The notes under the pieces: model-generated
Told to the model about the DNA's origin: nothing
Databases searched by the model: none
The model's input: the letters and a program-made list of their open reading frames with translations, nothing else
Translations under genes and position numbers: made by a program
Assembly: GCA_965198355.1 (NCBI GenBank)
Contig: CBDAPI010000015.1
Coordinates: 922,608-986,607 of the forward strand
Reading direction: 5' to 3'
Length of the DNA stretch: 64,000 nucleotides
DNA from: Acidobacteriota bacterium
GTDB taxonomy: Bacteria; Acidobacteriota; UBA6911; RPQK01; CBDAPI01
Shown: positions 1 to 64,000 of the stretch, piece after piece
Layout of the letters: every line of letters starts with the position of its first letter
Position numbering within the stretch: position 1 is the stretch's first letter

Positions 1-760
1 CGAGTAGGGATTGTCGTCACAGACATGAGGCCGAGAGTGAGACTTGGTGACTCCCAGATCGGCCAGTAGCAAGGCCAGTGCTTTGGAACTCATCGACGAG
101 CCACGATCGGCATGCAGGGTGAGACCACCCGCTACGATCTCCTGCTTGGAGTAGCTCTGGGCGATCAAGACCTTGGCCAGGCGGGAGCTTTCCTGGGTGG
201 CCACCATCCAGCCCACCACATAGCGGCTGAAGATGTCCAGGATCACGTAGAGGTAGTAATAGCTCCATTTGACGGGCCCCTTCAGCTTGGTGATGTCCCA
301 CGACCAGCATTGGTTCGGGCCGGTGGCCAGAAGTTCCGGCTTGGAGTATTGGGGATGGCGGCGCTGGCGACGGCGTTCTCTAACTTCCAGACGTTTGGCC
401 AGAATGCGGTACATGGTTCGAATCGAGCACAAGTATCGCCCTTCGTCCAGCAGCTCCGCCCATACGGCGGCAGGAGCTTTGTCGATAAACTGTCGGCTGT
501 GCAGGACCTCCACAACGGCTTCCCTTTCGGGCGGGCTCAAGGCGCGTGGGGATGCGGCCCGAGGCCGAGGATCCAGCGCCGGCCGTTCGCGCCGAAGTTT
601 CTCCCGATACAGACTCGATGGCGGCAGATCCAGAGCCTGACAGCCGGCACGGACTCCGTGGGATTGTGAGAATCGCAAAGCTTCGTCCATCAGCTCTCGT
701 CTCCGTTCTCTTCGCTGCTCGCCAGAGAGATTCCCAACAGTTGCGAGACTTTTTTTGGAG
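1..760 (-). CDS. IS3-family transposase OrfB (DDE integrase core), truncated by the window edge
   Basis: minus-strand translation ...RLEVRERRRQRRHPQYSKPELLATGPNQCWSWDITKLKGPVKWSYYYLYVILDIFSRYVVGWMVATQESSRLA...LHADRGSSM...; not in the ORF track because it has no internal Met start and is partial. Confidence 0.75.
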
Positions 761-1189
761 ATCCAGCATGGCTTCAAACTTCTCGAGCTTGCGTTTCAGC
801 TTCCGATTCTCAGCCTCCACTTGCCTCAGTTGATGATCCAGAGGATTGACCGGCTTTGCCTTTCGTCCCCGCTTGCGAGGGGTCAATGCCTGCAGCGTTC
901 CGTGCTCGCGTTGGCGTCGCCAGGTCTGCAGATTCGACCAGTAAAGTCCTTCTCGGCGCAGTAATGCTCCCACTTCGCCCGACTCTTCGCAGCCATCGGC
1001 CTGCTCCAGGACCCGGAGCTTATAGCGGGCTGAAAACCGGCGACGGGTTGCCTTGGCAGGAACTTCCGGGTCGGGTCGCGGCAACGCCTTCTCGGGCTCG
1101 GTCCGTCCCGCAGCGATTTTGGAGACCTCTCCCCTCCGCTCCGAGGTTTCCAAAATCCTCAGTTTCTTGTCGCTTCTGTTTTCTATCAT
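380..1189 (-). CDS. IS3-family transposase OrfA (HTH + leucine zipper); genuine OrfA covers ~690-1189, the rest is read-through because the A-tract is A7
   Basis: RRRFSARYKLRVLEQA...GLYWSNLQTWRRQ...ENRKLKRKLEKFEAMLDLQKK is a typical IS3 OrfA; slippery site ccAAAAAAAGtctc on the minus strand at ~748-760. Confidence 0.8.
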   Translation of the reverse strand: MIENRSDKKLRILETSERRGEVSKIAAGRTEPEKALPRPDPEVPAKATRRRFSARYKLRVLEQADGCEESGEVGALLRREGLYWSNLQTWRRQREHGTLQALTPRKRGRKAKPVNPLDHQLRQVEAENRKLKRKLEKFEAMLDLQKKSRNCWESLWRAAKRTETRADGRSFAILTIPRSPCRLSGSGSAAIESVSGETSARTAGAGSSASGRIPTRLEPARKGSRCGGPAQPTVYRQSSCRRMGGAAGRRAILVLDSNHVPHSGQTSGS

Positions 1190-2058
1190 TCTGTAATCCA
1201 GCTTCTCGCCCTCTACTCTAATTTAGCCGGGAAGAAGTGTCTCACCATTATTGGCACAGAGGGGGGACTGGAACTGGAAAGCCCCAGTCCTCGTCAGTCA
1301 CTTAGCAACTGCGCTCGTTCTGCCAGTGCTATCAGTTGCTCCAGCTTTTTATCAGTGAGCTTATCCCGACTAGGATCATCCACGACCGCCACCGCAGCCT
1401 GTACCTGCACCTATTCAAGGTCTTTCTTTTCGTTCCGATTCAATCCGATTTTCTGACGGGGTGCGGATAGGGTGCGTTTTCGTCGTGTCCTGGCTTCAAC
1501 CCTCAAACAGCCGCAAGCGGTGTCAAGCGCGTCCCTGCAACCTGTTGAACCCGGCAGGGGTAGGGGCAATCTTCCACCGGCTGTCCAAGCACATTCGGGG
1601 CCAGGATCACCGGGCAATCTGTCTTGTTGGAATGACGGTCGTAGCCGTGCTTTCATTCCGCCACCTGCACTTTGCGCATTTCGGAGACGGAGCAGGTTGC
1701 GGGTAATAATGATCTCTTCGCTGCCTCCCTGAAGCTGACTCGCACCGGCTGGCGTAATGAGTGTGATCTCGTTAGTGAGACCTATGGGGAAGTCAATTAC
1801 GGGATTTACGAGTCCTTTTTGCAAGAAATCAAACTCCAGCGAACCAAGAGCCTGAGCCTCGAAGAAGGCCACTGTAATGGCAAGATCCTCGGGGGTTAGG
1901 AAGATTGAGGGTTCCTATGCGTCCTTTTGTCCATTGTTGTTCACATCCGCAGAGGCTCCCTCGTCCGAGCTGGCCAATATCGGACCTGTCGAACAGGTAT
2001 CGTCTGTGAAAACGAAAGTCACAAGTCCCGGCAGGATATCCCCGTCGCCCAAATTGCC

Positions 2059-2319
2059 CTACACATCAAACCCAAGTGTTAGGTTTGTGGGGTCTCCAAT
2101 GATCGTTGCTTGGTCAAGTGTCAGGTCTAAAGCCTTCGCAAGGATGTCAATGTCGTCAAAGAATCCATCTGAAACGGGATCGACAAAAATCTTGAACTTG
2201 CCCGTCGAGGCCAGTGGCGCATTAGAGAATGTCGATTCTTGCCCGAGGAGTCCACAGCAGATTAGGCTGGGAACCAGCAGGGCGAGAGGTAAGGAGACCC
2301 ATGGTTGTTGCTGAAGCAT
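2059..2319 (-). CDS. hypothetical secreted protein (N-terminal signal peptide), possibly frameshifted into 1411-1872
   Basis: MLQQQPWVSLPLALLVPSLICCG signal-like N-terminus; no recognisable domain. Confidence 0.25.
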   Translation of the reverse strand: MLQQQPWVSLPLALLVPSLICCGLLGQESTFSNAPLASTGKFKIFVDPVSDGFFDDIDILAKALDLTLDQATIIGDPTNLTLGFDV

Positions 2320-2702
2320 AACGGCTCCTTTACTTTTTGGTTGGGGTAAGCAACGGTTGCCGTCCTTATACTTCGTCGTCTTGAAGAAGTCAATCTGATT
2401 GGGCCTGTGCTTGCCATTTCGCCACTCGGGTGGGGAGAAGTATCGGCGCCGAGGGTACTAAGGGCATGACGGGTTCCGGATTAGATGAGCGAATCTTTAC
2501 TAACCCGCCTCACCAATTCACCGGCACATGTCTCTCATGCCCTTTGATGGTGACATCGACAGCCCCGTGAAGTGTCTCCCATTTGTCTCCCACTCTACTT
2601 CCCAAGCTTTCCTAATCTTTCGGATATTCGGTTGGCGGAAAACCCGATTAAGTTGTTGATTTTCCTAATGTTTCCTAATGATTCGGCTTTCTCTGCTCAG
2701 GT

Positions 2703-2747
2703 CTGCAAAACCTTCATTCACCGGTTCGAGTCCGGTCGCCGCCTCCA
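2703..2747 (+). repeat. 3' half of a tRNA-Cys(GCA) gene (anticodon loop through CCA), copy 1; att-site-like fragment
   Basis: cTGCAAA(loop)-ACCTT-CATTC(variable)-ACCGG-TTCGAGT-CCGGT(T-arm)-CGCCGCC(acceptor)-T(U73 discriminator)-CCA; no 5' half upstream. Confidence 0.6.
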
Positions 2748-2955
2748 ACCACCCTTCTAAGTTATTGAAAATCCAGGATGTTACGGGGTCGAAGTTTGGC
2801 CGGTTTTTCGGAGGGCGGGTATTCGGGTGGGGTGCCTCCTTTCTGCCGCCTCTCCGCCCGCCCGTTACGGCTGCGCTTCTCCAGTGCTTCGCGGGCCACG
2901 GCGCACTAAGGGACCCGATAATTGATCTGACTAGTCTGATCAATTATCGGTTACA

Positions 2956-3231
2956 ATGGATTGGATGAGTAAAGTCTATTCCACTTACGAGGCAAAGACT
3001 AGATTCAGTGAGATCCTGCGCAGGGTTCGTGCTGGAGGAACGGTCAGGATCTCCTACCACGGCGAGGAAGTTGCGGAGATCCGGCCCCTCTCTCATCCGC
3101 AGAACCTGGAAGGATCACTGCGCCGCATGGAGGAGGAAGGGGTGGTCAGTAGAGCCAGCGGTTCGACACTTCCGAAGCCCCTGGCCAAACGACCTGGAGC
3201 CCTTGCTCGATTTCTGGAGTCGCGGGATTGA
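2956..3231 (+). CDS. Phd/YefM-family antitoxin
   Basis: YSTYEAKTRFSEILRRVRAGGTVRISYHGEEVAEIRPL matches the Phd/YefM fold; its stop overlaps the start of the downstream PIN gene (aTTGA). Confidence 0.8.
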   Translation: MDWMSKVYSTYEAKTRFSEILRRVRAGGTVRISYHGEEVAEIRPLSHPQNLEGSLRRMEEEGVVSRASGSTLPKPLAKRPGALARFLESRD

Positions 3232-3611
3232 GAGTTGCCTACGTTGACTCGTCGGTGGTGGTGGCGATTGCTTTCAACGAGCCCGAAGCGGCCCGACTTG
3301 TCACCAATCTGGGTTCCTTTGCACGGCTGCTTTCCTCCAACCTCCTGGAAGCGGAATTTGAGTCGGTTTGCTTGCGAGAGGGCGTGACTAATCCTACACC
3401 CGATTATCTCTCCGCTATTTCGTGGGTGTTTCCGAGCAGACCCTTGACGGCCGAGGTGAAAAGAGTTGCTGGGGCCGGCTATCTCCGGGGAGGCGATCTC
3501 TGGCATGTGGCCTGCGCCCTTTTTGTGTCGGCGGATCCGAGTCAGATCAGCTTCCTGACGCTGGATGAGCGGCAGAAGAAGGTTTCCAGGGCCCTGGGCT
3601 TCGCGAGCTGA
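3228..3611 (+). CDS. vapC: VapC-like PIN-domain toxin
   Basis: N-terminal AYVDSSVVVAIAFNEPEA matches the PIN acidic motif; ~127 aa; translationally coupled to the antitoxin. Confidence 0.75.
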   Translation: MRVAYVDSSVVVAIAFNEPEAARLVTNLGSFARLLSSNLLEAEFESVCLREGVTNPTPDYLSAISWVFPSRPLTAEVKRVAGAGYLRGGDLWHVACALFVSADPSQISFLTLDERQKKVSRALGFAS

Positions 3612-3756
3612 TCCCTCGTGAGCCGAGCCCAGGCGTTTGCCGCCCTTTTCGATTGGTAGGAGCCGGTAACTGCTGGTAAGATGTGACTTGCAGTAACCGG
3701 GCTTAACTCATTGATTTTGTTAAGCTTTGCTAGTGTTTACTAAGGCCGCCCTTCGC

Positions 3757-3798
3757 GTGCAAAACCTTCATTCACCGGTTCGAGTCCGGTCGCCGCCT
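3757..3798 (+). repeat. 3' half of tRNA-Cys(GCA), copy 2 (no encoded CCA)
   Basis: 42/42 nt identical to 2705-2746 (tgcaaaaccttcattcaccggttcgagtccggtcgccgcctc); direct orientation. Confidence 0.6.
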
Positions 3799-3831
3799 CT
3801 CACTCTCCTCCCTGTCTTCTCCTTTGATAGA

Positions 3832-4101
3832 ATGGCAAGTATGAGCAACTCCGTTGACGAGGTAATAATTCACCTGGACTTTGAGCCCCTGGAAACAGGG
3901 GGCTTTGTCGCGACGAGTCCTGACGTGCCTGGCTTGGTGGCTCAAGGCCGAACCATAGCCGAAGTCATCGAGATCGCTCGAGATGTCGCACAGAAGATCG
4001 TAGAGTCCTCTGTGGAGCACGGAGACCCTTTACCTGAAGCTTTCCAACGACCAAAGGTACCAGGACCGATCAGCGTGGACATACCAGTAACGCTTCCTTG
4101 A
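3832..4101 (+). CDS. hicB: HicB-like (UPF0150) antitoxin, apparently orphan
   Basis: FEPLETGGFVATSPDVPGLVAQGRTIAEVIEIARDVAQ matches HicB/UPF0150; no HicA ORF adjacent. Confidence 0.6.
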   Translation: MASMSNSVDEVIIHLDFEPLETGGFVATSPDVPGLVAQGRTIAEVIEIARDVAQKIVESSVEHGDPLPEAFQRPKVPGPISVDIPVTLP

Positions 4102-4155
4102 CCGCATGGGAAAGCTGGCTGGCTTCACCTACCGCGAGAGCACAGTAGCGATATT

Positions 4156-4527
4156 TTGCGCCTTTTTTATGCCGATGATCTGTTAGGCCCGTGGAAACAG
4201 CACCCACAGAGTCCGATCGTCATAGAAAATGGAGATATCGCCAGACCAGCTGGTAGAGTTGTGGAACTTGATGATGGCCGAATATTTAGATACGCTCAAT
4301 ATAGCCAACCCATTAACAGTACTCTGGTTCGGGCAGCTAACATTACCGAATTGACGACGACAAGTTATAAAGAAGAAGTGCTGGAAAATCCAATCGTAAA
4401 CGAAAGTGGTTCAGGTTGGAATAGTGATGGGATGCACTATTTTGATCCGCATGAGATCACTGACAATAAGTGGATCGCTAGCGTTAATGGCTGGACACCG
4501 GTGTGGGAATTTGGGTTTGAATACTAA
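4156..4527 (+). CDS. hypothetical protein or gene fragment in the AT-richer block
   Basis: ORF only; composition shift. Confidence 0.25.
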   Translation: MRLFYADDLLGPWKQHPQSPIVIENGDIARPAGRVVELDDGRIFRYAQYSQPINSTLVRAANITELTTTSYKEEVLENPIVNESGSGWNSDGMHYFDPHEITDNKWIASVNGWTPVWEFGFEY

Positions 4528-4539
4528 CTCTATATTACC

Positions 4540-5252
4540 TGCTCGTATGGAGGGTCTTCGGTGATTACAACTTATAAACGCATTATCAACATTAGCATAA
4601 GCGCTCTACTAACAGCTGTATTCCTCTACTTGGCTTTTAATAAAGTAGATCTTAACGTTATGTTGAATAGTTTCAGCCAGGTGAAGTTTCCGTACCCGCT
4701 ACTTAGCATTATTGCTTTTTCATGAGCCTATCAACCCGCTCATTGCTGTGGAAAAACACTTTTGGGGCTAACAATAAGATTAGGTTTGGCTCTCTATTCA
4801 GAGCTGTTGTTATTGGTCAAATGGGCAACAATATTCTCCCATTCAGGGGCGGGGAGTTACTCAGAGTTTACTCATTAAGTAGTAGCGAGCAGTTAAGTAA
4901 GTCGCAATGTCTATCTACAATCGTTGTCGAGCGCGTATTTGATCTAGTATCTTTCATAATATTGACAGTTTTTGTTTCTATCTTCATCGAAATCCCTATT
5001 TATTTGAGAAGCGGACTGATTATTGTATGTAGTGTTACCGTGTTTGCTCTAGCATTTATGATTTATATAGCCAATGCACCTACAATTGCCAATAGGATGT
5101 TTGGCTGGGCCAAAATAATCCTACCGGATAACTTTAAAGATACATTACAGGAAAGTTTTAATCAATTGGTGTTGGGCTTAACGGCCTTAAATAAATTGAA
5201 GACGACCTTGTTTATATTCATTCTATCCTTTTACTATTTCCGGCGATGGTAG
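4540..5252 (+). pseudogene. UPF0104 flippase-like (LPG-synthase-TM family) membrane protein, frameshifted and C-terminally truncated
   Basis: GANNKIRFGSLFRAVVIGQMGNNILPFRGGELLRVYSLS is the hallmark of UPF0104 (compare intact paralogs 34365-35417 and 40872-41849); the N-terminal part is in another frame (4555-4720). Confidence 0.5.
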
Positions 5253-5283
5253 TCAATATCGCAATTTTATCTATGTAGAGGAT

Positions 5284-5565
5284 ATGGCAGAGGCTCACGT
5301 ACTGGCCCTTGACGATGCAGCAGAAAATCAAATACTCAATTTGGAAGGAATACGCCGGATCTCTATTAAACATATCGCCGAGACCATTCAACAACTGATG
5401 CCTAACGATGTTACTATCGAGTATGTACCGGCTCGTCCGGGAGACTTCGAGGGTAAAGAGGCTTCAAATGACAAGATAAAAAGGCTGCTCAGTTGGGAGC
5501 CTAAGGTTGATTTTGAGGAAGGGATGCAAAAAACAATCGAGTGGTTTGAGGCTACACAGGTATGA
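5284..5565 (+). pseudogene. C-terminal fragment of an NAD-dependent sugar epimerase/dehydratase
   Basis: YVPARPGDFEGKEASNDKIKRLLSWEPKVDFEEGMQKTIEWF is a typical GalE/ArnA-like C-terminus; no Rossmann N-terminus. Confidence 0.55.
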
Positions 5566-5933
5566 TGAAGGCAGAACTGAAGCAGCTTTTTGAAAAAGCA
5601 ATTGTCTTTACGGGATATTTTACCGGAAAGTCCGCCGTTTGAGTATAAATAGTTCTATCCTCCAATCAATGATAAAGTATGTAACGCGTCTTGACATCTT
5701 AAATGTCTGGGGGTTTCCTGTTGCTCTGTTGGTTACCAGTTTAGCTATTCATAGCCCTTTCCTAATAACGGACTACTTCGGTGAGCAAGATGCGGCCCGG
5801 ATTGCCAATGACAGCATCATAGCAGCTTATGATGGTTACTTTCATGATCAGGGAGCTTCGGTCAGAGGTGGACCCGGAAAACTGGACCATTTGTTAAGGT
5901 GGCTCCGACCTGAATCAGAAAGGATGAGGAGTC

Positions 5934-6215
5934 ATGGCAAAACGAAGGAATTTCTCAGCTCAGTTTAAAGCGAAGGTGGCGCTGGAAGCGCTTCGAGGCG
6001 AACGCACCCTGAGCGAGTTGGCGGCTCGCTACGAGATCCATCCGAGTGTGATCACGAATTGGAAAAAGCGGGCCAGGGAAGGTCTGGGCGATGTGTTCGC
6101 GGGCAAGGTTGAGAAGCGTCAGAGAGGAAGCGAGGCGGAGACCAAAGAGCTTTATGCCAAGATCGGCGAACTGACGGTGGAAAAGGATTTTTTGTCCAAA
6201 GCGCTCGATCGCTGA
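5934..6215 (+). CDS. IS3-family transposase OrfA
   Basis: MAKRRNFSAQFKAKVALEALRGERTLSELAARYEIHPSVITNWKK. Confidence 0.85.
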   Translation: MAKRRNFSAQFKAKVALEALRGERTLSELAARYEIHPSVITNWKKRAREGLGDVFAGKVEKRQRGSEAETKELYAKIGELTVEKDFLSKALDR

Positions 6216-6286
6216 GTGTAAAGGCCAGAAGGGCCACGATCGAGCCAAAGCACCCGAGGCTGAGCATTCGTAGACAATGCAGGCTG

Positions 6287-7135
6287 ATGAGTCTGAACCG
6301 TTCGACTTTGTACTATGAGCCCAAAGGCGAGAGCGAAGAAAACCTGCAACTGATGAGACGATTGGACGAGCAGTTCTTAAAGACCCCCTACTACGGATCC
6401 CGGCAGATGGTCTATCACTTGAAACGGCGGGGCTCTCGGGTAGGCCGCAAGAGGGTTCGTCGTCTGATGGCCAAAATGGGCCTGGCGGTCATCTATCAAA
6501 AGCCGCGGACTTCACAGCCTCACCCGGAGAATCGAGTGTATCCGTATCTTCTTCGAGGATTGGCGGTCACCCGGCCCGATCAGGTGTGGTGCACGGATGT
6601 CACCTACATCCCGATGCGTCGGGGCTTTTTGTACCTGGTGGCGATCATGGACTGGTACAGCCGCTGGGTTTTGTCCTGGAGGCTGTCGAACACGCTGGAG
6701 CCGTCCTTTTGTTGCGAAGCACTCGAGGAAGCGCTCAACAGGTACGATCCCCCGGAGATCTTCAATACAGACCAGGGGAGTCAGTTCACCAGCACGGAGT
6801 TCACGGGACTACTCAAAGGGGCCGGGGTGCGTATCTCGATGGACGGGAGAGGCCGCTGGATGGACAACGTCTTCATCGAGCGTCTGTGGCGTTCACTCAA
6901 ATACGAATGCGTCTATCTGAACGCTTTCGAAACCGGGTCGGAAGCCCGTCAAGGGATCGGCCATTGGATCGACCTATACAACAGCGAGAGACCTCACTCG
7001 GCGCACGCTGGGGCGACGCCGGAGGAGGTGTACACTGGCTTGAAAAAACATTCTGAGAGGGACCTTGCCCTCAGGCTCGCCCCCTCTCAGAATTTCCCTT
7101 ACTGGCGGCAACAAGAACTGCGGAGTCCACCTTAG
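6287..7135 (+). CDS. IS3-family transposase OrfB (DDE integrase); true start upstream via frameshift
   Basis: QVWCTDVTYIPMRRGFLYLVAIMDWYSRWVLSW...FNTDQGSQFTS...ERLWRSLKYE. Confidence 0.85.
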   Translation: MSLNRSTLYYEPKGESEENLQLMRRLDEQFLKTPYYGSRQMVYHLKRRGSRVGRKRVRRLMAKMGLAVIYQKPRTSQPHPENRVYPYLLRGLAVTRPDQVWCTDVTYIPMRRGFLYLVAIMDWYSRWVLSWRLSNTLEPSFCCEALEEALNRYDPPEIFNTDQGSQFTSTEFTGLLKGAGVRISMDGRGRWMDNVFIERLWRSLKYECVYLNAFETGSEARQGIGHWIDLYNSERPHSAHAGATPEEVYTGLKKHSERDLALRLAPSQNFPYWRQQELRSPP

Positions 7136-7603
7136 AAATGCCGCCAAGTGGTCCAACCGATGGGGTCCACCTCTGTCTACTCCACCCCACTGTATCTACA
7201 TATTCCACAGATTAGCCTTCAGTCTGGTCTAATCGTCGCTTCAGATATTCCTTTTTGGATGGCGTTGGCCAGCTTGATCGCCAGCGCCACTGTCACGGTG
7301 GCCTTGTATATCTTTTTATACCGTTTGACTAAGAGTCTTCCGGTGGCATTAGGAGCAGCCTTAGCTCTGCAGCTGAATCCAACCTTCTGGTTCAATAGTG
7401 TATATGGCTTTGCTACAATTGTGGCCCTGGCTTTATTGTTAGTTTCCTTAGTTTTGTTTCAGGAGGTCTTAGAAAGTTCAACCTAAAATATTTATTCTAT
7501 GGTGGCGCCTTTCTCATGTATATATTGGCAGTCACCACCAAGATAGATACTATATTAGCCACTGCTATATTCTGCTTGCCGGTCTGGTCCTCTGAACGTT
7601 CGG

Positions 7604-9248
7604 TTAATGCTAACCCGGATTATGCAAGAGATCTGAATCCGAGTGAGATTTGGGTCCAGAAAAAAAGCCGTAGCTCTCTGATATAAAAGGGTTTACATAA
7701 AAACAACCCTAAACAGGAGCTACGGCTATGTTGAAAACAGTCTGCCAGAATACCCTGCCATTTCACAGCCACAGAGACATCACAGCTCGTTTTGATGGGG
7801 GGAGCCTCACTTCCGACGCAGGATGGTTGTTGTTTGGATCGCTGGATCGGCAACATCGATTGTGCGAGGGCTTCAGTTCGTGTATTGCGGAAAGCCGGGA
7901 CCGACGCTACATTCGTCATGACCTGTTGAAGTTGATCCGACAACGAGTGTTGCAGATCGTGGCCGGCTACGAAGACTGTAATGACGCCGATACGCTGCGC
8001 TCGGATCCGATGCTCAAGACAGTCTGTGATCAGTTGCCCGAGAGCGATCCCGATTTGGCCACCCAGCCGACTTTCTCCCGCTTGGAGAACTCCGTCACCA
8101 AGAAGGATCTGATGCGTCTGAGCCGGTGGCTGCTACGCCGTTATGTGCGCTCCCTGAAGAAGAGACGTCCCGCCAAGATCATCCTGGATCTGGACAGTAC
8201 CGACGACCACACTCACGGCCAACAGGAGTTCGCCTTCTACCACGGGTATTACCGAAACCACATTCTGCATCCTTTGCTGATCTTCGATGCCGCCACGGGA
8301 GACCTGGTCTGTGCCGTGTTGAGACCTGGCAACAAGGGGGCTGCCTCTCACATCGTGCCCATTCTGAAGCGCGTCGTGGAGGCCATCCGACAAGCAGTGG
8401 GGACGGATGTCGAGATTGAGATTCGGGCCGACAGCGGCTTTGCCACGCCTCGGCTCTACGAGTTCTGTGAAGGTGAAGAGAATCAACTCCAATATGTCAT
8501 TGGGTTAAGTCGCAACCCTCGCCTGCAGCGAGTGGTCGAGCCCCTGCTGGATTCGACTCGGGAAAGGTTCGTTGAGCGGGAGGAAAAACAGCGTCAGTTT
8601 GACGAGTTTCTTTATCGAGCCAACAGCTGGGATCGATCCCGTCGCGTCATTGTCAAAGTGGAGGTCGATCAGCGCGGGATCAATCGTCGCTTTGTGGTCA
8701 CCAACCGGGACGATCTCTGCTCCCAATCACTTTATGACCACTACACCGACCGAGGGCAGACCGAGAACTTCATCAAGGCCTTTAAGAATCATCTGAGCAT
8801 GGACCGACTCAGCTGTCATCGATTCCTGGCCAACCAGTTTCGACTCCTCCTGCATGCACTGGCTTACCAGATGTTCGTGCGCCTGCGCGACTATCTGCAC
8901 GGAACCCCCTGGCACAAGCTCGAAATCGAAACCTTACGTCGTCGTGTCCTCAAGATCGGGGCCCGGATCCGACAAACCACTCGACGCATCTGGGTCCATC
9001 TTTCCTCAGCCTTTCCCGAACAACCCCTCTTTCACCTCGTCTTGAGTCGCCTGAACTCCAGCTAGCTTCTCCCAGTTCCCCGAAAAACCGCTTCCGACAC
9101 TCATCCAGGCCCAGATCTGTCTGAAATTCACTCCCCCAACCACTCAAACGCCTCGCCAACCGATATTCTTCGCAAATCCGCCTGTCACAACTGCCCGCTT
9201 CCGAGTTGGGCCACTTCTCGAGCCCTTTTTCAACAGCGGATTACGGTT
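7604..9248 (+). mobile_element. IS1380-like (IS4-superfamily DDE) insertion sequence, copy 1
   Basis: ends TA(A/G)CCCGGATTATGCAAG ... CTTGCATAATCCGGGCTA; ~1.65 kb; >99% identical to the inverted copy at 20286-21952. Confidence 0.8.
7728..9065 (+). CDS. IS1380-family DDE transposase (445 aa)
   Basis: N-terminal ...ARFDGGSLTSDAGWLLFGSLDRQHRL... signature and a D..D..E core; differs by 2 aa from the copy at 20493-21830. Confidence 0.8.
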   Translation: MLKTVCQNTLPFHSHRDITARFDGGSLTSDAGWLLFGSLDRQHRLCEGFSSCIAESRDRRYIRHDLLKLIRQRVLQIVAGYEDCNDADTLRSDPMLKTVCDQLPESDPDLATQPTFSRLENSVTKKDLMRLSRWLLRRYVRSLKKRRPAKIILDLDSTDDHTHGQQEFAFYHGYYRNHILHPLLIFDAATGDLVCAVLRPGNKGAASHIVPILKRVVEAIRQAVGTDVEIEIRADSGFATPRLYEFCEGEENQLQYVIGLSRNPRLQRVVEPLLDSTRERFVEREEKQRQFDEFLYRANSWDRSRRVIVKVEVDQRGINRRFVVTNRDDLCSQSLYDHYTDRGQTENFIKAFKNHLSMDRLSCHRFLANQFRLLLHALAYQMFVRLRDYLHGTPWHKLEIETLRRRVLKIGARIRQTTRRIWVHLSSAFPEQPLFHLVLSRLNSS

Positions 9249-10149
9249 CTTGCATAATCCGGGCTAAGGTGATTTGGGTTGCCGCGTTGGTCGCATGTAC
9301 CGGTACCGTTTTCGTAACTTTTAATCAATATGCTCACTTTTTATCGCCTGATAAGACATCAATTGGCCATTGGAGTGATTATGGATCTGCGTTTCTTGTT
9401 GGTATTGAAAACCTTACCTCAAGGAGTAATCTCAGGACGATAGCTAAATCGGTAGGTCTTTTGAGTATTCCGGCAGCGTTGATCGCCATCATAATTACAG
9501 GATGGCAGCGTAAATGGCAGCTAACAATGTTTTGGTTGATTATGGCCGCCCTTCCAACTGTATTATTTTGGAGCATGATATCGGGAAATAGTGCCCGGCA
9601 TAATCTGATCCCAGGCGTATTTGTGTACGTTTTATTAGCATTACCATTTGCAACCCGCTTACGGCGAGATTGGGTCTACATTCTTGCCATCATCTTTGTT
9701 GTTAATTATTTGTACTATCCGCCCTCAGACAATACTGTTTCTCCTTCTGGCGGATTATTAGGAAATGCGCGTTTACTCAGAGACAGGGCAGAAGAGTACC
9801 ACACTCTGGGAGAAACGATTGCCCACTCAGCTCATCAAAAGATGGCAGTTATAGGAATCGGTTATAGACAACCCTATTTCATATTTGAAACGCTTCGAAG
9901 CCCTCAACTTTCCTATAATAGCCACAAAACAAATTTAAAAAAGGTGCAAACCTTGGAAATGAAAAATGACAACCAGAACCAAACCTTCCTTTGGATATAT
10001 GACGAACCAGAAATATCGGAAATTGTAGAATTAGTCAACAATGGCTATTCCGTAATTGTTATTGATAATGATGAGATGGATGAGATGTTAAAAGAGTTGG
10101 GTAACCTGCCGGAACTTCAAGGCAAGTTGGTGTCAATTGATGTGGAATA

Positions 10150-10400
10150 GGGACGCCAGGAATAGTCCTGTCCGAAAGAGACCGCCCCACTACTGTCCGC
10201 ATCAAACCCGGGGTTCTTCTCCCAGACGACGCCGACTCCTCCGTTGATGTTGAACTTGACGGCGTCGGTGTTAACGAGTTTGACTCCCAGACCACCGGTT
10301 GGGGCGATCCACTAGTCGATCAACTTGAACTCGTCGCTAAGATAGTCAATTCCGCCAAACACGAAAACTCTTTCGCTGAGCAGATAATCGTCTCGAAAAG
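10150..10400 (-). pseudogene. possible fragment of a DUF481/MipA-like outer-membrane beta-barrel gene (in-frame stop)
   Basis: minus-strand translation ...WIAPTGGLGVKLVNTDAVKFNINGGVGVVWEKNPGFDADSSGAVSFGQDYSW. Confidence 0.25.
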
Positions 10401-10410
10401 ACAGGGATGC

Positions 10411-10647
10411 GTGAACAAGGCTGACCTCTTCCGCATCAAGGGAGTCGGCGAAGAGTATTCAGACCTGCTCGAGGCCTCGGGCGTGGATACGGTTCCGGAG
10501 CTGGGTCAGCGCAACGCTGCCAACCTGCACAAGAAAATGGCAGAGGTCAACGGCAAGAAAAAACTGGTTCGCCAGCTCCCAGCGGGCAGCCAGGTAGCCG
10601 GCTGGGTCAAGCAGGCCAAGAAGCAGCCTCGAGTCATCACGTACTGA
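10411..10647 (+). CDS. DUF4332 (helix-hairpin-helix-like) small protein
   Basis: ADLFRIKGVGEEYSDLLEASGVDTVPELGQRNAANLHKKMAEVNG. Confidence 0.5.
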   Translation: MNKADLFRIKGVGEEYSDLLEASGVDTVPELGQRNAANLHKKMAEVNGKKKLVRQLPAGSQVAGWVKQAKKQPRVITY

Positions 10648-10781
10648 GCTCGCGCGGCTCTTCGGTCAGATGGTTCAGGATTCCAGCGGTCAGCAGCAAT
10701 GAGACACATTGAGCCTCGCGCTGCCAGGCTTGTCCGAGGGTGTCATCACGAATCCCGCCAAGGAGAAGCTCGCCCTGGAAG

Positions 10782-11699
10782 CTAGTGACCCGGGCTGCTT
10801 TCCGCCTTTTCGATGACTACCCAGAGGGCCTTGTGGTCGGTGAAGTCCAAATCGACCAGTCCCCGCTCCAGAGCACGAAGTCCCTTCAAGAAGATCCAGT
10901 CGAGCTTCAGGGGGGGAAAGTCGAAGGTTGCGCCTGTGTCTCTGAAAGGTGTCGTGAATCCCATCTCCTTCATTGCGTTTCTCAGGGCGCGAGTGTCCCT
11001 CCCCCCAAACGGAATAGGCACTGAGCTTCGAATCCAGAGCATGTTGGCTGTGTTGAAGTCACCCGCGATCAGGCTGGGCCCCTCGGCCTTTCGACCGGCT
11101 TCCATGACAGGGCGGACCTGGCGAACGCGCCGAGAGGCATTGATCCTCGTGTCCAGGTGGACGTTGAAGAGCTTCAGGGTTCCTGAATCGCTGGTGGCTA
11201 TTGCTGCAAGTGCGATCCGGCATCGGCTCCGGTGACCGAGGTTGTTCTGGGGAAGGAGTTCGACGCGCTCAGAGGTCAAGGGAAAACGGCTGAGAATCGC
11301 CAGACCCCAGTCCTGCGCAGGAGCGAACAGGTAGTGGAAGCCGATGGCTTCGGAAGCCTCTTCGAGCAACCTGGGTCCATCCTCTTTCAACTCTTGCAGG
11401 AGGAAAACATCGGCTTCGGCAAGCTCAGGACTGGCTTCCAGTTCGCTGTGCACGACTTCCCAGTCGCTTGCGCCGTGCATGTTCAAGCTGACCACCCTAA
11501 GAGCCGTACCGGCCTGCTTGGCGGCCTGCTGCGACGGAGTCCCACGGGAAATGGGAGGTACCTCGCACTTCGGCAAAGAAGGAGCGGCGCTGAGAGGGCC
11601 GCTTGCCCACGCCAGGCTCGAGAGCAGGATCAGTGCGCATGGAACTAGCGAAAAGCCTGCGCCCTCCTTTGGCGGCGGCTGTGGCGTTTGGACTCTCAT
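10782..11699 (-). CDS. secreted endonuclease/exonuclease/phosphatase (EEP) family protein
   Basis: signal peptide; VVSLNMHGASDWE...FLLQE...FNVHLD...IAGDFNT are EEP motifs. Confidence 0.7.
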   Translation of the reverse strand: MRVQTPQPPPKEGAGFSLVPCALILLSSLAWASGPLSAAPSLPKCEVPPISRGTPSQQAAKQAGTALRVVSLNMHGASDWEVVHSELEASPELAEADVFLLQELKEDGPRLLEEASEAIGFHYLFAPAQDWGLAILSRFPLTSERVELLPQNNLGHRSRCRIALAAIATSDSGTLKLFNVHLDTRINASRRVRQVRPVMEAGRKAEGPSLIAGDFNTANMLWIRSSVPIPFGGRDTRALRNAMKEMGFTTPFRDTGATFDFPPLKLDWIFLKGLRALERGLVDLDFTDHKALWVVIEKAESSPGH

Positions 11700-11724
11700 T
11701 TCACCTCCAGCGAGCCTTTCAACC

Positions 11725-12666
11725 CTACCGGCTTTGACAGCGAGCCTTCAACTGCAAAGCTGCCTCCGAATCGTAGGAGATGGTTCCCTGATCGAAGACA
11801 AGTCCTGATTCGCTGATGGCCTCAAAATACAATTCCTGAGAATTCAGCTCTATGTACAGAAAGCTGCGCTCCTGATCGTTTCCACACCCGGTGAGTAGCG
11901 ATTTCTTAGAGATGTTGCCCTTGCGCAGCTTGGCCGCCGCTCCGTTGACGAAGTGCAGAATACCCTGCTGCGGTTCGAGACGTGCGTAAAAGTGATCGTG
12001 CCCGGCCAACACGATGTTCACCCGGCCCTCCACCAGGATCTCTTCCAGAGATCGCCTCACATTCTTGTTTCCGCCGTGCCGACGCCCGGAAGAATAAATG
12101 GGATGATGGAAAAAAGCGATTCTCCAGCGCGCACGTGAAGCCCTTAATTCGTCTTGAAGCCATGCCTCCTGTTGCGGGTCCGGAGAACCGCCCCGATGCT
12201 TCTTCGCAAGGGTCGTCGTATCGAGAGCGAAGAACTGGACCAGGTCATCCCCAAACTGGAACGCGTAGTAGCGCCGCCCACCCATGTTGAACAGGGGGTA
12301 TTCGATCGCCTGCCGCCAGTTACCCCGTCGAACATCGTGGTTACCCAGGGCGGCAAAGAACTTGACTCCACTGGAGTGCAGCGGCCCGTACGGCTGCTCG
12401 AATTTCTTCACGTAATCGCTGCGGTTCCCATGCTCGTAGATGTTGTCTCCCAGCATGAGGACAAAATCGAGCCCCCGCTCCCTGTAACGATCCAACATCT
12501 GGCGGGCAATTCGATACTGCGGTTTTTTCCCCGTGCCACTGTCTCCGATCACCGCGAAACGGAGCTTGTCGTCTTCGGCCTGTTGCAACGTGCCGACAGC
12601 GCCAGAAGCCGTTAACCACCCGGACAGGACGACTGTTAGAAGGAGGATCGAACTGGAGTGCTTCAT
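11725..12666 (-). CDS. secreted metallophosphoesterase (calcineurin-like/purple acid phosphatase type); likely start at MKHSSS (ORF-track start 12768)
   Basis: FAVIGDSGTGK...MLGDNIYEHG...GNHDVRRG...AGHDHFYAR. Confidence 0.75.
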   Translation of the reverse strand: MKHSSSILLLTVVLSGWLTASGAVGTLQQAEDDKLRFAVIGDSGTGKKPQYRIARQMLDRYRERGLDFVLMLGDNIYEHGNRSDYVKKFEQPYGPLHSSGVKFFAALGNHDVRRGNWRQAIEYPLFNMGGRRYYAFQFGDDLVQFFALDTTTLAKKHRGGSPDPQQEAWLQDELRASRARWRIAFFHHPIYSSGRRHGGNKNVRRSLEEILVEGRVNIVLAGHDHFYARLEPQQGILHFVNGAAAKLRKGNISKKSLLTGCGNDQERSFLYIELNSQELYFEAISESGLVFDQGTISYDSEAALQLKARCQSR

Positions 12667-12845
12667 GCTGGGCCCCCCCTGCTTCGGGTGATCCCCCGGG
12701 GTCCCCAGACAATTATTGGGAAGGACGATCTGAACCCCTTCCAGAGGATCGCCGTTTGCGTACCACAAGAGCAGATCGATGCGACGCGGCGCTTAAAGAT
12801 TCTTGATAATCGAATACCATACGTTCGATTTTCAAGAAACCCTCT

Positions 12846-13706
12846 TCAGCAGGGCCGTAGCTTCTTCTTGAACTCCGCTGGACAGACTCCGCAGTTCTTG
12901 CGGAAGGCACGTTCGAAGCTACGGAGACTGGGGAACCCGACCTCCAGCGAGATAAACGTGATGCTGTAATTGTTCTTGGACAAGAGCTCGATGGCCAGGG
13001 CCAGACGAATCTGTTCCAGCCAGTCTCGGAACCCGAGGCCAACTTTACGATGGAAAAAATCAGAGAAGTAGGTGGCCTCCATCCCGGCGATCCGGGCGCC
13101 GTCAGCCAGGCTGATGGGATCGGAGGAGTTCGCGAGAACGTGGTCCTTGACCCTGCGCAGACGAGAGTAGTAGCTAAAAGCTTCTTCGGTTACGCTCCGG
13201 CCTCGAAGCAGAGGAGGGGTGCCAAGATTCTCCCCTCTTCCGCCAGCGGCCTCCCCTTCTCCGCTGGGGTAGCGAACCAGCTCGGGAGCTCTTGAAAAGG
13301 AGACCACGGTGTGCCCAGGCCTCGGAGATGTCCCGTAACCAGATATCTTCAAAAAGGTCGGTCCATTGGTGGTGGACCAGCGCAAAGAAAGCTCAATTCT
13401 CTCCCTGCGCTTCAGAGGGTGCTCAGAAATGCAAACCACCTCAGAAGAGCTCAAACTGCTGGTTTGGACAGGGAGTTTCTTCCTACTGCCGTTCACCCGA
13501 CAGGTGCCAACTAGACTCGTCGGCGAGGGCAGCAGGTCATTCAGCATTTTGAGTGGAGCTGGCTGGCCGACTTCGCGGCTAAAATCAGAAATGGACAAGA
13601 CTACTGGACTGCCTCCCTGTGTCGTCTCTAAGTGATAAAATCTAAAAAAGGGACGGTTTACCAGAGCTCCGTCTCCGGACAAACATCGGATTCGGCTTAG
13701 CGTCAT
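12846..13706 (-). CDS. AraC-family transcriptional regulator (C-terminal HTH); N-terminus uncertain
   Basis: C-terminal ...NYSITFISLEVGFPSLRSFERAFRKNCGVCPAEFKKKL. Confidence 0.55.
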   Translation of the reverse strand: MTLSRIRCLSGDGALVNRPFFRFYHLETTQGGSPVVLSISDFSREVGQPAPLKMLNDLLPSPTSLVGTCRVNGSRKKLPVQTSSLSSSEVVCISEHPLKRRERIELSLRWSTTNGPTFLKISGYGTSPRPGHTVVSFSRAPELVRYPSGEGEAAGGRGENLGTPPLLRGRSVTEEAFSYYSRLRRVKDHVLANSSDPISLADGARIAGMEATYFSDFFHRKVGLGFRDWLEQIRLALAIELLSKNNYSITFISLEVGFPSLRSFERAFRKNCGVCPAEFKKKLRPC

Positions 13707-14523
13707 CCACTGCGGGAGATTGATCAGATGCTTCCCACAGCGGACTCTTGGGTCACCGTCCCTTATAAAAACTGCAGCTATGGCTGCTACTTAAGAATGT
13801 CTTCCTGAACCAACAGGGAATTCATCCCTGGCCCAGCCGCGACACTCTGCTTCAGGTTCTTGGTTCTTGGTTGAAGAACCCCCCATTTCTTCGAGATAGT
13901 TTTCACCTCAGAGCGATTGGGTTTGAAAATCGTCCATTTCACTCTATAAGTGTTTTGCGCCGCTCCCGCCTACTAGAATCCGCCCTCGTGATGGGTGACT
14001 CAAAGCGATTTCAATGAGGTCAACCCGCCGGAGATACTGAAAGACGCGCGAGGAGGCAGCTGATTGCTCCGGCCCCAACTGCACTCGCAACACAGCGTAA
14101 AGAAACCCTAACCACCGGAAGTGATACCAAAACTTTGTAGGTGGAGACAGAGGTTTTTCCGAGGGCAACATTCGCTGCTGACCTCATGAAGGTGTGGGGG
14201 CCTTGCAAGGTGTCAACAGCCTGAGCAGCCAGGGAACCCAGCGTATCTAGTTCATTCTGCAGGGGATAGAGCTTATTGCACACTCGGTTGGAGGGCCTTT
14301 TGAAGAGTTCATCATGATCCTCACGGCAGCAATTATTGACGATCTGAAAGAAGTGGACGCCGGCTCCGCTGAACATTTCTCCGCCCATATGTGCAAAAGG
14401 TCGATTTGGGCGAGTTTTGTGACGCCGGTCACCGATATCACCCGATCTGCTTTGCCGCACTTTAGCGTCGCCGTGCGTCCGATCACAGGCCTCTGACGGA
14501 AAAGCCAATAAGTTGAGCAGGCG

Positions 14524-14892
14524 ATGAGCCAGCTTTCCAAGTTCCTGAGAGAGAGGCTGTCCGACCGTGGGAGCCAGCTGAGGTTAGCAGAAGCACTGGG
14601 GACCAGCCCGGGAACCGTGACCAAATGGGTGAGTGGAGAGAACACTCCCAACTTTGAGAGCTGCTTGAGACTCGCCGATTACCTTGGGGTTGAACCCGCT
14701 CGCATCTTCCGCTTGACCGGCAAGATGGACTATTACCAGCTCTACTTGCGAGCGTTCAAAAGGGCTGAACTCCAGACCAGATTACATACTCGCCTTCAGA
14801 ACCTTCTCGATGGGGGCCATATTGCCGATGTCGAAGACGTTCTGGCCCGGTTGGAAAAGGCCTCTGTAACCAAAGCAAAGAAACGGTCGTAG
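14524..14892 (+). CDS. XRE-family HTH transcriptional regulator
   Basis: LRLAEALGTSPGTVTKWVSGENTPNFESCLRLADYLGVEPARIF. Confidence 0.65.
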   Translation: MSQLSKFLRERLSDRGSQLRLAEALGTSPGTVTKWVSGENTPNFESCLRLADYLGVEPARIFRLTGKMDYYQLYLRAFKRAELQTRLHTRLQNLLDGGHIADVEDVLARLEKASVTKAKKRS

Positions 14893-15232
14893 CGAGCAGT
14901 CGTCCAGACACCATCGACCTCTGAAGCGTGAGTCACTGGATCTGATTCACGGGAGCCCCTTTGCTCCCCTTTTGCTCTATCTCCAACCTCGACGTTCTTT
15001 CGTAAACCCACACAGCAAAGATTCATTTGTCAGTTCGTAAGGGGGATCACAGCTAACCTCCGGGCCCCCGGTCTAGAATCCCAGCAGAGATGGGGTTGAC
15101 AACAAGAGGTTACTCGCGCGGGAGGACGACAGGGCGGTCCTTTCCACATAGCGACGCTGCGGATTCTGGTTCTGTCAAGAGGCTTCCAGGGAGACTGCTC
15201 CGATTCCAGAAGTTTCGAGCGGAAGATCATCG

Positions 15233-18010
15233 GTGCCATCTGTTAGAGTCTCCAAGGATGTGTATTTGGTCGCACTTTTCCCGTCGCACTTTTCCCTTAG
15301 AATAATTCAGTTCACCAACTTGCGTATACCTCTGGTCTTTTCCTTTATCCTGTCCTTCGGCTCGGCAATGGCTCAGTCGGTTGAGCTGGAGTGGGATCCG
15401 AACTCGGAGCCGGATCTGGCTGGATACAACGTTTACCGTTCGCTTTCATCCGGCTCCGGCTACTCCATCGTCAATCCCAGCCTGGTCCCTTCGCCATCGT
15501 ACACGGATACTACGGTCACCCCGGGTAATACCTATTATTATGTTGTCACCGCTCAAAACACTGGTGGCTTGGAGAGCGGTTTTTCCAATGAAATCAATAC
15601 CTTTATAGAGGGGCTTCCCCCAACTGCGGCGCTGACGCTGGTGAAGTCGTCGGATGCAACGTCTGCGCCGGCAGTGGGGGAGACCATCACCTATTCCTAT
15701 GTGGTCACGAACAGCGGCGAGGTGACGCTAACCGGTATTACGGTCACGGACGTTCATGGCGGCATCGGAGGGTCTTTCTCGGGAGTGAGTTGCCCAGCCA
15801 CGAGCATAGCCGTGGGTGACTCCATGACGTGTACAGCAACCTATGTGCTGGTGCAGGCAGTAAATGCAGGTTCGATTTCCAATACAGCCACAGCTGACAG
15901 TAACGAGACCGGCCCGGTGCAGGCAGACGTAAATGCAGGTTCGATTTCCAATACAGCCACAGCTGACAGTAACGAGACCGGCCCGGTGAGCAGTTCTTTG
16001 ACGGTGTCACTTTCCCCGAATGCGGCGCTGACACTGGTGAAGTCGTCCGATGCAACGCCTGACCCGGCAGTGGGAGAGACTATCACCTATTCCTATGTGG
16101 CCACGAACGGCGGCGAGGTGACGCTAACCGGTGTCACTGTCACGGACGTTCATGGCGGCATCGGAGGGTCTTTCTCGGGAGTGAGTTGCCCAGCGACGAG
16201 CCTGGCCGTGGGTGACTCGATGACATGCACAGCAACCTATGTGCTGGTGCAGGCAGACGCAGATGCAGGTTCCGTGTCCAATACAGCCACAGCTGACAGC
16301 AACGAGACCGGCCCGGTGAGCAGTTCTTTGACGGTGTCACTTTCCCCGAATGCGGCGCTGGCACTGGTGAAGTCGTCGGATGCAACGCCTGACCCGGCAG
16401 TGGGAGAGACTATCACCTATTCCTATGTGGCCACGAACGGCGGCGAGGTGACGCTAACCGGTGTCACTGTCACGGACGTTCATGGCGGCATCGGAGGGTC
16501 TTTCTCGGGAGTGAGTTGCCCAGCCACGAGCCTAGCCGTGGGTGACTCCATGACGTGTACAGCAACCTATGTGCTGGTGCAGGCAGACGTAAATGCAGGT
16601 TCGATTTCCAATACAGCCACAGCCGACAGTAACGAGACCGGCCCGGTGAACAGTTCTTTGACGGTACTGATAACCACTACTTTTCTGGTCCTGCCGACGA
16701 CCTTCGACCTGGGAAGTCCGGAATTTGAAGATACTTTCGTGGGTGCCGCAATCGCCAACCTTTCGGACCAGCCCGCCCACGTCGTCGTCTCTGCTCTGAC
16801 GAGCTTCGGGACCGAGGTTGCGAGCCAGCAACTCGGTGACGAGCTATTGGCCATGGGACAAGACGCATTCCTGACCACAGACCACCCCGAACTGGTGGAA
16901 GGCTCGAGCTCCTGGCTCCTGAGGGGAACCTCAGCAAAGGTGCGGGGATTTTTCATGATCGGCGACCGGGATATGAACAAGCTCGACGGGATCGGCGGCG
17001 AACTTGATGAATCGAAGTCACTGTTCTTCCCGCTGGCCAGAGAAAGCGCGGCTGGGAGCACCCTCCTTCATCTCTTCAATGTCGAGAAACAAGCGGGAAC
17101 CGTTACCCTCACTCTCTTCGAGCCTCTGGGGATCCCAGTCGCAGAGGCGGAGATCACGGTCGCACCCTCGGGTGGCGTACAGGGAACGATGGAAGAGATC
17201 TTCGGGGCGGGCCTCGAGTTCTCCGACGGGTACCTGGAGGTTCAGAGCAGTGTTCGGCTCAAAGGATTCGAGTTCTATGCGCAGGAGGGCGCATTTGCAG
17301 CCGTTCCCGGCCAAGCACCGCAGCCGACCTGGAAGCTGTGGACTCCTCATTTCTTTGTGGAGGGCCAGTCTGGTGACACCGAAATCCGCTTGTTGAGTAC
17401 GGATTCCGAAAGAGCCCGCGTCAGCATCCAGGGGTTTGACAACGAGTCCACTTTGATTGGAACCTACGAGCTCGAGATCGAGCCGGGACAACTCTTCGTC
17501 GGAAGTGTCCGGGAGATGCTCAACCTGGACCCCGGAATGGGCGTGATCACAGGCCACCTCGAGATCAGCCTGGAGGCCGGAACTTTCTTTACCTATTCCC
17601 CACAAGTATTGGGACTGGTCACTTTCAGCGCTAACGGAGGCAAATGGCTCTCGACCCTGCCCCTGCTGACCGAAGGACATAAAGAGACCCTGTTTCTCCA
17701 GGTGGCCCAATCTGATCAAATCGGGATGTTCACCGGCCTCGCCGTTCTCAATCCGGGTGAGTCGGCGGCGCAGGTAGAAGTCGAGGTTTTCGATCAGAAC
17801 GGGATCCGAACCGGCCGCGCCGGATTCAGCCTGGCTCCGGGTCAACGTGTGTTGAACTTGCTGGACGGGGACACTTATTTCGGAGACGGCTTCGAACAGA
17901 TCAAGGGACTCTTTCGAGTCAGGAGCACGGTTCCGGTCCTCAGCTTTTCACTCTTTGGAGACTACGGACTCCGGTTTCTTTCAGCGGTGGAAGGGCAGTA
18001 CCCGGAGTAG
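15233..18010 (+). CDS. 925-aa secreted surface protein: N-terminal FN3 domain, 3 tandem DUF11/TIGR01451-type 'conserved repeat domain' copies, and C-terminal unnamed modules shared with 21958-26544 and 29278-31755
   Basis: FN3: VELEWDPNSEPDLAGYNVYRS...NTYYYVVTAQN; DUF11: GETITYSYVVTNSGEVTLTGITVTDV...SCPATS..GDSMTCTATYV x3; C-terminal ...FTGLAVLNPGESAAQVEVEVFDQNG... Confidence 0.8.
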   Translation: MPSVRVSKDVYLVALFPSHFSLRIIQFTNLRIPLVFSFILSFGSAMAQSVELEWDPNSEPDLAGYNVYRSLSSGSGYSIVNPSLVPSPSYTDTTVTPGNTYYYVVTAQNTGGLESGFSNEINTFIEGLPPTAALTLVKSSDATSAPAVGETITYSYVVTNSGEVTLTGITVTDVHGGIGGSFSGVSCPATSIAVGDSMTCTATYVLVQAVNAGSISNTATADSNETGPVQADVNAGSISNTATADSNETGPVSSSLTVSLSPNAALTLVKSSDATPDPAVGETITYSYVATNGGEVTLTGVTVTDVHGGIGGSFSGVSCPATSLAVGDSMTCTATYVLVQADADAGSVSNTATADSNETGPVSSSLTVSLSPNAALALVKSSDATPDPAVGETITYSYVATNGGEVTLTGVTVTDVHGGIGGSFSGVSCPATSLAVGDSMTCTATYVLVQADVNAGSISNTATADSNETGPVNSSLTVLITTTFLVLPTTFDLGSPEFEDTFVGAAIANLSDQPAHVVVSALTSFGTEVASQQLGDELLAMGQDAFLTTDHPELVEGSSSWLLRGTSAKVRGFFMIGDRDMNKLDGIGGELDESKSLFFPLARESAAGSTLLHLFNVEKQAGTVTLTLFEPLGIPVAEAEITVAPSGGVQGTMEEIFGAGLEFSDGYLEVQSSVRLKGFEFYAQEGAFAAVPGQAPQPTWKLWTPHFFVEGQSGDTEIRLLSTDSERARVSIQGFDNESTLIGTYELEIEPGQLFVGSVREMLNLDPGMGVITGHLEISLEAGTFFTYSPQVLGLVTFSANGGKWLSTLPLLTEGHKETLFLQVAQSDQIGMFTGLAVLNPGESAAQVEVEVFDQNGIRTGRAGFSLAPGQRVLNLLDGDTYFGDGFEQIKGLFRVRSTVPVLSFSLFGDYGLRFLSAVEGQYPE
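15620..16675 (+). repeat. three ~330-bp tandem coding repeats with near-identical nucleotide sequence (DUF11 units)
   Basis: 16017-16345 vs 16347-16675 almost base-identical; first unit 15620-15990 more diverged. Confidence 0.75.
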
Positions 18011-18014
18011 GTTT

Positions 18015-18040
18015 GGGAATTGCGGATTTCGGATTGATCC
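18015..18040 (+). repeat. heptad array (GGAATTG-CGGATTT-CGGATTG), 5 nt after the stop of 15233-18010
   Basis: gggaattgcggatttcggattgatcc. Confidence 0.7.
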
Positions 18041-18676
18041 GTGAGTTTAAGGGCGTATCTAACATTTCTGAACTGGGCGTCGCTACTGTCAGGAGATCTT
18101 ACAAATCGGCCGGATTCTGTTATCTGACCTGTTTTCAATCGTTTTGGACAATGTCGTTTCGGTGGTTGACGAGATAGTGTCGGAATGACTTACAAGAGTC
18201 CATTCACGGGTACGCTTGTGACCGATGCAGGTTCCGGAACATTCCCTTTGGAATCACGGTGCTAGCCATTCGGCACGGCGCCGGCACGAGAGTTGCTTCT
18301 GTGGATCTGGGAGCACATTCTAGCGAGATGTGGCGCCACCGCCCTTCCCCCAAGAAACGGGGCGCCTCAGGTGAAGCCCAGGATTAGAGGGGGCCTGGGC
18401 CCACCAACTCTTGACTGTCACTTGTGACGTTTCTTGTTATACACCTCGGTTGTCTGTGGAATGGTGTCGGCCATCACAACCTTCCCGAGAACCGAGTACC
18501 AATCACCACAACGGCACGACGAGCACATTGCTTGTCTCCGGCCTGGGATTTCCTATAATGCATTTCTAGAAAGCGTCAGCTGACAGGACACCCATCACTT
18601 CATTCAAAGCTGAAACGCTGAAGCCGGGGAGGGATTGTTCAAGCGCTCTGAGGAGCGTGATGCAGACGGACAAAGC

Positions 18677-20257
18677 ATGTTGATACTCGGAATTGGAGGC
18701 TGGCTACATGATGGTTCGGCGGCGCTAGTCCTTGACGGTGAGTGCATTGCCGCGATCGAAGAAGAGAAGTTGCTGCGCCAAAGGCACCCTGGTGGTTTTC
18801 CGGGCCGGGCGACGACGACCTGTCTAAAGATCGCCGGGGCCCGTCGAAAGGATGTCGACATAGTTGCCCTTTCAAAGCCTCTTGACGCCGGGAAAGAGGC
18901 CAGTGCGCTTCTGCATTTGAAGACACTCTTCCCCAATTCGAAAACGGTTATCGTTGATCACCACACAGCGCACGCTGCAGCTGCCTTTTTCCCTTCCCCA
19001 TATGAGAATTCCCGTGTCCTAACGTTGGATCACCATGGTGACGTTTGTTGTGGAACGATTTGGCAAGGTGCGGGGAATCAGTTGCAAACGATAGACGCAA
19101 TCTACTATCCAGACAGCCCGGCAGCTCTCTATACCAAAGTCACAGAGTTGGTAGGCTTTAAGCCCGACTCCGAAGAGCACAAGGTCCAGTGGCTGTCGGT
19201 CACTGGAGAGCCACGGTTCAAGGAGCTGTTTCTAGCGATCCTTGGTATGGGCCGAGATTCGCTCCCGAAGCTTGACCATAGCTATTTTGATACTGGACGC
19301 GCGACCCATGGCGGCTTTAGTGAGCGTTTCTATCGTGAGCTGGACATCAATCTCGATGAGCCCTTGGGCGAGGACATCAAAGCGGATCTGGCGGCGAGCA
19401 TCCAAACAGCCGTTACAGAGACCGTTCTGCGCATGGCTGGAGAAGGAAAAAACATCTGCCTTGGGGGCGGTCTGGCCTACAACGCCTTGCTGATCCAGAG
19501 CATTGAGGAGGCCGGTCGGTTTGAAAACGTATGGATCCAGCCGGTGACAGGGAACGCTGGGATATCGCTTGGCAGCGCCCTGTACGCACTCCATCAGAGC
19601 CAGTCCGACGCCAAAAGGCACGTCTTGCGCAACATCTTCCTGGGGGAAGAGTATGGTAGCGAAGAGATCAAGCGGGTGCTGGAGAATTGCAAACTGCGGT
19701 TCGGCTACCATCAGAGTAAGAGCGAGATGGGTAAAGCTGCAGTGCAGCAACTGACCGACAATAAGATTGTGGCATGGTTCCAGGGCCGAACTGAGTTTGG
19801 TCCTCGCGCACTAGGAAACCGCAGTATTCTGGCCTCTCCTCGCAATCCCTACGCGACACAAAACCTCAACGAGTACATCAAACATCGTGAACCTTTTCGC
19901 AAGTTTGCGGCCTCGATTCCAGAAGAGCTGGCCTCTCAGTACTTTGAGGTTAGTGACAATTCCCGGTTTCTGGCGACGGTAAGCCGCGTCAAGCCCAGTC
20001 ATCAAGAAACATTCAGTCCGGCTTTGCTGGAGGGTGACAGAATTCGGGTCCACGTGGTCTGCAAAGAGGAGAATCAGCTGTACTGGGAGCTCTTACAGGC
20101 GGTAGGGAAAGCGAGTGGACTGCCTGTTGTCTACAACACGTCATTCAACCTCTTCGGAGAGCCATTGGTCTCGGATCCTCGCTCAGCGGTTCGAAGCTTC
20201 TACTCTTCGGGAATCGATACCCTCTTCATCGGGAACTTTGTCGTAGAGAAGAAGTAG
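18677..20257 (+). CDS. NodU/CmcH-family carbamoyltransferase (likely start MLILGIGG; ORF-track start 18635)
   Basis: MLILGIGGWLHDGSAALVLDGECIAAIEEEKLLRQRH...CLGGGLAYNALL. Confidence 0.8.
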   Translation: MLILGIGGWLHDGSAALVLDGECIAAIEEEKLLRQRHPGGFPGRATTTCLKIAGARRKDVDIVALSKPLDAGKEASALLHLKTLFPNSKTVIVDHHTAHAAAAFFPSPYENSRVLTLDHHGDVCCGTIWQGAGNQLQTIDAIYYPDSPAALYTKVTELVGFKPDSEEHKVQWLSVTGEPRFKELFLAILGMGRDSLPKLDHSYFDTGRATHGGFSERFYRELDINLDEPLGEDIKADLAASIQTAVTETVLRMAGEGKNICLGGGLAYNALLIQSIEEAGRFENVWIQPVTGNAGISLGSALYALHQSQSDAKRHVLRNIFLGEEYGSEEIKRVLENCKLRFGYHQSKSEMGKAAVQQLTDNKIVAWFQGRTEFGPRALGNRSILASPRNPYATQNLNEYIKHREPFRKFAASIPEELASQYFEVSDNSRFLATVSRVKPSHQETFSPALLEGDRIRVHVVCKEENQLYWELLQAVGKASGLPVVYNTSFNLFGEPLVSDPRSAVRSFYSSGIDTLFIGNFVVEKK

Positions 20258-20263
20258 AGAAAA

Positions 20264-20287
20264 GGAAATCCGAAATCCGAAATTCCC
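20264..20287 (+). repeat. heptad array (GGAAATC-CGAAATC-CGAAATT), 7 nt after the carbamoyltransferase stop and abutting the IS end
   Basis: ggaaatccgaaatccgaaattccc. Confidence 0.7.
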
Positions 20288-21952
20288 GTGCTAGCCCGGA
20301 TTATGCAAAAACCGTAGTCCGGTGTTGAAAAACGAGTCGAGAAGTGGCCCAACTCGGAAGCGGGCAGTTGTGACAGGCGGATTTGCGAAGAATATCGGTT
20401 GGCGAGGCGTTTGAGTGGTTGGGGGAGTGAATTTCAGACAGATCTGGGCCTGGATGAGTGTCGGAAGCGGTTTTTCGGGGAACTGGGAGAAGCTAGCTGG
20501 AGTTCAGGCGACTCAAGACGAGGTGAAAGAGGGGTTGTTCGGGAAAGGCTGAGGAAAGATGGACCCAGATGCGTCGAGTGGTTTGTCGGATCCGGGCCCC
20601 GATCTTGAGGACACGACGACGTAAGGTTTCGATTTCGAGCTTGTGCCAGGGGGTTCCGTGCAGATAGTCGCGCAGGCGCACGAACATCTGGTAAGCCAGT
20701 GCATGCAGGAGGAGTCGAAACTGGTTGGCCAGGAATCGATGACAGCTGAGTCGGTCCATGCTCAGATGATTCTTAAAGGCCTTGATGAAGTTCTCGGTCT
20801 GCCCTCGGTCGGTGTAGTGGTCATAAAGTGATTGGGAGCAGAGATCGTCCCGGTTGGTGACCACAAAGCGACGATTGATCCCGCGCTGATCGACCTCCAC
20901 TTTGACAATGACGCGACGGGATCGATCCCAGCTCTTGGCTCGATAAAGAAACTCGTCAAACTGACGCTGTTTTTCCTCCCGCTCAACGAACCTTTCCCGA
21001 GTCGAATCCAGCAGGGGCTCGACCACTCGCTGCAGGCGAGGGTTGCGACTTAACCCAATGACATATTGGAGTTGATTCTCTTCACCTTCACAGAACTCGT
21101 AGAGCCGAGGCGTGGCAAAGCCGCTGTCGGCCCGAATCTCAATCTCGACATCCGTCCCCACTGCTTGTCGGATGGCCTCCACGACGCGCTTCAGAATGGG
21201 CACGATGTGAGAGGCAGCCCCCTTGTTGCCAGGTCTCAACACGGCACAGACCAGGTCTCCCGTGGCGGCATCGAAGATCAGCAAAGGATGCAGAATGTGG
21301 TTTCGGTAATACCCGTGGTAGAAGGCGAACTCCTGTTGGCCGTGAGTGTGGTCGTCGGTACTGTCCAGATCCAGGATGATCTTGGCGGGACGTCTCTTCT
21401 TCAGGGAGCGCACATAACGGCGTAGCAGCCACCGGCTCAGACGCATCAGATCCTTCTTGGTGACGGAGTTCTCCAAGCGGGAGAAAGTCGGCTGGGTGGC
21501 CAAATCGGGATCGCTCTCGGGCAACTGATCACAGACTGTCTTGAGCATCGGATCCGAGCGCAGCGTATCGGCGTCATTACAGTCTTCGTAGCCGGCCACG
21601 ATCTGCAACACTCGTTGTCGGATCAACTTCAACAGGTCATGACGAATGTAGCGTCGGTCCCGGCTTTCCGCAATACACGAACTGAAGCCCTCGCACAATC
21701 GATGTTGCCGATCCAGCGATCCAAACAACAACCATCCTGCGTCGGAAGTGAGGCTCCCCCCATCAAAACGAGCTGTGATGTCTCTGTGGCTGTGAAATGG
21801 CAGGGTATTCTGGCAGACTGTTTTCAACATAGCCGTAGCTCCTGTTTAGGGTTGTTTTTATGTAAACCCTTTTATATCAGAGAGCTACGGCTTTTTTTCT
21901 GGACCCAAATCTCACTCGGATTCAGATCTCTTGCATAATCCGGGCTAGAATC
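20286..21952 (-). mobile_element. IS1380-like insertion sequence, copy 2 (inverted relative to copy 1)
   Basis: ends gcTAGCCCGGATTATGCAA (20283-) and CTTGCATAATCCGGGCTAg (-21952); internal sequence is the reverse complement of 7604-9248. Confidence 0.8.
20493..21830 (-). CDS. IS1380-family DDE transposase (445 aa), copy 2
   Basis: identical to 7728-9065 except for 2 substitutions (N/K, T/R). Confidence 0.8.
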   Translation of the reverse strand: MLKTVCQNTLPFHSHRDITARFDGGSLTSDAGWLLFGSLDRQHRLCEGFSSCIAESRDRRYIRHDLLKLIRQRVLQIVAGYEDCNDADTLRSDPMLKTVCDQLPESDPDLATQPTFSRLENSVTKKDLMRLSRWLLRRYVRSLKKRRPAKIILDLDSTDDHTHGQQEFAFYHGYYRNHILHPLLIFDAATGDLVCAVLRPGNKGAASHIVPILKRVVEAIRQAVGTDVEIEIRADSGFATPRLYEFCEGEENQLQYVIGLSRNPRLQRVVEPLLDSTRERFVEREEKQRQFDEFLYRAKSWDRSRRVIVKVEVDQRGINRRFVVTNRDDLCSQSLYDHYTDRGQTENFIKAFKNHLSMDRLSCHRFLANQFRLLLHALAYQMFVRLRDYLHGTPWHKLEIETLRRRVLKIGARIRQTTRRIWVHLSSAFPEQPLFHLVLSRLNSS

Positions 21953-21957
21953 ATTGC

Positions 21958-24900
21958 GTGTTGTCGAGTCTGTGGAAATGGGCTCCCCGGGCCGGCTTTT
22001 ATTTGGGGGAGGCGCTTGGGTTCCTGGTATCGGTGGGGTTGCTGGCTGCCTGCACCGAGAGGGGCCCCAGACCTGTCTTGTCCGAGGTTCAGTTGGGACA
22101 AGCTGATGCTCCAGGTGGTTCCTACCAGGAGATCCGTCCCGGACCTTTCAGCTTTCATCCCAACCTCGGGCAGTTTGAAAGCGACGTGGAATTCGTAAGC
22201 CGCAGCAGGGATTCGATGCTGCTCTTCAAGACAGACGAATTCCAGTTGTTTTCCCGCTCGACGTCTCTCTCTCACCAGCCGCTGCACAAGGCGCTCACCA
22301 TGAGGCTCGTCGACGCCGATCCCCGCGCCACGGTCCGCGGCCAGAAGCAACTTCCCGGAATAGTCAACTACCTTCGGGGAAATGATCCTGCAAGATGGCA
22401 GACGGCTCTCAAGACCTACCAGAGAGTTCATTACCAGAGCGTCTACCCTGGGACAGACCTCCTTTTCTATGGAACGTCCAAAGATCTCGAGTACGATTTT
22501 GTCCTTGGCCCCGGGGCCGATCCGGAGCAGATTCGACTTCGCTTCGATCACCCGGTCGAAATCGACAGCTCTGGGGATCTTTCCGTAGCGACCCCAGCGG
22601 GGATCCTCAAGCTTCGCCGGCCTGTTACCTACCAGCATAGGCTGGGGACTCAGCAGGAGATTCCATCCCGGTACCGAAGACTCGAGGGCGGGGATGTCGG
22701 GTTTTGGATAGGCGACTACGACCGGCGCTACGCTCTGACGATTGATCCTGTGGTAGTGCTCTCCAGCTTCCTGGGAGGCGGAGAAGCGGACTCGGCTTCA
22801 GGTGTTCAGGTGGACGCGCGGGGCGATATCTACATTACGGGCCTAACTTCTTCCATCAACTTTCCCACCAGCGCCGGAGCCTCTCAACAAGCCCCTGCCG
22901 GGGGAGCGGACATCTTTGTCACCAAGCTCAACGCCCAGGGCGATTCAATGATTTACTCCACCTACGTGGGTGGTGAAGGGGACGATCTCCCTGCGACGCT
23001 TGGCATTGATTCCTCTGGAAATGTTTACGTGACCGGCCAGACGACGTCGCAGGATTTCCCGGTGGCCGGTGCTTTTCAGGAGGAATACGGAGGAGGAACC
23101 TCCGACGCTTTTCTCTTCAAGCTCAACCCCAACGGCACGGGTTTGGCTTATTCGACGTTTCTGGGAGGCCGAAGCAACGATACCGGCAACATCGTCCGGA
23201 TCGATTCTCAGGGAAATGCCTATGTGGCAGGGTTTACCCGCTCCGACGATTTCCCCGTTACTGAAGGCGTCCTGCAGCCAAATTACCGTGGAGGACTCGC
23301 CGACGCTTTCGCGCTCAAAATGAATCCCGCCGGTTCGAGTCTCCTCTATTCCACCTACCTGGGAGGGAATCGACAGGACGAGGCCCGGGACATCGGGTTT
23401 GATGCGGAAGGGAATGCTGTCGTGGTGGGTCTGACCGATTCGACCAACTTTCCCACTGCAGAGCCCTTCCAGGGGCAAAGAAACGGGCAATTCGACGTCT
23501 TCGTCAGCAAACTGGATGGGGAGGCTTCGACACTGGTTTTCTCCACCTACCTGGGAGGGAGCTCTTCGGATGTTCCTTTCGGAGCCATCGTGGACGAGGC
23601 TGGCGACATATACATCGTGGGTGAAACGGGCAGCTTTGATTTTCCCACCGAAAGCGCCCTGCAACCGGCCAAGTCCGGAAGTCTGGATGCCTTTGTCACC
23701 AAATTCCGGGGAGATGGTGCAGGGCCCATCTTCTCCACCTTCCTGGGCGGGTCCGGCTTCGACTCGGGTCGAGCCATTGACGTCACCGACAGCGGCGGTG
23801 CCGTCATTGCGGGCGTGACCACATCGGCCGATTTCCCCACCCTGGCCACTCTCATGGTCGACCCCCAGGGCACCGACGCCTTCCTGGCCGCCCTCAATCC
23901 TTCGGGCTCCGGCCTCCAGTACAGCACTTACGTGGGCGGACCGGGGACGGAGTTCGCTACTGGCCTGGCCTTGGACGCAGAGGAAAACGCTTACGTGGTC
24001 GGGTCAGTCGATCGGCCGGGTTTTTCCACGCTAGCGGCTTTGCAGGATTCTTTCGGGGGGAAAGGCGTTTTTGTGAGTGCGAACCGTGCTGGCAACTGGC
24101 AGGGTTCCGGTGAAGGCTTGAGCAACCCCAATATCGAATCCCTGGTAGTCCATCCTGACAACTCTGCCCTCCTCTATGCGGGAACCTCCGGCGGCGGAGT
24201 TTTCAAGAGCAGCGATACAGGGGAGACGTGGTCGTCCTCCGGTCTCGAATTCCAACAGGTTCTCGCCCTGGACATCGACGCCACCAATGACATCCTCTTT
24301 GCCGGGACGACTAACGGCCTCTTCAAGAGCGAGGACGGTGGAGAGAACTGGGATCAGATGAGGGAGTACCTGCCCTTTGCCGCCTTCCCGGTACTGGTGG
24401 TCGACTCCAAAGGGCCGGAAACCGTGTATGCCGGGAGCCAGGGCCGAGGCGTATTCAAGACGACCGACAGCGGAGCCAGGTGGAGAGCCATCAACAACGG
24501 CCTCAGAGGCAGCGCTCAGCAGATTCTCTCGCTGGTCATAGATCCTGGTAATAGCAGGCAGCTGTACATTGCGACTCCCCGGGCCGTCTACTCCAGCAGC
24601 AACGGCGGCGCCACCTGGCAAATGGCCGAGGCCAACCTGGAGGACTTCTCCACGATTTCGACTCTTATCGTCGACGCTGGGGGCCCGGCGACGCTCTACG
24701 CCAGCGGAATCTCAGATACGACCAGCATCCCGCCTGAATTCTGCGACTTTGCGCCCCCCTGTAACAACTTCGTTTTGAAGTCAACCGACCGCGGAACCAA
24801 CTGGGATCTGTTCGCCATGGGTGGTCCGGTGTCTTCGCTGGCCCTGGATCCGTCAAACCGATCCACCCTGTATGCCGGGACTTTCAGGGCTGGAGTCTTC

Positions 24901-26544
24901 AAGAGCACCGATGGGGGCGAGACCTGGGAAGAAGCCAACTCGGGCCTGCAGAGTCTGCAGGTGACAGCTCTTTCACTCGATCCTTCCAACTCCTCCCGAC
25001 TGTATGTGGGAACCCGGAGCTCCTCGGACGGTTTTTTTCTGAAAATAGCCCCTACCCAGGTTTTTTTCTTTGCTCAGATTGGAGAGGGCTCGCAGGGTCA
25101 AATCCGCCTTCAGACCACTTTGATTCTCATCAACACGGGAGGAGATACGGTGGCTCGGGTGGAGTTTCTTGACTCTTCCGGCCAGCCTCTCGAAGTGACG
25201 CTGGGGGACCTGGGAAGCGACAGCATGTTTGAGATTCCCCTGGCCAGGGGTGCTGCATTCTCAGCACAGACGGCCGGTGAGGGTCCTGTTCGTGTTGGGT
25301 ACGCTCGAGTCACCACCAGCTCGGGTGTTGGCGGTACTGCGGTGTTTACTCGTACCGACATTGCCACCGGGGTTGTTCTCTATGAGGCCGGTGTGCCCGC
25401 CTCACCTGCCCTGTCCGGACCTGTTTCTCTCTTTGTGGACTCTCTGAACAACAAAGACACCGGGCTGGCATTGGTGGTGGCCGGCCCGGAGAATCTGAAC
25501 CCGTCCGGAAACACCGAAGTTAACCTCGATCTTTTCGACCGGGATGGAAACCAGATCGGGCAACAAGAGTGGAATCTGGAGCAGGGCGAGCATCGGTCGA
25601 TTTTCGTTCCTCAGATCTTTGCAGAGATCGCTGAGCAGGTGGGTGAGATGCAGGGTGTCCTCCGGGTTCGTTTCGACCAGCCTGTGACGGGTCTGACCCT
25701 GCTCCAGGGCGACGATCCTGGTCTGGAATTCCCTGCAGAGATTCCGACCCTGACTTCCCTGCCTCTGGTCGAGCGAAGCGGAGTGGCCAACCTCGTCTAT
25801 CTGCCTCAGGTTGCGGATGGGACGGTGATCATCCCCCCCGGTGTTACGGCTGACGACAAGTTCCAGACCGGTTTCCTGTTCGTCAACAGCGGCGTGTTCC
25901 CCGCTCTCGTCACCCTGGACCTGTTTGGCCGCGATGGAGAACCCCTGGAACTGACGCTGGGAGACCAGGGAACCGACTCAACTTTTCAGGTTTTTGTATC
26001 TCCTGGTTTTTTCTTTTCACAAAGCTCGGGTGAGGGATCGCTCAGCATCGGTTATGCACGGGTCTCATCCAGCACTACAGCACTGGGGGTGGCTGCAGTT
26101 TTCACGCAGACTGACCTTCGCAACCAGACAGTCCTTTATGAGGCGGGAGTGCCGGCCGCCAGCCCGCTTCGCGAGTTCAGTTTGTTTGTAGATACTCTGG
26201 GAGTTGGTAACACGGGCCTGGCCCTGGTGAATCCAGACCTCGAAGAAGAGGCTGTCATCCAGCTTCGCCTCTACGACAAGAACTCCAATCTGATCAATCG
26301 GGAAGAGATAGTGCTTGGACCCGGCAGGCATCTGGCCCAGTTCGTCACTCAACTCTTCTCGCAGGGACAGGCCCAGCTCTTTGAGATGGAAGGCGTTTTG
26401 ACGGTGGAAAGCAGCCAGCCGCTGGCCGCCGTGACGTTGCGCGTACGGGATGATCCACAGCGAGACTTTCCCGCAGACGTTCCGACGCTGGCAACTTTTC
26501 CGGTCATCCCGGGTCGAGCCAGACTGGATGACCCGGAACCTTAA
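21958..26544 (+). CDS. 1528-aa lipoprotein-type giant surface protein: SBBP beta-propeller repeats, then six S-x-D-x-G-x-T/N-W (BNR/Asp-box, sortilin/Ycf48-like) repeats, then 3x unnamed C-terminal module
   Basis: lipobox LLAAC; repeats YSTYLGG..D.G..I..D..GN.YVTG.T.S.DFP (x ~9); SSDTGETWSS, SEDGGENWDQ, TTDSGARWRA, SSNGGATWQM, STDRGTNWDL, STDGGETWEE; C-terminal ...DTGLALVNPD..EAVIQLRLYDKN... Confidence 0.8.
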   Translation: MLSSLWKWAPRAGFYLGEALGFLVSVGLLAACTERGPRPVLSEVQLGQADAPGGSYQEIRPGPFSFHPNLGQFESDVEFVSRSRDSMLLFKTDEFQLFSRSTSLSHQPLHKALTMRLVDADPRATVRGQKQLPGIVNYLRGNDPARWQTALKTYQRVHYQSVYPGTDLLFYGTSKDLEYDFVLGPGADPEQIRLRFDHPVEIDSSGDLSVATPAGILKLRRPVTYQHRLGTQQEIPSRYRRLEGGDVGFWIGDYDRRYALTIDPVVVLSSFLGGGEADSASGVQVDARGDIYITGLTSSINFPTSAGASQQAPAGGADIFVTKLNAQGDSMIYSTYVGGEGDDLPATLGIDSSGNVYVTGQTTSQDFPVAGAFQEEYGGGTSDAFLFKLNPNGTGLAYSTFLGGRSNDTGNIVRIDSQGNAYVAGFTRSDDFPVTEGVLQPNYRGGLADAFALKMNPAGSSLLYSTYLGGNRQDEARDIGFDAEGNAVVVGLTDSTNFPTAEPFQGQRNGQFDVFVSKLDGEASTLVFSTYLGGSSSDVPFGAIVDEAGDIYIVGETGSFDFPTESALQPAKSGSLDAFVTKFRGDGAGPIFSTFLGGSGFDSGRAIDVTDSGGAVIAGVTTSADFPTLATLMVDPQGTDAFLAALNPSGSGLQYSTYVGGPGTEFATGLALDAEENAYVVGSVDRPGFSTLAALQDSFGGKGVFVSANRAGNWQGSGEGLSNPNIESLVVHPDNSALLYAGTSGGGVFKSSDTGETWSSSGLEFQQVLALDIDATNDILFAGTTNGLFKSEDGGENWDQMREYLPFAAFPVLVVDSKGPETVYAGSQGRGVFKTTDSGARWRAINNGLRGSAQQILSLVIDPGNSRQLYIATPRAVYSSSNGGATWQMAEANLEDFSTISTLIVDAGGPATLYASGISDTTSIPPEFCDFAPPCNNFVLKSTDRGTNWDLFAMGGPVSSLALDPSNRSTLYAGTFRAGVFKSTDGGETWEEANSGLQSLQVTALSLDPSNSSRLYVGTRSSSDGFFLKIAPTQVFFFAQIGEGSQGQIRLQTTLILINTGGDTVARVEFLDSSGQPLEVTLGDLGSDSMFEIPLARGAAFSAQTAGEGPVRVGYARVTTSSGVGGTAVFTRTDIATGVVLYEAGVPASPALSGPVSLFVDSLNNKDTGLALVVAGPENLNPSGNTEVNLDLFDRDGNQIGQQEWNLEQGEHRSIFVPQIFAEIAEQVGEMQGVLRVRFDQPVTGLTLLQGDDPGLEFPAEIPTLTSLPLVERSGVANLVYLPQVADGTVIIPPGVTADDKFQTGFLFVNSGVFPALVTLDLFGRDGEPLELTLGDQGTDSTFQVFVSPGFFFSQSSGEGSLSIGYARVSSSTTALGVAAVFTQTDLRNQTVLYEAGVPAASPLREFSLFVDTLGVGNTGLALVNPDLEEEAVIQLRLYDKNSNLINREEIVLGPGRHLAQFVTQLFSQGQAQLFEMEGVLTVESSQPLAAVTLRVRDDPQRDFPADVPTLATFPVIPGRARLDDPEP

Positions 26545-26851
26545 CCTCGCTCCTTCCAGCGTGCCGGCGCGGCCGCTCTGTTGAGTACACCGTCGGAATT
26601 ATTTACATTCTGTCCTGGCTCGCACGAATGGACGACAACCATTGTGCTTACATGTATTTATATGAACTTTGCAACTCTCCGATTCTTGGCAAGCTGAAAA
26701 GCTGTTTGAATTCTTTACACTTCTCCAACCAGTGGCAATTCATATGTCTGCGAAACAGGCAACTCAGGTCTATTGAGAAGGGTTATTAACTGCTTGTTTT
26801 TCAATATTTTAAGGTCTACTGAAACGACGTCATGAATCACGCAAGAAGAAG

Positions 26852-26867
26852 TGGCACCCGAATTGCT
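26852..26867 (+). promoter_or_regulatory. sigma-54 (-24/-12) promoter candidate TGGCAC-N5-TTGCT, ~65 bp upstream of the PEP-CTERM gene
   Basis: gTGGCACccgaaTTGCTttc; AT-rich leader; sigma-54 enhancer-binding protein gene at 63387-64000. Confidence 0.5.
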
Positions 26868-26930
26868 TTCAGCTTGAATTGGAATGAGCAGTAGAACTAT
26901 CGAGCTAGGAAAACAGAGGGGCTTCTGAAG

Positions 26931-27545
26931 ATGAACGTGAAAATGTCGGCATTGATCGTATCTATGGTCTTGATAGCGGCGGGATTCGTTGGCAACACAG
27001 AAGCAGCTACTATTACGTTGACGGGTTCTCAGATTGACTCTTTCGCTTTTAGCGCCGTAAGTAGTTCCTCGAACGTTTTTTCTGCCAGCAATAATTTTAA
27101 TGGTTTTTTCGATGTCGATTTCGACTCCACCAGCCCCGGCGCTGGATTGGGGGTCTTTGAACTGACAGGCCTCAGCATAACCTACACCGCAGGCGGATAC
27201 CTCTCGCTACTCTTCACGAATTTGAACTTTAGCACCTGGGGCTTCGAGTTGGTTGTTACTACGGATGGCGGAGTTTTCACAAGCGGCGTAACTGCCATCA
27301 CTGCAGGGTTTTCCAGTATTCTGTCCGCCACCCTGGCTTCGGGCTCTACGATCACAGATATTGAGATCTCGGTCTCGGGAACTATACCCAACACGAGCAA
27401 CCCCTTCGGTCTAGACGACGTGGCCGCTGATTGGCGGGTCCAAAGCGTATCCGAACCGGGCTACGTACCCGAACCGGGCACCTTGCTGTTGCTGGGCGCG
27501 GGCCTGCTTGGGTTACCCTTGGTGAGAAGACTTTCAGGAAGGTAG
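26931..27545 (+). CDS. PEP-CTERM sorting-domain protein (exosortase substrate), 204 aa
   Basis: signal peptide; C-terminus ...GYVPEPGTLLLLGAGLLGLPLVRRLSGR = PEP motif + TM + basic tail. Confidence 0.75.
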   Translation: MNVKMSALIVSMVLIAAGFVGNTEAATITLTGSQIDSFAFSAVSSSSNVFSASNNFNGFFDVDFDSTSPGAGLGVFELTGLSITYTAGGYLSLLFTNLNFSTWGFELVVTTDGGVFTSGVTAITAGFSSILSATLASGSTITDIEISVSGTIPNTSNPFGLDDVAADWRVQSVSEPGYVPEPGTLLLLGAGLLGLPLVRRLSGR

Positions 27546-27569
27546 AATAGACGGCTTACCAGGCTAACC

Positions 27570-27610
27570 AAAAAGGGCCGGTGGTTTTGGACCACCGGCC
27601 CTTTTTGGTT
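27570..27610. terminator. bidirectional rho-independent terminator between convergent genes
   Basis: perfect palindrome aaaaaGGGCCGGTGGttttggaCCACCGGCCCttttt followed by a T-run. Confidence 0.7.
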
Positions 27611-27735
27611 TGGCCCTTTTTTTGTTTCAGGAATCGAGCGAAATTGGGTTGCCCCCGTTGTGACGCCGGTTATGACCCGATGCCTGGCCACCGTGCATAC
27701 TTCATCTCTGACACCCCCCGCGGAGCTGGGTCGGT

Positions 27736-28626
27736 TCAGACTCGCGTATCCCTTTCTGATCTGCGAAGAAGCCACAGGACCGGCACCATAAAGATCAGCG
27801 CCAGGATAAAGAAGGGATAACCGCCGCGAGTATGAAGAGGCCCAGACAAAAAACCGTCATCCACATAAACAGTCAGAAGACACAGTGTGACGATGCGGAG
27901 ACCGTTTTTGAAGATCGCGATTGGGACGGCTGCCAGCGCCAGAACCACCTTCGCCCCGGGCGAACGCAGGAAGAAGTGGCCGGCCAGAACTGCCGTGATA
28001 AACAGCGCCAGGCCCGAGCGGATGCCGCTGCACTCGGGGGCCACGTCGATGGTCAGACCCGGAAGTGCAAACACCGTTCCCTCCCGAAAAACCGGGATCG
28101 GCAGCAGTTGGAAAACGGCACCGGTGACTTCGGCCGAAGCCAGCTGCAAAGCTGTTATGACCCTGTTCAGAACGGCGCTGGGAATGGGGATCGCAAAGAC
28201 CAGGAAAGCCAGTGGAAACAGCGCCGCCCGCGAGGCAGCGGGGCCAAAGCACGTCACAAATCCACCGATCCACACCAGAACCATTCCCAAAGCTGTCCAC
28301 GAGAAGAAGTCGTTTTGGTTGAGATTGGCTTGCTGACTTGAGCTCAGGGTAAAAGCGAGCAGACCGGTGCCCAGCAAAGAAAAGCCCAGCACAGGCGAGT
28401 AATCAACACGGAGAAAGATCTTGGTCCGGTGCAGATAAAGAAGATAAATGGAAACCAGTGGAATCAGTGCAAAGTGGGAGTAGTGATTATGCCGCTGAGA
28501 GTAATGGAAGAGGGCAATAATGTGAGTAGAGAATGCACCGAAGAAGCCAACGTTGAAGGTCAAGAAAAAGACGCCGCGTCCGAGTCGGCGGCCACCTGAC
28601 AACAATCTCTCCCCTCGAGTTCCCAC
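27736..28626 (-). CDS. exosortase (Xrt/EpsH family), short 296-aa form; GTG start 1 nt after the upstream gene's stop
   Basis: multi-TM; FAIPIPSAV (P-x-P), APECSGIRS (catalytic Cys), KNGLRIV (N-G-x-R) are exosortase signatures. Confidence 0.75.
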   Translation of the reverse strand: MGTRGERLLSGGRRLGRGVFFLTFNVGFFGAFSTHIIALFHYSQRHNHYSHFALIPLVSIYLLYLHRTKIFLRVDYSPVLGFSLLGTGLLAFTLSSSQQANLNQNDFFSWTALGMVLVWIGGFVTCFGPAASRAALFPLAFLVFAIPIPSAVLNRVITALQLASAEVTGAVFQLLPIPVFREGTVFALPGLTIDVAPECSGIRSGLALFITAVLAGHFFLRSPGAKVVLALAAVPIAIFKNGLRIVTLCLLTVYVDDGFLSGPLHTRGGYPFFILALIFMVPVLWLLRRSERDTRV

Positions 28627-28627
28627 T

Positions 28628-29209
28628 CTATTCGCCCGTCCTGGGAGGGAGGATTGTTACCATCACCATGTCCGTCGCTTCCCTTCCCACCCCGTCCACA
28701 GCCTTGACCTCGAACACAAGCTCGGTCTGTGAGGTGACTTCTGGCGCCAGAAAGACCAGTTCCTGCATATTCATCTCAGTGATCGAGATAATCGGTCCCG
28801 TAGCCTGCATCCAGAGAAAGGCGGCATGCATCACTGGGCAGTTGGCCGTGAGCAGAACCAGCTCACCACCGTACACTTCCAGGTCGGGCCCGGCACTTAC
28901 TGACATCAGCTCGAGTTCGACTTTGGCCTTGACTTCGCTTGAATAGGCGCTTTCAAGTCCCTCGATATCGACCGAAGTGACAACGTAATAAAAAGTTCCG
29001 CCCGGTTCAACTTCTAAGTCGGCATAGAACGGCGGGCCTATAAGTTCCTGGTTCAGCTTCTGATAAGGTCCCCCAGAGACATTGAAGCGGTAGACGTTGT
29101 AGCCCGCAACCCAGCAGCCGTCGGGGGGATCCCACGCCAGTTTGACGGACTGGGAGTAGCCAGCAAGCGTGCTGATGGCGAAGGTCACGGTCAGGATGAG
29201 ATATCGCAT
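28628..29209 (-). CDS. secreted FN3-domain protein (likely start MRYLIL at 29209; ORF-track TTG start 29236)
   Basis: VKLAWDPPDGCWVAGYNVYRF...GTFYYVVTSVD is homologous to the FN3 module of 15233-18010. Confidence 0.65.
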   Translation of the reverse strand: MRYLILTVTFAISTLAGYSQSVKLAWDPPDGCWVAGYNVYRFNVSGGPYQKLNQELIGPPFYADLEVEPGGTFYYVVTSVDIEGLESAYSSEVKAKVELELMSVSAGPDLEVYGGELVLLTANCPVMHAAFLWMQATGPIISITEMNMQELVFLAPEVTSQTELVFEVKAVDGVGREATDMVMVTILPPRTGE

Positions 29210-29223
29210 GGTTGATCTAAACT

Positions 29224-29277
29224 CCCCAATCCGCAATCCATGATTCCCGAAATCCCAAATCCGAAATCCGCAATTTC
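29224..29277 (+). repeat. heptad array (7 units of AATCCGC/AAATCCC/AAATCCG type) filling the spacer between the LRR stop and the FN3 start
   Basis: ccccaatccgcaatccatgattcccgaaatcccaaatccgaaatccgcaatttcc. Confidence 0.7.
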
Positions 29278-32200
29278 CTACCTTCGCCTAGAATTCGTCG
29301 GTGGTGCAGCCGAGAGCGCCGTCAGGTTGTTGGTGCCAAACAGTTGTTGCGCTACGATGTCAACCGTTGAAGAGACCACGATATAGCCTCCCCTCTGCCC
29401 CTCGGTTTCGGGTACTAGTTCCGCGACGGTTCTCGAGATTCTGTGGAACGGATCCAGTTGAAGTTCCCTCACCCCCGTTTGCACTCCTTGGGGAGAAAAG
29501 ACACCAATCTCGATCTCGGCCGGGTCGGGCCCCGGATTGAAAAAGGCCAACCCCGTAAAAAAGCCTTCCAGATTAGCCACCTGATTGAACACGGCTCCCG
29601 AGAACGGCTCCGCTTGGAGCTGAAGAGCTGCAGCAAACTGCAACTGGCCCGGGTCTCCAAACACCACGTCGCCAATGATTCCTGGTCCATTCGCGGTCAT
29701 CTCGAGAGACCCCGTGACCGAGGGGGGCAGATCCATCAACTCCGAGAGATCAGACTCGAGCGTCTCTCTGGGAAGAAGCAAATAGTCCACAGTTTCTCCG
29801 ACGTTATTTCCCACCTCGTCAAACACGGAGAGGCTCACCGTTCGCGCCTCGTCACTGACATTGAGAACTTTGAGGTTCGTGAAGAGTAGGGAAGGGATCT
29901 CACTGGCCTGGGCTGAATAAAGCCGGGAGGCGTCAAACTCGATCCAGGGATTCAAGGCGAAGATCGTCTGCTCATCGCCGAGACTCACGTAATGGAACCC
30001 GAGGATGCCTCTACCCTCTTCCACTTCTGCTTCCAGGAAACCCTCTGAAACCTCGGGTATATCGAACAACTCCTCCACATCCATCGACAACAGGCCATAC
30101 GGCATCAGCGCCACCCTTGTATCCAGAATCTGTGCTGGAAAGATCGAAGTCAGGTGAAGTGTGAGCCGAACGGTTACCGGATCGACATTGGGATTGACCA
30201 AATGAATCCGGGTCTCAGCAGGTTGGCCACGAAAGGCAAGAGGTCCCTGATAGATCCGATCAAAGACCAAACGCCGCGATGCTCGCTCGACAGATATGGA
30301 CCCATCCATCCGGCTGAGATTCCAGTTGAAGAATTGGAAGAACGTGCCTATCTCCGGGTGGCTTGTCGTAATCCGAAGCCAACCGACTTGAGCCGTAGGG
30401 AGAGCAGAAGGACAGAAGAGATCCCGGCCCAGTCTGAGCACTTGCTCTCCCTGATCCAGAGTCACGTTCAGGAGATCCGTCGGGCAGGTTGTCAAATCAC
30501 CGAAGCTCTCGATCTGCAAGTCAACGAATTCATCGGCCTGATTGGAGATCGAGAATCCAGAAAAAGAGCCGCCCTGGGGAGGGACGTCCTCCTCCAGGTA
30601 GAAAGGGAAAAAGACGTCCCGGATTCTCCAGTTTCCTCCCAGCTGCTTCTGACCGAGGAACTGTTCCAAACTCTCGTTTCCCGAAGAGAGCTGGTTCCAA
30701 CGAAGATCCAGCTGTTGATCACCGAGGCGACTAAGATCGAGCAGGTCGGCTGGAACCTCTCCGGACAAATAGTTGGAGCGAAGCGAGAGGACCTGGAGCT
30801 GGGAAAGCCTTCCGAGTGACGCGGGGAGCTCACCTTCGAGGGTGTTATTGGCCAGCGCGAGGACTCGAAGTTGTGCGAGATTTCCGAGCTCGGAAGGGAT
30901 CAGACCCAGCAGCTGGTTATTGTCCAGGGCCAGCACCTCCAGCCGTGAGAGCAGGCTGAGTTGTGTGGGGATCGGGCCGGTCAAGTAGTTGCCAGATAAA
31001 GAAAGAAGCTCCAGGTCCATAACTGCAGCCGGAAGCGCAGTTAGGGTGACCGGAATCTCTCCACTGAGGCGATTGTCTTCCAGCGAGAGACGCAGCAATT
31101 GGGGCATCCCCAAGAGAACGGGAGGAATCGCACCCTCGAGCCGGTTGTGCCCCAAATTCAACGATCTCAGCTTGCTGAGACGTCCCAATTCGGCCGGTAT
31201 GGGACCCCACAAGTGGTTGCCCGCGAGACTGAGATATTCCAGCCGCGCAAGATTGGCAAGACTTGCCGGAATCTCACCGGAGAGTTGATTGTTGCTCAGG
31301 TCCAGGTCTCTGAGTCCGGAAAGCATCCCAATAGAAGGGGGGATGAGACCGTCAAATCGGTTGGAGTACAAGCGCAGGCTATCGAGGCCCGTCAGGTCCC
31401 CGATCTCGGCCGGTATCGGCCCCTCAAACTGATTATCGTAAAGCAAGAGCTGTGTCAGCTGGTTGAGCTGTTCGATATCGCCCGGGACGGGGCCGGTCAG
31501 CCGGTTCTTCTCCACCGAAAGAAGGCGCAGATTCTGAAGTGAACAGATCGACTCTGGAAGTTGGCCATTCAACAGATTGCCACCCAGACCCAATTCCAAG
31601 AGTTCTAGGAGACTGCCTATGTCAATCGGGATGGGGCCGGTTAAAGCGTTGTTCTCGAGACGGAGGAATTGCAACTGCGTCAGCTGCGTGATTTCGGAAG
31701 GAATCGTCCCAGCGAGTTCGTTTCCCGCGAGATTCAACAAGGTGAGTCGATCCAAGTTCCCAATGTTCTGAGGAAGTCCGCCTGAGAAGCTATTGTTCGC
31801 CAGATCGATTCTGCGGAGAGAGCTCAGAGATCCGATTGAAGCCGGTATTGCGCCTTCGAATCGGTTATTGGCAAGTTCCAGCGACTGGAGACTCCCCGAC
31901 TTGTTGATCGTGGCGGGGATTCCTCCCTCGAGATCATTCTCTGAGAGCGAGAGAGACTGCAGAACAGGTAATTCGAAAAGCGCGGGGGGGTCTCCCCGCT
32001 CAACTGGTTATCGTTGAGCGCGAGAACTCGAAGCGACCGGAGATTCCCGATTTCTGGTGGAATGGTTCCAGAGATCTGATTGTGGCCCAGAGAAAGGTAG
32101 CGCAGATTTTCGAGCTGTCCCAACTCGGAAGGGAGTGGTCCACCGAAGCGGTTGCGGCTCAGTGAGAGGTTCTGCAGATTGAGCAGGCTCCCGATCTCAG

Positions 32201-33170
32201 CCGGGATAGTCAAGCTGAGCTGGTTGTCAGCGGCCAAAAGTGAATGAAGCTCGCTCATGCTTTGCCACCCGGCGGGGATCGCCCCAGTAAAGTTATTGAA
32301 GCTTACGTCGAGAAAGTGTAATCGACTAAGGTCTCCCAGTTGGGGGGGTAGCCGGCCGCGAAGGCGATTGTGGTCGAGGCGAAGACTGAACAGGCGTGAG
32401 AGGCCGCCCAGCTGAGCGGGGATTCTTCCGGAAAGCCCGTTCTCCCCGAGGTTGAGAACTTGGAGAGCCTCAAGGGCTCCCATTTCCCGTGGAATCGGTC
32501 CAGTCAGTTCATTCCGGGAGAGATTGAGAGATCTCAACTGTTGCAGTTGTCCCAGTTCCGCTGGGATTTGCCCTCTTAGTCGGTTGCCGGATAAGGAGAT
32601 ATTCCTGAGACTACTCGAATCGCCAAGAGACTGAGGAATCGCTCCCGTAAACAAGTTGTTATCCAGGAGAACCGATTCCAATTGCTGCATCCGGCCTAGA
32701 AAACCTGGAACGGAGCCACTGAGCTTGTTGCCGGCAAGGGAGAGGGTCTTTAGGTTGGGAAGATCCTCGAGACTGTCCGGCAGTTTGTCTGAAAGGGCGT
32801 TGTCATTGAGCCGCAACTCGACAAGCTCATAGAGCAGGCCGATCTCGGTCGAAAGGGAGCCGACGAGATTATTCGCAGACAGGTTGATCTTGAAGACTTG
32901 ACCCTCGCGAACCTCCACACCATGCCACTCCCCCTCAGTTCCCTCCGGTCCGAGCCATCCTTCAGCGTTGAACCACTCTTCGCCGCCCGCTTGCACGTAA
33001 AGATCAATCAGGGCCTCCCGTTCCTGCGGGGGAATGGGTTCGGACGTTCCCCCGTCCTGGCTACGCACGAAGCCGATTCCAAGACAAAGGGATAGTAGTA
33101 GAGCAAGGGAAACTCGCATGAAAGTCATGAAAGTCATGTTCAACAGACTCTTGAGCTTCACTGCCAACAC
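29278..33170 (-). pseudogene. ~1290-aa secreted plant-type (24-residue) LRR protein with the shared C-terminal module; split into 31824-33170 and 29278-31755 by a frameshift in a G7 (minus-strand C7) homopolymer at ~31987-31993. Either a pseudogene or phase-variable
   Basis: LxxLxxLxLxxNxLSGxIPxxLGxL repeats x>30; adding one C restores ...GETPPALFELPVLQSLSLSENDLEGGIPATINKSGSLQSLELANNRFEGAIPASIGSL... and joins the two ORFs. Confidence 0.7.
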
Positions 33171-33182
33171 TCGTTCTTACTC

Positions 33183-33429
33183 ATTTCAGCAATCCAAATC
33201 CGCAATCCGAAATCCGAGATTCCCTTGTTGTTTCTCTACAGAACCAGAAACCGATAGTACTGGAGCTTAAGAAACTGCAGCGTGACCTCCTGGATACCGT
33301 GCCAGCTTTCGGCCCAGTTCGCCGGAGTCCTAGTTCCTAACACGGGGACGCAGCGAACCTCAATGCTCAACTCACCCAAAGATTCTTGATAGATTCGAGT
33401 CGAGCGTCGGCTGCGGCAGGATCCGGGCG
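33183..33429 (+). repeat. 245-bp direct repeat, copy 1 (heptad array at its 5' end), flanking the IS3 remnant
   Basis: ~99% identical to 34078-34324 (1 indel). Confidence 0.8.
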
Positions 33430-34074
33430 TGGCGGCAGATCCAGAGCCTGACAGCCGGCACGGACTCCGTGGGATTGTGAGAATCGCAAAGCTTCGTCCA
33501 TCAGCTCTCGTCTCCGTTCTCTTCGCTGCTCGCCAGAGAGATTCCCAACAGTTGCGAGACTTTTTTTTGGAGATCCAGCATGGCTTCAAACTTCTCGAGC
33601 TTGCGTTTCAGCTTCCGATTCTCAGCCTCCACTTGCCTCAGTTGATGATCCAGAGGATTGACCGGCTTTGCCTTTCGTCCCCGCTTGCGAGGGGTCAATG
33701 CCTGCAGCGTTCCGTGCTCGCGTTGGCGTCGCCAGGTCTGCAGATTCGACCAGTAAAGTCCTTCTCGGCGCAGTAATGCTCCCACTTCGCCCGACTCTTC
33801 GCAGCCATCGGCCTGCTCCAGGACCCGGAGCTTATAGCGGGCTGAAAACCGGCGACGGGTTGCCTTGGCAGGAACTTCCGGGTCGGGTCGCGGCAACGCC
33901 TTCTCGGGCTCGGTCCGTCCCGCAGCGATTTTGGAGACCTCTCCCCTCCGCTCCGAGGTTTCCAAAATCCTCAGTTTCTTGTCGCTTCTGTTTTCTATCA
34001 TTCTGTAATCCAGCTTCTCGCCCTCTACTCTAATTTAGCCGGGAAGAAGTGTCTCACCATTATTGGCACAGAGG
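33430..34074 (-). mobile_element. IS3-family remnant (same IS as 1-1262): orfB deleted, orfA and right end retained
   Basis: identity to copy A from ~612 to 1262; A8 instead of A7 at the slippery site. Confidence 0.75.
33501..34001 (-). CDS. IS3-family transposase OrfA (166 aa, natural stop)
   Basis: identical to the N-terminus of the 380-1189 product up to ...AMLDLQKK. Confidence 0.8.
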   Translation of the reverse strand: MIENRSDKKLRILETSERRGEVSKIAAGRTEPEKALPRPDPEVPAKATRRRFSARYKLRVLEQADGCEESGEVGALLRREGLYWSNLQTWRRQREHGTLQALTPRKRGRKAKPVNPLDHQLRQVEAENRKLKRKLEKFEAMLDLQKKVSQLLGISLASSEENGDES

Positions 34075-34077
34075 GTT

Positions 34078-34324
34078 TCAGCAATCCAAATCCGCAATCC
34101 GAAATCCGAGATTCCCTTGTTGTTTCTCTACAGAACCAGAAACTCGATAGTACTGGAGCTTAAGAAACTGCAGCGTGACCTCCTGGATACCGTGCCAGCT
34201 TTCGGCCCAGTTCGCCGGAGTCCTAGTTCCTAACACGGGGACGCAGCGAACCTCAATGCTCAACTCACCCAAAGATTCTTGATAGATTCGAGTCGAGCGT
34301 CGGCTGCGGCAGGCGGGCGTCACC
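34078..34324 (+). repeat. 245-bp direct repeat, copy 2 (begins with heptad array 34081-34116)
   Basis: see 33183-33429. Confidence 0.8.
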
Positions 34325-34364
34325 AAGGTTACTGAGCTAACATCTTGACCGCTCAGAAACTCGC

Positions 34365-35417
34365 TTGCCTGCTGAGCCACAGGCAGGCGAGTTGACTTCT
34401 TCACAGCGCCCGTCTACAAGGGTGGCCGTGCTTAAGCCAGGGAACTCCAAGAAAAGAAGAAAGTGGGGCATCACCTTAGTCAAAATCTTCGGTACCGCTC
34501 TTCTGCTATTTCTAGTTCTGCGCCAGGTCGATTGGTCCCAATTGGCGGGGGTGGTATCGGGCACCCACTTCGTTTGGCTCCCCGCGACCTTCGCCTGCGT
34601 TCTGGGCCGGACAGCAATCTTGGCCTTGCGATGGCAGTTGTTGCTGGGTTATCAGGATGTCGTCGTGTCGTATCGGAGCTCGCTCGTCACCTACGCGATT
34701 GCGACTTTCTTCAACCTGGCCACACCTGCAAATCTGGGTGGTGATGCCTATCGAGTCAGTGCTGTGAGGTCCCAGAAAGGCATTGCTATTCCGAGCGCAA
34801 CCGTACTTCTGGAGAAGATCCTGGGCTTAGCAGCACTGCTGGGTTTGCTGGGTTCGGGAATCATCCTCTATCGGAATCTGCCCCCAGTTGAAGTCGTAGC
34901 GACGGTCTGGGTGACCACCTGCGCGATTGTACTAGTGGCTTTGCCCGCGGTGTCGATGGGCTCGAAGAGATTTCCCTTCATCCAAAACACTCTCAACCGG
35001 AAACTGGGTCTTAAGGCTTCCTTCCAGTCTCTGACGCTCGCCCAAGTGGTCCTCACCCTCCTCCTTTCGCTGGTCGCTCATCTTGCTGTGATCAGCGGCC
35101 ACTATTTTGTCATTCGAGCGTTGTCCTTGGGACAACAGATTCCCCTAACTTTTCTTCTGTTCGCCGTTCCGGCTACGTTATTTCTCGTCATGCTTCCGGT
35201 ATCTTTCCAGGGAATCGGTGTAAACGAAAACCTCTACGCACTCTTTTTCTCGGCCTTCTCGGTTCCAGTCGAAACCAGCTTGGCCTTTTCCTGGCTCTTC
35301 CTGTTGGCGGGGCAGGTTTCAATGGGCTTATTGGGCGCTCTCGTGTTCATCCGCCGGAACAAGGGTCTCGATCCGGAATCTGGAGAGAAGCATACGCACC
35401 GGCCGGCTCAACATTAG
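34365..35417 (+). CDS. UPF0104 flippase-like (LPG-synthase-TM family) integral membrane protein
   Basis: ...ATFFNLATPANLGGDAYRVSAVRSQKG...; ~8 TM segments. Confidence 0.7.
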   Translation: MPAEPQAGELTSSQRPSTRVAVLKPGNSKKRRKWGITLVKIFGTALLLFLVLRQVDWSQLAGVVSGTHFVWLPATFACVLGRTAILALRWQLLLGYQDVVVSYRSSLVTYAIATFFNLATPANLGGDAYRVSAVRSQKGIAIPSATVLLEKILGLAALLGLLGSGIILYRNLPPVEVVATVWVTTCAIVLVALPAVSMGSKRFPFIQNTLNRKLGLKASFQSLTLAQVVLTLLLSLVAHLAVISGHYFVIRALSLGQQIPLTFLLFAVPATLFLVMLPVSFQGIGVNENLYALFFSAFSVPVETSLAFSWLFLLAGQVSMGLLGALVFIRRNKGLDPESGEKHTHRPAQH

Positions 35418-35436
35418 TTGGGGCCTTCAGCAGTAA

Positions 35437-36072
35437 GTATCCCCCGGCAAAGCCGGGGGCTTTAATCTTGTGAGCCGCTCAAAGCGGACTTGACGTTGCC
35501 GCTACCGCGGCCACTTGTGCCACCTACAGGTGGCTTGGCTACAGCAGCCTGAGCTGATCCTGGCGACGATCTTCTGCTTCTTGCCGCCGGATATACTCAC
35601 GAATCACTTTCTCATCCCGACCCACCGTCGATACGAAGTATCCGCGAGCCCAGAAGTGCTGTCCAACAAAGTTACGCCGACTCTCTGAAAAGTTCCTCGC
35701 AATGTGGATGGCGCTTTTCCCTTTGATGTACCCGATCACCTGCGCCACAGAAAACTTTGGCGGAATCGAGATCATCACGTGCACGTGATCCGGCAGCAGG
35801 TGGCCCTCTTCAATCAAGCTTTCCTGCTGCCCAGCCAACCGTCGCAGCACCTGACCGAGATGTCTGCGCAGCTCCCCATAAATCAACTTCTTGCGGTACT
35901 TGGGGATGAACACCACATGGTACTTACACTCCCATTTTGTATGCTGTAAGCTCTGGTAGTTACTCATAAAACTCCTTTTCGTGATGCTTTGCTCGGCTCA
36001 CGGAAGGGAGTTTTTTCACCTATTCCCGGAACTGTCAAACTCTGGCTGCCTCCCCGGCAGAGCCGGGGGGAC
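35437..36072. mobile_element. IS200/IS605-family element (tnpA only) bounded by near-identical subterminal hairpins
   Basis: cccccggcaaagccggggg (35441-35459) and ctccccggcagagccgggggg (36050-36070). Confidence 0.6.
35539..35967 (-). CDS. tnpA: IS200-type Y1 (HUH) transposase TnpA
   Basis: WECKYHVVFIPKYRKK...HLLPDHVHVMISIPPKFSVAQVIGYIKGKSA. Confidence 0.85.
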   Translation of the reverse strand: MSNYQSLQHTKWECKYHVVFIPKYRKKLIYGELRRHLGQVLRRLAGQQESLIEEGHLLPDHVHVMISIPPKFSVAQVIGYIKGKSAIHIARNFSESRRNFVGQHFWARGYFVSTVGRDEKVIREYIRRQEAEDRRQDQLRLL

Positions 36073-37957
36073 TCCTTACGGGTCTAGGATTCGCGATGCT
36101 ATAAAGGTGCTCAAGACCGCGAATGAATATCTGTCCCTCGACCAGGGCTGGAGATGCAAGTGTGTCCTCATCGATTGAGTTCTTCGAAAGCAACCTGTAC
36201 TCAGATCCCGCGGCCACGACACTGGTTGTACCGTCCGAGGAGGGTATGTAGATCTTGCCGTCGCCGGCGGCCAACGCTCCGGTAAACCTCCCTCCTGTCA
36301 ACCGTTTCCGGTAGAGGATCTCGCCACTTTCCTTGTCGGCACAATAGAAGATCCCGTTCAGCGTGACCCAGTAGATTTGATCTCCCAAGACCACCGGCGA
36401 AGAGACGTCTGGGATCCCCTTGGTGACCTGCCATTTCTGGTGCGTCTCCGTGATATCCCCTTGGCCACCCAAACGCACAGCCGTCACGCTGGCTGGACCG
36501 TGTGTTCCACCGGCCAGATAGGCGGATTCCTGGTCTGAAACGGGGCTTGGTACTGGTTGCTCAAGGGGGGCCTGGAACAACCAGCGTCTTTCTCCCGTGT
36601 CAACATCGAATGCCAGCCCATGGTGGTAGGTCGTGATCAGGACCAGGGTCTCTTCTTGCCCTTTTAGAACCAGGGGAGTCCCGTAGGATTCGTGGGCACC
36701 TGGAATAGAATCAGCTCTCCACAACTCCTTGCCAGTGGCCAAGTCGAGGGCGGCCAGATAAGAATGTATTTGAAACGGGTAAGTGTGGTCGCCGGCGCCA
36801 GCATCGGGGTTCTCGGCGAAGAAGGGGAGGATGAGACGATCGCCTACAATCACCGGCGAACTACTAGCCCCATAGCGCAAATACTCACGGTATAGAGGCT
36901 CCATTCTGGTCCATTGGATATTTCCCTCAAAATCCAGACAGACCATCCCCGGACCGAAGTTGGCCACAAGGAATCTCCCGTCCGTCACAGGAGTGGGTGT
37001 CGCGTAGGAATTCGTCCTGTACTTCCTTCCGCTCGGAGCTCTGAAACCAGCGCGCTCCCAGAGTACTTCTCCAGTGGCTCGATCAAGCGCCACGACATTG
37101 CGAGAGCGCTGAGGTACCCAGACATTAAAAAAGGTAAAGTTGAGGGCCACCAGCAAGAAGAGGCTGAGGGCACATGCCGCCCGACTGACCCAGCGGTTCG
37201 GAGCAAGGCTGTCATCAGCGAATCGAGACAAGAGATAAGCGAAAAGATACCATACACCAGCAACAGTCATCGGACCCACGACTTTTAGCAGGCGTCTTAT
37301 CCCGAACGGCAGAGTCGCTTCGCGTAGAGGCAGCCAGAGATAGAAAGCGAGACTCAGGCCGCCAAGCAGAGGTAAACCCAGGAGGCGCCATTTCGAGCGT
37401 ACAGGAAGGAAGCCGACAGCCGCGATCAAACCCAGCATTAGAGTTCTTGACGAGGCCATCCAGGTTCCGCCGGGATCGCCTTCTCTGAAGGGCTCCGTTT
37501 GAAAGAGGAGCTCAAGAAGCATGTACACAAAAAGTAGGGTCGCCCCCGTGACCAGGAGCCGATCCATCCAAAGAGCCACCGCAAACCACCACTGAGGTCC
37601 GCTTCTGTCTCGCTTAGCCATTCCGGAGACGATCAGGTAGCCCGTCGACAATAAGAACAGGATCAAGATTCCGGAGCTAAACCAGATGAGTTGCTTTTTG
37701 CTGAGAATCCTGTCTGGACTCTCGATTGCCGTGGAAACAAAGACGCGATCATCCCAGACAATAGGAGATGAGATGCCGTCTCCGCCAATGCGAGTCTTCC
37801 AGAGAATATTGTGGTCGGGGCTCCACTCGACTGGTAGGTTGCGGGCTTCGGAAAGCCCGTTGCCATCCCCCCGCCAACCTGGCCATCGATTTCCCTCAGC
37901 CAGAACATTGGATAGGCTCAGGAGCAGCCAGATGATAATAAACGGTGTTTTTCGCAT
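36035..37957 (-). CDS. PQQ-like beta-propeller repeat protein with signal peptide and an internal ~250-aa polytopic membrane segment; C-terminal ~15 aa encoded by the IS200 terminal hairpin
   Basis: NILWKTRIGGDGISSPIVWDDRVFVST and further PQQ-type repeats; central stretch of ~7 hydrophobic helices. Confidence 0.6.
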   Translation of the reverse strand: MRKTPFIIIWLLLSLSNVLAEGNRWPGWRGDGNGLSEARNLPVEWSPDHNILWKTRIGGDGISSPIVWDDRVFVSTAIESPDRILSKKQLIWFSSGILILFLLSTGYLIVSGMAKRDRSGPQWWFAVALWMDRLLVTGATLLFVYMLLELLFQTEPFREGDPGGTWMASSRTLMLGLIAAVGFLPVRSKWRLLGLPLLGGLSLAFYLWLPLREATLPFGIRRLLKVVGPMTVAGVWYLFAYLLSRFADDSLAPNRWVSRAACALSLFLLVALNFTFFNVWVPQRSRNVVALDRATGEVLWERAGFRAPSGRKYRTNSYATPTPVTDGRFLVANFGPGMVCLDFEGNIQWTRMEPLYREYLRYGASSSPVIVGDRLILPFFAENPDAGAGDHTYPFQIHSYLAALDLATGKELWRADSIPGAHESYGTPLVLKGQEETLVLITTYHHGLAFDVDTGERRWLFQAPLEQPVPSPVSDQESAYLAGGTHGPASVTAVRLGGQGDITETHQKWQVTKGIPDVSSPVVLGDQIYWVTLNGIFYCADKESGEILYRKRLTGGRFTGALAAGDGKIYIPSSDGTTSVVAAGSEYRLLSKNSIDEDTLASPALVEGQIFIRGLEHLYSIANPRPVRSPPGSAGEAARV

Positions 37958-38458
37958 GTCGGCTCTATTCCTCTTTTGAAGGCCGCTCCTTTAGTAAGGA
38001 AAGCGACCGAAATTCAGGTCAACTCGGGTGACTTCTTCGCTGCCAGCAACCGAGGCTTGCCTGCTTTTTCTTGGGGGTGGGTGTTTTTCAAATCATTGGC
38101 GCCGTTTTTCGGGCAAGCGCGCCGTTGATTGGCCGCAGACTCAACGACTACCGGATGCTTCCCAGGAAAACGATATACAAGGCGTGCAGCCGGACGAACG
38201 GTGGCCCGTGGAAAACGTAGATCGCGCTATTCCATCATTCGCACATTCGCAAGATATTAGAAGAGGGGATTCCCGTTGAACCATTCCAGCTTTCCGTTTT
38301 GGAGCTTGGAACCTCCAGCCGAGAATACATCAAAGCGATAAACCACTGCATCAGACGTACAGGCCAAAGAGCTAACCAGTAATCGACCCACAGCACATCT
38401 GTGGGGCCAAACTCAGAACATCTAGTGCAATGATCTATAGGGCTTCGGATCGAAGAAA

Positions 38459-39632
38459 AACTGGCCTAGTGTGCTGTCCGATAAATTCCCGACGTTAACA
38501 TTGAGTGATTGATTCTCTCGCTTTTTTGACCTTTGCCAGGATGGAATCGGCGGTGGCGCGCCACTTGAAGGGCTTGGCCAAGTGTTGATTGTGGACTCGT
38601 ATGTATCGTCGGATCTCCTGTCGCAGATCTCGAACGCTGGTGAAGGAGTTGCGGTAGATGGAGCGACGCTCCAGCTGAGAGAACCAGGTCTCCACGGCAT
38701 TGAGCCAGGAGGCGCTGGTAGGAGTAAAGTGCAGGTGGAAGCGTTCTCGGCGCGCCAGCCAACTTCGAACCTTCTGGGTTTTGTGAGTACTGGAGTTGTC
38801 CAGGATGAGGTGAACGTCCAGATTGGGATCGAGCGCTTGATCGATCTGGCGTAAAAAGGCCAAGAATTCCTGGGCTCGATGCCGTTTCGTGATGCGCCCC
38901 ATCACCTCTCCCGTGGCCACATCGAAAGCGGCGTAAAGGCTAGCCGTGCCGTGCCGCTTGTAGTCGTGTGTTCGTCGCTCGATCTGTCCGGGTTTGAGCT
39001 GGAGCATGGGCTGGGTTCTATCCAGGGCTTGGATCTGGGTCTTCTCGTCCACGGATAAGACCAGAGCATTGTCAGGAGGGTCCATGTAAAGCCCGACGAC
39101 ATCGATCACCTTGTCGGCGAAATGAGGGTCGTGACTGATTTTGAAGTTGCGGATTCGATGAGGTTTCAGGTCGGCCGCCTTCCAGATCTGAGTGACCTGA
39201 TGGCGGCTCACTCCGGCGTACTCGGCCATCAGGCGCACACTCCAGAAGGTCGACTCACAGGGAACCCGTTGTACCGTGGCCTTGAGGATGGCTCGCACTT
39301 TGGCCGGCGCTAACTTTCGGGGGCGGCCTGAGCGAGGTTGATCCTCCAGTCCTGACAGTCCCTGCTGCAGGTAGCGTCGTCGCCACTTCTGAACAGTGAG
39401 CAAGCGCTTGGACAGTCTTTCAGACACCTGTGTTGCCGTTAACCCTTGGCCGCAAAGCAGGATCAACTCGGCCCTTTCGGCCAGACTGCGCCGGGTCTTG
39501 GAGGCTCGCAACCAGGAACGCAAAATCTCTCGATCGTCTTCGGGGAGTTGTAGTTGGATATGTGGTCTTGCCATACGGAATGATAGCGAAAAGCCCTGAC
39601 TATTAACATCGTGAACTTTCCGGACAGTACAC
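38459..39632 (-). mobile_element. IS630/Tc1-mariner-family insertion sequence with TA target duplication
   Basis: inverted repeats GTGTGCTGTCCGATAAATTCCCGACGTTAACA / reverse complement GTGTACTGTCCGGAAAGTTCACGATGTTAATA; TA on both flanks. Confidence 0.75.
38495..39574 (-). CDS. IS630-family DDE transposase (359 aa)
   Basis: HTH ...GLTATQVSERLSKRLLTVQKWRRRY...; DDE core ...LVLSVDEKTQIQA...LILDNSSTHK...WLNAVETWFS. Confidence 0.85.
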   Translation of the reverse strand: MARPHIQLQLPEDDREILRSWLRASKTRRSLAERAELILLCGQGLTATQVSERLSKRLLTVQKWRRRYLQQGLSGLEDQPRSGRPRKLAPAKVRAILKATVQRVPCESTFWSVRLMAEYAGVSRHQVTQIWKAADLKPHRIRNFKISHDPHFADKVIDVVGLYMDPPDNALVLSVDEKTQIQALDRTQPMLQLKPGQIERRTHDYKRHGTASLYAAFDVATGEVMGRITKRHRAQEFLAFLRQIDQALDPNLDVHLILDNSSTHKTQKVRSWLARRERFHLHFTPTSASWLNAVETWFSQLERRSIYRNSFTSVRDLRQEIRRYIRVHNQHLAKPFKWRATADSILAKVKKARESITQC

Positions 39633-40373
39633 TAAGGCTTTCGAGGAACGTACTTGAAATACCTGACCATAACTGCCGTATGCGAAGAGGGGCTCAGAAA
39701 GCCATTCGGGGTGTGCGGCCAAGAATTCACGAAATGCTCGCCTTTCCCCCCTGTCATCATCTGAGTCGAAGGCATTCCAATCATCGAAGATTATGATTGA
39801 TCCATCCAATAGCATATCAGCAATAAAACGTAATGCCTCCGACGAGGATGCGTAAAGATCACAGTCAATTAGGGTAAGGACTGCTTTGGATAAACCATAC
39901 TTTTCCTTGAGACTCGGGGTAAGTGTGTCTTCGTAGAATCCCGCGACTAAGATCGTGCGATTCCAATCAACGCCATGACGATCTAGCATTTTGCGAACGT
40001 AGTCTAGTTCCGCGCAGAACTGACCGCCGTAGAAGTCCCCCTTGTACGCATCGCTCCCATCGACATGCGGCAACCCGGCGAATGAATCCAGTCCAACAAA
40101 CTTCATGGAATGATTCCCCAACTGCCTCATATAACTCTGCGCATACCAAAAGGTAAAGCCACGGTAAACTCCAAATTCGAAGTAGTCTCCCTGGTCGTCG
40201 AGTCCCTGCTCGACAATCATTCTCATCGCTCGTGCGACCGCACCCGGTGTGCTTGCGTTGGCAGGTCGAAATCGCTTCGGAGAGATCTTGGCTTCCAGCC
40301 TTCTTGCCAAATCGCGTAAATGGAAGGCAGTGAGCGTTCGGCCGACCAAGGTTCGGATGCTATTTCGTGCCAT
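39603..40373 (-). CDS. TylF/MycF-family (macrocin-O-MT-like) sugar O-methyltransferase
   Basis: FEFGVYRGFTFWY...GLDSFAGLP...VLTLIDCDLYASSSEALRFIADMLLDGSIIIFDDW. Confidence 0.7.
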   Translation of the reverse strand: MARNSIRTLVGRTLTAFHLRDLARRLEAKISPKRFRPANASTPGAVARAMRMIVEQGLDDQGDYFEFGVYRGFTFWYAQSYMRQLGNHSMKFVGLDSFAGLPHVDGSDAYKGDFYGGQFCAELDYVRKMLDRHGVDWNRTILVAGFYEDTLTPSLKEKYGLSKAVLTLIDCDLYASSSEALRFIADMLLDGSIIIFDDWNAFDSDDDRGERRAFREFLAAHPEWLSEPLFAYGSYGQVFQVRSSKALVYCPESSRC

Positions 40374-40455
40374 CTCTACTCAGTCCGAAATCCCATGCTT
40401 GGACTCCCGAATCGGAGGGTGCGAACATTCCTAAGGAGAGCGTCTCTGGATGGCA

Positions 40456-40875
40456 TCAGAATTGGCCAAGTCGGAGCCTACTGTCCAACTGCTCTGCCAA
40501 ACGATGTGCCAAAGCGACGATCGTCAGCACAGGCCCCACCGCACCCCCCGTAACAAACGTTTCGCTCCCGCCGATATAGAGGTTGGGACATTCATGGACC
40601 CTCAGATTGCGATCGACCACACTCGTCGTTGGATTGTCTCCCATCCGGCAAGTTCCGATGTGGTGCCTGGAATAGGCTGGCGCAGCCTCCCGAATAACAT
40701 GAACTCCCAGTCGTCTAAATATCTCCAGCGTCAGCTCTCGGCAGCCAACCAACATTTTGCGATCTTCTTCGGTCAGATTGTAAGTCAGGTGCGCAAGAGG
40801 GTTCCCGAAGCAGTCCTTTGCGTTCTTGGATAGAGTGACACGGTTTTCGTCATCGGGTTTCATGCAGGAGGTCAT
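40456..40875 (-). CDS. GMC-oxidoreductase C-terminal domain protein (no FAD-binding N-domain); start overlaps the UPF0104 stop by 4 nt
   Basis: HHIGTCRMGDNPTTSVVDRNLRVHECPNLYIGGSETFVTGGAVGPVLTIVALAHRLAEQL. Confidence 0.5.
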   Translation of the reverse strand: MTSCMKPDDENRVTLSKNAKDCFGNPLAHLTYNLTEEDRKMLVGCRELTLEIFRRLGVHVIREAAPAYSRHHIGTCRMGDNPTTSVVDRNLRVHECPNLYIGGSETFVTGGAVGPVLTIVALAHRLAEQLDSRLRLGQF

Positions 40876-41849
40876 CCTGTGAGTCCAGACTCCTTGCTTC
40901 GACTGCCGCTCTGGACAAGAAACAAGAGACCCCCGATCAGGCCTAGGATGAGTACCGCGATTCGGGCTATCACTGCAACCAGCAAGGCCGCTGAGTCCTC
41001 CAGGCCGAGCCTCTCCAGATATAGGATGTACGAGCCTTCCTGAATGCCGATTCCGTTTAGCGAGATGGGAATCATGACCAGAAGCCCCAGTAAGGGCGCA
41101 AAGAACAGGAAGACAGCAAAGGAGGCGGTGGCGTTGACGGAAAGAACGAAGAAATAAATGGTCAAGCTCTTGAGGATATAGAAAACCAGTGAGAGGAGGA
41201 GAGCAATCGCGACGATCTTACCATGTCTTCGATAGAGAAGAAGGCTGGCCGAGAATTCCTCGAGGGCCCGCGCGACCTTTGGCAATCTCTTTTGCAGTAG
41301 CGCTTGGGTGTTCTTGACCAAAACCATCACGGCGAGAAATGAGCAGGAGCCGACTACGACTGCCAGTAGAATGAGCACTGCGAGGCTTTGAATGGAAACC
41401 AGTGAATCGGCGGCCAGCAGAAGAGCGAGACCGGAAACCAGTGCCAGGACAATGGCCATGAAGAAGCCGGTAGCTCGCTCAAAGACCACCGATGATACGA
41501 CCCCACCGGTCGAGGATTGACCGCGCACTTTGTAGACCCGAAAGACATCACCGCCCAAGGTTCCGGGCGTGAAGTTATTGAAGAACATCGACATCCACAT
41601 GAGGTTCAGGATTCTTAGTAGGGGAACACGTACGTCTTGTACTTCTAACAGCAGCTGCCATTTGTAGGCTCGAGAAAGCATGTTGACAAGCATGATCAGC
41701 AGGGCACAGCCAAACATGGAGACTCTGACCTGGCTCATTGCAGCCAGGGCGCCGCTGAGGTCTGTGCTCCAGATGATCAATGCGATGAGACCGATACTGA
41801 TGACAACTTTCAGCATCATTGGGATCTGGTGTCGCAAATTCTTCCTCAA
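40872..41849 (-). CDS. UPF0104 flippase-like membrane protein
   Basis: ...FFNNFTPGTLGGDVFRVYKVRGQSSTGG... Confidence 0.7.
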   Translation of the reverse strand: MRKNLRHQIPMMLKVVISIGLIALIIWSTDLSGALAAMSQVRVSMFGCALLIMLVNMLSRAYKWQLLLEVQDVRVPLLRILNLMWMSMFFNNFTPGTLGGDVFRVYKVRGQSSTGGVVSSVVFERATGFFMAIVLALVSGLALLLAADSLVSIQSLAVLILLAVVVGSCSFLAVMVLVKNTQALLQKRLPKVARALEEFSASLLLYRRHGKIVAIALLLSLVFYILKSLTIYFFVLSVNATASFAVFLFFAPLLGLLVMIPISLNGIGIQEGSYILYLERLGLEDSAALLVAVIARIAVLILGLIGGLLFLVQSGSRSKESGLTG

Positions 41850-41899
41850 TGTGGTGACTTGTTCTCTGCAATTCGAGGCTGACCTGCCCGGTAGGGTCG

Positions 41900-43860
41900 A
41901 GAGCTGGCGCGGTAGCCATCTCAGGCCCCGTTTCCAGCTCCCGCCTCGTCAAACACAGCATGCGGATTTCCCGCACTGCGCTTTCCTCTCGGCTTCACGA
42001 AAGGGCTTATGAGACCTATCGAGCTGGTTTGGCTATCGGCGGGGCTGAAAGCGCTGAACCCTGTACTGATCGTACAAGCCCAACTCCTGATACAGCCAGC
42101 GCCGACTCCACCTCTTCCAACCGAAGCCCCGGAGTTTCCGGGCACGCATCAGATGCCGTCGCACCTTCTTTTCCACCCAGTCACGAATGAAAGAGAAACA
42201 TCGACTCGAATGCCCTACCGCAAAGTAGTTGACCCAACCTCGAAGAATCGGGTTGATCAGTTCGATTACCCGCCCTATAGGTTGGGATTGAAAGCGCCGG
42301 AAGATCTCCTTGAGCTTCCGCACCAGTGCCGTTCGCTTTTTCAGCTTGGGCACATAATGCGGCCGCCACCGTCCCCGCAAGCTGCGCACACGGCGGAACT
42401 CAAAGCCCAGGAATCCAAAGCTTTCCCCTTTGCTCAGGTCTACGATTCGACTCTTCTCTTCATTGATCTCGACTCGGAGTTTGGCAAACTCCTCCCGGAG
42501 CCTCTGGCGTACCGCCCGTAGAAGCCAAGCATGCCGCCGATAGCCATCGATGAGAATGACCAGATCATCGGCGAACCGGGCATACTCCACATACGTGTAG
42601 CGGCCACTTCGCGTGACCCGTTTGGCCCGTTCCAGCATCCGATCCACTTCATTCAGGTAGAGATTAGCGATCAACGGTGAAATCACTCCACCCTGAGGAA
42701 CACCCCGTTTGCCACTCGCTTTCACGATCAGTTTTAGCAGGTGCAGGATCTCTCGATCCTGGACGCGTGCTGCCACTTTCTCAAACAAGATGTCGTGCCG
42801 GACGTTGTCGAAGTAGCACTTCAAATCCACGTCCACCACCCGGGTTTTGTTCTCCACAATGGCTTGAGCTACTCTGTGAACCGCCTGATGAGCGGTCCGC
42901 TTCGGGCGATAGCCATAGGACCCCTTTTGGAAGTCCGCCTCGAAGATGGGTTCCAGGATTAGCTTGAGCGCTCCCTGGACCACACGGTCCCGGATGGTCG
43001 GGATCGATAGAACGCGAGCTTTGCCCCCGTCCTTCGGAATCTCCTGCTTCCGGACCCGCTGCGGCTGATACTTGCGTGAGGTCAACTCGTCCCGGATCTG
43101 CTCGAGAAACTCCTCTACTCCACTCTCTTCGATGGCCTCGAAGCGAACCCCATCGATTCCGGGGGCTCCTTTGTTCTTCTTGGCCAATCGATAGGCTTCA
43201 CGAAGGGTTTCCATTTTGCAGACATGGACGTACAACCCCCAGAAACGCCAGGACGGTTCAGCCTTCGCCTTGACGTATATCCTCCGTCTCAGGTCTTGCA
43301 GATTGTCGGACGCCTTTATCATCTCGCCCCTGCCTCCCTTTGTCGACTGAGGAACTACCGACAGTTGGGTCCCTTCGCTCCACAGGCATTACCCGCGCTT
43401 CACAGCTAATACAGACCCATCCGCCACCCCTCTCGTCTTCGGCCGACTTCCCGGTGTCGCCGGTTATACGGCCTACCTTTCTCCGCGTCGATTTCTCGAC
43501 GGGACGAGGAGGGCTTCTCCAGTTGCTTGGCATGTCCTTGTCACCGTGCCGCCGCTTCCACCCCGCCGGAGTGGACCACCGCTTCAGTCAGTCTGCGGAA
43601 GTCCATGCTGCCTTCACCCTACGGTTGCAGGCTCGGCCTCCGAGGCTTCGCACTTTCGAGGCCACTTCTGCGTTCATTTGCATTACGGCCCAGTGACTCG
43701 CTCACCACCCTATAGATGGTTTTGTCGATGGGCTTCAAGGCTTTAGTTTCCCTCCACCCTGCCATCCAAGCTACAGAGCTTCTGACTTTTACCCTGGCAG
43801 GACTGACTCCTGCCGAACACACCAGCCTTAGCTGGACACACAGCCGCAATTGCTGCTTAC
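41900..43860 (-). mobile_element. bacterial group II intron (boundaries approximate) in the spacer between the epimerase and UPF0104 genes
   Basis: intron-encoded RT/maturase; domain-V-like GAAA hairpin on the minus strand (gcagtgcGGGAAATCCgcatgctg, ~41965-41990); candidate 5' GUGUG at ~43850. Confidence 0.6.
42033..43322 (-). CDS. group II intron reverse transcriptase/maturase (RT + domain X, no endonuclease domain)
   Basis: RT motifs ...RGVPQGGVISPLIANLYLNEVD...YVEYARFADDLVIL...; maturase ...ILRGWVNYFAVGHSS... Confidence 0.85.
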   Translation of the reverse strand: MIKASDNLQDLRRRIYVKAKAEPSWRFWGLYVHVCKMETLREAYRLAKKNKGAPGIDGVRFEAIEESGVEEFLEQIRDELTSRKYQPQRVRKQEIPKDGGKARVLSIPTIRDRVVQGALKLILEPIFEADFQKGSYGYRPKRTAHQAVHRVAQAIVENKTRVVDVDLKCYFDNVRHDILFEKVAARVQDREILHLLKLIVKASGKRGVPQGGVISPLIANLYLNEVDRMLERAKRVTRSGRYTYVEYARFADDLVILIDGYRRHAWLLRAVRQRLREEFAKLRVEINEEKSRIVDLSKGESFGFLGFEFRRVRSLRGRWRPHYVPKLKKRTALVRKLKEIFRRFQSQPIGRVIELINPILRGWVNYFAVGHSSRCFSFIRDWVEKKVRRHLMRARKLRGFGWKRWSRRWLYQELGLYDQYRVQRFQPRR

Positions 43861-43879
43861 GGCGGCCCCGAACATCGCT

Positions 43880-44854
43880 CTATAGATGGCCACTCTTCTT
43901 ATACCAAGCCGCCGTGAGACCGACTCCGGTAGGAACATCGATCACACTCTCGAAGCCGAGGAGCTCCGCGGCCTTGGTCACGTCAAATGAGACGGATCGG
44001 GTGAAAAAGTCCATGCTCCGCCGAAACAAGGGCGGCTTGATTCTCAGCAAGTTGCTCAGGTTTTCCGTGGCGCCACAGATGAATGTAATCGGCAGGGCAG
44101 GAAGCCGGATTCGGGGTGGCTTCACTCCGAGTTCACGGGCTACGATGTTGATGAGTTCCTTGAGACTAATGGCTTCACGACCCCCAATGATGACCACCTT
44201 TCCCAAGGCCTGATCGGCGCTGAGGCACAACTCGAACGCCCGACACAGATCGTCGATGTACACCAGGTGCTTCATGGTCTTCCCCGGATTGACGATAACC
44301 CCCCTCTTGACCATCCTGTAGAATTTCGCCTTGGCGTCGCCCGGACCGTACACTTGAGCGGGACGGACAACGATCAACGGCAGTCCATTTCGCCGATGGA
44401 ATTCCAAGGCAAGTTGCTCGGCTGCGCATTTGGTCTGCTCGTACTTGTCGTCAGGAGGCGCATAGGGTGTTTTCTCATCGTAAGGCGGATTGGATCCACT
44501 TGCGGCAACGCCAACTGTGCTGCAGTGAATGACCCGTCCGACGCCGCAGTGAAGAGCCGCCTCGAGGACGTGGCCGGTTCCCTCCACGTTGACCCTGTGA
44601 AATTCCTTCTTGGATGCCTCGGGGTTGTTGAAGAGTGCTGCCAAATGAATCACTGCATCGGCGCCGTCAAACGCGATCTCCAAAGAACCACGGTCAGTGA
44701 CGTCGCCGAGTCGGACGTCAAGATCAGCTGCTGGAAGTTCTTTCGCTCGCTGCAGCGTACGGTCAACCGGGATCACGGAGTACCCCCGCTGAATGAGGTG
44801 GTGACACAGGTTTCCGCCGACAAACCCGGAGGCTCCCGTAACAGCGACCTTCAT
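43880..44854 (-). CDS. NAD-dependent epimerase/dehydratase (SDR superfamily)
   Basis: MKVAVTGASGFVGGNLCHHLIQRGYSV...; YxxxK region. Confidence 0.8.
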   Translation of the reverse strand: MKVAVTGASGFVGGNLCHHLIQRGYSVIPVDRTLQRAKELPAADLDVRLGDVTDRGSLEIAFDGADAVIHLAALFNNPEASKKEFHRVNVEGTGHVLEAALHCGVGRVIHCSTVGVAASGSNPPYDEKTPYAPPDDKYEQTKCAAEQLALEFHRRNGLPLIVVRPAQVYGPGDAKAKFYRMVKRGVIVNPGKTMKHLVYIDDLCRAFELCLSADQALGKVVIIGGREAISLKELINIVARELGVKPPRIRLPALPITFICGATENLSNLLRIKPPLFRRSMDFFTRSVSFDVTKAAELLGFESVIDVPTGVGLTAAWYKKSGHL

Positions 44855-44954
44855 AACCTACTCCTTATCAGAAAACCGAACTGTTTGAACTGCATGAGAT
44901 GAAACTCCCTCCGGCTCAGCCGCAGGGTGACCTACTGAGCCCTCAGTATCTCAT

Positions 44955-45554
44955 TCAGCTTCCAAGGGTCGTCTCAGCTTGGGCGGGTCGGCTCCTCCGG
45001 CGGGTTAGGAACTGGACCAGCAGCACGACTGGAGCGATCACTGCAATCTCCGTCAAGATGGCCACCACATTCCTGAATTGAAGAATGCCAGCCAGCCAGC
45101 CGGAAGTTCCCGTCAGGGTCGACTTTGCATGGCTTGCGCCCAGCAATAGCTGAAAGCTGGATAAATAGTGTTCGTCCAGCACTGGCCAAAAGAGTGGAAT
45201 ACCGAAGGGTGGGCGTCGGTCCGGTCCCAGAAGGTCAATCAACAAATGGGACGTGTACGCCGCGAACAATGTCATCCAATTGCCAAGAAAATGACCCTGT
45301 AGCCAGCTACGGCAGAGCATGGTAACGATACAGCTGACTGCCAGAGCAAAGGCCAGGCTGTGGGAGATCCCCTGGTGGTAAAGGACTGGTAGACCGACGA
45401 GAAGACCCGGTAAGAAGTCCAGATCCGGAGCCATGGCCAGTAGAATACAAAGAAGAAACCAGCCGCCCGTGTGGTCATTCCGGCGACCCCTGACACGATA
45501 GACGGCATAACCTGCCAGCGCGTGGCCAATCGGGGTCGCCATCAATCTCTCCAA
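44955..45554 (-). CDS. DUF457 membrane-bound metal-dependent hydrolase-like protein
   Basis: MATPIGHALAGYAVY...multi-TM with His-rich loops. Confidence 0.5.
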   Translation of the reverse strand: MERLMATPIGHALAGYAVYRVRGRRNDHTGGWFLLCILLAMAPDLDFLPGLLVGLPVLYHQGISHSLAFALAVSCIVTMLCRSWLQGHFLGNWMTLFAAYTSHLLIDLLGPDRRPPFGIPLFWPVLDEHYLSSFQLLLGASHAKSTLTGTSGWLAGILQFRNVVAILTEIAVIAPVVLLVQFLTRRRSRPAQAETTLGS

Positions 45555-45624
45555 TTCTGCATGAGTTCAGCCAACGGGGTTTTTCGCACGCACCCGCGAT
45601 AGAGCTGGGAGAAGCCGGATCGTT

Positions 45625-47398
45625 TCACCTCTGAGCTGCCGTCGCCCGCACCCTAATGTTCTCTTCTGCCTTGGGGTTCTTGGCCAGGAAAGGGCCAATT
45701 GCAAGGAAGTCGAGGTGCCCAATTGTAAAAGCGCGGATGGCATCATCCGGTGTACAGACGATTGGCTCTTCGTGGAGATTGAAGCTCGTGTTCACGATTG
45801 AGGAAAGACCCGTGCGCTGCTTGAACTGTTGAATGATGCGATAGTAAGCCGGATTGTCCGATTTGTTGACAAGCTGTGGCCGGGCAGTGTTGTCGAGATG
45901 CACGACCCCGGGACAGAGCCGCTGCATAGCGGGAGTGCACTTAAATGTAATCGTCATGAAACGTGCCGTGTCTTCGGCTCCGCTCAGGCCTTCGTAGCAT
46001 TCGGCAGCGTTCTCCGCCAGAGTCGCCGGTGCGAAAGGCATGAACTCTGTTCTTCCCAGACGTTCGTTGAGCCAGTCATTAACGGCAGGATCGTCTGGCC
46101 GGTACAGGATCGAGCGGTTGCCCAACGCTCGCGGCCCGTACTCCATACGGCCTGCAAAGCGTGCGACGACCTTGTTGTGGGCTAATTGTTCCGCGATCTC
46201 GGTCTCCAGATTCTTGGAGCGTCCGTACTCGACTCCAGCATCGTCGAGTGCCTTGGCGATATCTCTTTCCGAGAATTCCGGCCCCAGGAAGACATGATCA
46301 AGACAGCGCTGCGGTATAGGCTTGTTTGGAACATCAGCTTCGTGATAGCTCAACAGGGCAGATCCCGATGCGATTCCCTCGTCGGACATTGCCGGAAAAA
46401 CAAATACAGAATCAACACCGTCGATTTCGTGTATGCGTTGGTTCACCTTCACGTTGGCAACCACACCTCCGGCAAGCGCGACGTTGCGGTGGTCTGTTTT
46501 CGAAAGCCAGTGGGACACGTATTGAACAATGATATCTTCCGTCAAGTCCTGGATGCTCGCGGCAAGGTCTTCTCTGCTAAAGTCGGGGGGCAAGGCCGCC
46601 CGGACTTTGCTGAAGGCCGACTGTCGATAGGCTCCAGAGATGTTGGTCATGGTCCCTTTCTGATAACGAATAAAGCGCTTCAAAGTCTCCAAGTACGTGG
46701 GCTTGCCGTGAGCTGCCAAGCCCGTAATCTTGCCCTCATGTTTTCCGCCTTTGAACCCACAGATTTCAGTCGCGTAGGCGTAGTAATTCCCAATTGAATC
46801 AAAAGCAGGCACCGAGTGGGAGAAGGTTCCAGTTCCCTCTCCTCACATCATAAATATGCGAACAATGTCCATCCCCGGCTGCGTCCAGTGTCACGACCAG
46901 GGCGTTCTCATAGCCACTTGCATAATAAGCCGTAGCTGCGTGGGCGTGGTGGTGTGAGAAAAACTCGATCGGACAGTTCGCCCCGAATTCCTTCCGCATT
47001 ACCTCACGAACCATCTTTCGGCGGCGTTGGAAGATTGGCTGTTTTAGTCCGTAGTAGACCTGCTCGATCACTGGGAAACGATTTCGCATGAATCCAGCAT
47101 AGGCACCGGCAGAGAAAAACAGGTCCTTGATGATCCCCTCGTCGAGGGAGAAGATCCCGTTTGAAACATCAACATAGTCATTCAGGAAATGGCCTGTTTG
47201 CGAGGCAACCGCTATGCTGTCCAATTGATCGCAACGAACCCCGCGGATTTCGAGTACGGCTTCAATGGCCCGCCGGGGAAATCCCATCACCATCTTTTTT
47301 CGCGCAAGTCGTTCTTCGTTGACGGCTGCAACGATGCGGCCGTCTTCGATCAATGCCGCGCCTGAAGTAATGTGGTCGCTTATTCCAAGTATTCTCAT
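45625..47398 (-). pseudogene. NodU/CmcH-family carbamoyltransferase split by a 1-nt frameshift near 46800-46815 (ORFs 46799-47398 and 45625-46812)
   Basis: N-terminal MRILGISDHITSGAALIEDGRIVAAVNEERLARKK; C-terminal part continues ...DSIGNYYAYATEICGFKGGKHEGKITGLAAHG; paralog of 18677-20257. Confidence 0.7.
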
Positions 47399-47475
47399 TA
47401 AATGCTCCTTGAAATCAGTATTGACGAGACGGTCAGGAGATGGTTGAACCGAGGAGAAGATTTCACACCATTCCC

Positions 47476-48690
47476 CTACTTCGAGCCTTGTAGTGAGGCC
47501 TTTTTACCAAGTTTCACAGTGACTGTATCTGTCGTTCTCGCAAGCACCTTCTCATAAAGGTCCACGTACTTGCTGGCACAGTTTTCAATGTAATAATGCT
47601 TAATCACGTCTCGATTGAAACGGCCAATCTCGCTTAACAGCTCAGGGTTTTGAGCCAGCTGCCTCAATCGTCGTTCAAAAGCCGTCCCATCATTCAGTTT
47701 GACGACGTGGCCAGTACAGCTGTCGGACAAGAAATCGGTTTGACCGCCGTTGTCGTAGCACACAATGGGCAGGCCCACCGCCATTGCCTCCAGAAATACA
47801 AGACCGAAGCCTTCATGTTCTGCCGTCGAAACAAAGACATCTCCGAGATCCAGGAGTTGGAACTTCTCCTCATCACCGACGTTACCCAGAAAGTCAACCT
47901 TGGAGTCGATTCCGAGTGTCGAGGCAAGATCCTCCAACTCTGCTCTCTTAGGACCGTCACCAATCACCAGCAACCTGGCCCTTGGGCTGTTTCTGGTTAA
48001 CAGCTTATGGAAGATCTGAAGCAGTGCATCCACCTGTTTCCGCCTGATCAAACGACCGATGGTGACGAGTAGGAATTCGTCCCGAGAATAACCAAAGGAC
48101 TGCCGCGACTTTTTCTCGAAGACAGGCTGCCTGATGGCATGGGGAATCAAAACGAGTTCTGAGTCGAAGGAAAAGAATTTTCTCGTCTTACTGATTATGT
48201 CATTCGACATTCCAGTGATCCGGCTGGCCCCTTGCAGGACCTTTTTCACCGTGAAATGCAGGATAGGCATACGGTGAGGCGAAAGTCTTCTGGAAGGATC
48301 GTAGATATCCCCGCCAAGCACGGAGACGACATGAGGCAGCCCGAAGAAACGGGCAAGCAGCGTTCCCGGCACCCCGGAAGGGACGGCAAACATCGAATGG
48401 ATGAGGTCGAATCTTCTCTTTCTCAGCAATTGAGTGCCCGCCCAAAGACTACTTGGGGGAAAAGACAGCATGGAGACCAGGCTGGCCGCATTCAGCCCCT
48501 TACGGAACAAAACGGGTACCCTGACGACCTCTACTTCGTTGATAATCTCCCGAGCTGCTTGGCCACGAAGCCTCGAAGTAATGACCGTCACCCGGTGTTC
48601 CTTGGCAAGCTCTTCCGCTAGAAGTTTGTGGATGACGCCTCCCCCTCCGCCAATCGGAGGGTATTCATAGTTCAGCATCAAAAGGTTCAT
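47476..48690 (-). CDS. GT4-family glycosyltransferase
   Basis: MNLLMLNYEYPPIGGGGGV...EGFGLVFLEAMAVGLPIV. Confidence 0.75.
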   Translation of the reverse strand: MNLLMLNYEYPPIGGGGGVIHKLLAEELAKEHRVTVITSRLRGQAAREIINEVEVVRVPVLFRKGLNAASLVSMLSFPPSSLWAGTQLLRKRRFDLIHSMFAVPSGVPGTLLARFFGLPHVVSVLGGDIYDPSRRLSPHRMPILHFTVKKVLQGASRITGMSNDIISKTRKFFSFDSELVLIPHAIRQPVFEKKSRQSFGYSRDEFLLVTIGRLIRRKQVDALLQIFHKLLTRNSPRARLLVIGDGPKRAELEDLASTLGIDSKVDFLGNVGDEEKFQLLDLGDVFVSTAEHEGFGLVFLEAMAVGLPIVCYDNGGQTDFLSDSCTGHVVKLNDGTAFERRLRQLAQNPELLSEIGRFNRDVIKHYYIENCASKYVDLYEKVLARTTDTVTVKLGKKASLQGSK

Positions 48691-48843
48691 TACGAGAATC
48701 CTGTTACAACGAAAGTCGCTGAATTATTGATGGCTGGATGTAAATGGTAACCGTCTCGAAAGTGAGATTGGTAACAGCGAGAGCCGAGGGGAATGGCTTG
48801 CCGCGGCAGGAGTTCGCTTACAACGGCTACTTTCTTTCCAAGT

Positions 48844-49605
48844 TCATTTCGTAGCTACTGCACCTAGCTTTTTCGTGAAAATCTTATTCTTCTTCCCATA
48901 GAGAACAAACTGAAAACGGAAAAAAAGTGTATTCAATATATGAATCAACCATGCAATATAATTTAGAGGGTTCCCAAAAAACACGTAGAGATTAAGAGGG
49001 AACGTCCTCACATTCCGGAATCCGTGATATTCCAGAACCTGGCGAAGGCTGTATTCGGTCAGAGTATGATAATGGTTGAAATTTTGGGCAAGAGCTTCCG
49101 CACCGGTAATTGGGTTGGCGCCATTGAGCGAATGAACAACCAGAACGCCGTCCTTCTCTAGACGTGCGTGGCAGATTTCGAGAAACTCGGCGAGTTCGGT
49201 CCTCGTCAGATGGTTTACTTCTTGTTCCGCGATAATGACATCAAGGTGACCTGCCTCCTGGCTCAGGTAAGAAAAGGCGTGATCTGTTCGACAATTTAGT
49301 CCTTTCTGCAGAGCGAGATCTACCTTGGCTTTGTCGGAATCGATTCCCAGGACATTCTGGTAGCCTTCTTTCACCAACAGGTTTACGAAATAACCCGCGC
49401 CGCAGCTAATTACAAGGATACGTGCTTTCCGATCGGTCGGCAGATATTTGAGATAATTGTGTTTATAGAACTTCAGGAAACTGGAGTAGCCTTTTTCGAC
49501 ATTCTCTGGAGCTTCCCAGAAAGTGTCGAAGGGCTCAATCTGCCCGGTCAGTCGAAACTCCGGCGTTCCCGGTTTCCTTGCCTCTTTCGTCAAAGTATTG
49601 TTCAT
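48844..49605 (-). CDS. class I SAM-dependent methyltransferase
   Basis: motif I ARILVISCGAGYFVNLL; DSDK; typical spacing. Confidence 0.65.
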   Translation of the reverse strand: MNNTLTKEARKPGTPEFRLTGQIEPFDTFWEAPENVEKGYSSFLKFYKHNYLKYLPTDRKARILVISCGAGYFVNLLVKEGYQNVLGIDSDKAKVDLALQKGLNCRTDHAFSYLSQEAGHLDVIIAEQEVNHLTRTELAEFLEICHARLEKDGVLVVHSLNGANPITGAEALAQNFNHYHTLTEYSLRQVLEYHGFRNVRTFPLNLYVFFGNPLNYIAWLIHILNTLFFRFQFVLYGKKNKIFTKKLGAVATK

Positions 49606-49630
49606 TCCCTTCCCGTCCTACGGCGGCCGA

Positions 49631-51364
49631 TCAGACCTGTGCCCCAGCTGGATCAAGGCCAGGAGTGTGAGCTCGCGAGCGAAAATCCTTCAGTCGACCC
49701 TGCTGAGCAAAGAACTCTCTCAACTTGTCCAACTCCTGCGTCCTCTTTTCGCAGGACCAGGAAAGTTCGCTGGAGACGAGATCGGCACACAGCTCGAGCG
49801 CACTTTCTCCTGGATGTCCCGCACTACCCAAATCCGTTCTGCGCAAGACGACGTCGGACAGTTCAACCACCATTTCTTCTCGAACAGCGTGGACGACTTC
49901 GGCCTTGAGAACCGGAGAGTCACCGACAGTTTCAAGCATGGCAGGATCCTCTGCACCGATTGCAAGAATCCGCAAGTACTCCGAGCCATAGTTATGAATC
50001 AATGCCCGCATGACATGGGCTTGAACTCCGGCAGGACTGTTCCCGATCGCATTCTGCAGGAATTCTTCAAAATCCCCAATATCCCCACCGAAGATCGGAG
50101 TTTCACAGGTTGTTGACCGAGTCTCGGGGCGACCCAGCTTGGCATCCAGCAGATCAACGGCTCTTTCTGCCAGGCCACGAGCCATCGTAGCGCGCACACC
50201 CACCAGGGTTATTAGTCCTTCTATGCCTTCCTCAGATTGGTGGTCGATCAGGACAGAACGCTTCCCAAATCGATATTCCGATTCGTCAGCTTCACCGCCG
50301 AAAAGGATGAGGCCGGAATTTACCATCACCACATGCTCCTCCTGGAGGCCAAAGCCAGGGCTAGCCTGATTGGCCTCCTCCACGAACCGTACAAGATCGT
50401 CACGGGTTACCTTGAACTCGTCGGGGGCACCACGATGCACGACATGCCAGACTCCGATCAGCGTAAACCCCCTCCAGGGAGCAAAGAAAAGGTGGCGGCC
50501 TCCCCGATCCAGGATGGCGTCCTTGTCCTTGCTCGCGATTCGGCATGCGATGGCTTGGGCCTTCGGCAGTGGCCGAGCAACAACCAGTGCCACATCCCGT
50601 GAGAAGGTCAAGTTCCCCCCCCATCTCAGACTCAGACTTCTACGGAGTAAGTCACTGGCCCAAGGTCCGGTGGCATTCAGAACGACCTTGGCACGTGTCT
50701 CGAAAACAGATCCCCCCACTCTGTCCTGAGCACGAACCCCCACAATCCGATCGCCTTCCCGAACAAAGCCGGTCACCTCGGTATAGTTGGCAACTACGGC
50801 CCCTGCCTGAACAGCCGATCTCAGGAATGATATCGCCAAGCGAGGAGGGCTATAGATCTGACCATCCCAGAAGACAGCCCCGCCGGTTAATTTGGAGTCA
50901 TCTGCCTGCCGGACCAAGCCACAGACCTGGTCTCGGTTGAGCGAGTAGCAAGCTGGAATTCGTCTGCCAGGATCATGGATCCCTCGGTTTCGGTCGAAAG
51001 TGAGTAGGTCGTAGAGAAAAAAGCCCGCACGCAAGAGCGTTTTACCCTGCAACCCACTGCCAACAGTAGGAATGAGGATGGGCAGAGGGTAGACCAGATG
51101 CGGCGCAATTCTCAATAGAGCCGATCGCTCACGGCAGGATTCTCGAAGCCGTCTGAAGTCCGCATGCTGGAGGTAGCGAATCCCACCATGGACCACCTTG
51201 AAGTGATTTGAGGAGGTGGCTTGAGAAAAGTCTCCCTTTTCCAGCAGAACGACCGAGAGCCCCCGACTGGCTGCTTCCCAGGCAGCACAGACTCCAAAAA
51301 TCCCCCCTCCGATGATCAGGACATCGAACTGGCCCTGCGTAAATGAACTGATCCCTCGGTTCAT
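49631..51364 (-). CDS. FAD-dependent oxidoreductase (glycerol-3-phosphate dehydrogenase/oxidase-like)
   Basis: FDVLIIGGGIFGVCAAWEAASRGLSVVLLEKGDFSQATSSNHFKVVHGGIRY. Confidence 0.7.
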   Translation of the reverse strand: MNRGISSFTQGQFDVLIIGGGIFGVCAAWEAASRGLSVVLLEKGDFSQATSSNHFKVVHGGIRYLQHADFRRLRESCRERSALLRIAPHLVYPLPILIPTVGSGLQGKTLLRAGFFLYDLLTFDRNRGIHDPGRRIPACYSLNRDQVCGLVRQADDSKLTGGAVFWDGQIYSPPRLAISFLRSAVQAGAVVANYTEVTGFVREGDRIVGVRAQDRVGGSVFETRAKVVLNATGPWASDLLRRSLSLRWGGNLTFSRDVALVVARPLPKAQAIACRIASKDKDAILDRGGRHLFFAPWRGFTLIGVWHVVHRGAPDEFKVTRDDLVRFVEEANQASPGFGLQEEHVVMVNSGLILFGGEADESEYRFGKRSVLIDHQSEEGIEGLITLVGVRATMARGLAERAVDLLDAKLGRPETRSTTCETPIFGGDIGDFEEFLQNAIGNSPAGVQAHVMRALIHNYGSEYLRILAIGAEDPAMLETVGDSPVLKAEVVHAVREEMVVELSDVVLRRTDLGSAGHPGESALELCADLVSSELSWSCEKRTQELDKLREFFAQQGRLKDFRSRAHTPGLDPAGAQV

Positions 51365-51403
51365 AATGGCTCTGACAGTGACTGTCGGTGCATTTGCGCT
51401 CAG

Positions 51404-52477
51404 TTAGAGATGTTTCTCGCGAATGTGGTAAATGGGCTTGTTCTGAGACTCGTAATAGGTGCGCACCACGAGTTCTCCGAGCAACCCCATGACGATCAAC
51501 TGGACTCCCAGAAGAACAAGAAGCACCGACATCAAAAGCAGGGGACGATCCGCAATAGCCTCATTGAAGAAGAGTCTGATCACCACCAGATAGGAAAGCA
51601 GGGTCGTCCCAAAACCCGACAAAAGGACCCCAATCCCTCCAAAAATCCGCAGCGGTTGCGTGGAGTATTGCTGCAGGAATTTCAACAAAATCAGATCCAG
51701 CAATACCCGAAACGCTCGGGACAACCCATAGTGAGTAGATCCAAACCGACGTTGCCGAAAATTGACTTTCACTTCTGCCATGCGAGCCCCCGCCACGCCT
51801 GCCAATACTGGGATGAAGCGGTGCATCTCACCGTAGAGTTTTACGGGTTTGATCATTTCGGACCGGTAGGCTTTCAAAGTAGAAGAATTATCGCGAAGTG
51901 TTACACCCGTTAGTAGACGAATCAGAAAGTTGGCCACTTCAGTGGGGATACGCCTCATCATAAGAGACCTCAAACCGTTCTTCCATTTGTTGTGCCGCCA
52001 GCCGGAAACGAGGTCGTAGCCTTCTTCGAGCTTTGCGATCAGGACTGGGATATCATGGGGATCCTGCTCTAAGTCGCCGTCGATTCCCACGATAATCTTA
52101 CCCCTGGCCGCGTCGATTCCGGCACTCATGGCGGGGGTCAGGCCAAAATTCTTTGTAAAGCTTACGATCTTCAGCCTCTTGTCCGTCTTTCGCAGGTCTT
52201 TCAAGATGGCCAAAGAGTTGTCGGTAGACCCATCGTCCACAAAGATGATCTCGTATTCCCGGCCCATCGAAGTTAGTACCTCCGACAACTCTTGATAGAG
52301 AATCGGGATACTCTCTTCCTCGTTGTTGACAGGTACGAAGATCGAAATCTCTGGTCTTTGCAGATTCGTCATTGCTAGATTGGTAGACTCGCTCATGGTC
52401 GTCAGCTTCTGCCAATGGGGCTCTTCGAATGATCGCTCAAGATAGTTGCACGCTCTAGCAACGGACCAAGACTGCAC
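51404..52477 (-). CDS. GT2 polyprenyl-phosphate sugar synthase (ArnC/GtrB/Dpm1-like) with C-terminal TM helices; likely start MSEST (~52397)
   Basis: ISIFVPVNNEEESI...EIIFVDDGSTDNS...GIDGDLEQDP. Confidence 0.75.
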   Translation of the reverse strand: MQSWSVARACNYLERSFEEPHWQKLTTMSESTNLAMTNLQRPEISIFVPVNNEEESIPILYQELSEVLTSMGREYEIIFVDDGSTDNSLAILKDLRKTDKRLKIVSFTKNFGLTPAMSAGIDAARGKIIVGIDGDLEQDPHDIPVLIAKLEEGYDLVSGWRHNKWKNGLRSLMMRRIPTEVANFLIRLLTGVTLRDNSSTLKAYRSEMIKPVKLYGEMHRFIPVLAGVAGARMAEVKVNFRQRRFGSTHYGLSRAFRVLLDLILLKFLQQYSTQPLRIFGGIGVLLSGFGTTLLSYLVVIRLFFNEAIADRPLLLMSVLLVLLGVQLIVMGLLGELVVRTYYESQNKPIYHIREKHL

Positions 52478-52595
52478 TCAATGACCGAGCACTTCGAGCA
52501 TCGATTCCCTGAAATTCTGCCACAGCCCTCGTGTGATCTGAGAATGTAAATACTCTTTGATATGCATCTTCGTGGCTCTTGACAGATCCAATCAA

Positions 52596-54695
52596 TCAGT
52601 TCCTTTGTTTGTCGGCCTCTCTCAGGATTACCTTCACGACCTCGATTCTCTTGTCCTGGCTCGTGTAGACGACCTCCTCGGACTCCAGATCTCTACCCAA
52701 GAACTCGCCGATCCGAAACAGACGCTTCCTTGGATCGACCCGCTGAGTGAACCAGACGATCCGGCTGTCTTCAATGTAATCGCGAAGCTCGGTATGTGAA
52801 CTCAAGAGCGGAGCACCCGACCAGTTTTCCCGGGTCCCCCGTTCACGGGCAACGATCGAATAAACCGGGCCCTCCTTGGAAAAGTAGAGTGCAAAAGGCC
52901 TATTCAGATAGAAAGGCATGGCCCGTTCGGCCTCGGAGACGATTAGGGACTGCAACGGGTCCGTCCGAGAGTTCAAGTATGCGGCTGGGCTCTGTAAATC
53001 GTCTCTTGGATACCAATGGTCCTTGAACCGCTCGAAGGCACCAAGACGATAAGAGACCGCTTCTGTTGCCACGCCAAGAGCCTGTCTAGGCTGCATGTCC
53101 TGGCTCAACGCGAACAGCAGCAGGAACCCAAAGGACGGGACGAGTCCATTCCGCACGTGAAAGTATTTCCGGCTCACACCTCTTAGGGTGATCATGATCA
53201 GGCACAACACCGCTGGGTACAAAAAGAAGGAATACCGCGTGGTGTCATAGCCAGCTCTGAAAACACTGATAAACAGCACGAATGAGATCAAGGGCAAAGC
53301 TGGATTGGACCACAGCCTTTCCAACGGCTGGTCTCGAGAACCAAGTGCCTGCCAAAACAAAGATGTTCCTAGAAGCAGCGTGAGCAATGGCATGACGCTG
53401 AACCAGGGCTCGATGAAGTGCGTGTAAAAATCAGGCCAGCCTAGGAATGCCAGTTTGACGGCTTTGGGCCAATCTCCGGGCGATATCTCCAGAACCTGCT
53501 CAGGATTGAGCGCCGCAAGGAAAAGCCAGATCACAATACCAAGGCCGGAAGCCGAAACCAGCGCCATGGCCAGCCTCCCTCTCAGGAAGGACCATCGGAA
53601 CGCCTTCAATTTCATCAGGGCTAGGACAATCAAGGCGACCATGGCGAACTGGTGAATCGCAGCTGCCAGCAACAGCAACCCCAACAAAGCGATTCGGGCG
53701 GTCCCCGCTGGTAGCAGTGATCCATTAGCATCCGTGAAGAGGACCAGAGAGACCAGGGCTAGAAGACTGGGAACAAGTATCCAAAGAACCAGCATGTTCG
53801 GATCGACCTGCAGGAAAGGAAGAACCGGCTGGATAAAGATCGTTTCGGGGATCTTTACGAAGCTCTGCGGCAATGGATCGCTGACCCCAAGCAGGTAGAG
53901 CCTCCCCTCGGCAAAAGCATAGGCAACACCTGAACAAGATACCAGCACGACGAGAATCGAGGCTTTCAGCAGTTTTCTTGTCGCCCTCTTCCCCTGCTTT
54001 AGATACTGCTGAAGCAGAGGTAGCAAAAGTAAGGGCAAGAATACAATCGCAATGCGATGGACGATAATGGCAAGAAGGGTAAGCCCGTTCAAAAGATAGA
54101 ACAAGCCCTGGAGGCGCCGCTCACCTTTCATACTTCGATGGAACATGATCAGGCAGCCCAGTGTGACGCACTGAAGAGGGATGTACATGCGCGCAAATCG
54201 GGCAAACTCAATTTCCCAAGCTGAGACCATCAAAGCGGCCGTGACAGCCAGAGATTCAACTCTTCCCAGGTGGCATCTGCAATAGTAATAAGTCAGGAAA
54301 AGACAAAGCAGGCTAAGCAGAGCAATCGGCAATCGGTAGGCAAAGGCGTTATCCCCAAATAGAAGAATTGATGCCCCAGTCAGATACTGCGTTGGCAAAG
54401 ACCGCGCATAGTATCCACCCAGATCCAATTCAGGAACGCCTTTCTCCAAAATCAGATGCACACTCGCGATAAAATAATACTCGTCGACGGCGAGCGGCCT
54501 CGAACCCAGATCAGAGAATCGTCCAAAAGCCCCAGCCGCGAGAGCTGCTACCAGCAAGAACACCCAGGCCGCATTCAATATGGCCTGGAACTTCCCAGGA
54601 ACCCATGGCCCTCGATGGGAATTGAATGGCAGCAACAACTGCAGGCGAGAGCTCCGGCTTCCCAGGTGCGCCTGGTTCACTTGGAATCCAGCCAT
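52596..54695 (-). CDS. GT-C-fold polytopic glycosyltransferase (ArnT/PMT GT39/GT83-like), 699 aa
   Basis: first-loop acidic motif ...PLAVDEYYFIASVHL...; >12 TM helices; adjacent to the GT2 lipid-sugar synthase. Confidence 0.6.
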   Translation of the reverse strand: MAGFQVNQAHLGSRSSRLQLLLPFNSHRGPWVPGKFQAILNAAWVFLLVAALAAGAFGRFSDLGSRPLAVDEYYFIASVHLILEKGVPELDLGGYYARSLPTQYLTGASILLFGDNAFAYRLPIALLSLLCLFLTYYYCRCHLGRVESLAVTAALMVSAWEIEFARFARMYIPLQCVTLGCLIMFHRSMKGERRLQGLFYLLNGLTLLAIIVHRIAIVFLPLLLLPLLQQYLKQGKRATRKLLKASILVVLVSCSGVAYAFAEGRLYLLGVSDPLPQSFVKIPETIFIQPVLPFLQVDPNMLVLWILVPSLLALVSLVLFTDANGSLLPAGTARIALLGLLLLAAAIHQFAMVALIVLALMKLKAFRWSFLRGRLAMALVSASGLGIVIWLFLAALNPEQVLEISPGDWPKAVKLAFLGWPDFYTHFIEPWFSVMPLLTLLLGTSLFWQALGSRDQPLERLWSNPALPLISFVLFISVFRAGYDTTRYSFFLYPAVLCLIMITLRGVSRKYFHVRNGLVPSFGFLLLFALSQDMQPRQALGVATEAVSYRLGAFERFKDHWYPRDDLQSPAAYLNSRTDPLQSLIVSEAERAMPFYLNRPFALYFSKEGPVYSIVARERGTRENWSGAPLLSSHTELRDYIEDSRIVWFTQRVDPRKRLFRIGEFLGRDLESEEVVYTSQDKRIEVVKVILREADKQRN

Positions 54696-54784
54696 TGATC
54701 TGTTCGCAACTCTTCACGAAGGGGCATCTTTTTTTGACCTCGTTCGTCGAGAGAATCCTGCTTTGCGGGACAGCTCATCTCATT

Positions 54785-56326
54785 TCACTGTCCACGAGCA
54801 CTTAGTCCGGCCAACCCCGACCGCACAATTATCTTGAACACGAAAAGAAAAAAGTGGCTCACGAATTGACGAAAGCGTCGTTCAAGTAAACAACCAATAC
54901 CTAGGACGGCAAGTGCGCTGATCGAGGCAGTGAGCAAAGAGAGTACACCTGCACTCTGAAACAACGTTCCCGCCAAGATCGCAATAGTAACTCCTGCCCC
55001 CAACTTGGCGCTCGCCAGCGTCACGGGTCGACGCAGCTCACCACTGCCAGCAAGGAACAGAAGGCGCATTGAGAACGCCAACCCGTAACTAATCACACCT
55101 GCATAAGCAGCACCTAATACACCAAAAGAGGGAACGAGCAAGAACAAGCAAGCCACAAAAACGACTGCCTCAACAGTCTTCGGCTTGGCGTCAATATCAG
55201 GCCGGTCTAAAGCGAGAAGCATCGGGGTACAGAGATGAGTTAACGAGCGTAAGAAGGCGACGAACAACAGGACTCCAAAAACAGGTATGGTGGCTTGCCA
55301 TTGTTCGCCGTAGAGAAAGGATATAATGAAAGGGCGCCCTATGAAGAGCAGTGAAATGCAAGAAAGCAGCAGCCAAGAAACATTGACGAAGACCTCGAAC
55401 CATTTCTCGAGGGCTTTCCGCCGACCTTGCTCTTGAAAGACTTCAGAGTAAGCCGGCAGAGCAACGCGTGACGTGATCTGAGCGACCATAGTCAATGGAA
55501 ACATGGCTAAATGGTATGCGATGTAATAAAATCCCAATGCTTCCATACCAAGTATCTTGCCAACAACTAAATTATCTAGTTGAGTAGTAGCATAGGTAAG
55601 CATTGCGACCAATAGTAAGTATTTTCCGAAATGGAAGCTTTTTTGAGCAATTTTTCTGTCAATTCTAAATTTAGGTCGATAGTTAGTTAACAAGAATGAC
55701 AGGAAGACCCTCCCGAAAGATGCCAGAAGCAAGCCGACCCCAAGGGTGATAGCGCTTGGAAAGATTGCTACCAAACCGATAACGATGACTAACTCGACGG
55801 CCGAGCTTGAGACTTCCCAGACAGCGATACGAAACTGTCGAATCTGTTTCTGCAGTTGGAAGATTCCCGGGCTTGCAAAACTATTGATCCAGATTGAAGC
55901 CGCGACCGACGCCACGAGAAGACCCAGATCTTCTTGATCTAGCCAGCTCGCGGCTGGCCAGCCGCATAGAGCCATCAGAACAAAGACCGTCAGCCCACGC
56001 AGGATTTCCAGGCACCAGGTTGTGTCCAACCAATGAATCTCTTCCTCTGCTGTCAATCCCTTCCGTGAAAGAAAGCACAACTTGAACCCGAAATTCGTTA
56101 GTGTTTGGCCAGCGTCAACCAGAGTGAGAGCGAATCCGAAGATTCCAATGGTTTTGGGAACCAGCATTCGGGCCAGGAATACCGACCGAAGAACACGAAA
56201 AGCGCTGTTGATGGCGAGGCTTGCTCCGTTGGCGCCCACAGACCGAATTAAACGGTCCCGGAGACTCCTCTTCATGTTATGTGGGGAGTTGACTTCGTTC
56301 ATTCCCCGGCTTCCCTCCAGGCACAA
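54785..56326 (-). CDS. Wzx-type (MOP superfamily) polysaccharide flippase; likely start MKRSLRD (~56272)
   Basis: 12-14 TM helices; ...ASLAINSAFRVLRSVFLARMLVPKTIGIFGFALTLV. Confidence 0.65.
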   Translation of the reverse strand: MCLEGSRGMNEVNSPHNMKRSLRDRLIRSVGANGASLAINSAFRVLRSVFLARMLVPKTIGIFGFALTLVDAGQTLTNFGFKLCFLSRKGLTAEEEIHWLDTTWCLEILRGLTVFVLMALCGWPAASWLDQEDLGLLVASVAASIWINSFASPGIFQLQKQIRQFRIAVWEVSSSAVELVIVIGLVAIFPSAITLGVGLLLASFGRVFLSFLLTNYRPKFRIDRKIAQKSFHFGKYLLLVAMLTYATTQLDNLVVGKILGMEALGFYYIAYHLAMFPLTMVAQITSRVALPAYSEVFQEQGRRKALEKWFEVFVNVSWLLLSCISLLFIGRPFIISFLYGEQWQATIPVFGVLLFVAFLRSLTHLCTPMLLALDRPDIDAKPKTVEAVVFVACLFLLVPSFGVLGAAYAGVISYGLAFSMRLLFLAGSGELRRPVTLASAKLGAGVTIAILAGTLFQSAGVLSLLTASISALAVLGIGCLLERRFRQFVSHFFLFVFKIIVRSGLAGLSARGQ

Positions 56327-56385
56327 GTATTAATCGAAATGAGGCCGCTGACCGCGATCGGCGGCGCTGGTGTGAAGTATTTTCT

Positions 56386-57675
56386 CTAGAAGCTTGGGCC
56401 ACCTTTGTCGCCTGCCGTCCCAAGACGCACCGTCTCAGAGGCCTGATCAGAACACCCGTCTTCGCCGATCTGGCCATTGAGCCCCAGCTCCCGGTAGACC
56501 TTCAGCGTCCGTGCAGCCACCTGCTCCCAGGAATGAGTTTGCTGAACCCAGTCACGAATTGGTTGACGGCGGCTCTCCAGGTTCGCAAAGAGATCACTCT
56601 CAAAATAGGTGCGCAACTTACGGGCAAGATCTCTCGAATCCCGTGAGCGGCACACGAAGCCCGTCTCGCCGTCTACCACACTCTCTCGTAAGGCCCCCAC
56701 ATCTGAGGCAATCACTGGGAGCCCCTGGTTGTAGGCGAGAAAGAGGACGCCACTCTGGTAGACTCGTGTGTAGGGGAGCACCAGAACATCCGCAGCCTGA
56801 AAATAGACACCCACTTCTTCCTCGGGCACGTGCTCAGGACGAATCGTGACCCAGTCTGAGAGCGGTTTCGTATTCATCAAGGTCTGCAGTCGGTCCCAAT
56901 ACCCGGGATCGTCTTTCACCCGTCCAACCACCAGCAACCTCACCGGCAGGGGACTCGACGTTCGCAACCTGCGAATCGCCTCCAGCGCATATTCGACACC
57001 CTTGTAGGGCGCCAGATTCCCAAAAAAGAGAACGATCCTCTCGTTCCCGTTCAAGCCAAACCGAGCCCGCGCATCCTCTTGCGACAGGGAGCTTATAGGG
57101 GTCACGTCATTAATAGGGAAAGGGATGACGGACACCTTCTCGGGCGCTGCGCCATACTCCTCCAGGAGTTCTGTTCTCATCGCTTCGGTATGTACGAAGA
57201 TGTGTTGAACCTGGCGGTAAAGAAAGCGCAGAGACCACGCATTCAGGGGGCTGATTTGGCCGTCGCGTACCCGCGTGTTCACATTGTGGACGGTGTACAC
57301 CAGTCGCTTTCCCAACGCTCGGTAGTAGAGAACCAGCAGCGTATTGTCAAAGCATTCGAACTTGTTGAACCATAAAATGTGGAGGATCGGCGTCTTCGAA
57401 AAGGCCGCGTACTGGATCAATCGCAGGTAGTAGCGGATCAAGCGCCATCCCTTTGCTCCCCACCAGACATTGGGTTTCTGGCAACCCCTCAGATTCAAGT
57501 AATTGACGAGAGGATCTGCGGCCACTGCGGCCGTCTTCATCTCATCGTTGGCTACGAAATCCACTTCTTGACTACAACGCACGAGGGCTTTGAGCAACCC
57601 CAATTCATAGTGGGGATCCTTGCCCGCTGTGAGAACCGCGACGGAGCTACTCACGGGCTTGAACTCGACTCGCAA
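56386..57675 (-). CDS. GT4-family glycosyltransferase
   Basis: ...FFGNLAPYKG...LVLPYTRVYQSGVLFLAYNQGLPVIASDVGALRESVVDGETGFV. Confidence 0.75.
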   Translation of the reverse strand: MRVEFKPVSSSVAVLTAGKDPHYELGLLKALVRCSQEVDFVANDEMKTAAVAADPLVNYLNLRGCQKPNVWWGAKGWRLIRYYLRLIQYAAFSKTPILHILWFNKFECFDNTLLVLYYRALGKRLVYTVHNVNTRVRDGQISPLNAWSLRFLYRQVQHIFVHTEAMRTELLEEYGAAPEKVSVIPFPINDVTPISSLSQEDARARFGLNGNERIVLFFGNLAPYKGVEYALEAIRRLRTSSPLPVRLLVVGRVKDDPGYWDRLQTLMNTKPLSDWVTIRPEHVPEEEVGVYFQAADVLVLPYTRVYQSGVLFLAYNQGLPVIASDVGALRESVVDGETGFVCRSRDSRDLARKLRTYFESDLFANLESRRQPIRDWVQQTHSWEQVAARTLKVYRELGLNGQIGEDGCSDQASETVRLGTAGDKGGPSF

Positions 57676-57962
57676 AAAGGGGACTCAGTTACGCCGAGGG
57701 TTGTGCATAAGGAAAGCTGGCGACTTACCGCACCCAAGACTTGTTCGACCGAAATCGAGTCCATGCAATTGGGTTTGAAATCGCACTCGGTCTTGTAGCA
57801 GACGAGACAGCTCAGCTCTGGAATGACTTTCTCTCCCTGCCCAAACAGTTCGATTTCATGGTGGCTGGTGGGACCGAAAAGAACGACCACCCGGACGCTA
57901 CGAGCCAATCCCACATGCATGGCTAGTGAGTCCCCTGAGATGAAACTACAGTAATTTATTCA
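57651..57962 (-). pseudogene. C-terminal ~100 aa of a GT9 (LPS heptosyltransferase-like) gene; N-terminal two-thirds replaced by the IS1 fragment
   Basis: ...FISGDSLAMHVGLARSVRVVVLFGPTS...CLVCYKTECDFKPNCMDSISVEQV. Confidence 0.5.
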
Positions 57963-57972
57963 CCAAAGTGTC

Positions 57973-58392
57973 TCAAAGTTGTTGACACGTTCCGTAAGAT
58001 GGAGAGAAGCCCCGAAAACGAGGAGTTCTCTCGTTCTTTTGTTTGCAGTGGACGAAGGACCAGATCTCGTCCGCCTGGACCTGATCTGCCGTGATGTTGC
58101 GGATCTTCTCGTCAAGAATGCGCTCACAGCGTTCTCCGGCCAGCGCAAGAACTCGGAGTACGGTTTCCTTGTGAACGAAAGTCAGACGCGAAGCAGCGTT
58201 GACCCCAACGCCTTCCACTAGCAGGTGGAGAATCTGAACGGCCTTTTCTTCGGAGATCCGCATGTCACCGAGCGGTCCTTCGGCCTTGAACGTCTTACCG
58301 CAGGACAGGCAGCGGTAACGCTGGACGGGTCCGTTGGCGGTTTTGAACTTGCCGGATTTCTTCGCGTGGGCTTTGCAGTAGCAGCATGTCAT
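57973..58392 (-). pseudogene. IS1-family transposase InsA-InsB' N-terminal fragment (139 aa)
   Basis: zinc ribbon CKAHAKKSGKFKTANGPVQRYRCLSCGKTF; HTH ...VGVNAASRLTFVHKETVLRVL; then ADEIWSFV (InsB start). Confidence 0.65.
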
Positions 58393-58762
58393 CGTGGGCC
58401 TTGCCTTTCGATGGCGACTGGCTCACAATGAATTTGTCTCGGCTATCCTGTGAGCAATCGCGGGTTAGTAAGATGGCCCCATCCGGTGTTATCAGCACTG
58501 GGTGGGGCTTTCGTTTCATGGACTCTATTAAACAACAAGCCTTGTTGTTTGTCAAGAGGAAAAACGCGGGTGGGATTCGAACCCAACGAAGTCGTGCTTA
58601 GGTCGACAAGTCCTTGCAAGGAACTTTCCTTGTCAAGTCAAAAGATAAGAATTGACACGGCGGTGGTGCCCTGATAGGGTTTGACACAGATACAGTGCTC
58701 CTTATTCATGCTTAGGTGAGGAGTGTTCTTGGAGGCCCGATGCTTGTAACATCGGGCCTTCC

Positions 58763-59227
58763 TCAGCTCATTCCAGATTGTCTCTCCCGTAGGCTGACAG
58801 TAATCTTGCCGTGTCGCTTTCTCATCTGAAAAAGCCCCTTTGAATTCCGGCGCACCGCAGCATCCAAGCTAGCCCTGTGGATCTTCTTTCCGTGAGCCAC
58901 GATTGCCTCATACAGCTGAGTCATGGTCTTTGGGCCAAACTCGCTGAGAATCTCGACGGCCACTTCAGGAATGCTGCCTTGATACACTCCCTTATCTTCC
59001 AGTTGTTGTCCCGCCGACATGCCTTCAGCGGATTTCATGTCAGCGCCAGTATCGTTCTTGGAGAAACCGTAAGCCTTAAGCCACGCTTGATTGGCCTGTA
59101 CGCACTCTTGAAGACTGACGACTCGCGATTCAAGTTGTCGTAGTTCGTTTTCATCGCGACCCAATTCAATCTTAATACTTTTCGCAATCTCAGATTTAGT
59201 CATCATGTGCAAGTCCTCCGACCGCAC
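58763..59227 (-). CDS. hypothetical protein (AT-richer, possibly remnant of a foreign element)
   Basis: ORF only. Confidence 0.3.
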   Translation of the reverse strand: MRSEDLHMMTKSEIAKSIKIELGRDENELRQLESRVVSLQECVQANQAWLKAYGFSKNDTGADMKSAEGMSAGQQLEDKGVYQGSIPEVAVEILSEFGPKTMTQLYEAIVAHGKKIHRASLDAAVRRNSKGLFQMRKRHGKITVSLRERQSGMS

Positions 59228-59329
59228 TTAGTCTACTACTCATCTCACGGCTTAGTCAAGCCAGTGCTACGCTGTGGTTTAGATGGCTGATGGCTTAAAT
59301 GGATTGACCTGCCTTGTCACAGCCATATG

Positions 59330-59497
59330 CTACGAGGCGATCCTCGGCGGACGCCCACCAGCTTTAGTCTTACGCTTTGCTTGCAGTCGGCGATAATATT
59401 CAGGTCCGCGTTTGGCGGTTTTCTTACCGCCGATCCTGCCGGACTCGGCTACGATGAGTTTTTTAGGGATGGTTTTTCCGCAGTGTGGACATTTCAT
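59330..59497 (-). CDS. 55-aa basic CxxC zinc-ribbon-like small protein (below the ORF-track size cutoff)
   Basis: MKCPHCGKTIPKKLIVAESGRIGGKKTAKRGPEYYRRLQAKRKTKAGGRPPRIAS. Confidence 0.3.
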   Translation of the reverse strand: MKCPHCGKTIPKKLIVAESGRIGGKKTAKRGPEYYRRLQAKRKTKAGGRPPRIAS

Positions 59498-59530
59498 GCA
59501 CGGAAGAATACTACAAGGGTTGTTGATAGT

Positions 59531-60325
59531 CTAGTGGTGGGCACAATCTAACAGACCACTACCCTCCTCTGGATGGAGCATGCTGGGATCAAAGGAGCTC
59601 TCTGTGAACTCACAAAGTAAAGAAACCTCCCGCTCGGGATTCAAAAGGAGGGTTTCAAAGCGAAAGACGGCGTAGTTGGGCAGAGCCACATAACGACGGT
59701 GGATACGGGAAGCCCAGATGTACTGCGCAACACTCATAGCCATTGTCAGTTTTCTGATTAACGTTGCCATCCTTGGATGCTGCCTGACTCTGACTTGTGT
59801 TCCGCCGGGATCATTCTGACGCGACGCTGCAATTGCACGCGGATCCCGGATAACGTGCACGATCTTTGCGTCGGGATACCAATCCAACAACTCAGGGAGC
59901 CAATTCAAATGGACTGGAAATTTCGCACAAAACCGCATATAACCCATGCGCCTTGTGATCTCTTCGAGCGTCACTCGGAAAATCCCAGACAACGATCTGT
60001 CCGACTGCCACATCGCGTCCTTCAGACGCCGAAGAAACTGCGAGTCGTCGGAGAGAGGCTTGATGTCGAGCTTCCAAAACGATCCGGCGAGGCCCGGCAC
60101 CGATTTCATAGCGAACATTAAGTCGACAATTCTATCCACATCGCTCTTTTCTGTCAGGCCGCCGCCGTATCTTCTGAGAAAATATCGAAAGTCTCGCCGG
60201 AATGGCATCGTCAGATAGAGCATCTCACCCGAGAACCGGAAGATCTCCGGATGTTTCTTGAAGAGATTTAGCCACAATGTACTGCCGGAACGCGGTAGTC
60301 CGAGTATAAAAATGGGCTTATTCAT
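59531..60325 (-). CDS. sulfotransferase (PAPS-dependent; 5'-PSB motif)
   Basis: MNKPIFILGLPRSGSTLWLNLF... Confidence 0.7.
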   Translation of the reverse strand: MNKPIFILGLPRSGSTLWLNLFKKHPEIFRFSGEMLYLTMPFRRDFRYFLRRYGGGLTEKSDVDRIVDLMFAMKSVPGLAGSFWKLDIKPLSDDSQFLRRLKDAMWQSDRSLSGIFRVTLEEITRRMGYMRFCAKFPVHLNWLPELLDWYPDAKIVHVIRDPRAIAASRQNDPGGTQVRVRQHPRMATLIRKLTMAMSVAQYIWASRIHRRYVALPNYAVFRFETLLLNPEREVSLLCEFTESSFDPSMLHPEEGSGLLDCAHH

Positions 60326-60661
60326 TCAAGCGTCCATTGTCATACCATTGCGGGCAGAGAGAGGAGATTGCCGTGATCGAAGTCAGCAACGGGGCGTGTG
60401 AGAAGAAGGTCCTAGAAGTGACGCGCCCCCGAACTCCCGAACCAGATTGTATGAGAGTCTGTAGTTCGTGTTTCCCATCCGGGTTCAGACCGACTGAACC
60501 TTCTCGCAGTACCTTAGAGCTGGCAAAAAGGCCGGTCACCTACCCACTCCCGCGACATGAAGGCTCGGCTCAACTGGATTGGTGTGACTCTGACACGAAA
60601 AAAACTACTGCTTATGGGTCGTTACGCCGAAGATTGGTCGGAGGAGCCGGAGCCTCGCCCT

Positions 60662-60986
60662 GTGTCAATGGATGAGGGTATGGATACGGACTGTAACCGG
60701 GCCTTGGCACGTCGTCGAAGTAGTCCTCGCCCGCCTTTATCTGATCCGAAGGTGCGGGGTCATAACAGATATCCGCGACAAAGACAAGCGCAGGCTGAGG
60801 GCTGCCAGCCCACCATCGCCGAAGATCTGTGTCAATGGATGAGGGTATGGATACGGACTGTAACCGGGCCTTGGCACGTCGTCGAAGTAGTCCTCGCCCG
60901 CCTTTATCTGATCCGAAGGTGCGGGGTCATGACAGATATCCGCGACAAAGACAAGCGCAGGCTGAGGGCTGCCAGCCCACCATCGC
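60662..60986 (+). repeat. ~160-bp perfect tandem duplication (2 copies, 1 mismatch) covering the 3' end of the FkbH-like gene
   Basis: 60662-60820 = 60828-60986 (tgtgtcaatggatgagggtatggatacggactgtaacc...cccaccatcgcc). Confidence 0.85.
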
Positions 60987-62537
60987 CTCTTCGATACGCC
61001 GGCCCATGACGCGGCAGCTCAGGATAAAGTCCACAATTCTGGCCCTGCCGCCCTCCAGGCTCAGGCTGGCGATGCCCGACAGACCCGAGTCCCCGAACTT
61101 ATCCGCAACTCGGAAGGTCCAGACCTGGTTGTCATCAACCGTGGCCCAGGCCAGGTACCCCGCCCGAGTCATCCGCCGGGTACTCAGGTTCATCTGGTTG
61201 GTTTTGTTGAGCAGTTGCACTGCTCTTTCCAGATTCGACTCACTCAGTGGCTCAGCTATGACCCGAATGTCCAGCGTCTTCAACCAGTCGTCCAGGGACC
61301 GGACCCCTCGTCTCTGCTCCACTCGCTTTCGCTCGGCTACATACATCCCGGTTCGACTGCGATCCTCTGCCCCGAGAGAAGCGGTGTCGAAACAATCCAG
61401 ACTGAGAAGGGCGCTGCTGTAGAGCAGCGGGTTCTGAGGCCACTCCGGTACTAGAACCTCGGGCAGCGCTTCGCCAACACGAGAGCGCTCAACCGGGTTG
61501 TCGTCGAGAAAGACCGTGGAGTCCAGGCCCAGGTTCAAATCTGCTACCAGATCGACAATGTTTTGAGCCTTATCGTTCCAGTTGATTCGCCAGCCCGCAA
61601 AGTCGTCCACGCCAAGGATCATTTCGGGATGCCGGGCAATTGCCTCCAAGGCGTTTGATTCTTCGTTCTTGCTCGCGATTCCCAGCAGGACACCACGGTT
61701 GGTCAGATCTTTTAAGGCTTTCTGAAAGTCGAGGTAGGCTTCTCCCACTGGATCATGGCCGCCAAGTCGAAGGTTGCGCCACCCCACCTCTCCGACGATC
61801 CCTCCCCACAGGGTTTCATCCAGATCGACTACGATCAGCTTTCGGGTGAGACCCTGCAGCGCCCTGAGAGCCGCCTTGATTTCCTCTGCCGCCACCTTGA
61901 ATGTCTCTGTGTCGAAGGGTGTCTTCGACATGTACCACAGTCTGGGGCTGTAGCAATCCGCACCGACCCGGCTGAGCCAGCCCTGGGCATTGAGTACGAA
62001 AATGGAACCACTTTCTTGGAAGTTCTCGATCAATGTCGAGTTCATGCGCAGCAGAGTCCCGAAAAGACCGCTGGGGTGAGAGAGGTCGATCAAGCCAAGC
62101 CCTCTGAGTAGAGGTGGTAGCGTCCAGCACGGGACAAAGACAGCCTTGAGGCCGTCCGCGGCCTTCGACACCAGCCCGCAGAACTCGTCCACTTCCTCAC
62201 GGATCTTAGCAGCGGAGACACTCTTGAAAGTCAGGGTCTGATTGAAAGTCTCAACGGCGGCCTCCGGTCGGGTCCAGACGACAAGCACGTCGGGATCTTG
62301 CTCCCAGAATTCCGCGTTGGCGCCCATCAGGGTCGGCACGGTCTGGCCAAAAGGCGCCACAACCGGTTGGACAGAGGGAAGCTCCGAAGAATTCCGCAGG
62401 AGCGAGGCTAGATTGTCGAGGTTGAAGTCGGACACTAGTCCAACTGTCCACGAATGCTCATTTGCCACCAGAGTAGGCTCGTTGTTCCGAAGCGTCGAAG
62501 ATGAATGTGGCTGAGGAGTAGTGCTCAAACTCTTCAT
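60927..62537 (-). CDS. FkbH-like HAD-IIIC phosphatase-domain protein; C-terminus modified by the tandem duplication
   Basis: LIVVDLDETLWGGIVGEVG...LLGIASKNEESNALEAI...VFLDDNPVER. Confidence 0.7.
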   Translation of the reverse strand: MKSLSTTPQPHSSSTLRNNEPTLVANEHSWTVGLVSDFNLDNLASLLRNSSELPSVQPVVAPFGQTVPTLMGANAEFWEQDPDVLVVWTRPEAAVETFNQTLTFKSVSAAKIREEVDEFCGLVSKAADGLKAVFVPCWTLPPLLRGLGLIDLSHPSGLFGTLLRMNSTLIENFQESGSIFVLNAQGWLSRVGADCYSPRLWYMSKTPFDTETFKVAAEEIKAALRALQGLTRKLIVVDLDETLWGGIVGEVGWRNLRLGGHDPVGEAYLDFQKALKDLTNRGVLLGIASKNEESNALEAIARHPEMILGVDDFAGWRINWNDKAQNIVDLVADLNLGLDSTVFLDDNPVERSRVGEALPEVLVPEWPQNPLLYSSALLSLDCFDTASLGAEDRSRTGMYVAERKRVEQRRGVRSLDDWLKTLDIRVIAEPLSESNLERAVQLLNKTNQMNLSTRRMTRAGYLAWATVDDNQVWTFRVADKFGDSGLSGIASLSLEGGRARIVDFILSCRVMGRRIEEAMVGWQPSACACLCRGYLS

Positions 62538-63223
62538 GCCTTAGCATCTCCGTCAACACACTTAAACGCTACGAACGCGAAAGTCCTATCCGCGCAGACA
62601 GGGCTAAACTCTAGTCCGCTTTCCTCCATAAACTCTTGGAATGCTCGAGGCTCGTGGTCAATATGGTTCATTTCGTCGAAGTAAATAAACGTACCTGGGC
62701 GAATGAACGGCCGGAGGTGCCGGAGGACGAAGATTGTCGACGAATATAGATCGGCGTCCATATTAAGGACCAGCGTCTCGTGCTTTGGCATACTGTGATT
62801 TGGCAGGACTTGATCAAACCAGCCTTTGAAGAATTTTACTCGTGGATCAGAGATCAAGGGGATCTGTTCTCCGAGGTCGAACCTGCCCTTCTCCCAAGGC
62901 CCACCAGCTTCAGGCAGCCCTTCAAAGCTGTCAAAGCCATGAAGGATCGAATCAGGGTTTTTCAATTCACGGGACCAAAATTCGGTAGCCGCTCCCTTGA
63001 AGACCCCGAATTCGAGATATAGAACCTGATCGCAACGAACTGATTTAAGGATCTCCGTCCATACCTGGCGGCGATTGCCCACTTGTTTGGGAAACCTGAA
63101 TCCACGATCGGACATCCATCTCCCGATGGCCAGATAGTTCCATCCCGCTCTTAGTTGATATACAGCCCAGGTGGGAAGATATCCGCCGATTAGTGCGAGG
63201 ATTTGTTTGGTGAGATACAGCAT
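62534..63223 (-). CDS. TylF-family O-methyltransferase (second copy)
   Basis: ...GFDSFEGLP...KGWFDQVLP...LVLNMDADLYSSTIFVLRHL...GTFIYFDEM. Confidence 0.7.
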   Translation of the reverse strand: MLYLTKQILALIGGYLPTWAVYQLRAGWNYLAIGRWMSDRGFRFPKQVGNRRQVWTEILKSVRCDQVLYLEFGVFKGAATEFWSRELKNPDSILHGFDSFEGLPEAGGPWEKGRFDLGEQIPLISDPRVKFFKGWFDQVLPNHSMPKHETLVLNMDADLYSSTIFVLRHLRPFIRPGTFIYFDEMNHIDHEPRAFQEFMEESGLEFSPVCADRTFAFVAFKCVDGDAKA

Positions 63224-63323
63224 ATCGGTTGCGCTCCCTTTGGGGAGCTAACATCCCGCAAACTATAAACGAGCTTTTTCGTAGCTCGAAGCTCATTCGG
63301 GAACGCAAGGTGGGTCAGGTTCT

Positions 63324-63426
63324 GGGTTTCGGATTTCGGATTGGGGTCACTAAAAATTGCGGATTTGGGCGCGCGGATTGTGGACACTAAGGACTTCGGA
63401 TTTCGGATTTGGAATTGGAGATTTCC
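63324..63426 (+). repeat. largest heptad cluster (GGATTTC/GGATTGG/GGATTTG units in two blocks), overlapping the last codons of the sigma-54 activator gene
   Basis: gggtttcggatttcggattgggg...gcggatttgggcgcgcggattgtgg...ggacttcggatttcggatttggaattggagatttcc. Confidence 0.7.
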
Positions 63427-64000
63427 AGTTTATCCATCAACTGGTACAGAGTTGGGCGACTGATCTGGAGCTCCTCCGCCGAGCGACTGACGTTTCCCTT
63501 GTTTCTGGCTAGAGCCCTTACGATCAGGTCCCGCTCGAGCGCTCCTCGGGCTTCTTTCAGGCCCAACCCTTTGTGGGAAGAGTAGCTTTCCAAACCAAGG
63601 TCACCGGCATCCAACCTTGTCCTCTCCGTCATGATCACGGCTCTACGCACCCGGTTCTCGAGTTCTCGGATGTTCCCAGGCCAGGCATACTCTTGCAGCG
63701 CGGGGAGCGCCTCTTTGCTGAATCCTCTGATTCTTTTTCGGTTCTCATCAGCGTAAAGCTTCAGAAAATACTTTGCCAGCAGCAGGACGTCGCCGTTTCG
63801 CTCTCGCAGCGAGGGCATCGGAATCGTGACCACGGCCAGCCGGTAATAGAGGTCCTCCCGAAAGCGACCCTTGCCCATGGCCTCTTGCAGGTCGGTGTTG
63901 GTGGCGGACAGCACCCGACAGTCAACACTGATCGATTTCCGGCCACCTACCCGCTCGATTGTCCAGTCCTGCAGAAACCGAAGCAGTTTGACTTGCAGCG
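63387..64000 (-). CDS. sigma-54-dependent Fis/NtrC-family transcriptional activator, C-terminal part (N-terminus beyond the window end)
   Basis: ...DLYYRLAVVTIPMPSLRERNGDVLLLAKYF...AWPGNIRELENRV...; Fis-type HTH ...NVSRSAEELQISRPTLYQLMDKLEI. Confidence 0.75.
   Translation of the reverse strand, partial: LQVKLLRFLQDWTIERVGGRKSISVDCRVLSATNTDLQEAMGKGRFREDLYYRLAVVTIPMPSLRERNGDVLLLAKYFLKLYADENRKRIRGFSKEALPALQEYAWPGNIRELENRVRRAVIMTERTRLDAGDLGLESYSSHKGLGLKEARGALERDLIVRALARNKGNVSRSAEELQISRPTLYQLMDKLEISNSKSEIRSP

Follow-up and report, generated by a model that had tools for sequence, protein, structure and literature searches.

A one-base frame break at a run of cytosines in a bacterial gene for a secreted plant-type leucine-rich repeat protein

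In the 64,000-nucleotide stretch of DNA analyzed here (the window), two long open reading frames (ORFs) on the minus strand, both encoding leucine-rich repeats (LRRs) of the plant-specific type, abut at a frame break in a homopolymer. This leads to the question of whether they are two genes or one and, in the latter case, whether the break is an evolved switch, a recoding site, an ordinary mutation or an error of the assembled consensus.

One gene, one base short

The two ORFs, 31824..33170 (448 aa) and 29278..31755 (825 aa from its first TTG; 820 aa in the public gene calls, which start at 31740), are both present in the ORF list, and together they make up a single gene, interrupted where a C7 run lacks one base. 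A sequence-only reading of this DNA had already united them as a gene of about 1290 aa, and this stands: the reconstructed gene (29278..33170, minus strand) encodes 1297 aa with a continuous repeat phase. The same reading had placed a gene-splitting G7 tract at 31987-31993; the tract exists and does split the gene, but it lies 3 nt away, at 31984-31990, as G7 on the plus and C7 on the coding strand. The run starts with the final CC of ACC (T394), continues through the CCC of P395 and ends with the opening CC of CCG (P396). After P396, frame 0 continues through 52 out-of-frame residues to a stop at 31824, and, as the downstream frame is open from 32007, the frame switch must fall within 31984-32007. 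The addition of one C restores ACC CCC CCC GCG (T-P-P-A) and the 1297-aa ORF, with the junction translation ...LSGETPPALFELPVLQSLSLSENDLEGGIP..., exactly the continuous translation quoted earlier; the reconstructed full-length product carries ...SGETPPALFELPVLQ... across the junction.

This product combines a Sec-type signal peptide, an N-terminal cap with the motif ERxALIxLY...W..W.GV, 30 LRRs of the plant-specific type and, at its C-terminus, a module of about 455 aa. The LRR units occupy residues 92-815, with 29 successive spacings of exactly 24 residues and one of 28, and the repeat period runs on unbroken over the C7 junction once the C is restored. They conform to the tandem 24-residue pattern LxxLxLxxNxLxGxIPxxLxxLxx that defines the plant-specific (PS) LRR class, and match Pfam LRR_1, LRR_8 and LRR_14. 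Of the upstream ORF, residues 1-396 belong to the real protein and comprise the signal peptide, the cap and 12.7 LRRs, with residues 397-448 as the out-of-frame tail. The downstream ORF, which lacks a signal peptide, supplies 14 LRRs and the C-terminal module. An annotation should accordingly merge the two ORFs into a single 1297-aa gene.

Relatives, C-terminal module and genomic setting

The repeat unit, LxxLxLxxNxLxGxIPxxLgxLxx, is the one found in the ectodomains of plant LRR-RLKs and RLPs (FLS2, BRI1, PGIP), and the 'W..W.GV' motif of the cap is like that of plant LRRNT. In contrast to the plant receptors, the protein has a bacterial Sec signal, lacks the Cys-pair caps, the transmembrane segment and the kinase, ends in four beta-sandwiches and belongs to an exosortase/EPS setting. 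Plant-type LRRs of this kind had been regarded, from the letters, as uncommon in bacteria. Our homology search speaks against this: of 8000 scored candidates, 6029 proteins passed E<=1e-10, and the best matches are for the most part bacterial or metagenomic proteins with bacterial domains, with plant RLKs also among the matches. Given thousands of bacterial and metagenomic relatives, the LRR protein is not exotic, and a recent transfer from plants is ruled out by them.

Homologs that share this architecture, at about 35% identity, are each encoded by one uninterrupted gene within an exosortase/EPS locus; the full-architecture homologs P0013, P0018, P0033 and P0067 are single ORFs of 1221-1323 aa. 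A genome-contig scan with the 825-aa fragment returned only a distant Ruminococcaceae LRR protein, a metagenome-contig scan with the 1297-aa protein returned no relative, and a homology search with the N-terminal fragment yielded no near-identical entry.

The C-terminal module (29281..30651, minus strand) comprises four tandem TM1070/ASRT-like beta-sandwich domains. As had been noticed from the sequence, it is shared with another protein of the window, ORF 15233..18010, to which it is 27% identical over 445 aa. Each domain resembles in fold TM1070 (PDB 1nc7) and the Anabaena sensory rhodopsin transducer (PDB 2ii7); however, unlike in those proteins, four such domains, fused into a rigid array (pTM 0.89), here form the C-terminal end of proteins that are large and secreted. 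Similarity to Pfam DUF5719 is marginal and seen in the homologs only. The module recurs in thousands of other secreted proteins (counted as cluster representatives), and it probably serves as an anchor to the cell envelope or to exopolysaccharide. It is the more reusable by-product of this study, namely a large unnamed family that ends many secreted multidomain proteins of exosortase/EPS loci.

The LRR gene is followed, after a gap of 41 nt, by a gene for a 202-aa PKD/FN3-like protein (28628..29236, minus strand) and then, after 1 nt, by an exosortase of the EpsH family (27736..28626, minus strand). The latter scores 127 bits with the eight-transmembrane EpsH model TIGR02602, above the curated cutoff of 105.55, and reaches the cutoff of no specific Xrt subtype. 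The earlier proposal that the LRR gene heads an operon ending in the exosortase fits the spacing in the window; the arrangement is, however, not conserved, as the exosortase of the homolog loci lies upstream on the opposite strand. In one of these loci (L003) a 207-aa counterpart of the PKD/FN3-like gene directly follows the LRR gene, and by eye its product has a similar N-terminal FN3-like motif. The LRR protein was also considered as an exosortase substrate, which is ruled out as it is without a PEP-CTERM: it ends in ...LTALSAAPPTNSRRR, with no helix and no match to an NCBIfam PEP-CTERM model. A PEP-CTERM motif is carried by the neighbor at 26931..27545.

Switch, recoding site, mutation or consensus error

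At a window GC content of 54%, G/C runs of at least seven bases are not enriched: coding sequences hold five, compared to 6.3+-2.1 in synonymous shuffles, and the entire window six, where a simple model of base composition predicts about 10. The top codons are CCC for Pro (31%) and ACC for Thr (36%), CCCCCC is the commonest encoding of Pro-Pro (8/36) and ACC CCC CCC that of Thr-Pro-Pro; hence, the C8 run exists only because Thr-Pro-Pro is spelled with the genome's favorite codons. The five other G/C runs of this length sit in intact ORFs; they include a C8 (50615-50622) and, in the LRR gene itself, a sister C7 (32342..32348, minus strand), which is read in frame as L-P-P-Q (CCC CCC CAG) and occupies the corresponding place in a different LRR unit. 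A comparison of homologs for conservation of the tract, as the sequence-only reading had suggested, found no run at this site in the same-architecture homologs: L003 has GGTGACATGCCGGCA and L002 has GGCGCCCTGCCCGGT there, and the homolog gene in L003 has no run of six or more anywhere. The C run also provides the 3' arm of a 6-bp GC hairpin (GCGGGG/CCCCGC, 31982..31999, minus strand), with a DNA fold of -7.3 kcal/mol (z -2.37; 5/200 shuffles as good), which could favor polymerase slippage at this point, be it in the cell or in the sequencer.

These observations bear directly on the candidate put forward from the letters, a phase-variable contingency locus, in which C7/C8 (or C9) variants would be present at appreciable frequencies and turn the LRR protein ON or OFF adaptively. 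As in the poly-G/C contingency loci of Campylobacter, Neisseria and Haemophilus, a secreted, surface-type protein has a G/C run within its coding sequence, a change of +-1 toggles between full-length and truncated products, and the length of the tract makes it a simple sequence repeat (SSR) in the hypermutable range, since it just reaches the cutoff of G/C>=7 by which PhasomeIt screens for phase-variable genes in the AT-rich Campylobacter (PMC6321876). A small hairpin also overlaps the tract. However, tracts of seven to eight bases are among the least mutable of the range, and the authors of PhasomeIt themselves caution that tracts of such length may switch reversibly with low efficiency (PMC6321876). 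Further, in contrast to the loci of these pathogens, the tract is neither over-represented nor conserved; it is the default spelling of Thr-Pro-Pro, the sister C7 of the same gene remains in frame, and no length variation was seen between two assemblies, the second of which gives the same 820-aa fragment, from which its tract state is taken. The organism, moreover, is an environmental one without a known phasome, and any switching is putative. We therefore consider it improbable that evolved slipped-strand phase variation operates here, and equally improbable that the C7/C8 run acts as a population-level ON/OFF switch for a matrix-anchored LRR adhesin of an environmental, probably Acidobacteriota-like, bacterium. 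If true, this would be slipped-strand phase variation outside host-adapted pathogens, on a surface protein of an exosortase locus; a genuine C7/C8 mixture would rank among the rare documented instances of SSR phase variation in a free-living bacterium of the soil or sediment type.

Readings in which the C7 sequence is correct and nothing is broken fare even worse. Programmed recoding would make the full-length protein from C7, either through a -1 shift of the ribosome on C_CCC_CCG (31989-31983) or through slippage during transcription. The frame-0 ACC CCC CCG does formally fit a slippery heptamer X_XXY_YYZ, and a -1 slip gives the C8 product (...ETPPALFEL...), similar to the heptamer A_AAA_AAG/A at the frame junction of IS3-family elements, of which the window holds a canonical example at 33561-33568. 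Unlike the latter, the heptamer of the LRR gene is C-rich, is not conserved in the homologs and belongs to a gene family that is otherwise single-frame; the 104 nt that follow it are no more stably folded than their shuffles (z -0.02) and contain no frameshift-stimulating structure, and the region has no Rfam match. C-rich heptamers and C/G runs are not known to act as efficient bacterial slippery sites. With neither downstream structure nor Rfam match, we reject both programmed frameshifting and transcriptional slippage, leaving them a very slight probability. Likewise, two naturally separate genes, one for a secreted LRR protein of 448 aa and one for a protein of 820 aa with LRRs and the module, might be suggested by the length and openness of both ORFs and by the existence of LRR-only proteins of 450-800 aa. 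Yet a single added base makes the repeat phase continuous over the junction, the upstream ORF ends in 52 non-LRR residues, the downstream one is without a signal peptide, and the architecture-level homologs are all single ORFs. The continuous phase and the single-ORF homologs rule out two independent genes, which we regard as the least credible of these readings.

With no sign of an evolved switch, the break is either a young frameshift of the ordinary kind or an error of long-read sequencing. The window comes from a long-read assembly, with ERR13605531 as the run seen in sibling data, and its contig runs through insertion sequence (IS) copies that are 99.5% identical over 1.66 kb and others about 100% identical over 646 nt. 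In the case of an error in the long-read (HiFi-like) consensus, the true sequence would be C8 and the gene intact and functional, the frameshift being confined to the assembly. The break is indeed a +-1 discrepancy on a platform known for such errors: the metaMDBG assembler compresses homopolymers and polishing mends "mostly homopolymers" (PMC11392814), and proteins truncated by a frameshift in long-read metagenome assemblies will "in general" be errors (PMC13087279). Contig names in the metaMDBG style, carrying coverage, occur in the sibling assemblies, and one of these, at 2x, has its genes shattered by 13 indels of a single homopolymer base relative to another, while no substitution separates the two over the 11.4 kb; such indel-only differences mark homopolymer length as the failure mode of the platform (PMC11392814, PMC13087279). 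The earlier view of a sequencing error as an equal alternative stands. Further one-base frame anomalies in the window are a GG to GGG change in a carbamoyltransferase gene (46835-46837) and A7 versus A8 in otherwise identical IS3 copies; another GG/GGG difference splits ORF 9206..10150 in L005, and two of the four expected 8-mers (the C8 of the LRR gene and the A8 of IS3) look one base short. As in IDEEL-type long-read frameshift artefacts (PMC13087279, PMC11392814), the shortfall is of one base in one of the longest homopolymers of a long-read contig, the two halves of the gene are otherwise pristine, and sibling low-coverage assemblies are full of such breaks. The absence of secondary lesions from either half fits an artefact and a very young mutation alike.

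In contrast to such artefacts, a second assembly, of another haplotype, appears to contain the break as well. The same 820-aa call is found on two public contigs, of 443 kb and 1.23 Mb, with a one-residue difference (D/E); the C7 state of the 443-kb contig follows from this identical call, which neither an intact gene nor another break would yield, and which favors a real mutation, as independent reads would have had to repeat the mistake. The two assemblies with the call may, however, share reads. Also against an error, all other coding runs of 7-8 bases in the window are in frame, two IS1380 copies show no gaps between them, the 1.2-Mb contig implies decent coverage, and the window is 100% identical to two other assemblies (Logan and Flye-style) over 7.2 kb. 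The locus has, moreover, suffered real IS damage, which again favors a real mutation: directly upstream of the LRR start codon (33184..34313), a 237-nt direct repeat (33184-33420 and 34076-34313) flanks a truncated, 646-nt IS3-family fragment (33430-34075), short ORFs at 4156-5565 resemble gene remnants, one of them reading like the C-terminal piece of an epimerase, and an IS insertion and a rearrangement distinguish sibling assemblies. Taken together, we lean slightly towards a real mutation over a consensus error, and infer that the missing base is gone from the DNA and not just from the consensus. To a very recent, unprogrammed loss of one C from C8 by replication slippage, leaving a young pseudogene or 'OFF' allele, we give about an even chance, and we hold a consensus error to be a serious possibility that falls somewhat short of that. 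In either case, be it a pseudogene or an error, it is routine for a long-read metagenome-assembled genome to show an accessory surface-protein gene that is frameshifted by one homopolymer base.

Proposed role and fate of the product

Briefly, we advance the following plausible picture for a real loss of the base. The product of the intact gene, about 1297 aa long, would be secreted by means of its Sec signal peptide and belong to the surface or the matrix; in it, the solenoid of 30 plant-specific-type LRRs might be the binding part, while the four TM1070/ASRT-like beta-sandwiches would attach it to the envelope or to the exopolysaccharide of the surrounding exosortase/EPS locus. One C would then have been lost from C8 by unprogrammed replication slippage, very recently, with the resulting allele now carried by the population. 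From the C7 allele, the cell would make only a secreted LRR stub of 396 residues with a 52-residue nonsense tail, and the 820-aa remainder, being without a signal peptide, would presumably be dead. The loss should be revertible like any homopolymer indel, without thereby constituting an evolved switch.

Finally, a minor observation concerns the surroundings. A multicopy IS200 gene adjoins the locus, and looking up the locus in other contigs through this gene returned other IS200 sites only.

One LRR gene broken at a homopolymer

Two minus-strand ORFs, of 448 aa (33170..31824) and 825 aa (31755..29278), are parts of one gene split at a homopolymer, as the sequence-only reading had proposed: addition of a single C yields an ORF of 1297 aa, identical in translation to the one quoted there, in which the LRR register is continuous, and the full-architecture homologs are each encoded by a single ORF. 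That they are two natural genes is the least probable of the readings we considered. The G7 tract on the plus strand, correctly recognized earlier, lies at 31984-31990, 3 nt off the original estimate; it is a C7 run on the coding strand (31990-31984; ...CAG TTG AGC GGG GAG ACC CCC CCG CGC...). The frame switch can be pinned to this run, since the downstream frame stays open as far back as 32007 in the ORF reading of the window and the upstream frame loses its LRR character immediately past ...NQLSGETPP. The reconstructed protein displays 30 LRR units, with 29 successive spacings of exactly 24 residues and one of 28, and the unit bearing the run (residues 380-403, LRVLALNDNQLSGETPPALFELPV) fits this register perfectly. 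As the register is kept only by the +1 correction, the ancestral state is C8, namely ACC CCC CCC GCG (T P P A).

With a genuine break, the secreted product would be an LRR stub of 396 residues followed by a nonsense tail of 52, and the 820-aa remainder would lack a signal peptide. The 3.9 kb gene contains no second lesion; hence, a real event would be either very young or reverting often enough to stay under selection.

Origin of the frameshift

The run had been put forward as a candidate phase-variable contingency locus, a claim that finds no support in run counts, which do not exceed chance, or in the homologs. The GC content of the window is 54%, and in its coding sequence the top Pro and Thr codons are CCC (31%) and ACC (36%), with CCCCCC being the most frequent encoding of Pro-Pro (8 of 36 cases), a pair that several LRR units repeat after the conserved 'I/L-P'. 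G/C runs of at least 7 number five in coding sequence, as against 6.3±2.1 after synonymous shuffling, and six across the whole window, where base composition alone would predict ~10; a second C7 in the LRR gene (32342-32348) is in frame, encoding LPPQ as CCC CCC CAG. The run is missing at the homologous position in two full-architecture homologs, which read GGTGACATGCCGGCA (GDMPA) in P0033 and GGCGCCCTGCCCGGT (GALPG) in P0018, and a scan of the entire LRR gene of the homolog locus L003 returned zero runs of at least 6. Further, the PhasomeIt G/C cutoff of at least 7 was set for Campylobacter, and its authors note that cutoff-length tracts may be too weakly mutable for efficient switching (PMC6321876). 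Given these codon preferences, chance-level counts, absence from homologs and mutability caveat, the run seems to have arisen incidentally from codon usage and not as a maintained contingency tract, and evolved phase variation at this site is improbable. Of the properties by which SSR phase variation is recognized, it displays the one used for formal screening and neither enrichment nor conservation, and we therefore do not class it among contingency loci. Even less credible is programmed recoding, whereby a full-length product would be made from the C7 template: ACC CCC CCG formally holds C_CCC_CCG, at which a -1 slip gives the C8 product, but shuffled sequences fold as well as the 104 nt downstream (z -0.02). 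An Rfam search returned nothing in the break region, its sole match in the window being a group II intron.

We assign roughly even chances to a real, recent slippage mutation at the run and a somewhat smaller, though considerable, likelihood to a consensus error in the assembly of an intact gene. The earlier caveat of a sequencing error was apt. Sibling assemblies of the same population, present in ENA and Logan, show homopolymer indels. The contig crosses 1.66-kb IS1380 copies (99.5% identity) and 646-nt IS3 copies (~100% identity), and its spanning of such near-identical copies points to underlying long reads; some sibling contigs carry metaMDBG-style names with coverage (e.g., ctg223821_2x_l and ctg241831_12x_c). 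Between the 2x contig L007 and the Flye-style contig L008 (ENA ERZ25071889 contig_44) there are 13 one-base indels and zero substitutions in 11.4 kb, all 13 in homopolymers of 2-5 nt, leaving the L007 genes shattered. Likewise, the 2x contig L005 differs from window positions 7783-14699 by a GG/GGG indel splitting the ORF 9206..10150; the genes split by indels in 2x contigs include a sigma-54 activator and a methyltransferase. L007 and L005 depart from better-covered assemblies by such one-base homopolymer indels only, so that errors in the project have a HiFi-like profile. In metaMDBG homopolymers are compressed and polishing repairs 'mostly homopolymers' (PMC11392814), and frameshift-truncated proteins in such assemblies are regarded as errors in general (nanoMDBG; PMC13087279). 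The window itself holds two further one-base anomalies, a carbamoyltransferase GGG and an IS3 A7, also consistent with consensus error. A real mutation is favored by the C-terminal fragment appearing twice in the protein database, both times as 820 aa from the same internal TTG and one residue apart (P0001 on a 443 kb contig; P0121, that of the window, on a 1.23 Mb contig), since neither an intact gene nor a break elsewhere would yield that call, although the two assemblies may share reads. It is also favored by every other 7-8-mer in the coding sequence of the window being in frame, by a perfect match of the window to the contigs L006 and L008 over 7.2 kb, and by genuine decay and polymorphism at the locus (truncated IS3, duplication, gene remnants and sibling rearrangement). 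The N-terminal 448-aa fragment (31824-33170, minus strand) has no near-identical protein database entry among the listed matches, which seem to be confined to ~0.57-1.75x the query length. Of the original interpretation, the single gene, the homopolymer break and the error caveat stand, and the contingency locus is unsupported; the event works as homopolymer frameshifts in general do and adds one more case of a familiar kind.

The LRR protein and its C-terminal module

The protein begins with a Sec-type signal peptide, behind which lies a cap (ER.ALI.LY...W..W.GV); both features were recognized by eye, in the sequence itself and in the N-termini that can be aligned from P0013, P0018, P0033 and P0067. 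Its only Pfam matches are LRR families. Such plant-type LRRs had been held to be uncommon in bacteria; in contrast, 6029 of 8000 scored candidates match at E<=1e-10, making them abundant in bacterial metagenomic proteins, and most of the top 120 carry bacterial domains (e.g., T9SS, Big_2 and peptidase domains). The C-terminal module of four TM1070/ASRT-like beta-sandwiches (29281-30651, minus strand) is, as first noticed, shared within the window, recurring at 16733-18007 (plus strand) at the end of the ORF 15233..18010. The 925-aa product of that ORF begins with the FN3-like motif of the 202-aa gene discussed below and has DUF11 repeats arising from near-identical ~330-nt internal tandem repeats (15615-16665, plus strand; 90-98% identity).

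A profile search with the module recovered 4377 cluster representatives at E<=1e-3 and 1208 at E<=1e-30, nearly always with the module C-terminal to varied passengers (LRR, FG-GAP/VCBS, BNR/sortilin, CotH-like and RHS); the ending ...LSAVPP... is shared by many copies. Neither Pfam nor NCBIfam has a model for the module, and some homologs show just marginal DUF5719 similarity: the family is unnamed and very widespread. The combined LRR-module architecture is likewise uncharacterised but widespread. The full-architecture homologs, P0018 (1274 aa), P0033 (1221 aa; Acidobacteriota MAGs GCA_037388505.1 and GCA_037388625.1), P0013 (1323 aa) and P0067 (1294 aa), are each ~33-36% identical to the LRR protein, and the genes of P0018 and P0033 lie within EPS loci with an exosortase, a sugar transferase and aminotransferases.

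In the window, the LRR gene is followed after 41 nt by the 202-aa gene (28628..29236) and, 1 nt further, by an exosortase (TIGR02602, above cutoff), with a PEP-CTERM protein encoded nearby on the opposite strand; the LRR protein itself lacks a PEP-CTERM signal. At L003, a gene for a 207-aa protein directly follows the LRR gene and, from a common N-terminal FN3-like motif seen by eye, looks like the counterpart of the 202-aa gene. The module may serve for EPS or envelope anchoring at exosortase loci, and the LRR protein is predicted to be a secreted binding protein that the beta-sandwiches would hold at the cell surface or in the EPS matrix.

Neighboring anomalies and mobile elements

A carbamoyltransferase gene (45625-47398, minus strand) is also split into two overlapping ORFs at ~46835-46837, with Carbam_trans_N 1-172 in one and 185-346 plus Carbam_trans_C in the other. 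Its frame is regained by deleting one G from the GGG in 'aggagaGGGaactgg' (an apparent GG to GGG change), and an intact paralog lies at 18635-20257. Two IS3-family copies (1-1263 and 33430-34075, both minus strand) are identical except in the length of the slippery A tract. In the truncated copy this is the canonical A8 (T8 at 33561-33568), placing OrfB in the canonical -1 frame; in the full copy, which runs past the window edge, it is A7 (T7 at 750-756), placing OrfB in the +1 frame. Either the full copy is a dead IS or its A7 is a further homopolymer miscall.

The truncated IS3 is flanked by a 237-nt direct repeat (33184-33420 and 34076-34313, one indel apart; A-B-A); as this block stops 14 nt short of the LRR start codon, on its upstream side, the native 5' region of the gene has been rearranged. 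Short plus-strand ORFs of 123, 176 and 93 aa (4156-5565), the last resembling by eye a C-terminal epimerase piece, look like gene remnants and adjoin a complete IS3-type element (orfA 5934-6215, orfB 6287-7135), suggesting that an older EPS cluster has decayed through IS activity. L008 is 100% identical to the window apart from an extra IS3-family element at 60447/60448, the same element as at 5864-7174, and a rearrangement below 59562, with a sulfotransferase of 307 aa as against 264 aa in the window; these differences show that the population is genuinely polymorphic in structure. Nearby lies a direct repeat of 161 nt (60660-60820 and 60827-60987).

An inverted IS1380 pair (7610-9266 and 20292-21948; 99.5% identical, 8 mismatches, no gaps) encloses a block with the DUF11-repeat protein and a carbamoyltransferase. 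The group II intron (42033-43815, minus strand; RT/maturase ORF 42033-43322, Rfam group-II-D1D4-4 match 43678-43815) sits inside the EPS gene cluster, with an IS630-like DDE_3 transposase (38495-39574) and an IS200 TnpA (35539-35967) close by. With 34 index blocks, the IS200 gene is highly multicopy, and it occurs on a circular 124-kb contig with RepA_C (L010) as well.

Follow-up and report, generated by a model that had tools for sequence, protein, structure and literature searches.

The window, the 64,000-nucleotide stretch of DNA that we analysed, contains a ~24-kb run of sugar-polymer genes (39603–63223), all on the minus strand. Pfam and NCBIfam profiles identified every gene class that the initial annotation had listed there and support its view of a single glycan-assembly locus. 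The spacers between genes range from −4 to 153 nt, except around a group II intron and in 57676–60927. The run comprises three modules. The first lies next to prsR and is a TylF/FkbH-like/sulfotransferase block with the scars of mobile DNA:

63387..64000, minus strand: prsR, 3' part, encoding a PEP-CTERM-box sigma-54 response regulator; TIGR02915 matches the C-terminal 175 aa (195 bits), and the gene continues past the window end
62534..63223, minus strand: TylF-type O-methyltransferase (b), first gene of the locus (PF05711, 54.9 bits; PF13578, 34.6 bits)
60927..62537, minus strand: FkbH-like HAD-IIIC protein, 3'-truncated (TIGR01686, 246.7 bits; cut-off 146.65)
60660..60987, no strand: 161-nt direct duplication (60660–60820 and 60827–60987) where the FkbH-like gene is broken; single copy in the sibling contig L001
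59531..60325, minus strand: sulfotransferase, 3'-truncated (PF13469, 85.4 bits; 264 aa vs. 307 aa in L001)
57676..59562, no strand: foreign or scar segment, in place of the sulfotransferase 3' end and a GT2 gene of the sibling contig

The end of TylF-type gene (b) and the start of the FkbH-like gene share 4 nt. The FkbH-like protein lacks the last ~60–75 residues of its ~560-aa family: homology to P0032 (63%) and P0042 (58%) ends at ~60978, the C-terminal tail GWQPSACACLCRGYLS is unrelated, and the remainder is missing from the whole window. Similarly, the sulfotransferase lacks 52 C-terminal residues relative to L001. (The first 255 aa are identical, and the sequences diverge from 59562.) The scar segment holds a fragment of an IS1 transposase (57973–58392; NF033558, 58.8 bits, below the cut-off of 100), a 154-aa ORF of unknown family (58763–59227), and a 55-aa zinc-ribbon-like ORF. 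In L001, the sulfotransferase is followed by a TuaG-like GT2, which the window lacks.

The second module contains Wzx, a GT4, and an ArnC-like GT2 that is paired with a GT-C enzyme:

56386..57675, minus strand: GT4 glycosyltransferase (b) (PF13692 and PF00534; 57% identical to the GT4 of a related locus, L002)
54785..56326, minus strand: Wzx-type repeat-unit flippase (PF13440, 156.6 bits; 11 hydrophobic segments)
52596..54695, minus strand: GT-C fold glycosyltransferase of a family without a characterised member (fold confirmed)
51404..52477, minus strand: ArnC/GtrB/PgfS-like GT2, predicted polyprenyl-phosphate sugar synthase (ArnC profile, E 3e-57; PgfS profile, E 1e-47)

The GT-C family comprises 946 clusters with E ≤ 1e-30, and D71-E72 in the first loop is invariant. 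The GT2 has DXD motifs and two C-terminal transmembrane helices; its ArnC and PgfS matches are full-length, yet both score under the equivalog cut-offs. Among 79 loci with related GT-C genes, 40 carry an ArnC-like GT2, and in 33, from many phyla, it lies at most two genes from the GT-C homologue. This conserved synteny supports the GT2 and GT-C genes, which the initial annotation had named together, as a real functional pair. A Wzx-type gene is present in 39/79 of these loci and a GT4 in 36/79, and clusters of Wzz, BY-kinase, and Poly_export genes recur around the GT-C homologues.

The third module is a cassette of the eight genes from the GlpD-like flavoenzyme to the GMC remnant, listed here together with the intron and with TylF-type gene (a):

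49631..51364, minus strand: GlpD/GlpO-like FAD flavoprotein of an EPS-locus-specific subfamily (DAO and DAO_C; relatives, 52–57% identical, are in EPS loci)
48844..49605, minus strand: class I SAM methyltransferase (PF13489; orthologs, 54–63% identical, adjoin GlpD-like genes in 5/6 loci)
47476..48690, minus strand: GT4 glycosyltransferase (a) (PF00534, 124 bits; orthologs 43–49% identical)
45625..47398, minus strand: NodU/CmcH-family carbamoyltransferase with a one-base insertion; N and C domains in two frames (46799–47398 and 45625–46812)
44955..45554, minus strand: YdjM-family membrane protein, accessory (PF04307, 67.5 bits; a 40% identical ortholog adjoins the SDR in L092; also present in L083)
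43880..44854, minus strand: SDR NAD-dependent epimerase/dehydratase (PF01370, 145.8 bits; orthologs 32–36% identical)
41900..43841, minus strand: complete group II intron in the SDR/UPF0104 spacer, in operon orientation (reverse transcriptase and maturase, 42033–43322)
40872..41849, minus strand: UPF0104/LPG_synthase_TM "flippase-like" membrane protein (PF03706, 141.6 bits; TIGR00374, 85.2 bits; 9 hydrophobic segments)
40456..40875, minus strand: GMC oxidoreductase remnant, C-terminal domain only (PF05199 only)
39603..40373, minus strand: TylF-type O-methyltransferase (a), last gene ahead of IS630 (PF05711, 56.9 bits); 29% identical to (b)

We compared the cassette to six independent loci with the GlpD-like gene (L083, L085, L086, L087, L091, and L092). 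It recurs in EPS loci of the PEP-CTERM type from four phyla (in Desulfobacterota, Acidobacteriota, Planctomycetota, and others), with identities of 43–63% for most genes and 26–36% for the SDR and UPF0104 proteins. The SDR, the methyltransferase, and the GT4 are each found in 5/6 loci. (The SDR is adjacent in four, and in L085 it is fused to the methyltransferase.) UPF0104 is found in 3/6 (homologs of 26–30% identity in L083 and L085; in L092, an LPG_synthase_TM gene by Pfam), the carbamoyltransferase and YdjM in 2/6 each, and a full GMC enzyme in one (L087; 513 aa, with a C-terminus that is 60% identical to the remnant). The core of the cassette is the GlpD-like flavoenzyme, SDR, methyltransferase, and GT4, and the accessories are the carbamoyltransferase, UPF0104, YdjM, and GMC oxidoreductase. 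The surrounding genes include Bac_transf, Poly_export, GNVR, kinase, DUF3473 deacetylase, AAA_22, and Asn synthase, as well as a histidine kinase and a sigma-54 regulator. The most likely product of the cassette is a single modified sugar or lipid-linked intermediate, formed through oxidation/reduction, O-methylation, and O-carbamoylation.

The intron RNA is recognizable by D1–D4 (43678–43815, 118.8 bits), domain V/VI (41906–41985, 35.1 bits, E 1e-4), and GUGUG at 43841. The locus had been said to have absorbed several mobile elements without losing collinearity. The intron and the IS1 fragment do lie within it, but the IS200 and IS630 elements lie outside 39603–63223; and collinearity has been lost, as L001 has a GT2 where the window has foreign DNA and the gene order of the cassette differs from that of its orthologs. 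Of the three UPF0104 proteins that had been listed, the one at 40872–41849 belongs to the locus, but the other two are outside it, and one of those (4722–5252) is a fragment.

The carbamoyltransferase is indeed frameshifted, by exactly one extra C at ~46819 (CC to CCC), but its supposed intact paralog (18677–20257) is just ~30% identical. The gene is otherwise intact: an intact 591-aa ortholog in L092 is 58% identical up to 46820 and 64% identical from 46818. The frameshift could be an assembly error. The FkbH-like, sulfotransferase, and GMC genes were damaged by mobile DNA. As three or four decoration genes are damaged, part of the decoration capacity has probably been lost in this strain, and the proposed combination of carbamoylation, sulfation, and methylation on one product is doubtful here. 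The truncations of the FkbH-like and sulfotransferase genes had been overlooked, as had the exosortase/PrsK/PrsR context.

That context is clearest in L001, which is 100% identical to the window over 60827–64000. It encodes a full-length PrsR (580 bits vs. a cut-off of 502.6) and, upstream of it, PrsK (400 bits vs. 300); both scores exceed the curated equivalog cut-offs. Three more features lie 11–13 kb past the opposite end of the locus:

27736..28626, minus strand: exosortase, EpsH family, subtype unassigned (PF09721, 160.7 bits; TIGR02602, 127 vs. cut-off 105.55)
26931..27545, plus strand: gene for a 204-aa PEP-CTERM protein (PF07589, 23.8 bits vs. cut-off 20.7; tail VPEPGTLLLLGAGLLGLPLVRRLSGR), 3' of the sigma-54 promoter
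26852..26867, plus strand: sigma-54 promoter TGGCACCCGAATTGCT, the sole perfect match in the window

The spacing from this promoter to the gene agrees with Haft 2006 (PMC1569441). A scan of the window for sigma-54 motifs found no such promoter ahead of the first locus gene, and a terminator-like hairpin follows prsR, so control of the locus by PrsR is only a possibility. The suggested link to giant surface proteins finds no support: the PEP-CTERM tail occurs only on the 204-aa protein.

Because the genes for the PrsK/PrsR regulators immediately precede the locus, and an exosortase and a PEP-CTERM gene lie nearby, we assign the locus to the exosortase-linked EPS class. We consider it reasonably probable that this region, a mosaic of the three modules, supplies the glycan-assembly functions of an exopolysaccharide locus of the exosortase/PEP-CTERM type that is associated with PrsK/PrsR. 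Against the link to exosortase, 11 kb separate the exosortase gene from the near end of the locus, with LRR genes and IS elements in between, and the enzyme is not of the XrtA subtype (132.6 vs. a cut-off of 208; XrtC, 168.7 vs. 300). One relative, L002, has heptose and GT9 genes as neighbours, a setting that points to LPS. Also, the cassette and the GT2/GT-C pair may serve different products, as GT-C is absent within 8–10 kb of all six GlpD-like cassettes. Protein O-glycosylation, which had been suggested from the GT-C enzyme, is not supported, as homologues of this enzyme lie in polysaccharide loci, with Wzx, Wzz, Poly_export, and GT4 genes around them, and not in loci for protein glycosylation. 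The other suggestion, a highly modified EPS or glycolipid system, does fit the neighbourhoods.

The results above show which gene families are present, the GT-C fold, the synteny, the genomic context, and the lesions; from them we infer substrates, an order of steps, and action of all of the genes on one polymer. On undecaprenyl diphosphate, at the cytoplasmic side of the membrane, the two GT4 enzymes would assemble a repeat unit, after a start by a priming phosphoglycosyltransferase that would be encoded elsewhere. The soluble enzymes that depend on SAM, carbamoyl phosphate, or PAPS would be restricted to this cytoplasmic stage. Wzx would then flip the repeat unit, and polymerisation and export would need Wzy and Wza/Wzc encoded outside the window. 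Profile searches and a scan for hydrophobic segments found no Wzy, priming phosphoglycosyltransferase, Wza/Wzc, or O-antigen ligase in the 64-kb window, so this sequence does not allow the pathway to be completed. In parallel, polyprenyl phosphate would be charged with a single sugar by the ArnC-like GT2; after flipping, the GT-C enzyme would attach this sugar, in the periplasm, as a side branch of the polymer. We found no dedicated flippase linked to this pair. UPF0104 goes with the GlpD-like cassette (3/6 loci) and not with GT-C (alongside it in only 6/79); this leads to a three-component reading without an identified flippase.

The resemblance to Nod-factor decoration that had been noted holds at the superfamily level only (NodU, 94 bits vs. 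a cut-off of 1000; NoeE, 30 vs. 500; NodC, 32 vs. 550). The GlpD-like subfamily has invariant FSRD, GVWH, and GVRATTARG, in contrast to KG[IV]H, GTTD, and GGK[LI]T.YR in the solved GlpD/GlpO structures. Exosortase/PEP-CTERM EPS loci are a known and widespread class, biochemically unstudied, and 39603–63223 falls in that class. In three-component systems, auxiliary modification of lipid-linked donors has precedent (Kelly et al. 2024, PMC11127046), and the proposed order of GT2, flipping, and side-branch transfer by GT-C follows the logic of the Gtr and Arn systems.

Every long ORF in 39603-63223 lies on the minus strand (ORF listing), and Pfam and NCBIfam profile searches bear out the gene families that the initial annotation had named from the sequence alone. 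Read 5' to 3', the locus contains:

62534-63223, minus strand: TylF-type methyltransferase (Pfam/NCBIfam profiles)
60927-62537, minus strand: FkbH-domain protein (FkbH model, 246.7 bits against a cut-off of 146.65)
59531-60325, minus strand: sulfotransferase (profile searches)
Between the sulfotransferase and the IS1 fragment, minus strand: 154-aa ORF
57973-58392, minus strand: IS1 transposase fragment
56386-57675, minus strand: GT4 (profile searches)
54785-56326, minus strand: Wzx (PF13440, 156.6 bits)
52596-54695, minus strand: 699-aa polytopic protein, here GT-C (fold search)
51404-52477, minus strand: ArnC/PgfS-like GT2 (profile searches)
49631-51364, minus strand: GlpD/GlpO-like flavoprotein (DAO and DAO_C)
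48844-49605, minus strand: class I SAM methyltransferase (profile searches)
47476-48690, minus strand: GT4, here GT4_a (profile searches)
46799-47398 and 45625-46812, minus strand: carbamoyltransferase in two frames (profile searches)
44955-45554, minus strand: YdjM (profile searches)
43880-44854, minus strand: SDR epimerase (profile searches)
SDR/UPF0104 intergenic spacer: group II intron (RT/maturase at 42033-43322)
40872-41849, minus strand: UPF0104/LPG_synthase_TM (profile searches)
40456-40875, minus strand: GMC_oxred_C-only fragment (profile searches)
39603-40373, minus strand: second TylF-type methyltransferase (profile searches)

At the edge of the window, ORF 63387-63914 encodes the C-terminal end of PrsR, the PEP-CTERM-box response regulator (NCBIfam). 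A sibling contig (L001; ENA ERZ25071889 contig_44) is 100% identical to window 60827-64000 over 3174 nt and encodes an FkbH-like protein identical to the window's. It carries a full-length prsR (TIGR02915, 580.2 bits against a cut-off of 502.6) and prsK (TIGR02916, 400 bits against 300), so that prsK-prsR lies directly upstream of the locus, on the same strand. Past prsR and prsK, L001 encodes an IS1380, a hexapeptide acyltransferase, and PrsT-like TPR proteins (183 and 74 bits for TIGR02917, below the cut-off of 312). An exosortase (27736-28626; PF09721, 160.7 bits against 25.7; TIGR02602, 127 against 105.55) and a PEP-CTERM gene are found inside the window, 11-13 kb past the other end of the locus. 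The exosortase does not reach the XrtA subtype (TIGR03109, 132.6 bits against 208), and its best subtype model, XrtC, is also below its cut-off (168.7 against 300); XrtA may be encoded elsewhere in the genome. The product of the PEP-CTERM gene (26931-27545) has 204 aa and ends in a canonical VPEP-TM-RR tail (PF07589, 23.8 bits against 20.7), the only one in the window. The sole perfect match in the window to the sigma-54 consensus (-24 GG / -12 GC), TGGCACCCGAATTGCT at 26852-26867 (+), ends 63 nt before the ATG of this gene; the distance averages 71 nt for PEP-CTERM genes (Haft et al. 2006, PMC1569441).

Because prsK/prsR, an exosortase, and a PEP-CTERM gene accompany it, the locus belongs to the known class of PEP-CTERM/exosortase EPS loci, and we assign the region as the variable glycan arm of such a system, with PrsK/PrsR and an exosortase. 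The initial annotation had described an exotic decorated glycan. The families behind that description are present, but most of the "unusual" genes recur in PEP-CTERM-type EPS loci, and the open-ended view now gives way to this concrete assignment. As for regulation, PrsR is a candidate only: a search for a sigma-54 promoter before the first gene of the locus found none, and there is a terminator-like hairpin 3' of prsR.

Several other features of the window touch on this context. A sigma-54 site with one mismatch (CGGCACGAGAGTTGCT, 18282-18297, +) lies about 350 nt upstream of a second carbamoyltransferase gene. A heptamer-based motif, AATCCGAAATCCGAA, occurs at 11 sites with at most 2 mismatches (0.16 expected), including 18021, 20267, 29251-29272, 33197-33218, 34089-34110, 63328-63342, and 63395-63416. 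All of these sites are intergenic or at the ends of genes or insertion sequences, and two are in the spacer between prsR and the first gene of the locus; it might be REP-like or mark a site for a regulator. Two large LRR proteins (XopAE/internalin-like; 29278-31755 and 31824-33170, minus strand) are encoded in the stretch that separates the exosortase from the glycan locus. Among the ORFs as called, no PEP-CTERM tail was found on the LRR proteins, on the BamB-like protein, or on the 925-aa and 1528-aa proteins, and the proposal that the glycan serves giant surface proteins could not be demonstrated.

Pfam and NCBIfam scans of the ORFs in the 64-kb window found no Wzy, priming phosphoglycosyltransferase, Wzz/Wzc, or Wza, and a hydropathy scan of all ORFs of at least 100 aa found no further Wzy-like polytopic ORF. 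The missing genes may lie elsewhere, outside the window. Neither WaaL nor LPS-core genes were found in the window (Pfam/NCBIfam scans, hydropathy).

The GT2 aligns with the ArnC profile over positions 7-309 of 316 (E 3e-57) and with the PgfS profile over 3-305 of 308 (E 1e-47), below the equivalog cut-offs of both. It has a DXD motif and C-terminal TM helices at about 278-300 and 307-335. The adjacent GT-C was assigned by fold search, and the similarity is at the level of the fold only (8-16% identity). It scores 22.0 bits for PF13231 (PMT_2), under the Pfam cut-off of 26.1; it has no NCBIfam match; and its family profile gave no GT-C match among PDB sequences. Fold scores are equal for ArnT, ALG, and Aft enzymes, so the fold does not discriminate the acceptor. 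The first loop of GT-C also carries an acidic motif. Membership in the ArnT (GT83) or PMT (GT39) families was considered and rejected, as the curated thresholds are missed and the similarity is of fold alone. The GT-C family comprises 946 clusters (50% identity, E ≤ 1e-30), nearly all of 640-730 aa, from Gemmatimonadota, Verrucomicrobiota, Acidobacteriota, Nitrospirota, Ignavibacteria, Steroidobacteraceae, Salinisphaera, and others. The best GTDB relative of the window's GT-C is only 35% identical.

To describe the neighborhoods of GT-C homologues, we called ORFs in 79 loci, 55 of them with full flanks, and clustered the neighbors. Of the 79 loci, 40 have an ArnC-like GT2 that shares 40-50% identity with the window's, and in 33 it is within two genes of GT-C (28 of the 55 with full flanks); the order GT2-GT2-GT-C is frequent. 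Wzx-type genes (39/79) and GT4 genes (36/79) are also common, and Wzz, a BY-kinase-like ATPase, Poly_export, a second type of GT2, and heparinase-like proteins recur. UPF0104 is near GT-C in 6 of the 79 loci, and in the window it is 11 kb away. (A ~325-aa gene downstream of many GT-C homologues was considered as a UPF0104 gene and rejected; it is a GT2.) No GtrA, SMR, or MATE flippase was recognized in the window or as a conserved neighbor across the GT-C loci. As far as sequence can tell, such a pattern marks a polyprenyl-phosphate sugar synthase/GT-C couple that acts on polysaccharides, with no third component recognized. A family of about 950 clusters that is tightly coupled to an ArnC-like GT2 and has no characterized member may be of interest to glycobiology. 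In six Nitrospira/Nitrospirales loci (L014, L015, L018, L019, L030, and L081), the GT-C homologue is followed by a conserved run of a ~325-aa GT2, a ~573-aa protein with an APH phosphotransferase domain, a ~493-aa protein, and two GT4s, a hint that these nitrite oxidizers make a phosphorylated glycan.

The GlpD-like flavoprotein has thousands of relatives, the closest of which (52-57% identity, ~570 aa) are annotated as glycerol-3-phosphate dehydrogenases. We looked up six independent genomic loci (L083, L085, L086, L087, L091, and L092) as well as the GT-C loci, using tblastn with the window's proteins. In all six look-ups the GlpD-like gene is inside an EPS locus, along with these other genes of the window:

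Genes found with the GlpD-like gene in the six look-ups (loci; identity to the window's protein)
SDR: 5 of 6, adjacent in 4; 32-36%
SAM methyltransferase: 5 of 6; 54-63%
GT4_a: 5 of 6; 43-49%
UPF0104: 3 of 6; 26-30% in two, L092 by Pfam annotation only
Carbamoyltransferase: 2 of 6; 57-63% for the C-terminal part
YdjM: 2 of 6; 40% (L092)
Full GMC oxidoreductase: 1 of 6; 60%
ArnC-like GT2: 1 of 6; 52%

The acidobacterial locus L092 (GlpD-like, methyltransferase, GT4, UPF0104, carbamoyltransferase, Asn synthase, SDR, YdjM) has about the content of window 40872-51364 in a different order. In a Scalinduaceae MAG (GCA_046759445.1; L085, 9862-11598), the SDR and the SAM methyltransferase are fused in one protein of 578 aa, which is a Rosetta-stone link between the two predicted activities. 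Two EPS loci that are otherwise alike (L086, 9805-12614; L087, 13508-16234) have an acyl (AMP-)ligase, a ~80-aa ACP ORF, and a hexapeptide transferase; a third of this kind, L091 (14849-17720), fills the same slot with an FkbH_N protein, a ~76-aa ORF, and its own hexapeptide transferase. This suggests that the FkbH_N and AMP-ligase sets are alternative means of acyl or glyceryl loading for polysaccharide acylation. The surroundings include Bac_transf, Poly_export, GNVR, a kinase, a DUF3473 deacetylase, AAA_22, and Asn synthase, as well as a histidine kinase and a sigma-54 regulator, and the whole set is usual for PEP-CTERM-type EPS. As both the cassette genes and these surroundings recur, nearly every "unusual" gene is from the toolbox of this class of locus.

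The GlpD-like protein's best NCBIfam score is 230 bits, against an equivalog cut-off of 360. In an alignment of its subfamily, FSRD, GVWH, and GVRATTARG are invariant or nearly so, and the position of KG[IV]H reads SRD[VLA]. At the same positions, solved GlpD/GlpO structures have KG[IV]H, GTTD, and GGK[LI]T.YR, the putative substrate-site motifs. The enzyme is probably not a plain glycerol-3-phosphate dehydrogenase. In the loci that we looked up, this GlpD/GlpO homologue with a remodeled signature occurs only in EPS loci and nearly always beside an SDR, a methyltransferase, and a GT4, and the "flippase-like" UPF0104 gene tracks this cassette, not GT-C. The conserved cassette and the GT-C family deserve the attention of specialists, and none of these features is unique to the window.

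DprE1/DprE2 is the mycobacterial decaprenyl-phospho-ribose 2'-epimerase, and the chemistry of GlpD, which oxidizes the hydroxyl adjacent to a phosphate-bearing carbon, formally matches the DprE1 step. By analogy, the GlpD homologue and the SDR might be a redox pair of this kind that acts on a lipid-linked substrate, with UPF0104 flipping the product, but we think this rather unlikely. The GlpD homologue would then be neo-functionalized: it would oxidize the hydroxyl next to a phosphate ester in a lipid-linked sugar or glycerophospho-glycolipid, and the SDR would re-reduce it. The product would be O-methylated, O-carbamoylated, and flipped by the MprF-type UPF0104. The core (GlpD-like, SDR, methyltransferase, and GT4) and its accessories (carbamoyltransferase, UPF0104, and YdjM) would make up a previously unrecognized pathway, and might supply a lipid dedicated to exosortase-type EPS or to the PEP-CTERM proteins themselves, as a primer, anchor, or donor.

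The locus is partly eroded. It had been thought to have absorbed mobile elements without losing collinearity, which is untenable given the truncated FkbH-like, sulfotransferase, and GMC genes, the frameshifted carbamoyltransferase, and the replacement of the GT2 that is present in L001. FkbH-like proteins of this family have ~560 aa and are very conserved (53-63% identity), and in the window the homology ends at residue 496 of 558-571 (about 60978). The missing C-terminus is absent from the whole window, including the other frames. At the break, a 161-nt sequence is directly duplicated (60660-60820 and 60827-60987, with a 6-nt spacer); L001 has it in single copy (L001 11551-11923 compared). 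Each 161-nt copy also contains a terminator-like hairpin (60957-60980 and 60790-60813). Relatives of the FkbH-like gene have an adjoining ORF of 76-106 aa; no ACP-like ORF was found among the local ORFs examined here. The first 255 residues of the sulfotransferase are identical to L001's, the sequences diverge at 59562, and the last 52 residues are absent. From that point L001 has a TuaG-like GT2, in place of which the window has ~1.9 kb that includes the IS1 fragment and small ORFs. L001 also has an IS3 (11927-13237) inserted at the equivalent of window 60447/60448, between the FkbH-like and sulfotransferase genes; it is a copy (99.9%) of the window's element at 5864-7174, which indicates recent IS movement between near-identical strains. 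Thus, two near-identical contigs differ by an IS3 insertion, the 161-nt duplication, and the replaced GT2 and sulfotransferase end. Such remodeling by mobile elements is typical of surface-polysaccharide hot spots.

The carbamoyltransferase aligns with an intact 591-aa ortholog up to 46820 and then in the next frame from 46818. A single inserted C at about 46819 (CC to CCC) accounts for this, with 58-64% identity and no second defect; either the mutation arose very recently or the assembly is wrong at this point. The GMC fragment is 60% identical to the C-terminus of the full 513-aa enzyme in L087. The group II intron is complete (D1-D4 RNA at 43678-43815, domain V/VI at 41906-41985, GUGUG at 43841). 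What had been called an intact paralog of the carbamoyltransferase (18677-20257) turns out to be only ~30% identical to it. This gene sits between two inverted copies of IS1380 (7610-9266 and 20292-21948; 99.5% identical, ~11 kb between), along with two phosphoesterases, an AraC regulator, and the 925-aa DUF11/DUF7507 protein. This layout resembles that of a composite transposon, in which case the paralog may be acquired cargo.

Two further regions involve UPF0104 genes. In a low-GC (43%) stretch at 4156-5252 (+), a GINT1_N-like fragment (glucosamine inositolphosphorylceramide transferase N-domain, E 7e-12) adjoins a truncated UPF0104 that covers positions 52-216 of 302 of LPG_synthase_TM; the two seem to be what is left of another pair of glycolipid-type genes. 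A 237-nt direct duplication (33184-33420 and 34076-34313), a short way upstream of the second UPF0104 gene, flanks a 646-nt element (33430-34075) that has a second copy at 619-1263. The layout suggests either a rearrangement or an insertion whose target duplication is unusually long.

With families, fold, synteny, context, and lesions observed directly for the locus, we propose that the GT4 enzymes build a repeat unit on undecaprenyl diphosphate, which Wzx would flip. The enzymes that depend on SAM, carbamoyl-phosphate, or PAPS would be restricted to cytoplasmic intermediates. The GT2 would make a polyprenyl-phosphate monosaccharide that GT-C adds in the periplasm, and the cassette of GlpD-like, SDR, methyltransferase, and GT4 would yield one modified residue or lipid-linked intermediate. 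It seems rather improbable that at least Wzx-GT4-GT2-GT-C instead forms an LPS O-antigen or capsule cluster, with GT-C adding a Gtr-like side-chain sugar and with prsK/prsR adjacent by chance. Gene families alone cannot separate Wzx-dependent O-antigen loci from EPS loci, the closest relative of GT-C (P0002, 48%; locus L002) is followed by GmhA, HldE, and a GT9 heptosyltransferase, and both the lack of a sigma-54 promoter before the locus and the hairpin after prsR would fit. However, WaaL, Wzy, and LPS-core genes are absent from the window, prsK-prsR is directly upstream on the same strand, and orthologous cassettes lie beside Poly_export, GNVR, BY-kinase, the DUF3473 deacetylase, AAA_22, and Asn synthase, which are markers of EPS of the PEP-CTERM type. 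General protein O-glycosylation in the periplasm, which the initial annotation had offered as an alternative, with a PMT-like GT-C acting on PEP-CTERM or giant surface proteins, is very improbable. PEP-CTERM substrates are encoded nearby and the GT2 does resemble PgfS, from streptococcal protein-glycosylation machinery (E 1e-47). But the PMT_2 score is under the cut-off, ArnT, ALG, and Aft score the same by fold, which leaves the acceptor undiscriminated, the homologues of GT-C have Wzx, Wzz, Poly_export, and GT4 genes as neighbors (79 loci), and the giant proteins have no PEP-CTERM tail.

A different division of labor is that the cassette builds a separate decorated glycolipid, such as a glycosylated phosphatidylglycerol, that UPF0104 would flip to the outer leaflet, as proposed for GpgSDF. 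A GT4 and UPF0104 pair has been tied experimentally to GlcN-phosphatidylglycerol synthesis (PMC12713373), and the UPF0104 domain is the lipid-flippase domain of MprF (preprint 10.1101/2022.03.11.483950). Also, UPF0104 accompanies the cassette in 3 of 6 loci and GT-C in only 6 of 79, the GT4 and GlpD-like genes overlap in L086, and a homologue of glycerol-phosphate oxidase would suit a glycerophosphate head group. Nevertheless, this seems unlikely: the cassette includes no deacetylase or lipid-synthesis gene, it is always embedded in EPS loci (six look-ups), and the active-site motifs of the GlpD-like protein are unlike those of true G3P enzymes. Finally, the damage to the locus raises the question of whether it is a non-functional relic, eroded by mobile elements and without a product in this strain. 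This would be consistent with the four lesions (the FkbH-like and sulfotransferase truncations, the carbamoyltransferase frameshift, and the GMC remnant), with the IS1 fragment, group II intron, IS630, and IS200 within or beside the locus, with the IS3 insertion and GT2 gene that distinguish L001, and with the absence of priming, polymerizing, and export genes from the window. We consider it improbable because 13 genes are full-length, with 86-100% coverage of their orthologs (Wzx, GT-C, GT2, GlpD-like, methyltransferase, both GT4s, SDR, YdjM, UPF0104, both TylFs, and prsR). The frameshifted carbamoyltransferase has no other defect, and the intron is intergenic and complete, so it should be able to splice.

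Among known systems, the decoration enzymes had been likened to those of Nod factors. We reject membership in that type: NodU scores 94.4 bits against 1000 on the paralog at 18635-20257, outside the locus; NoeE scores 30 bits against 500 and NodC 31.9 against 550 (NCBIfam); and the methyltransferase has no NCBIfam match to NodS. With the FkbH glyceryl-ACP loading enzymes, the window's protein shares the domain but lacks the last 60-75 residues and a nearby ACP. The GlpD-like protein is homologous over its full length to GlpD/GlpO (PDB 2qcu, 2rgh, 3da1; E 1e-37 to 1e-47) and shares DAO and DAO_C, the FAD-binding GxGxxG, and HGGIRYL. In contrast to those enzymes of glycerol catabolism, its subfamily is found in an EPS biosynthesis context, misses the equivalog cut-offs, and has replaced motifs. 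As in DprE1/DprE2, a flavin oxidase and an NAD(P)H reductase would lie beside a polyprenyl-phosphate sugar synthase and a GT-C, but the flavoprotein families are unrelated (DAO/GlpD in the window versus VAO/PCMH), and the GlpD-like/SDR pair more often occurs without GT-C nearby.

In GpgSDF of P. aeruginosa, a GT4 and UPF0104 make, and presumably flip, GlcN-phosphatidylglycerol (PMC12713373; flippase domain, PplT preprint). Both this system and HexSDF of C. difficile (PMC10128005) combine a cytoplasmic glycosyltransferase, a modifying enzyme, and a UPF0104/MprF-type protein, as the cassette may do. They are three-gene operons, whereas the window's genes sit in an EPS locus, have no deacetylase, and have GlpD-like, SDR, methyltransferase, and carbamoyltransferase genes as modifiers. 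The logic of three-component glycosylation (Gtr/Arn) has been reviewed and extended to pentofuranose systems (Kelly et al. 2024, PMC11127046). The window shares with these systems (GtrA/B/C of Salmonella/Shigella, ArnC/E/F/T, CsbB/GtcA/YfhO, and those of Kelly 2024) the synteny of a GT2 that has C-terminal TM helices and a GT-C that has an acidic first-loop motif, as well as the setting of the pair in Wzx-type polysaccharide loci, and by analogy we infer that the pair transfers a single sugar from a polyprenyl-P-sugar to a periplasmic glycan. The redox enzymes nearby recall the epimerases that act on lipid-linked donors (Kelly et al. 2024, PMC11127046). The differences are that the window's GT-C is in a separate family, that no small flippase was recognized, and that relatives are often GT2-GT2-GT-C.

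The closest parallel to our assignment is with the PEP-CTERM/exosortase (EpsH) EPS loci with PrsK-PrsR-PrsT (Haft et al. 2006, PMC1569441), which include the floc-formation loci of Zoogloea and Aquincola (PMC9850573). The window departs from them in lacking the core machinery (priming transferase, Wzy, Wza/Wzc) and in having several broken genes; its exosortase is not XrtA by score, and the PrsT-like TPR proteins are below the cut-off. Its GT2/GT-C pair and tailoring genes are not in the 2006 description (Haft). On the other hand, prsK and prsR pass their equivalog cut-offs, and there is likewise an exosortase, a PEP-CTERM gene behind a sigma-54 promoter at the typical distance, and a large EPS cluster adjacent. 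Furthermore, the orthologous cassettes share the typical DUF3473 deacetylase, GNVR chain-length protein, BY-kinase, AAA_22, Asn synthase, and acyl-ligase/ACP.
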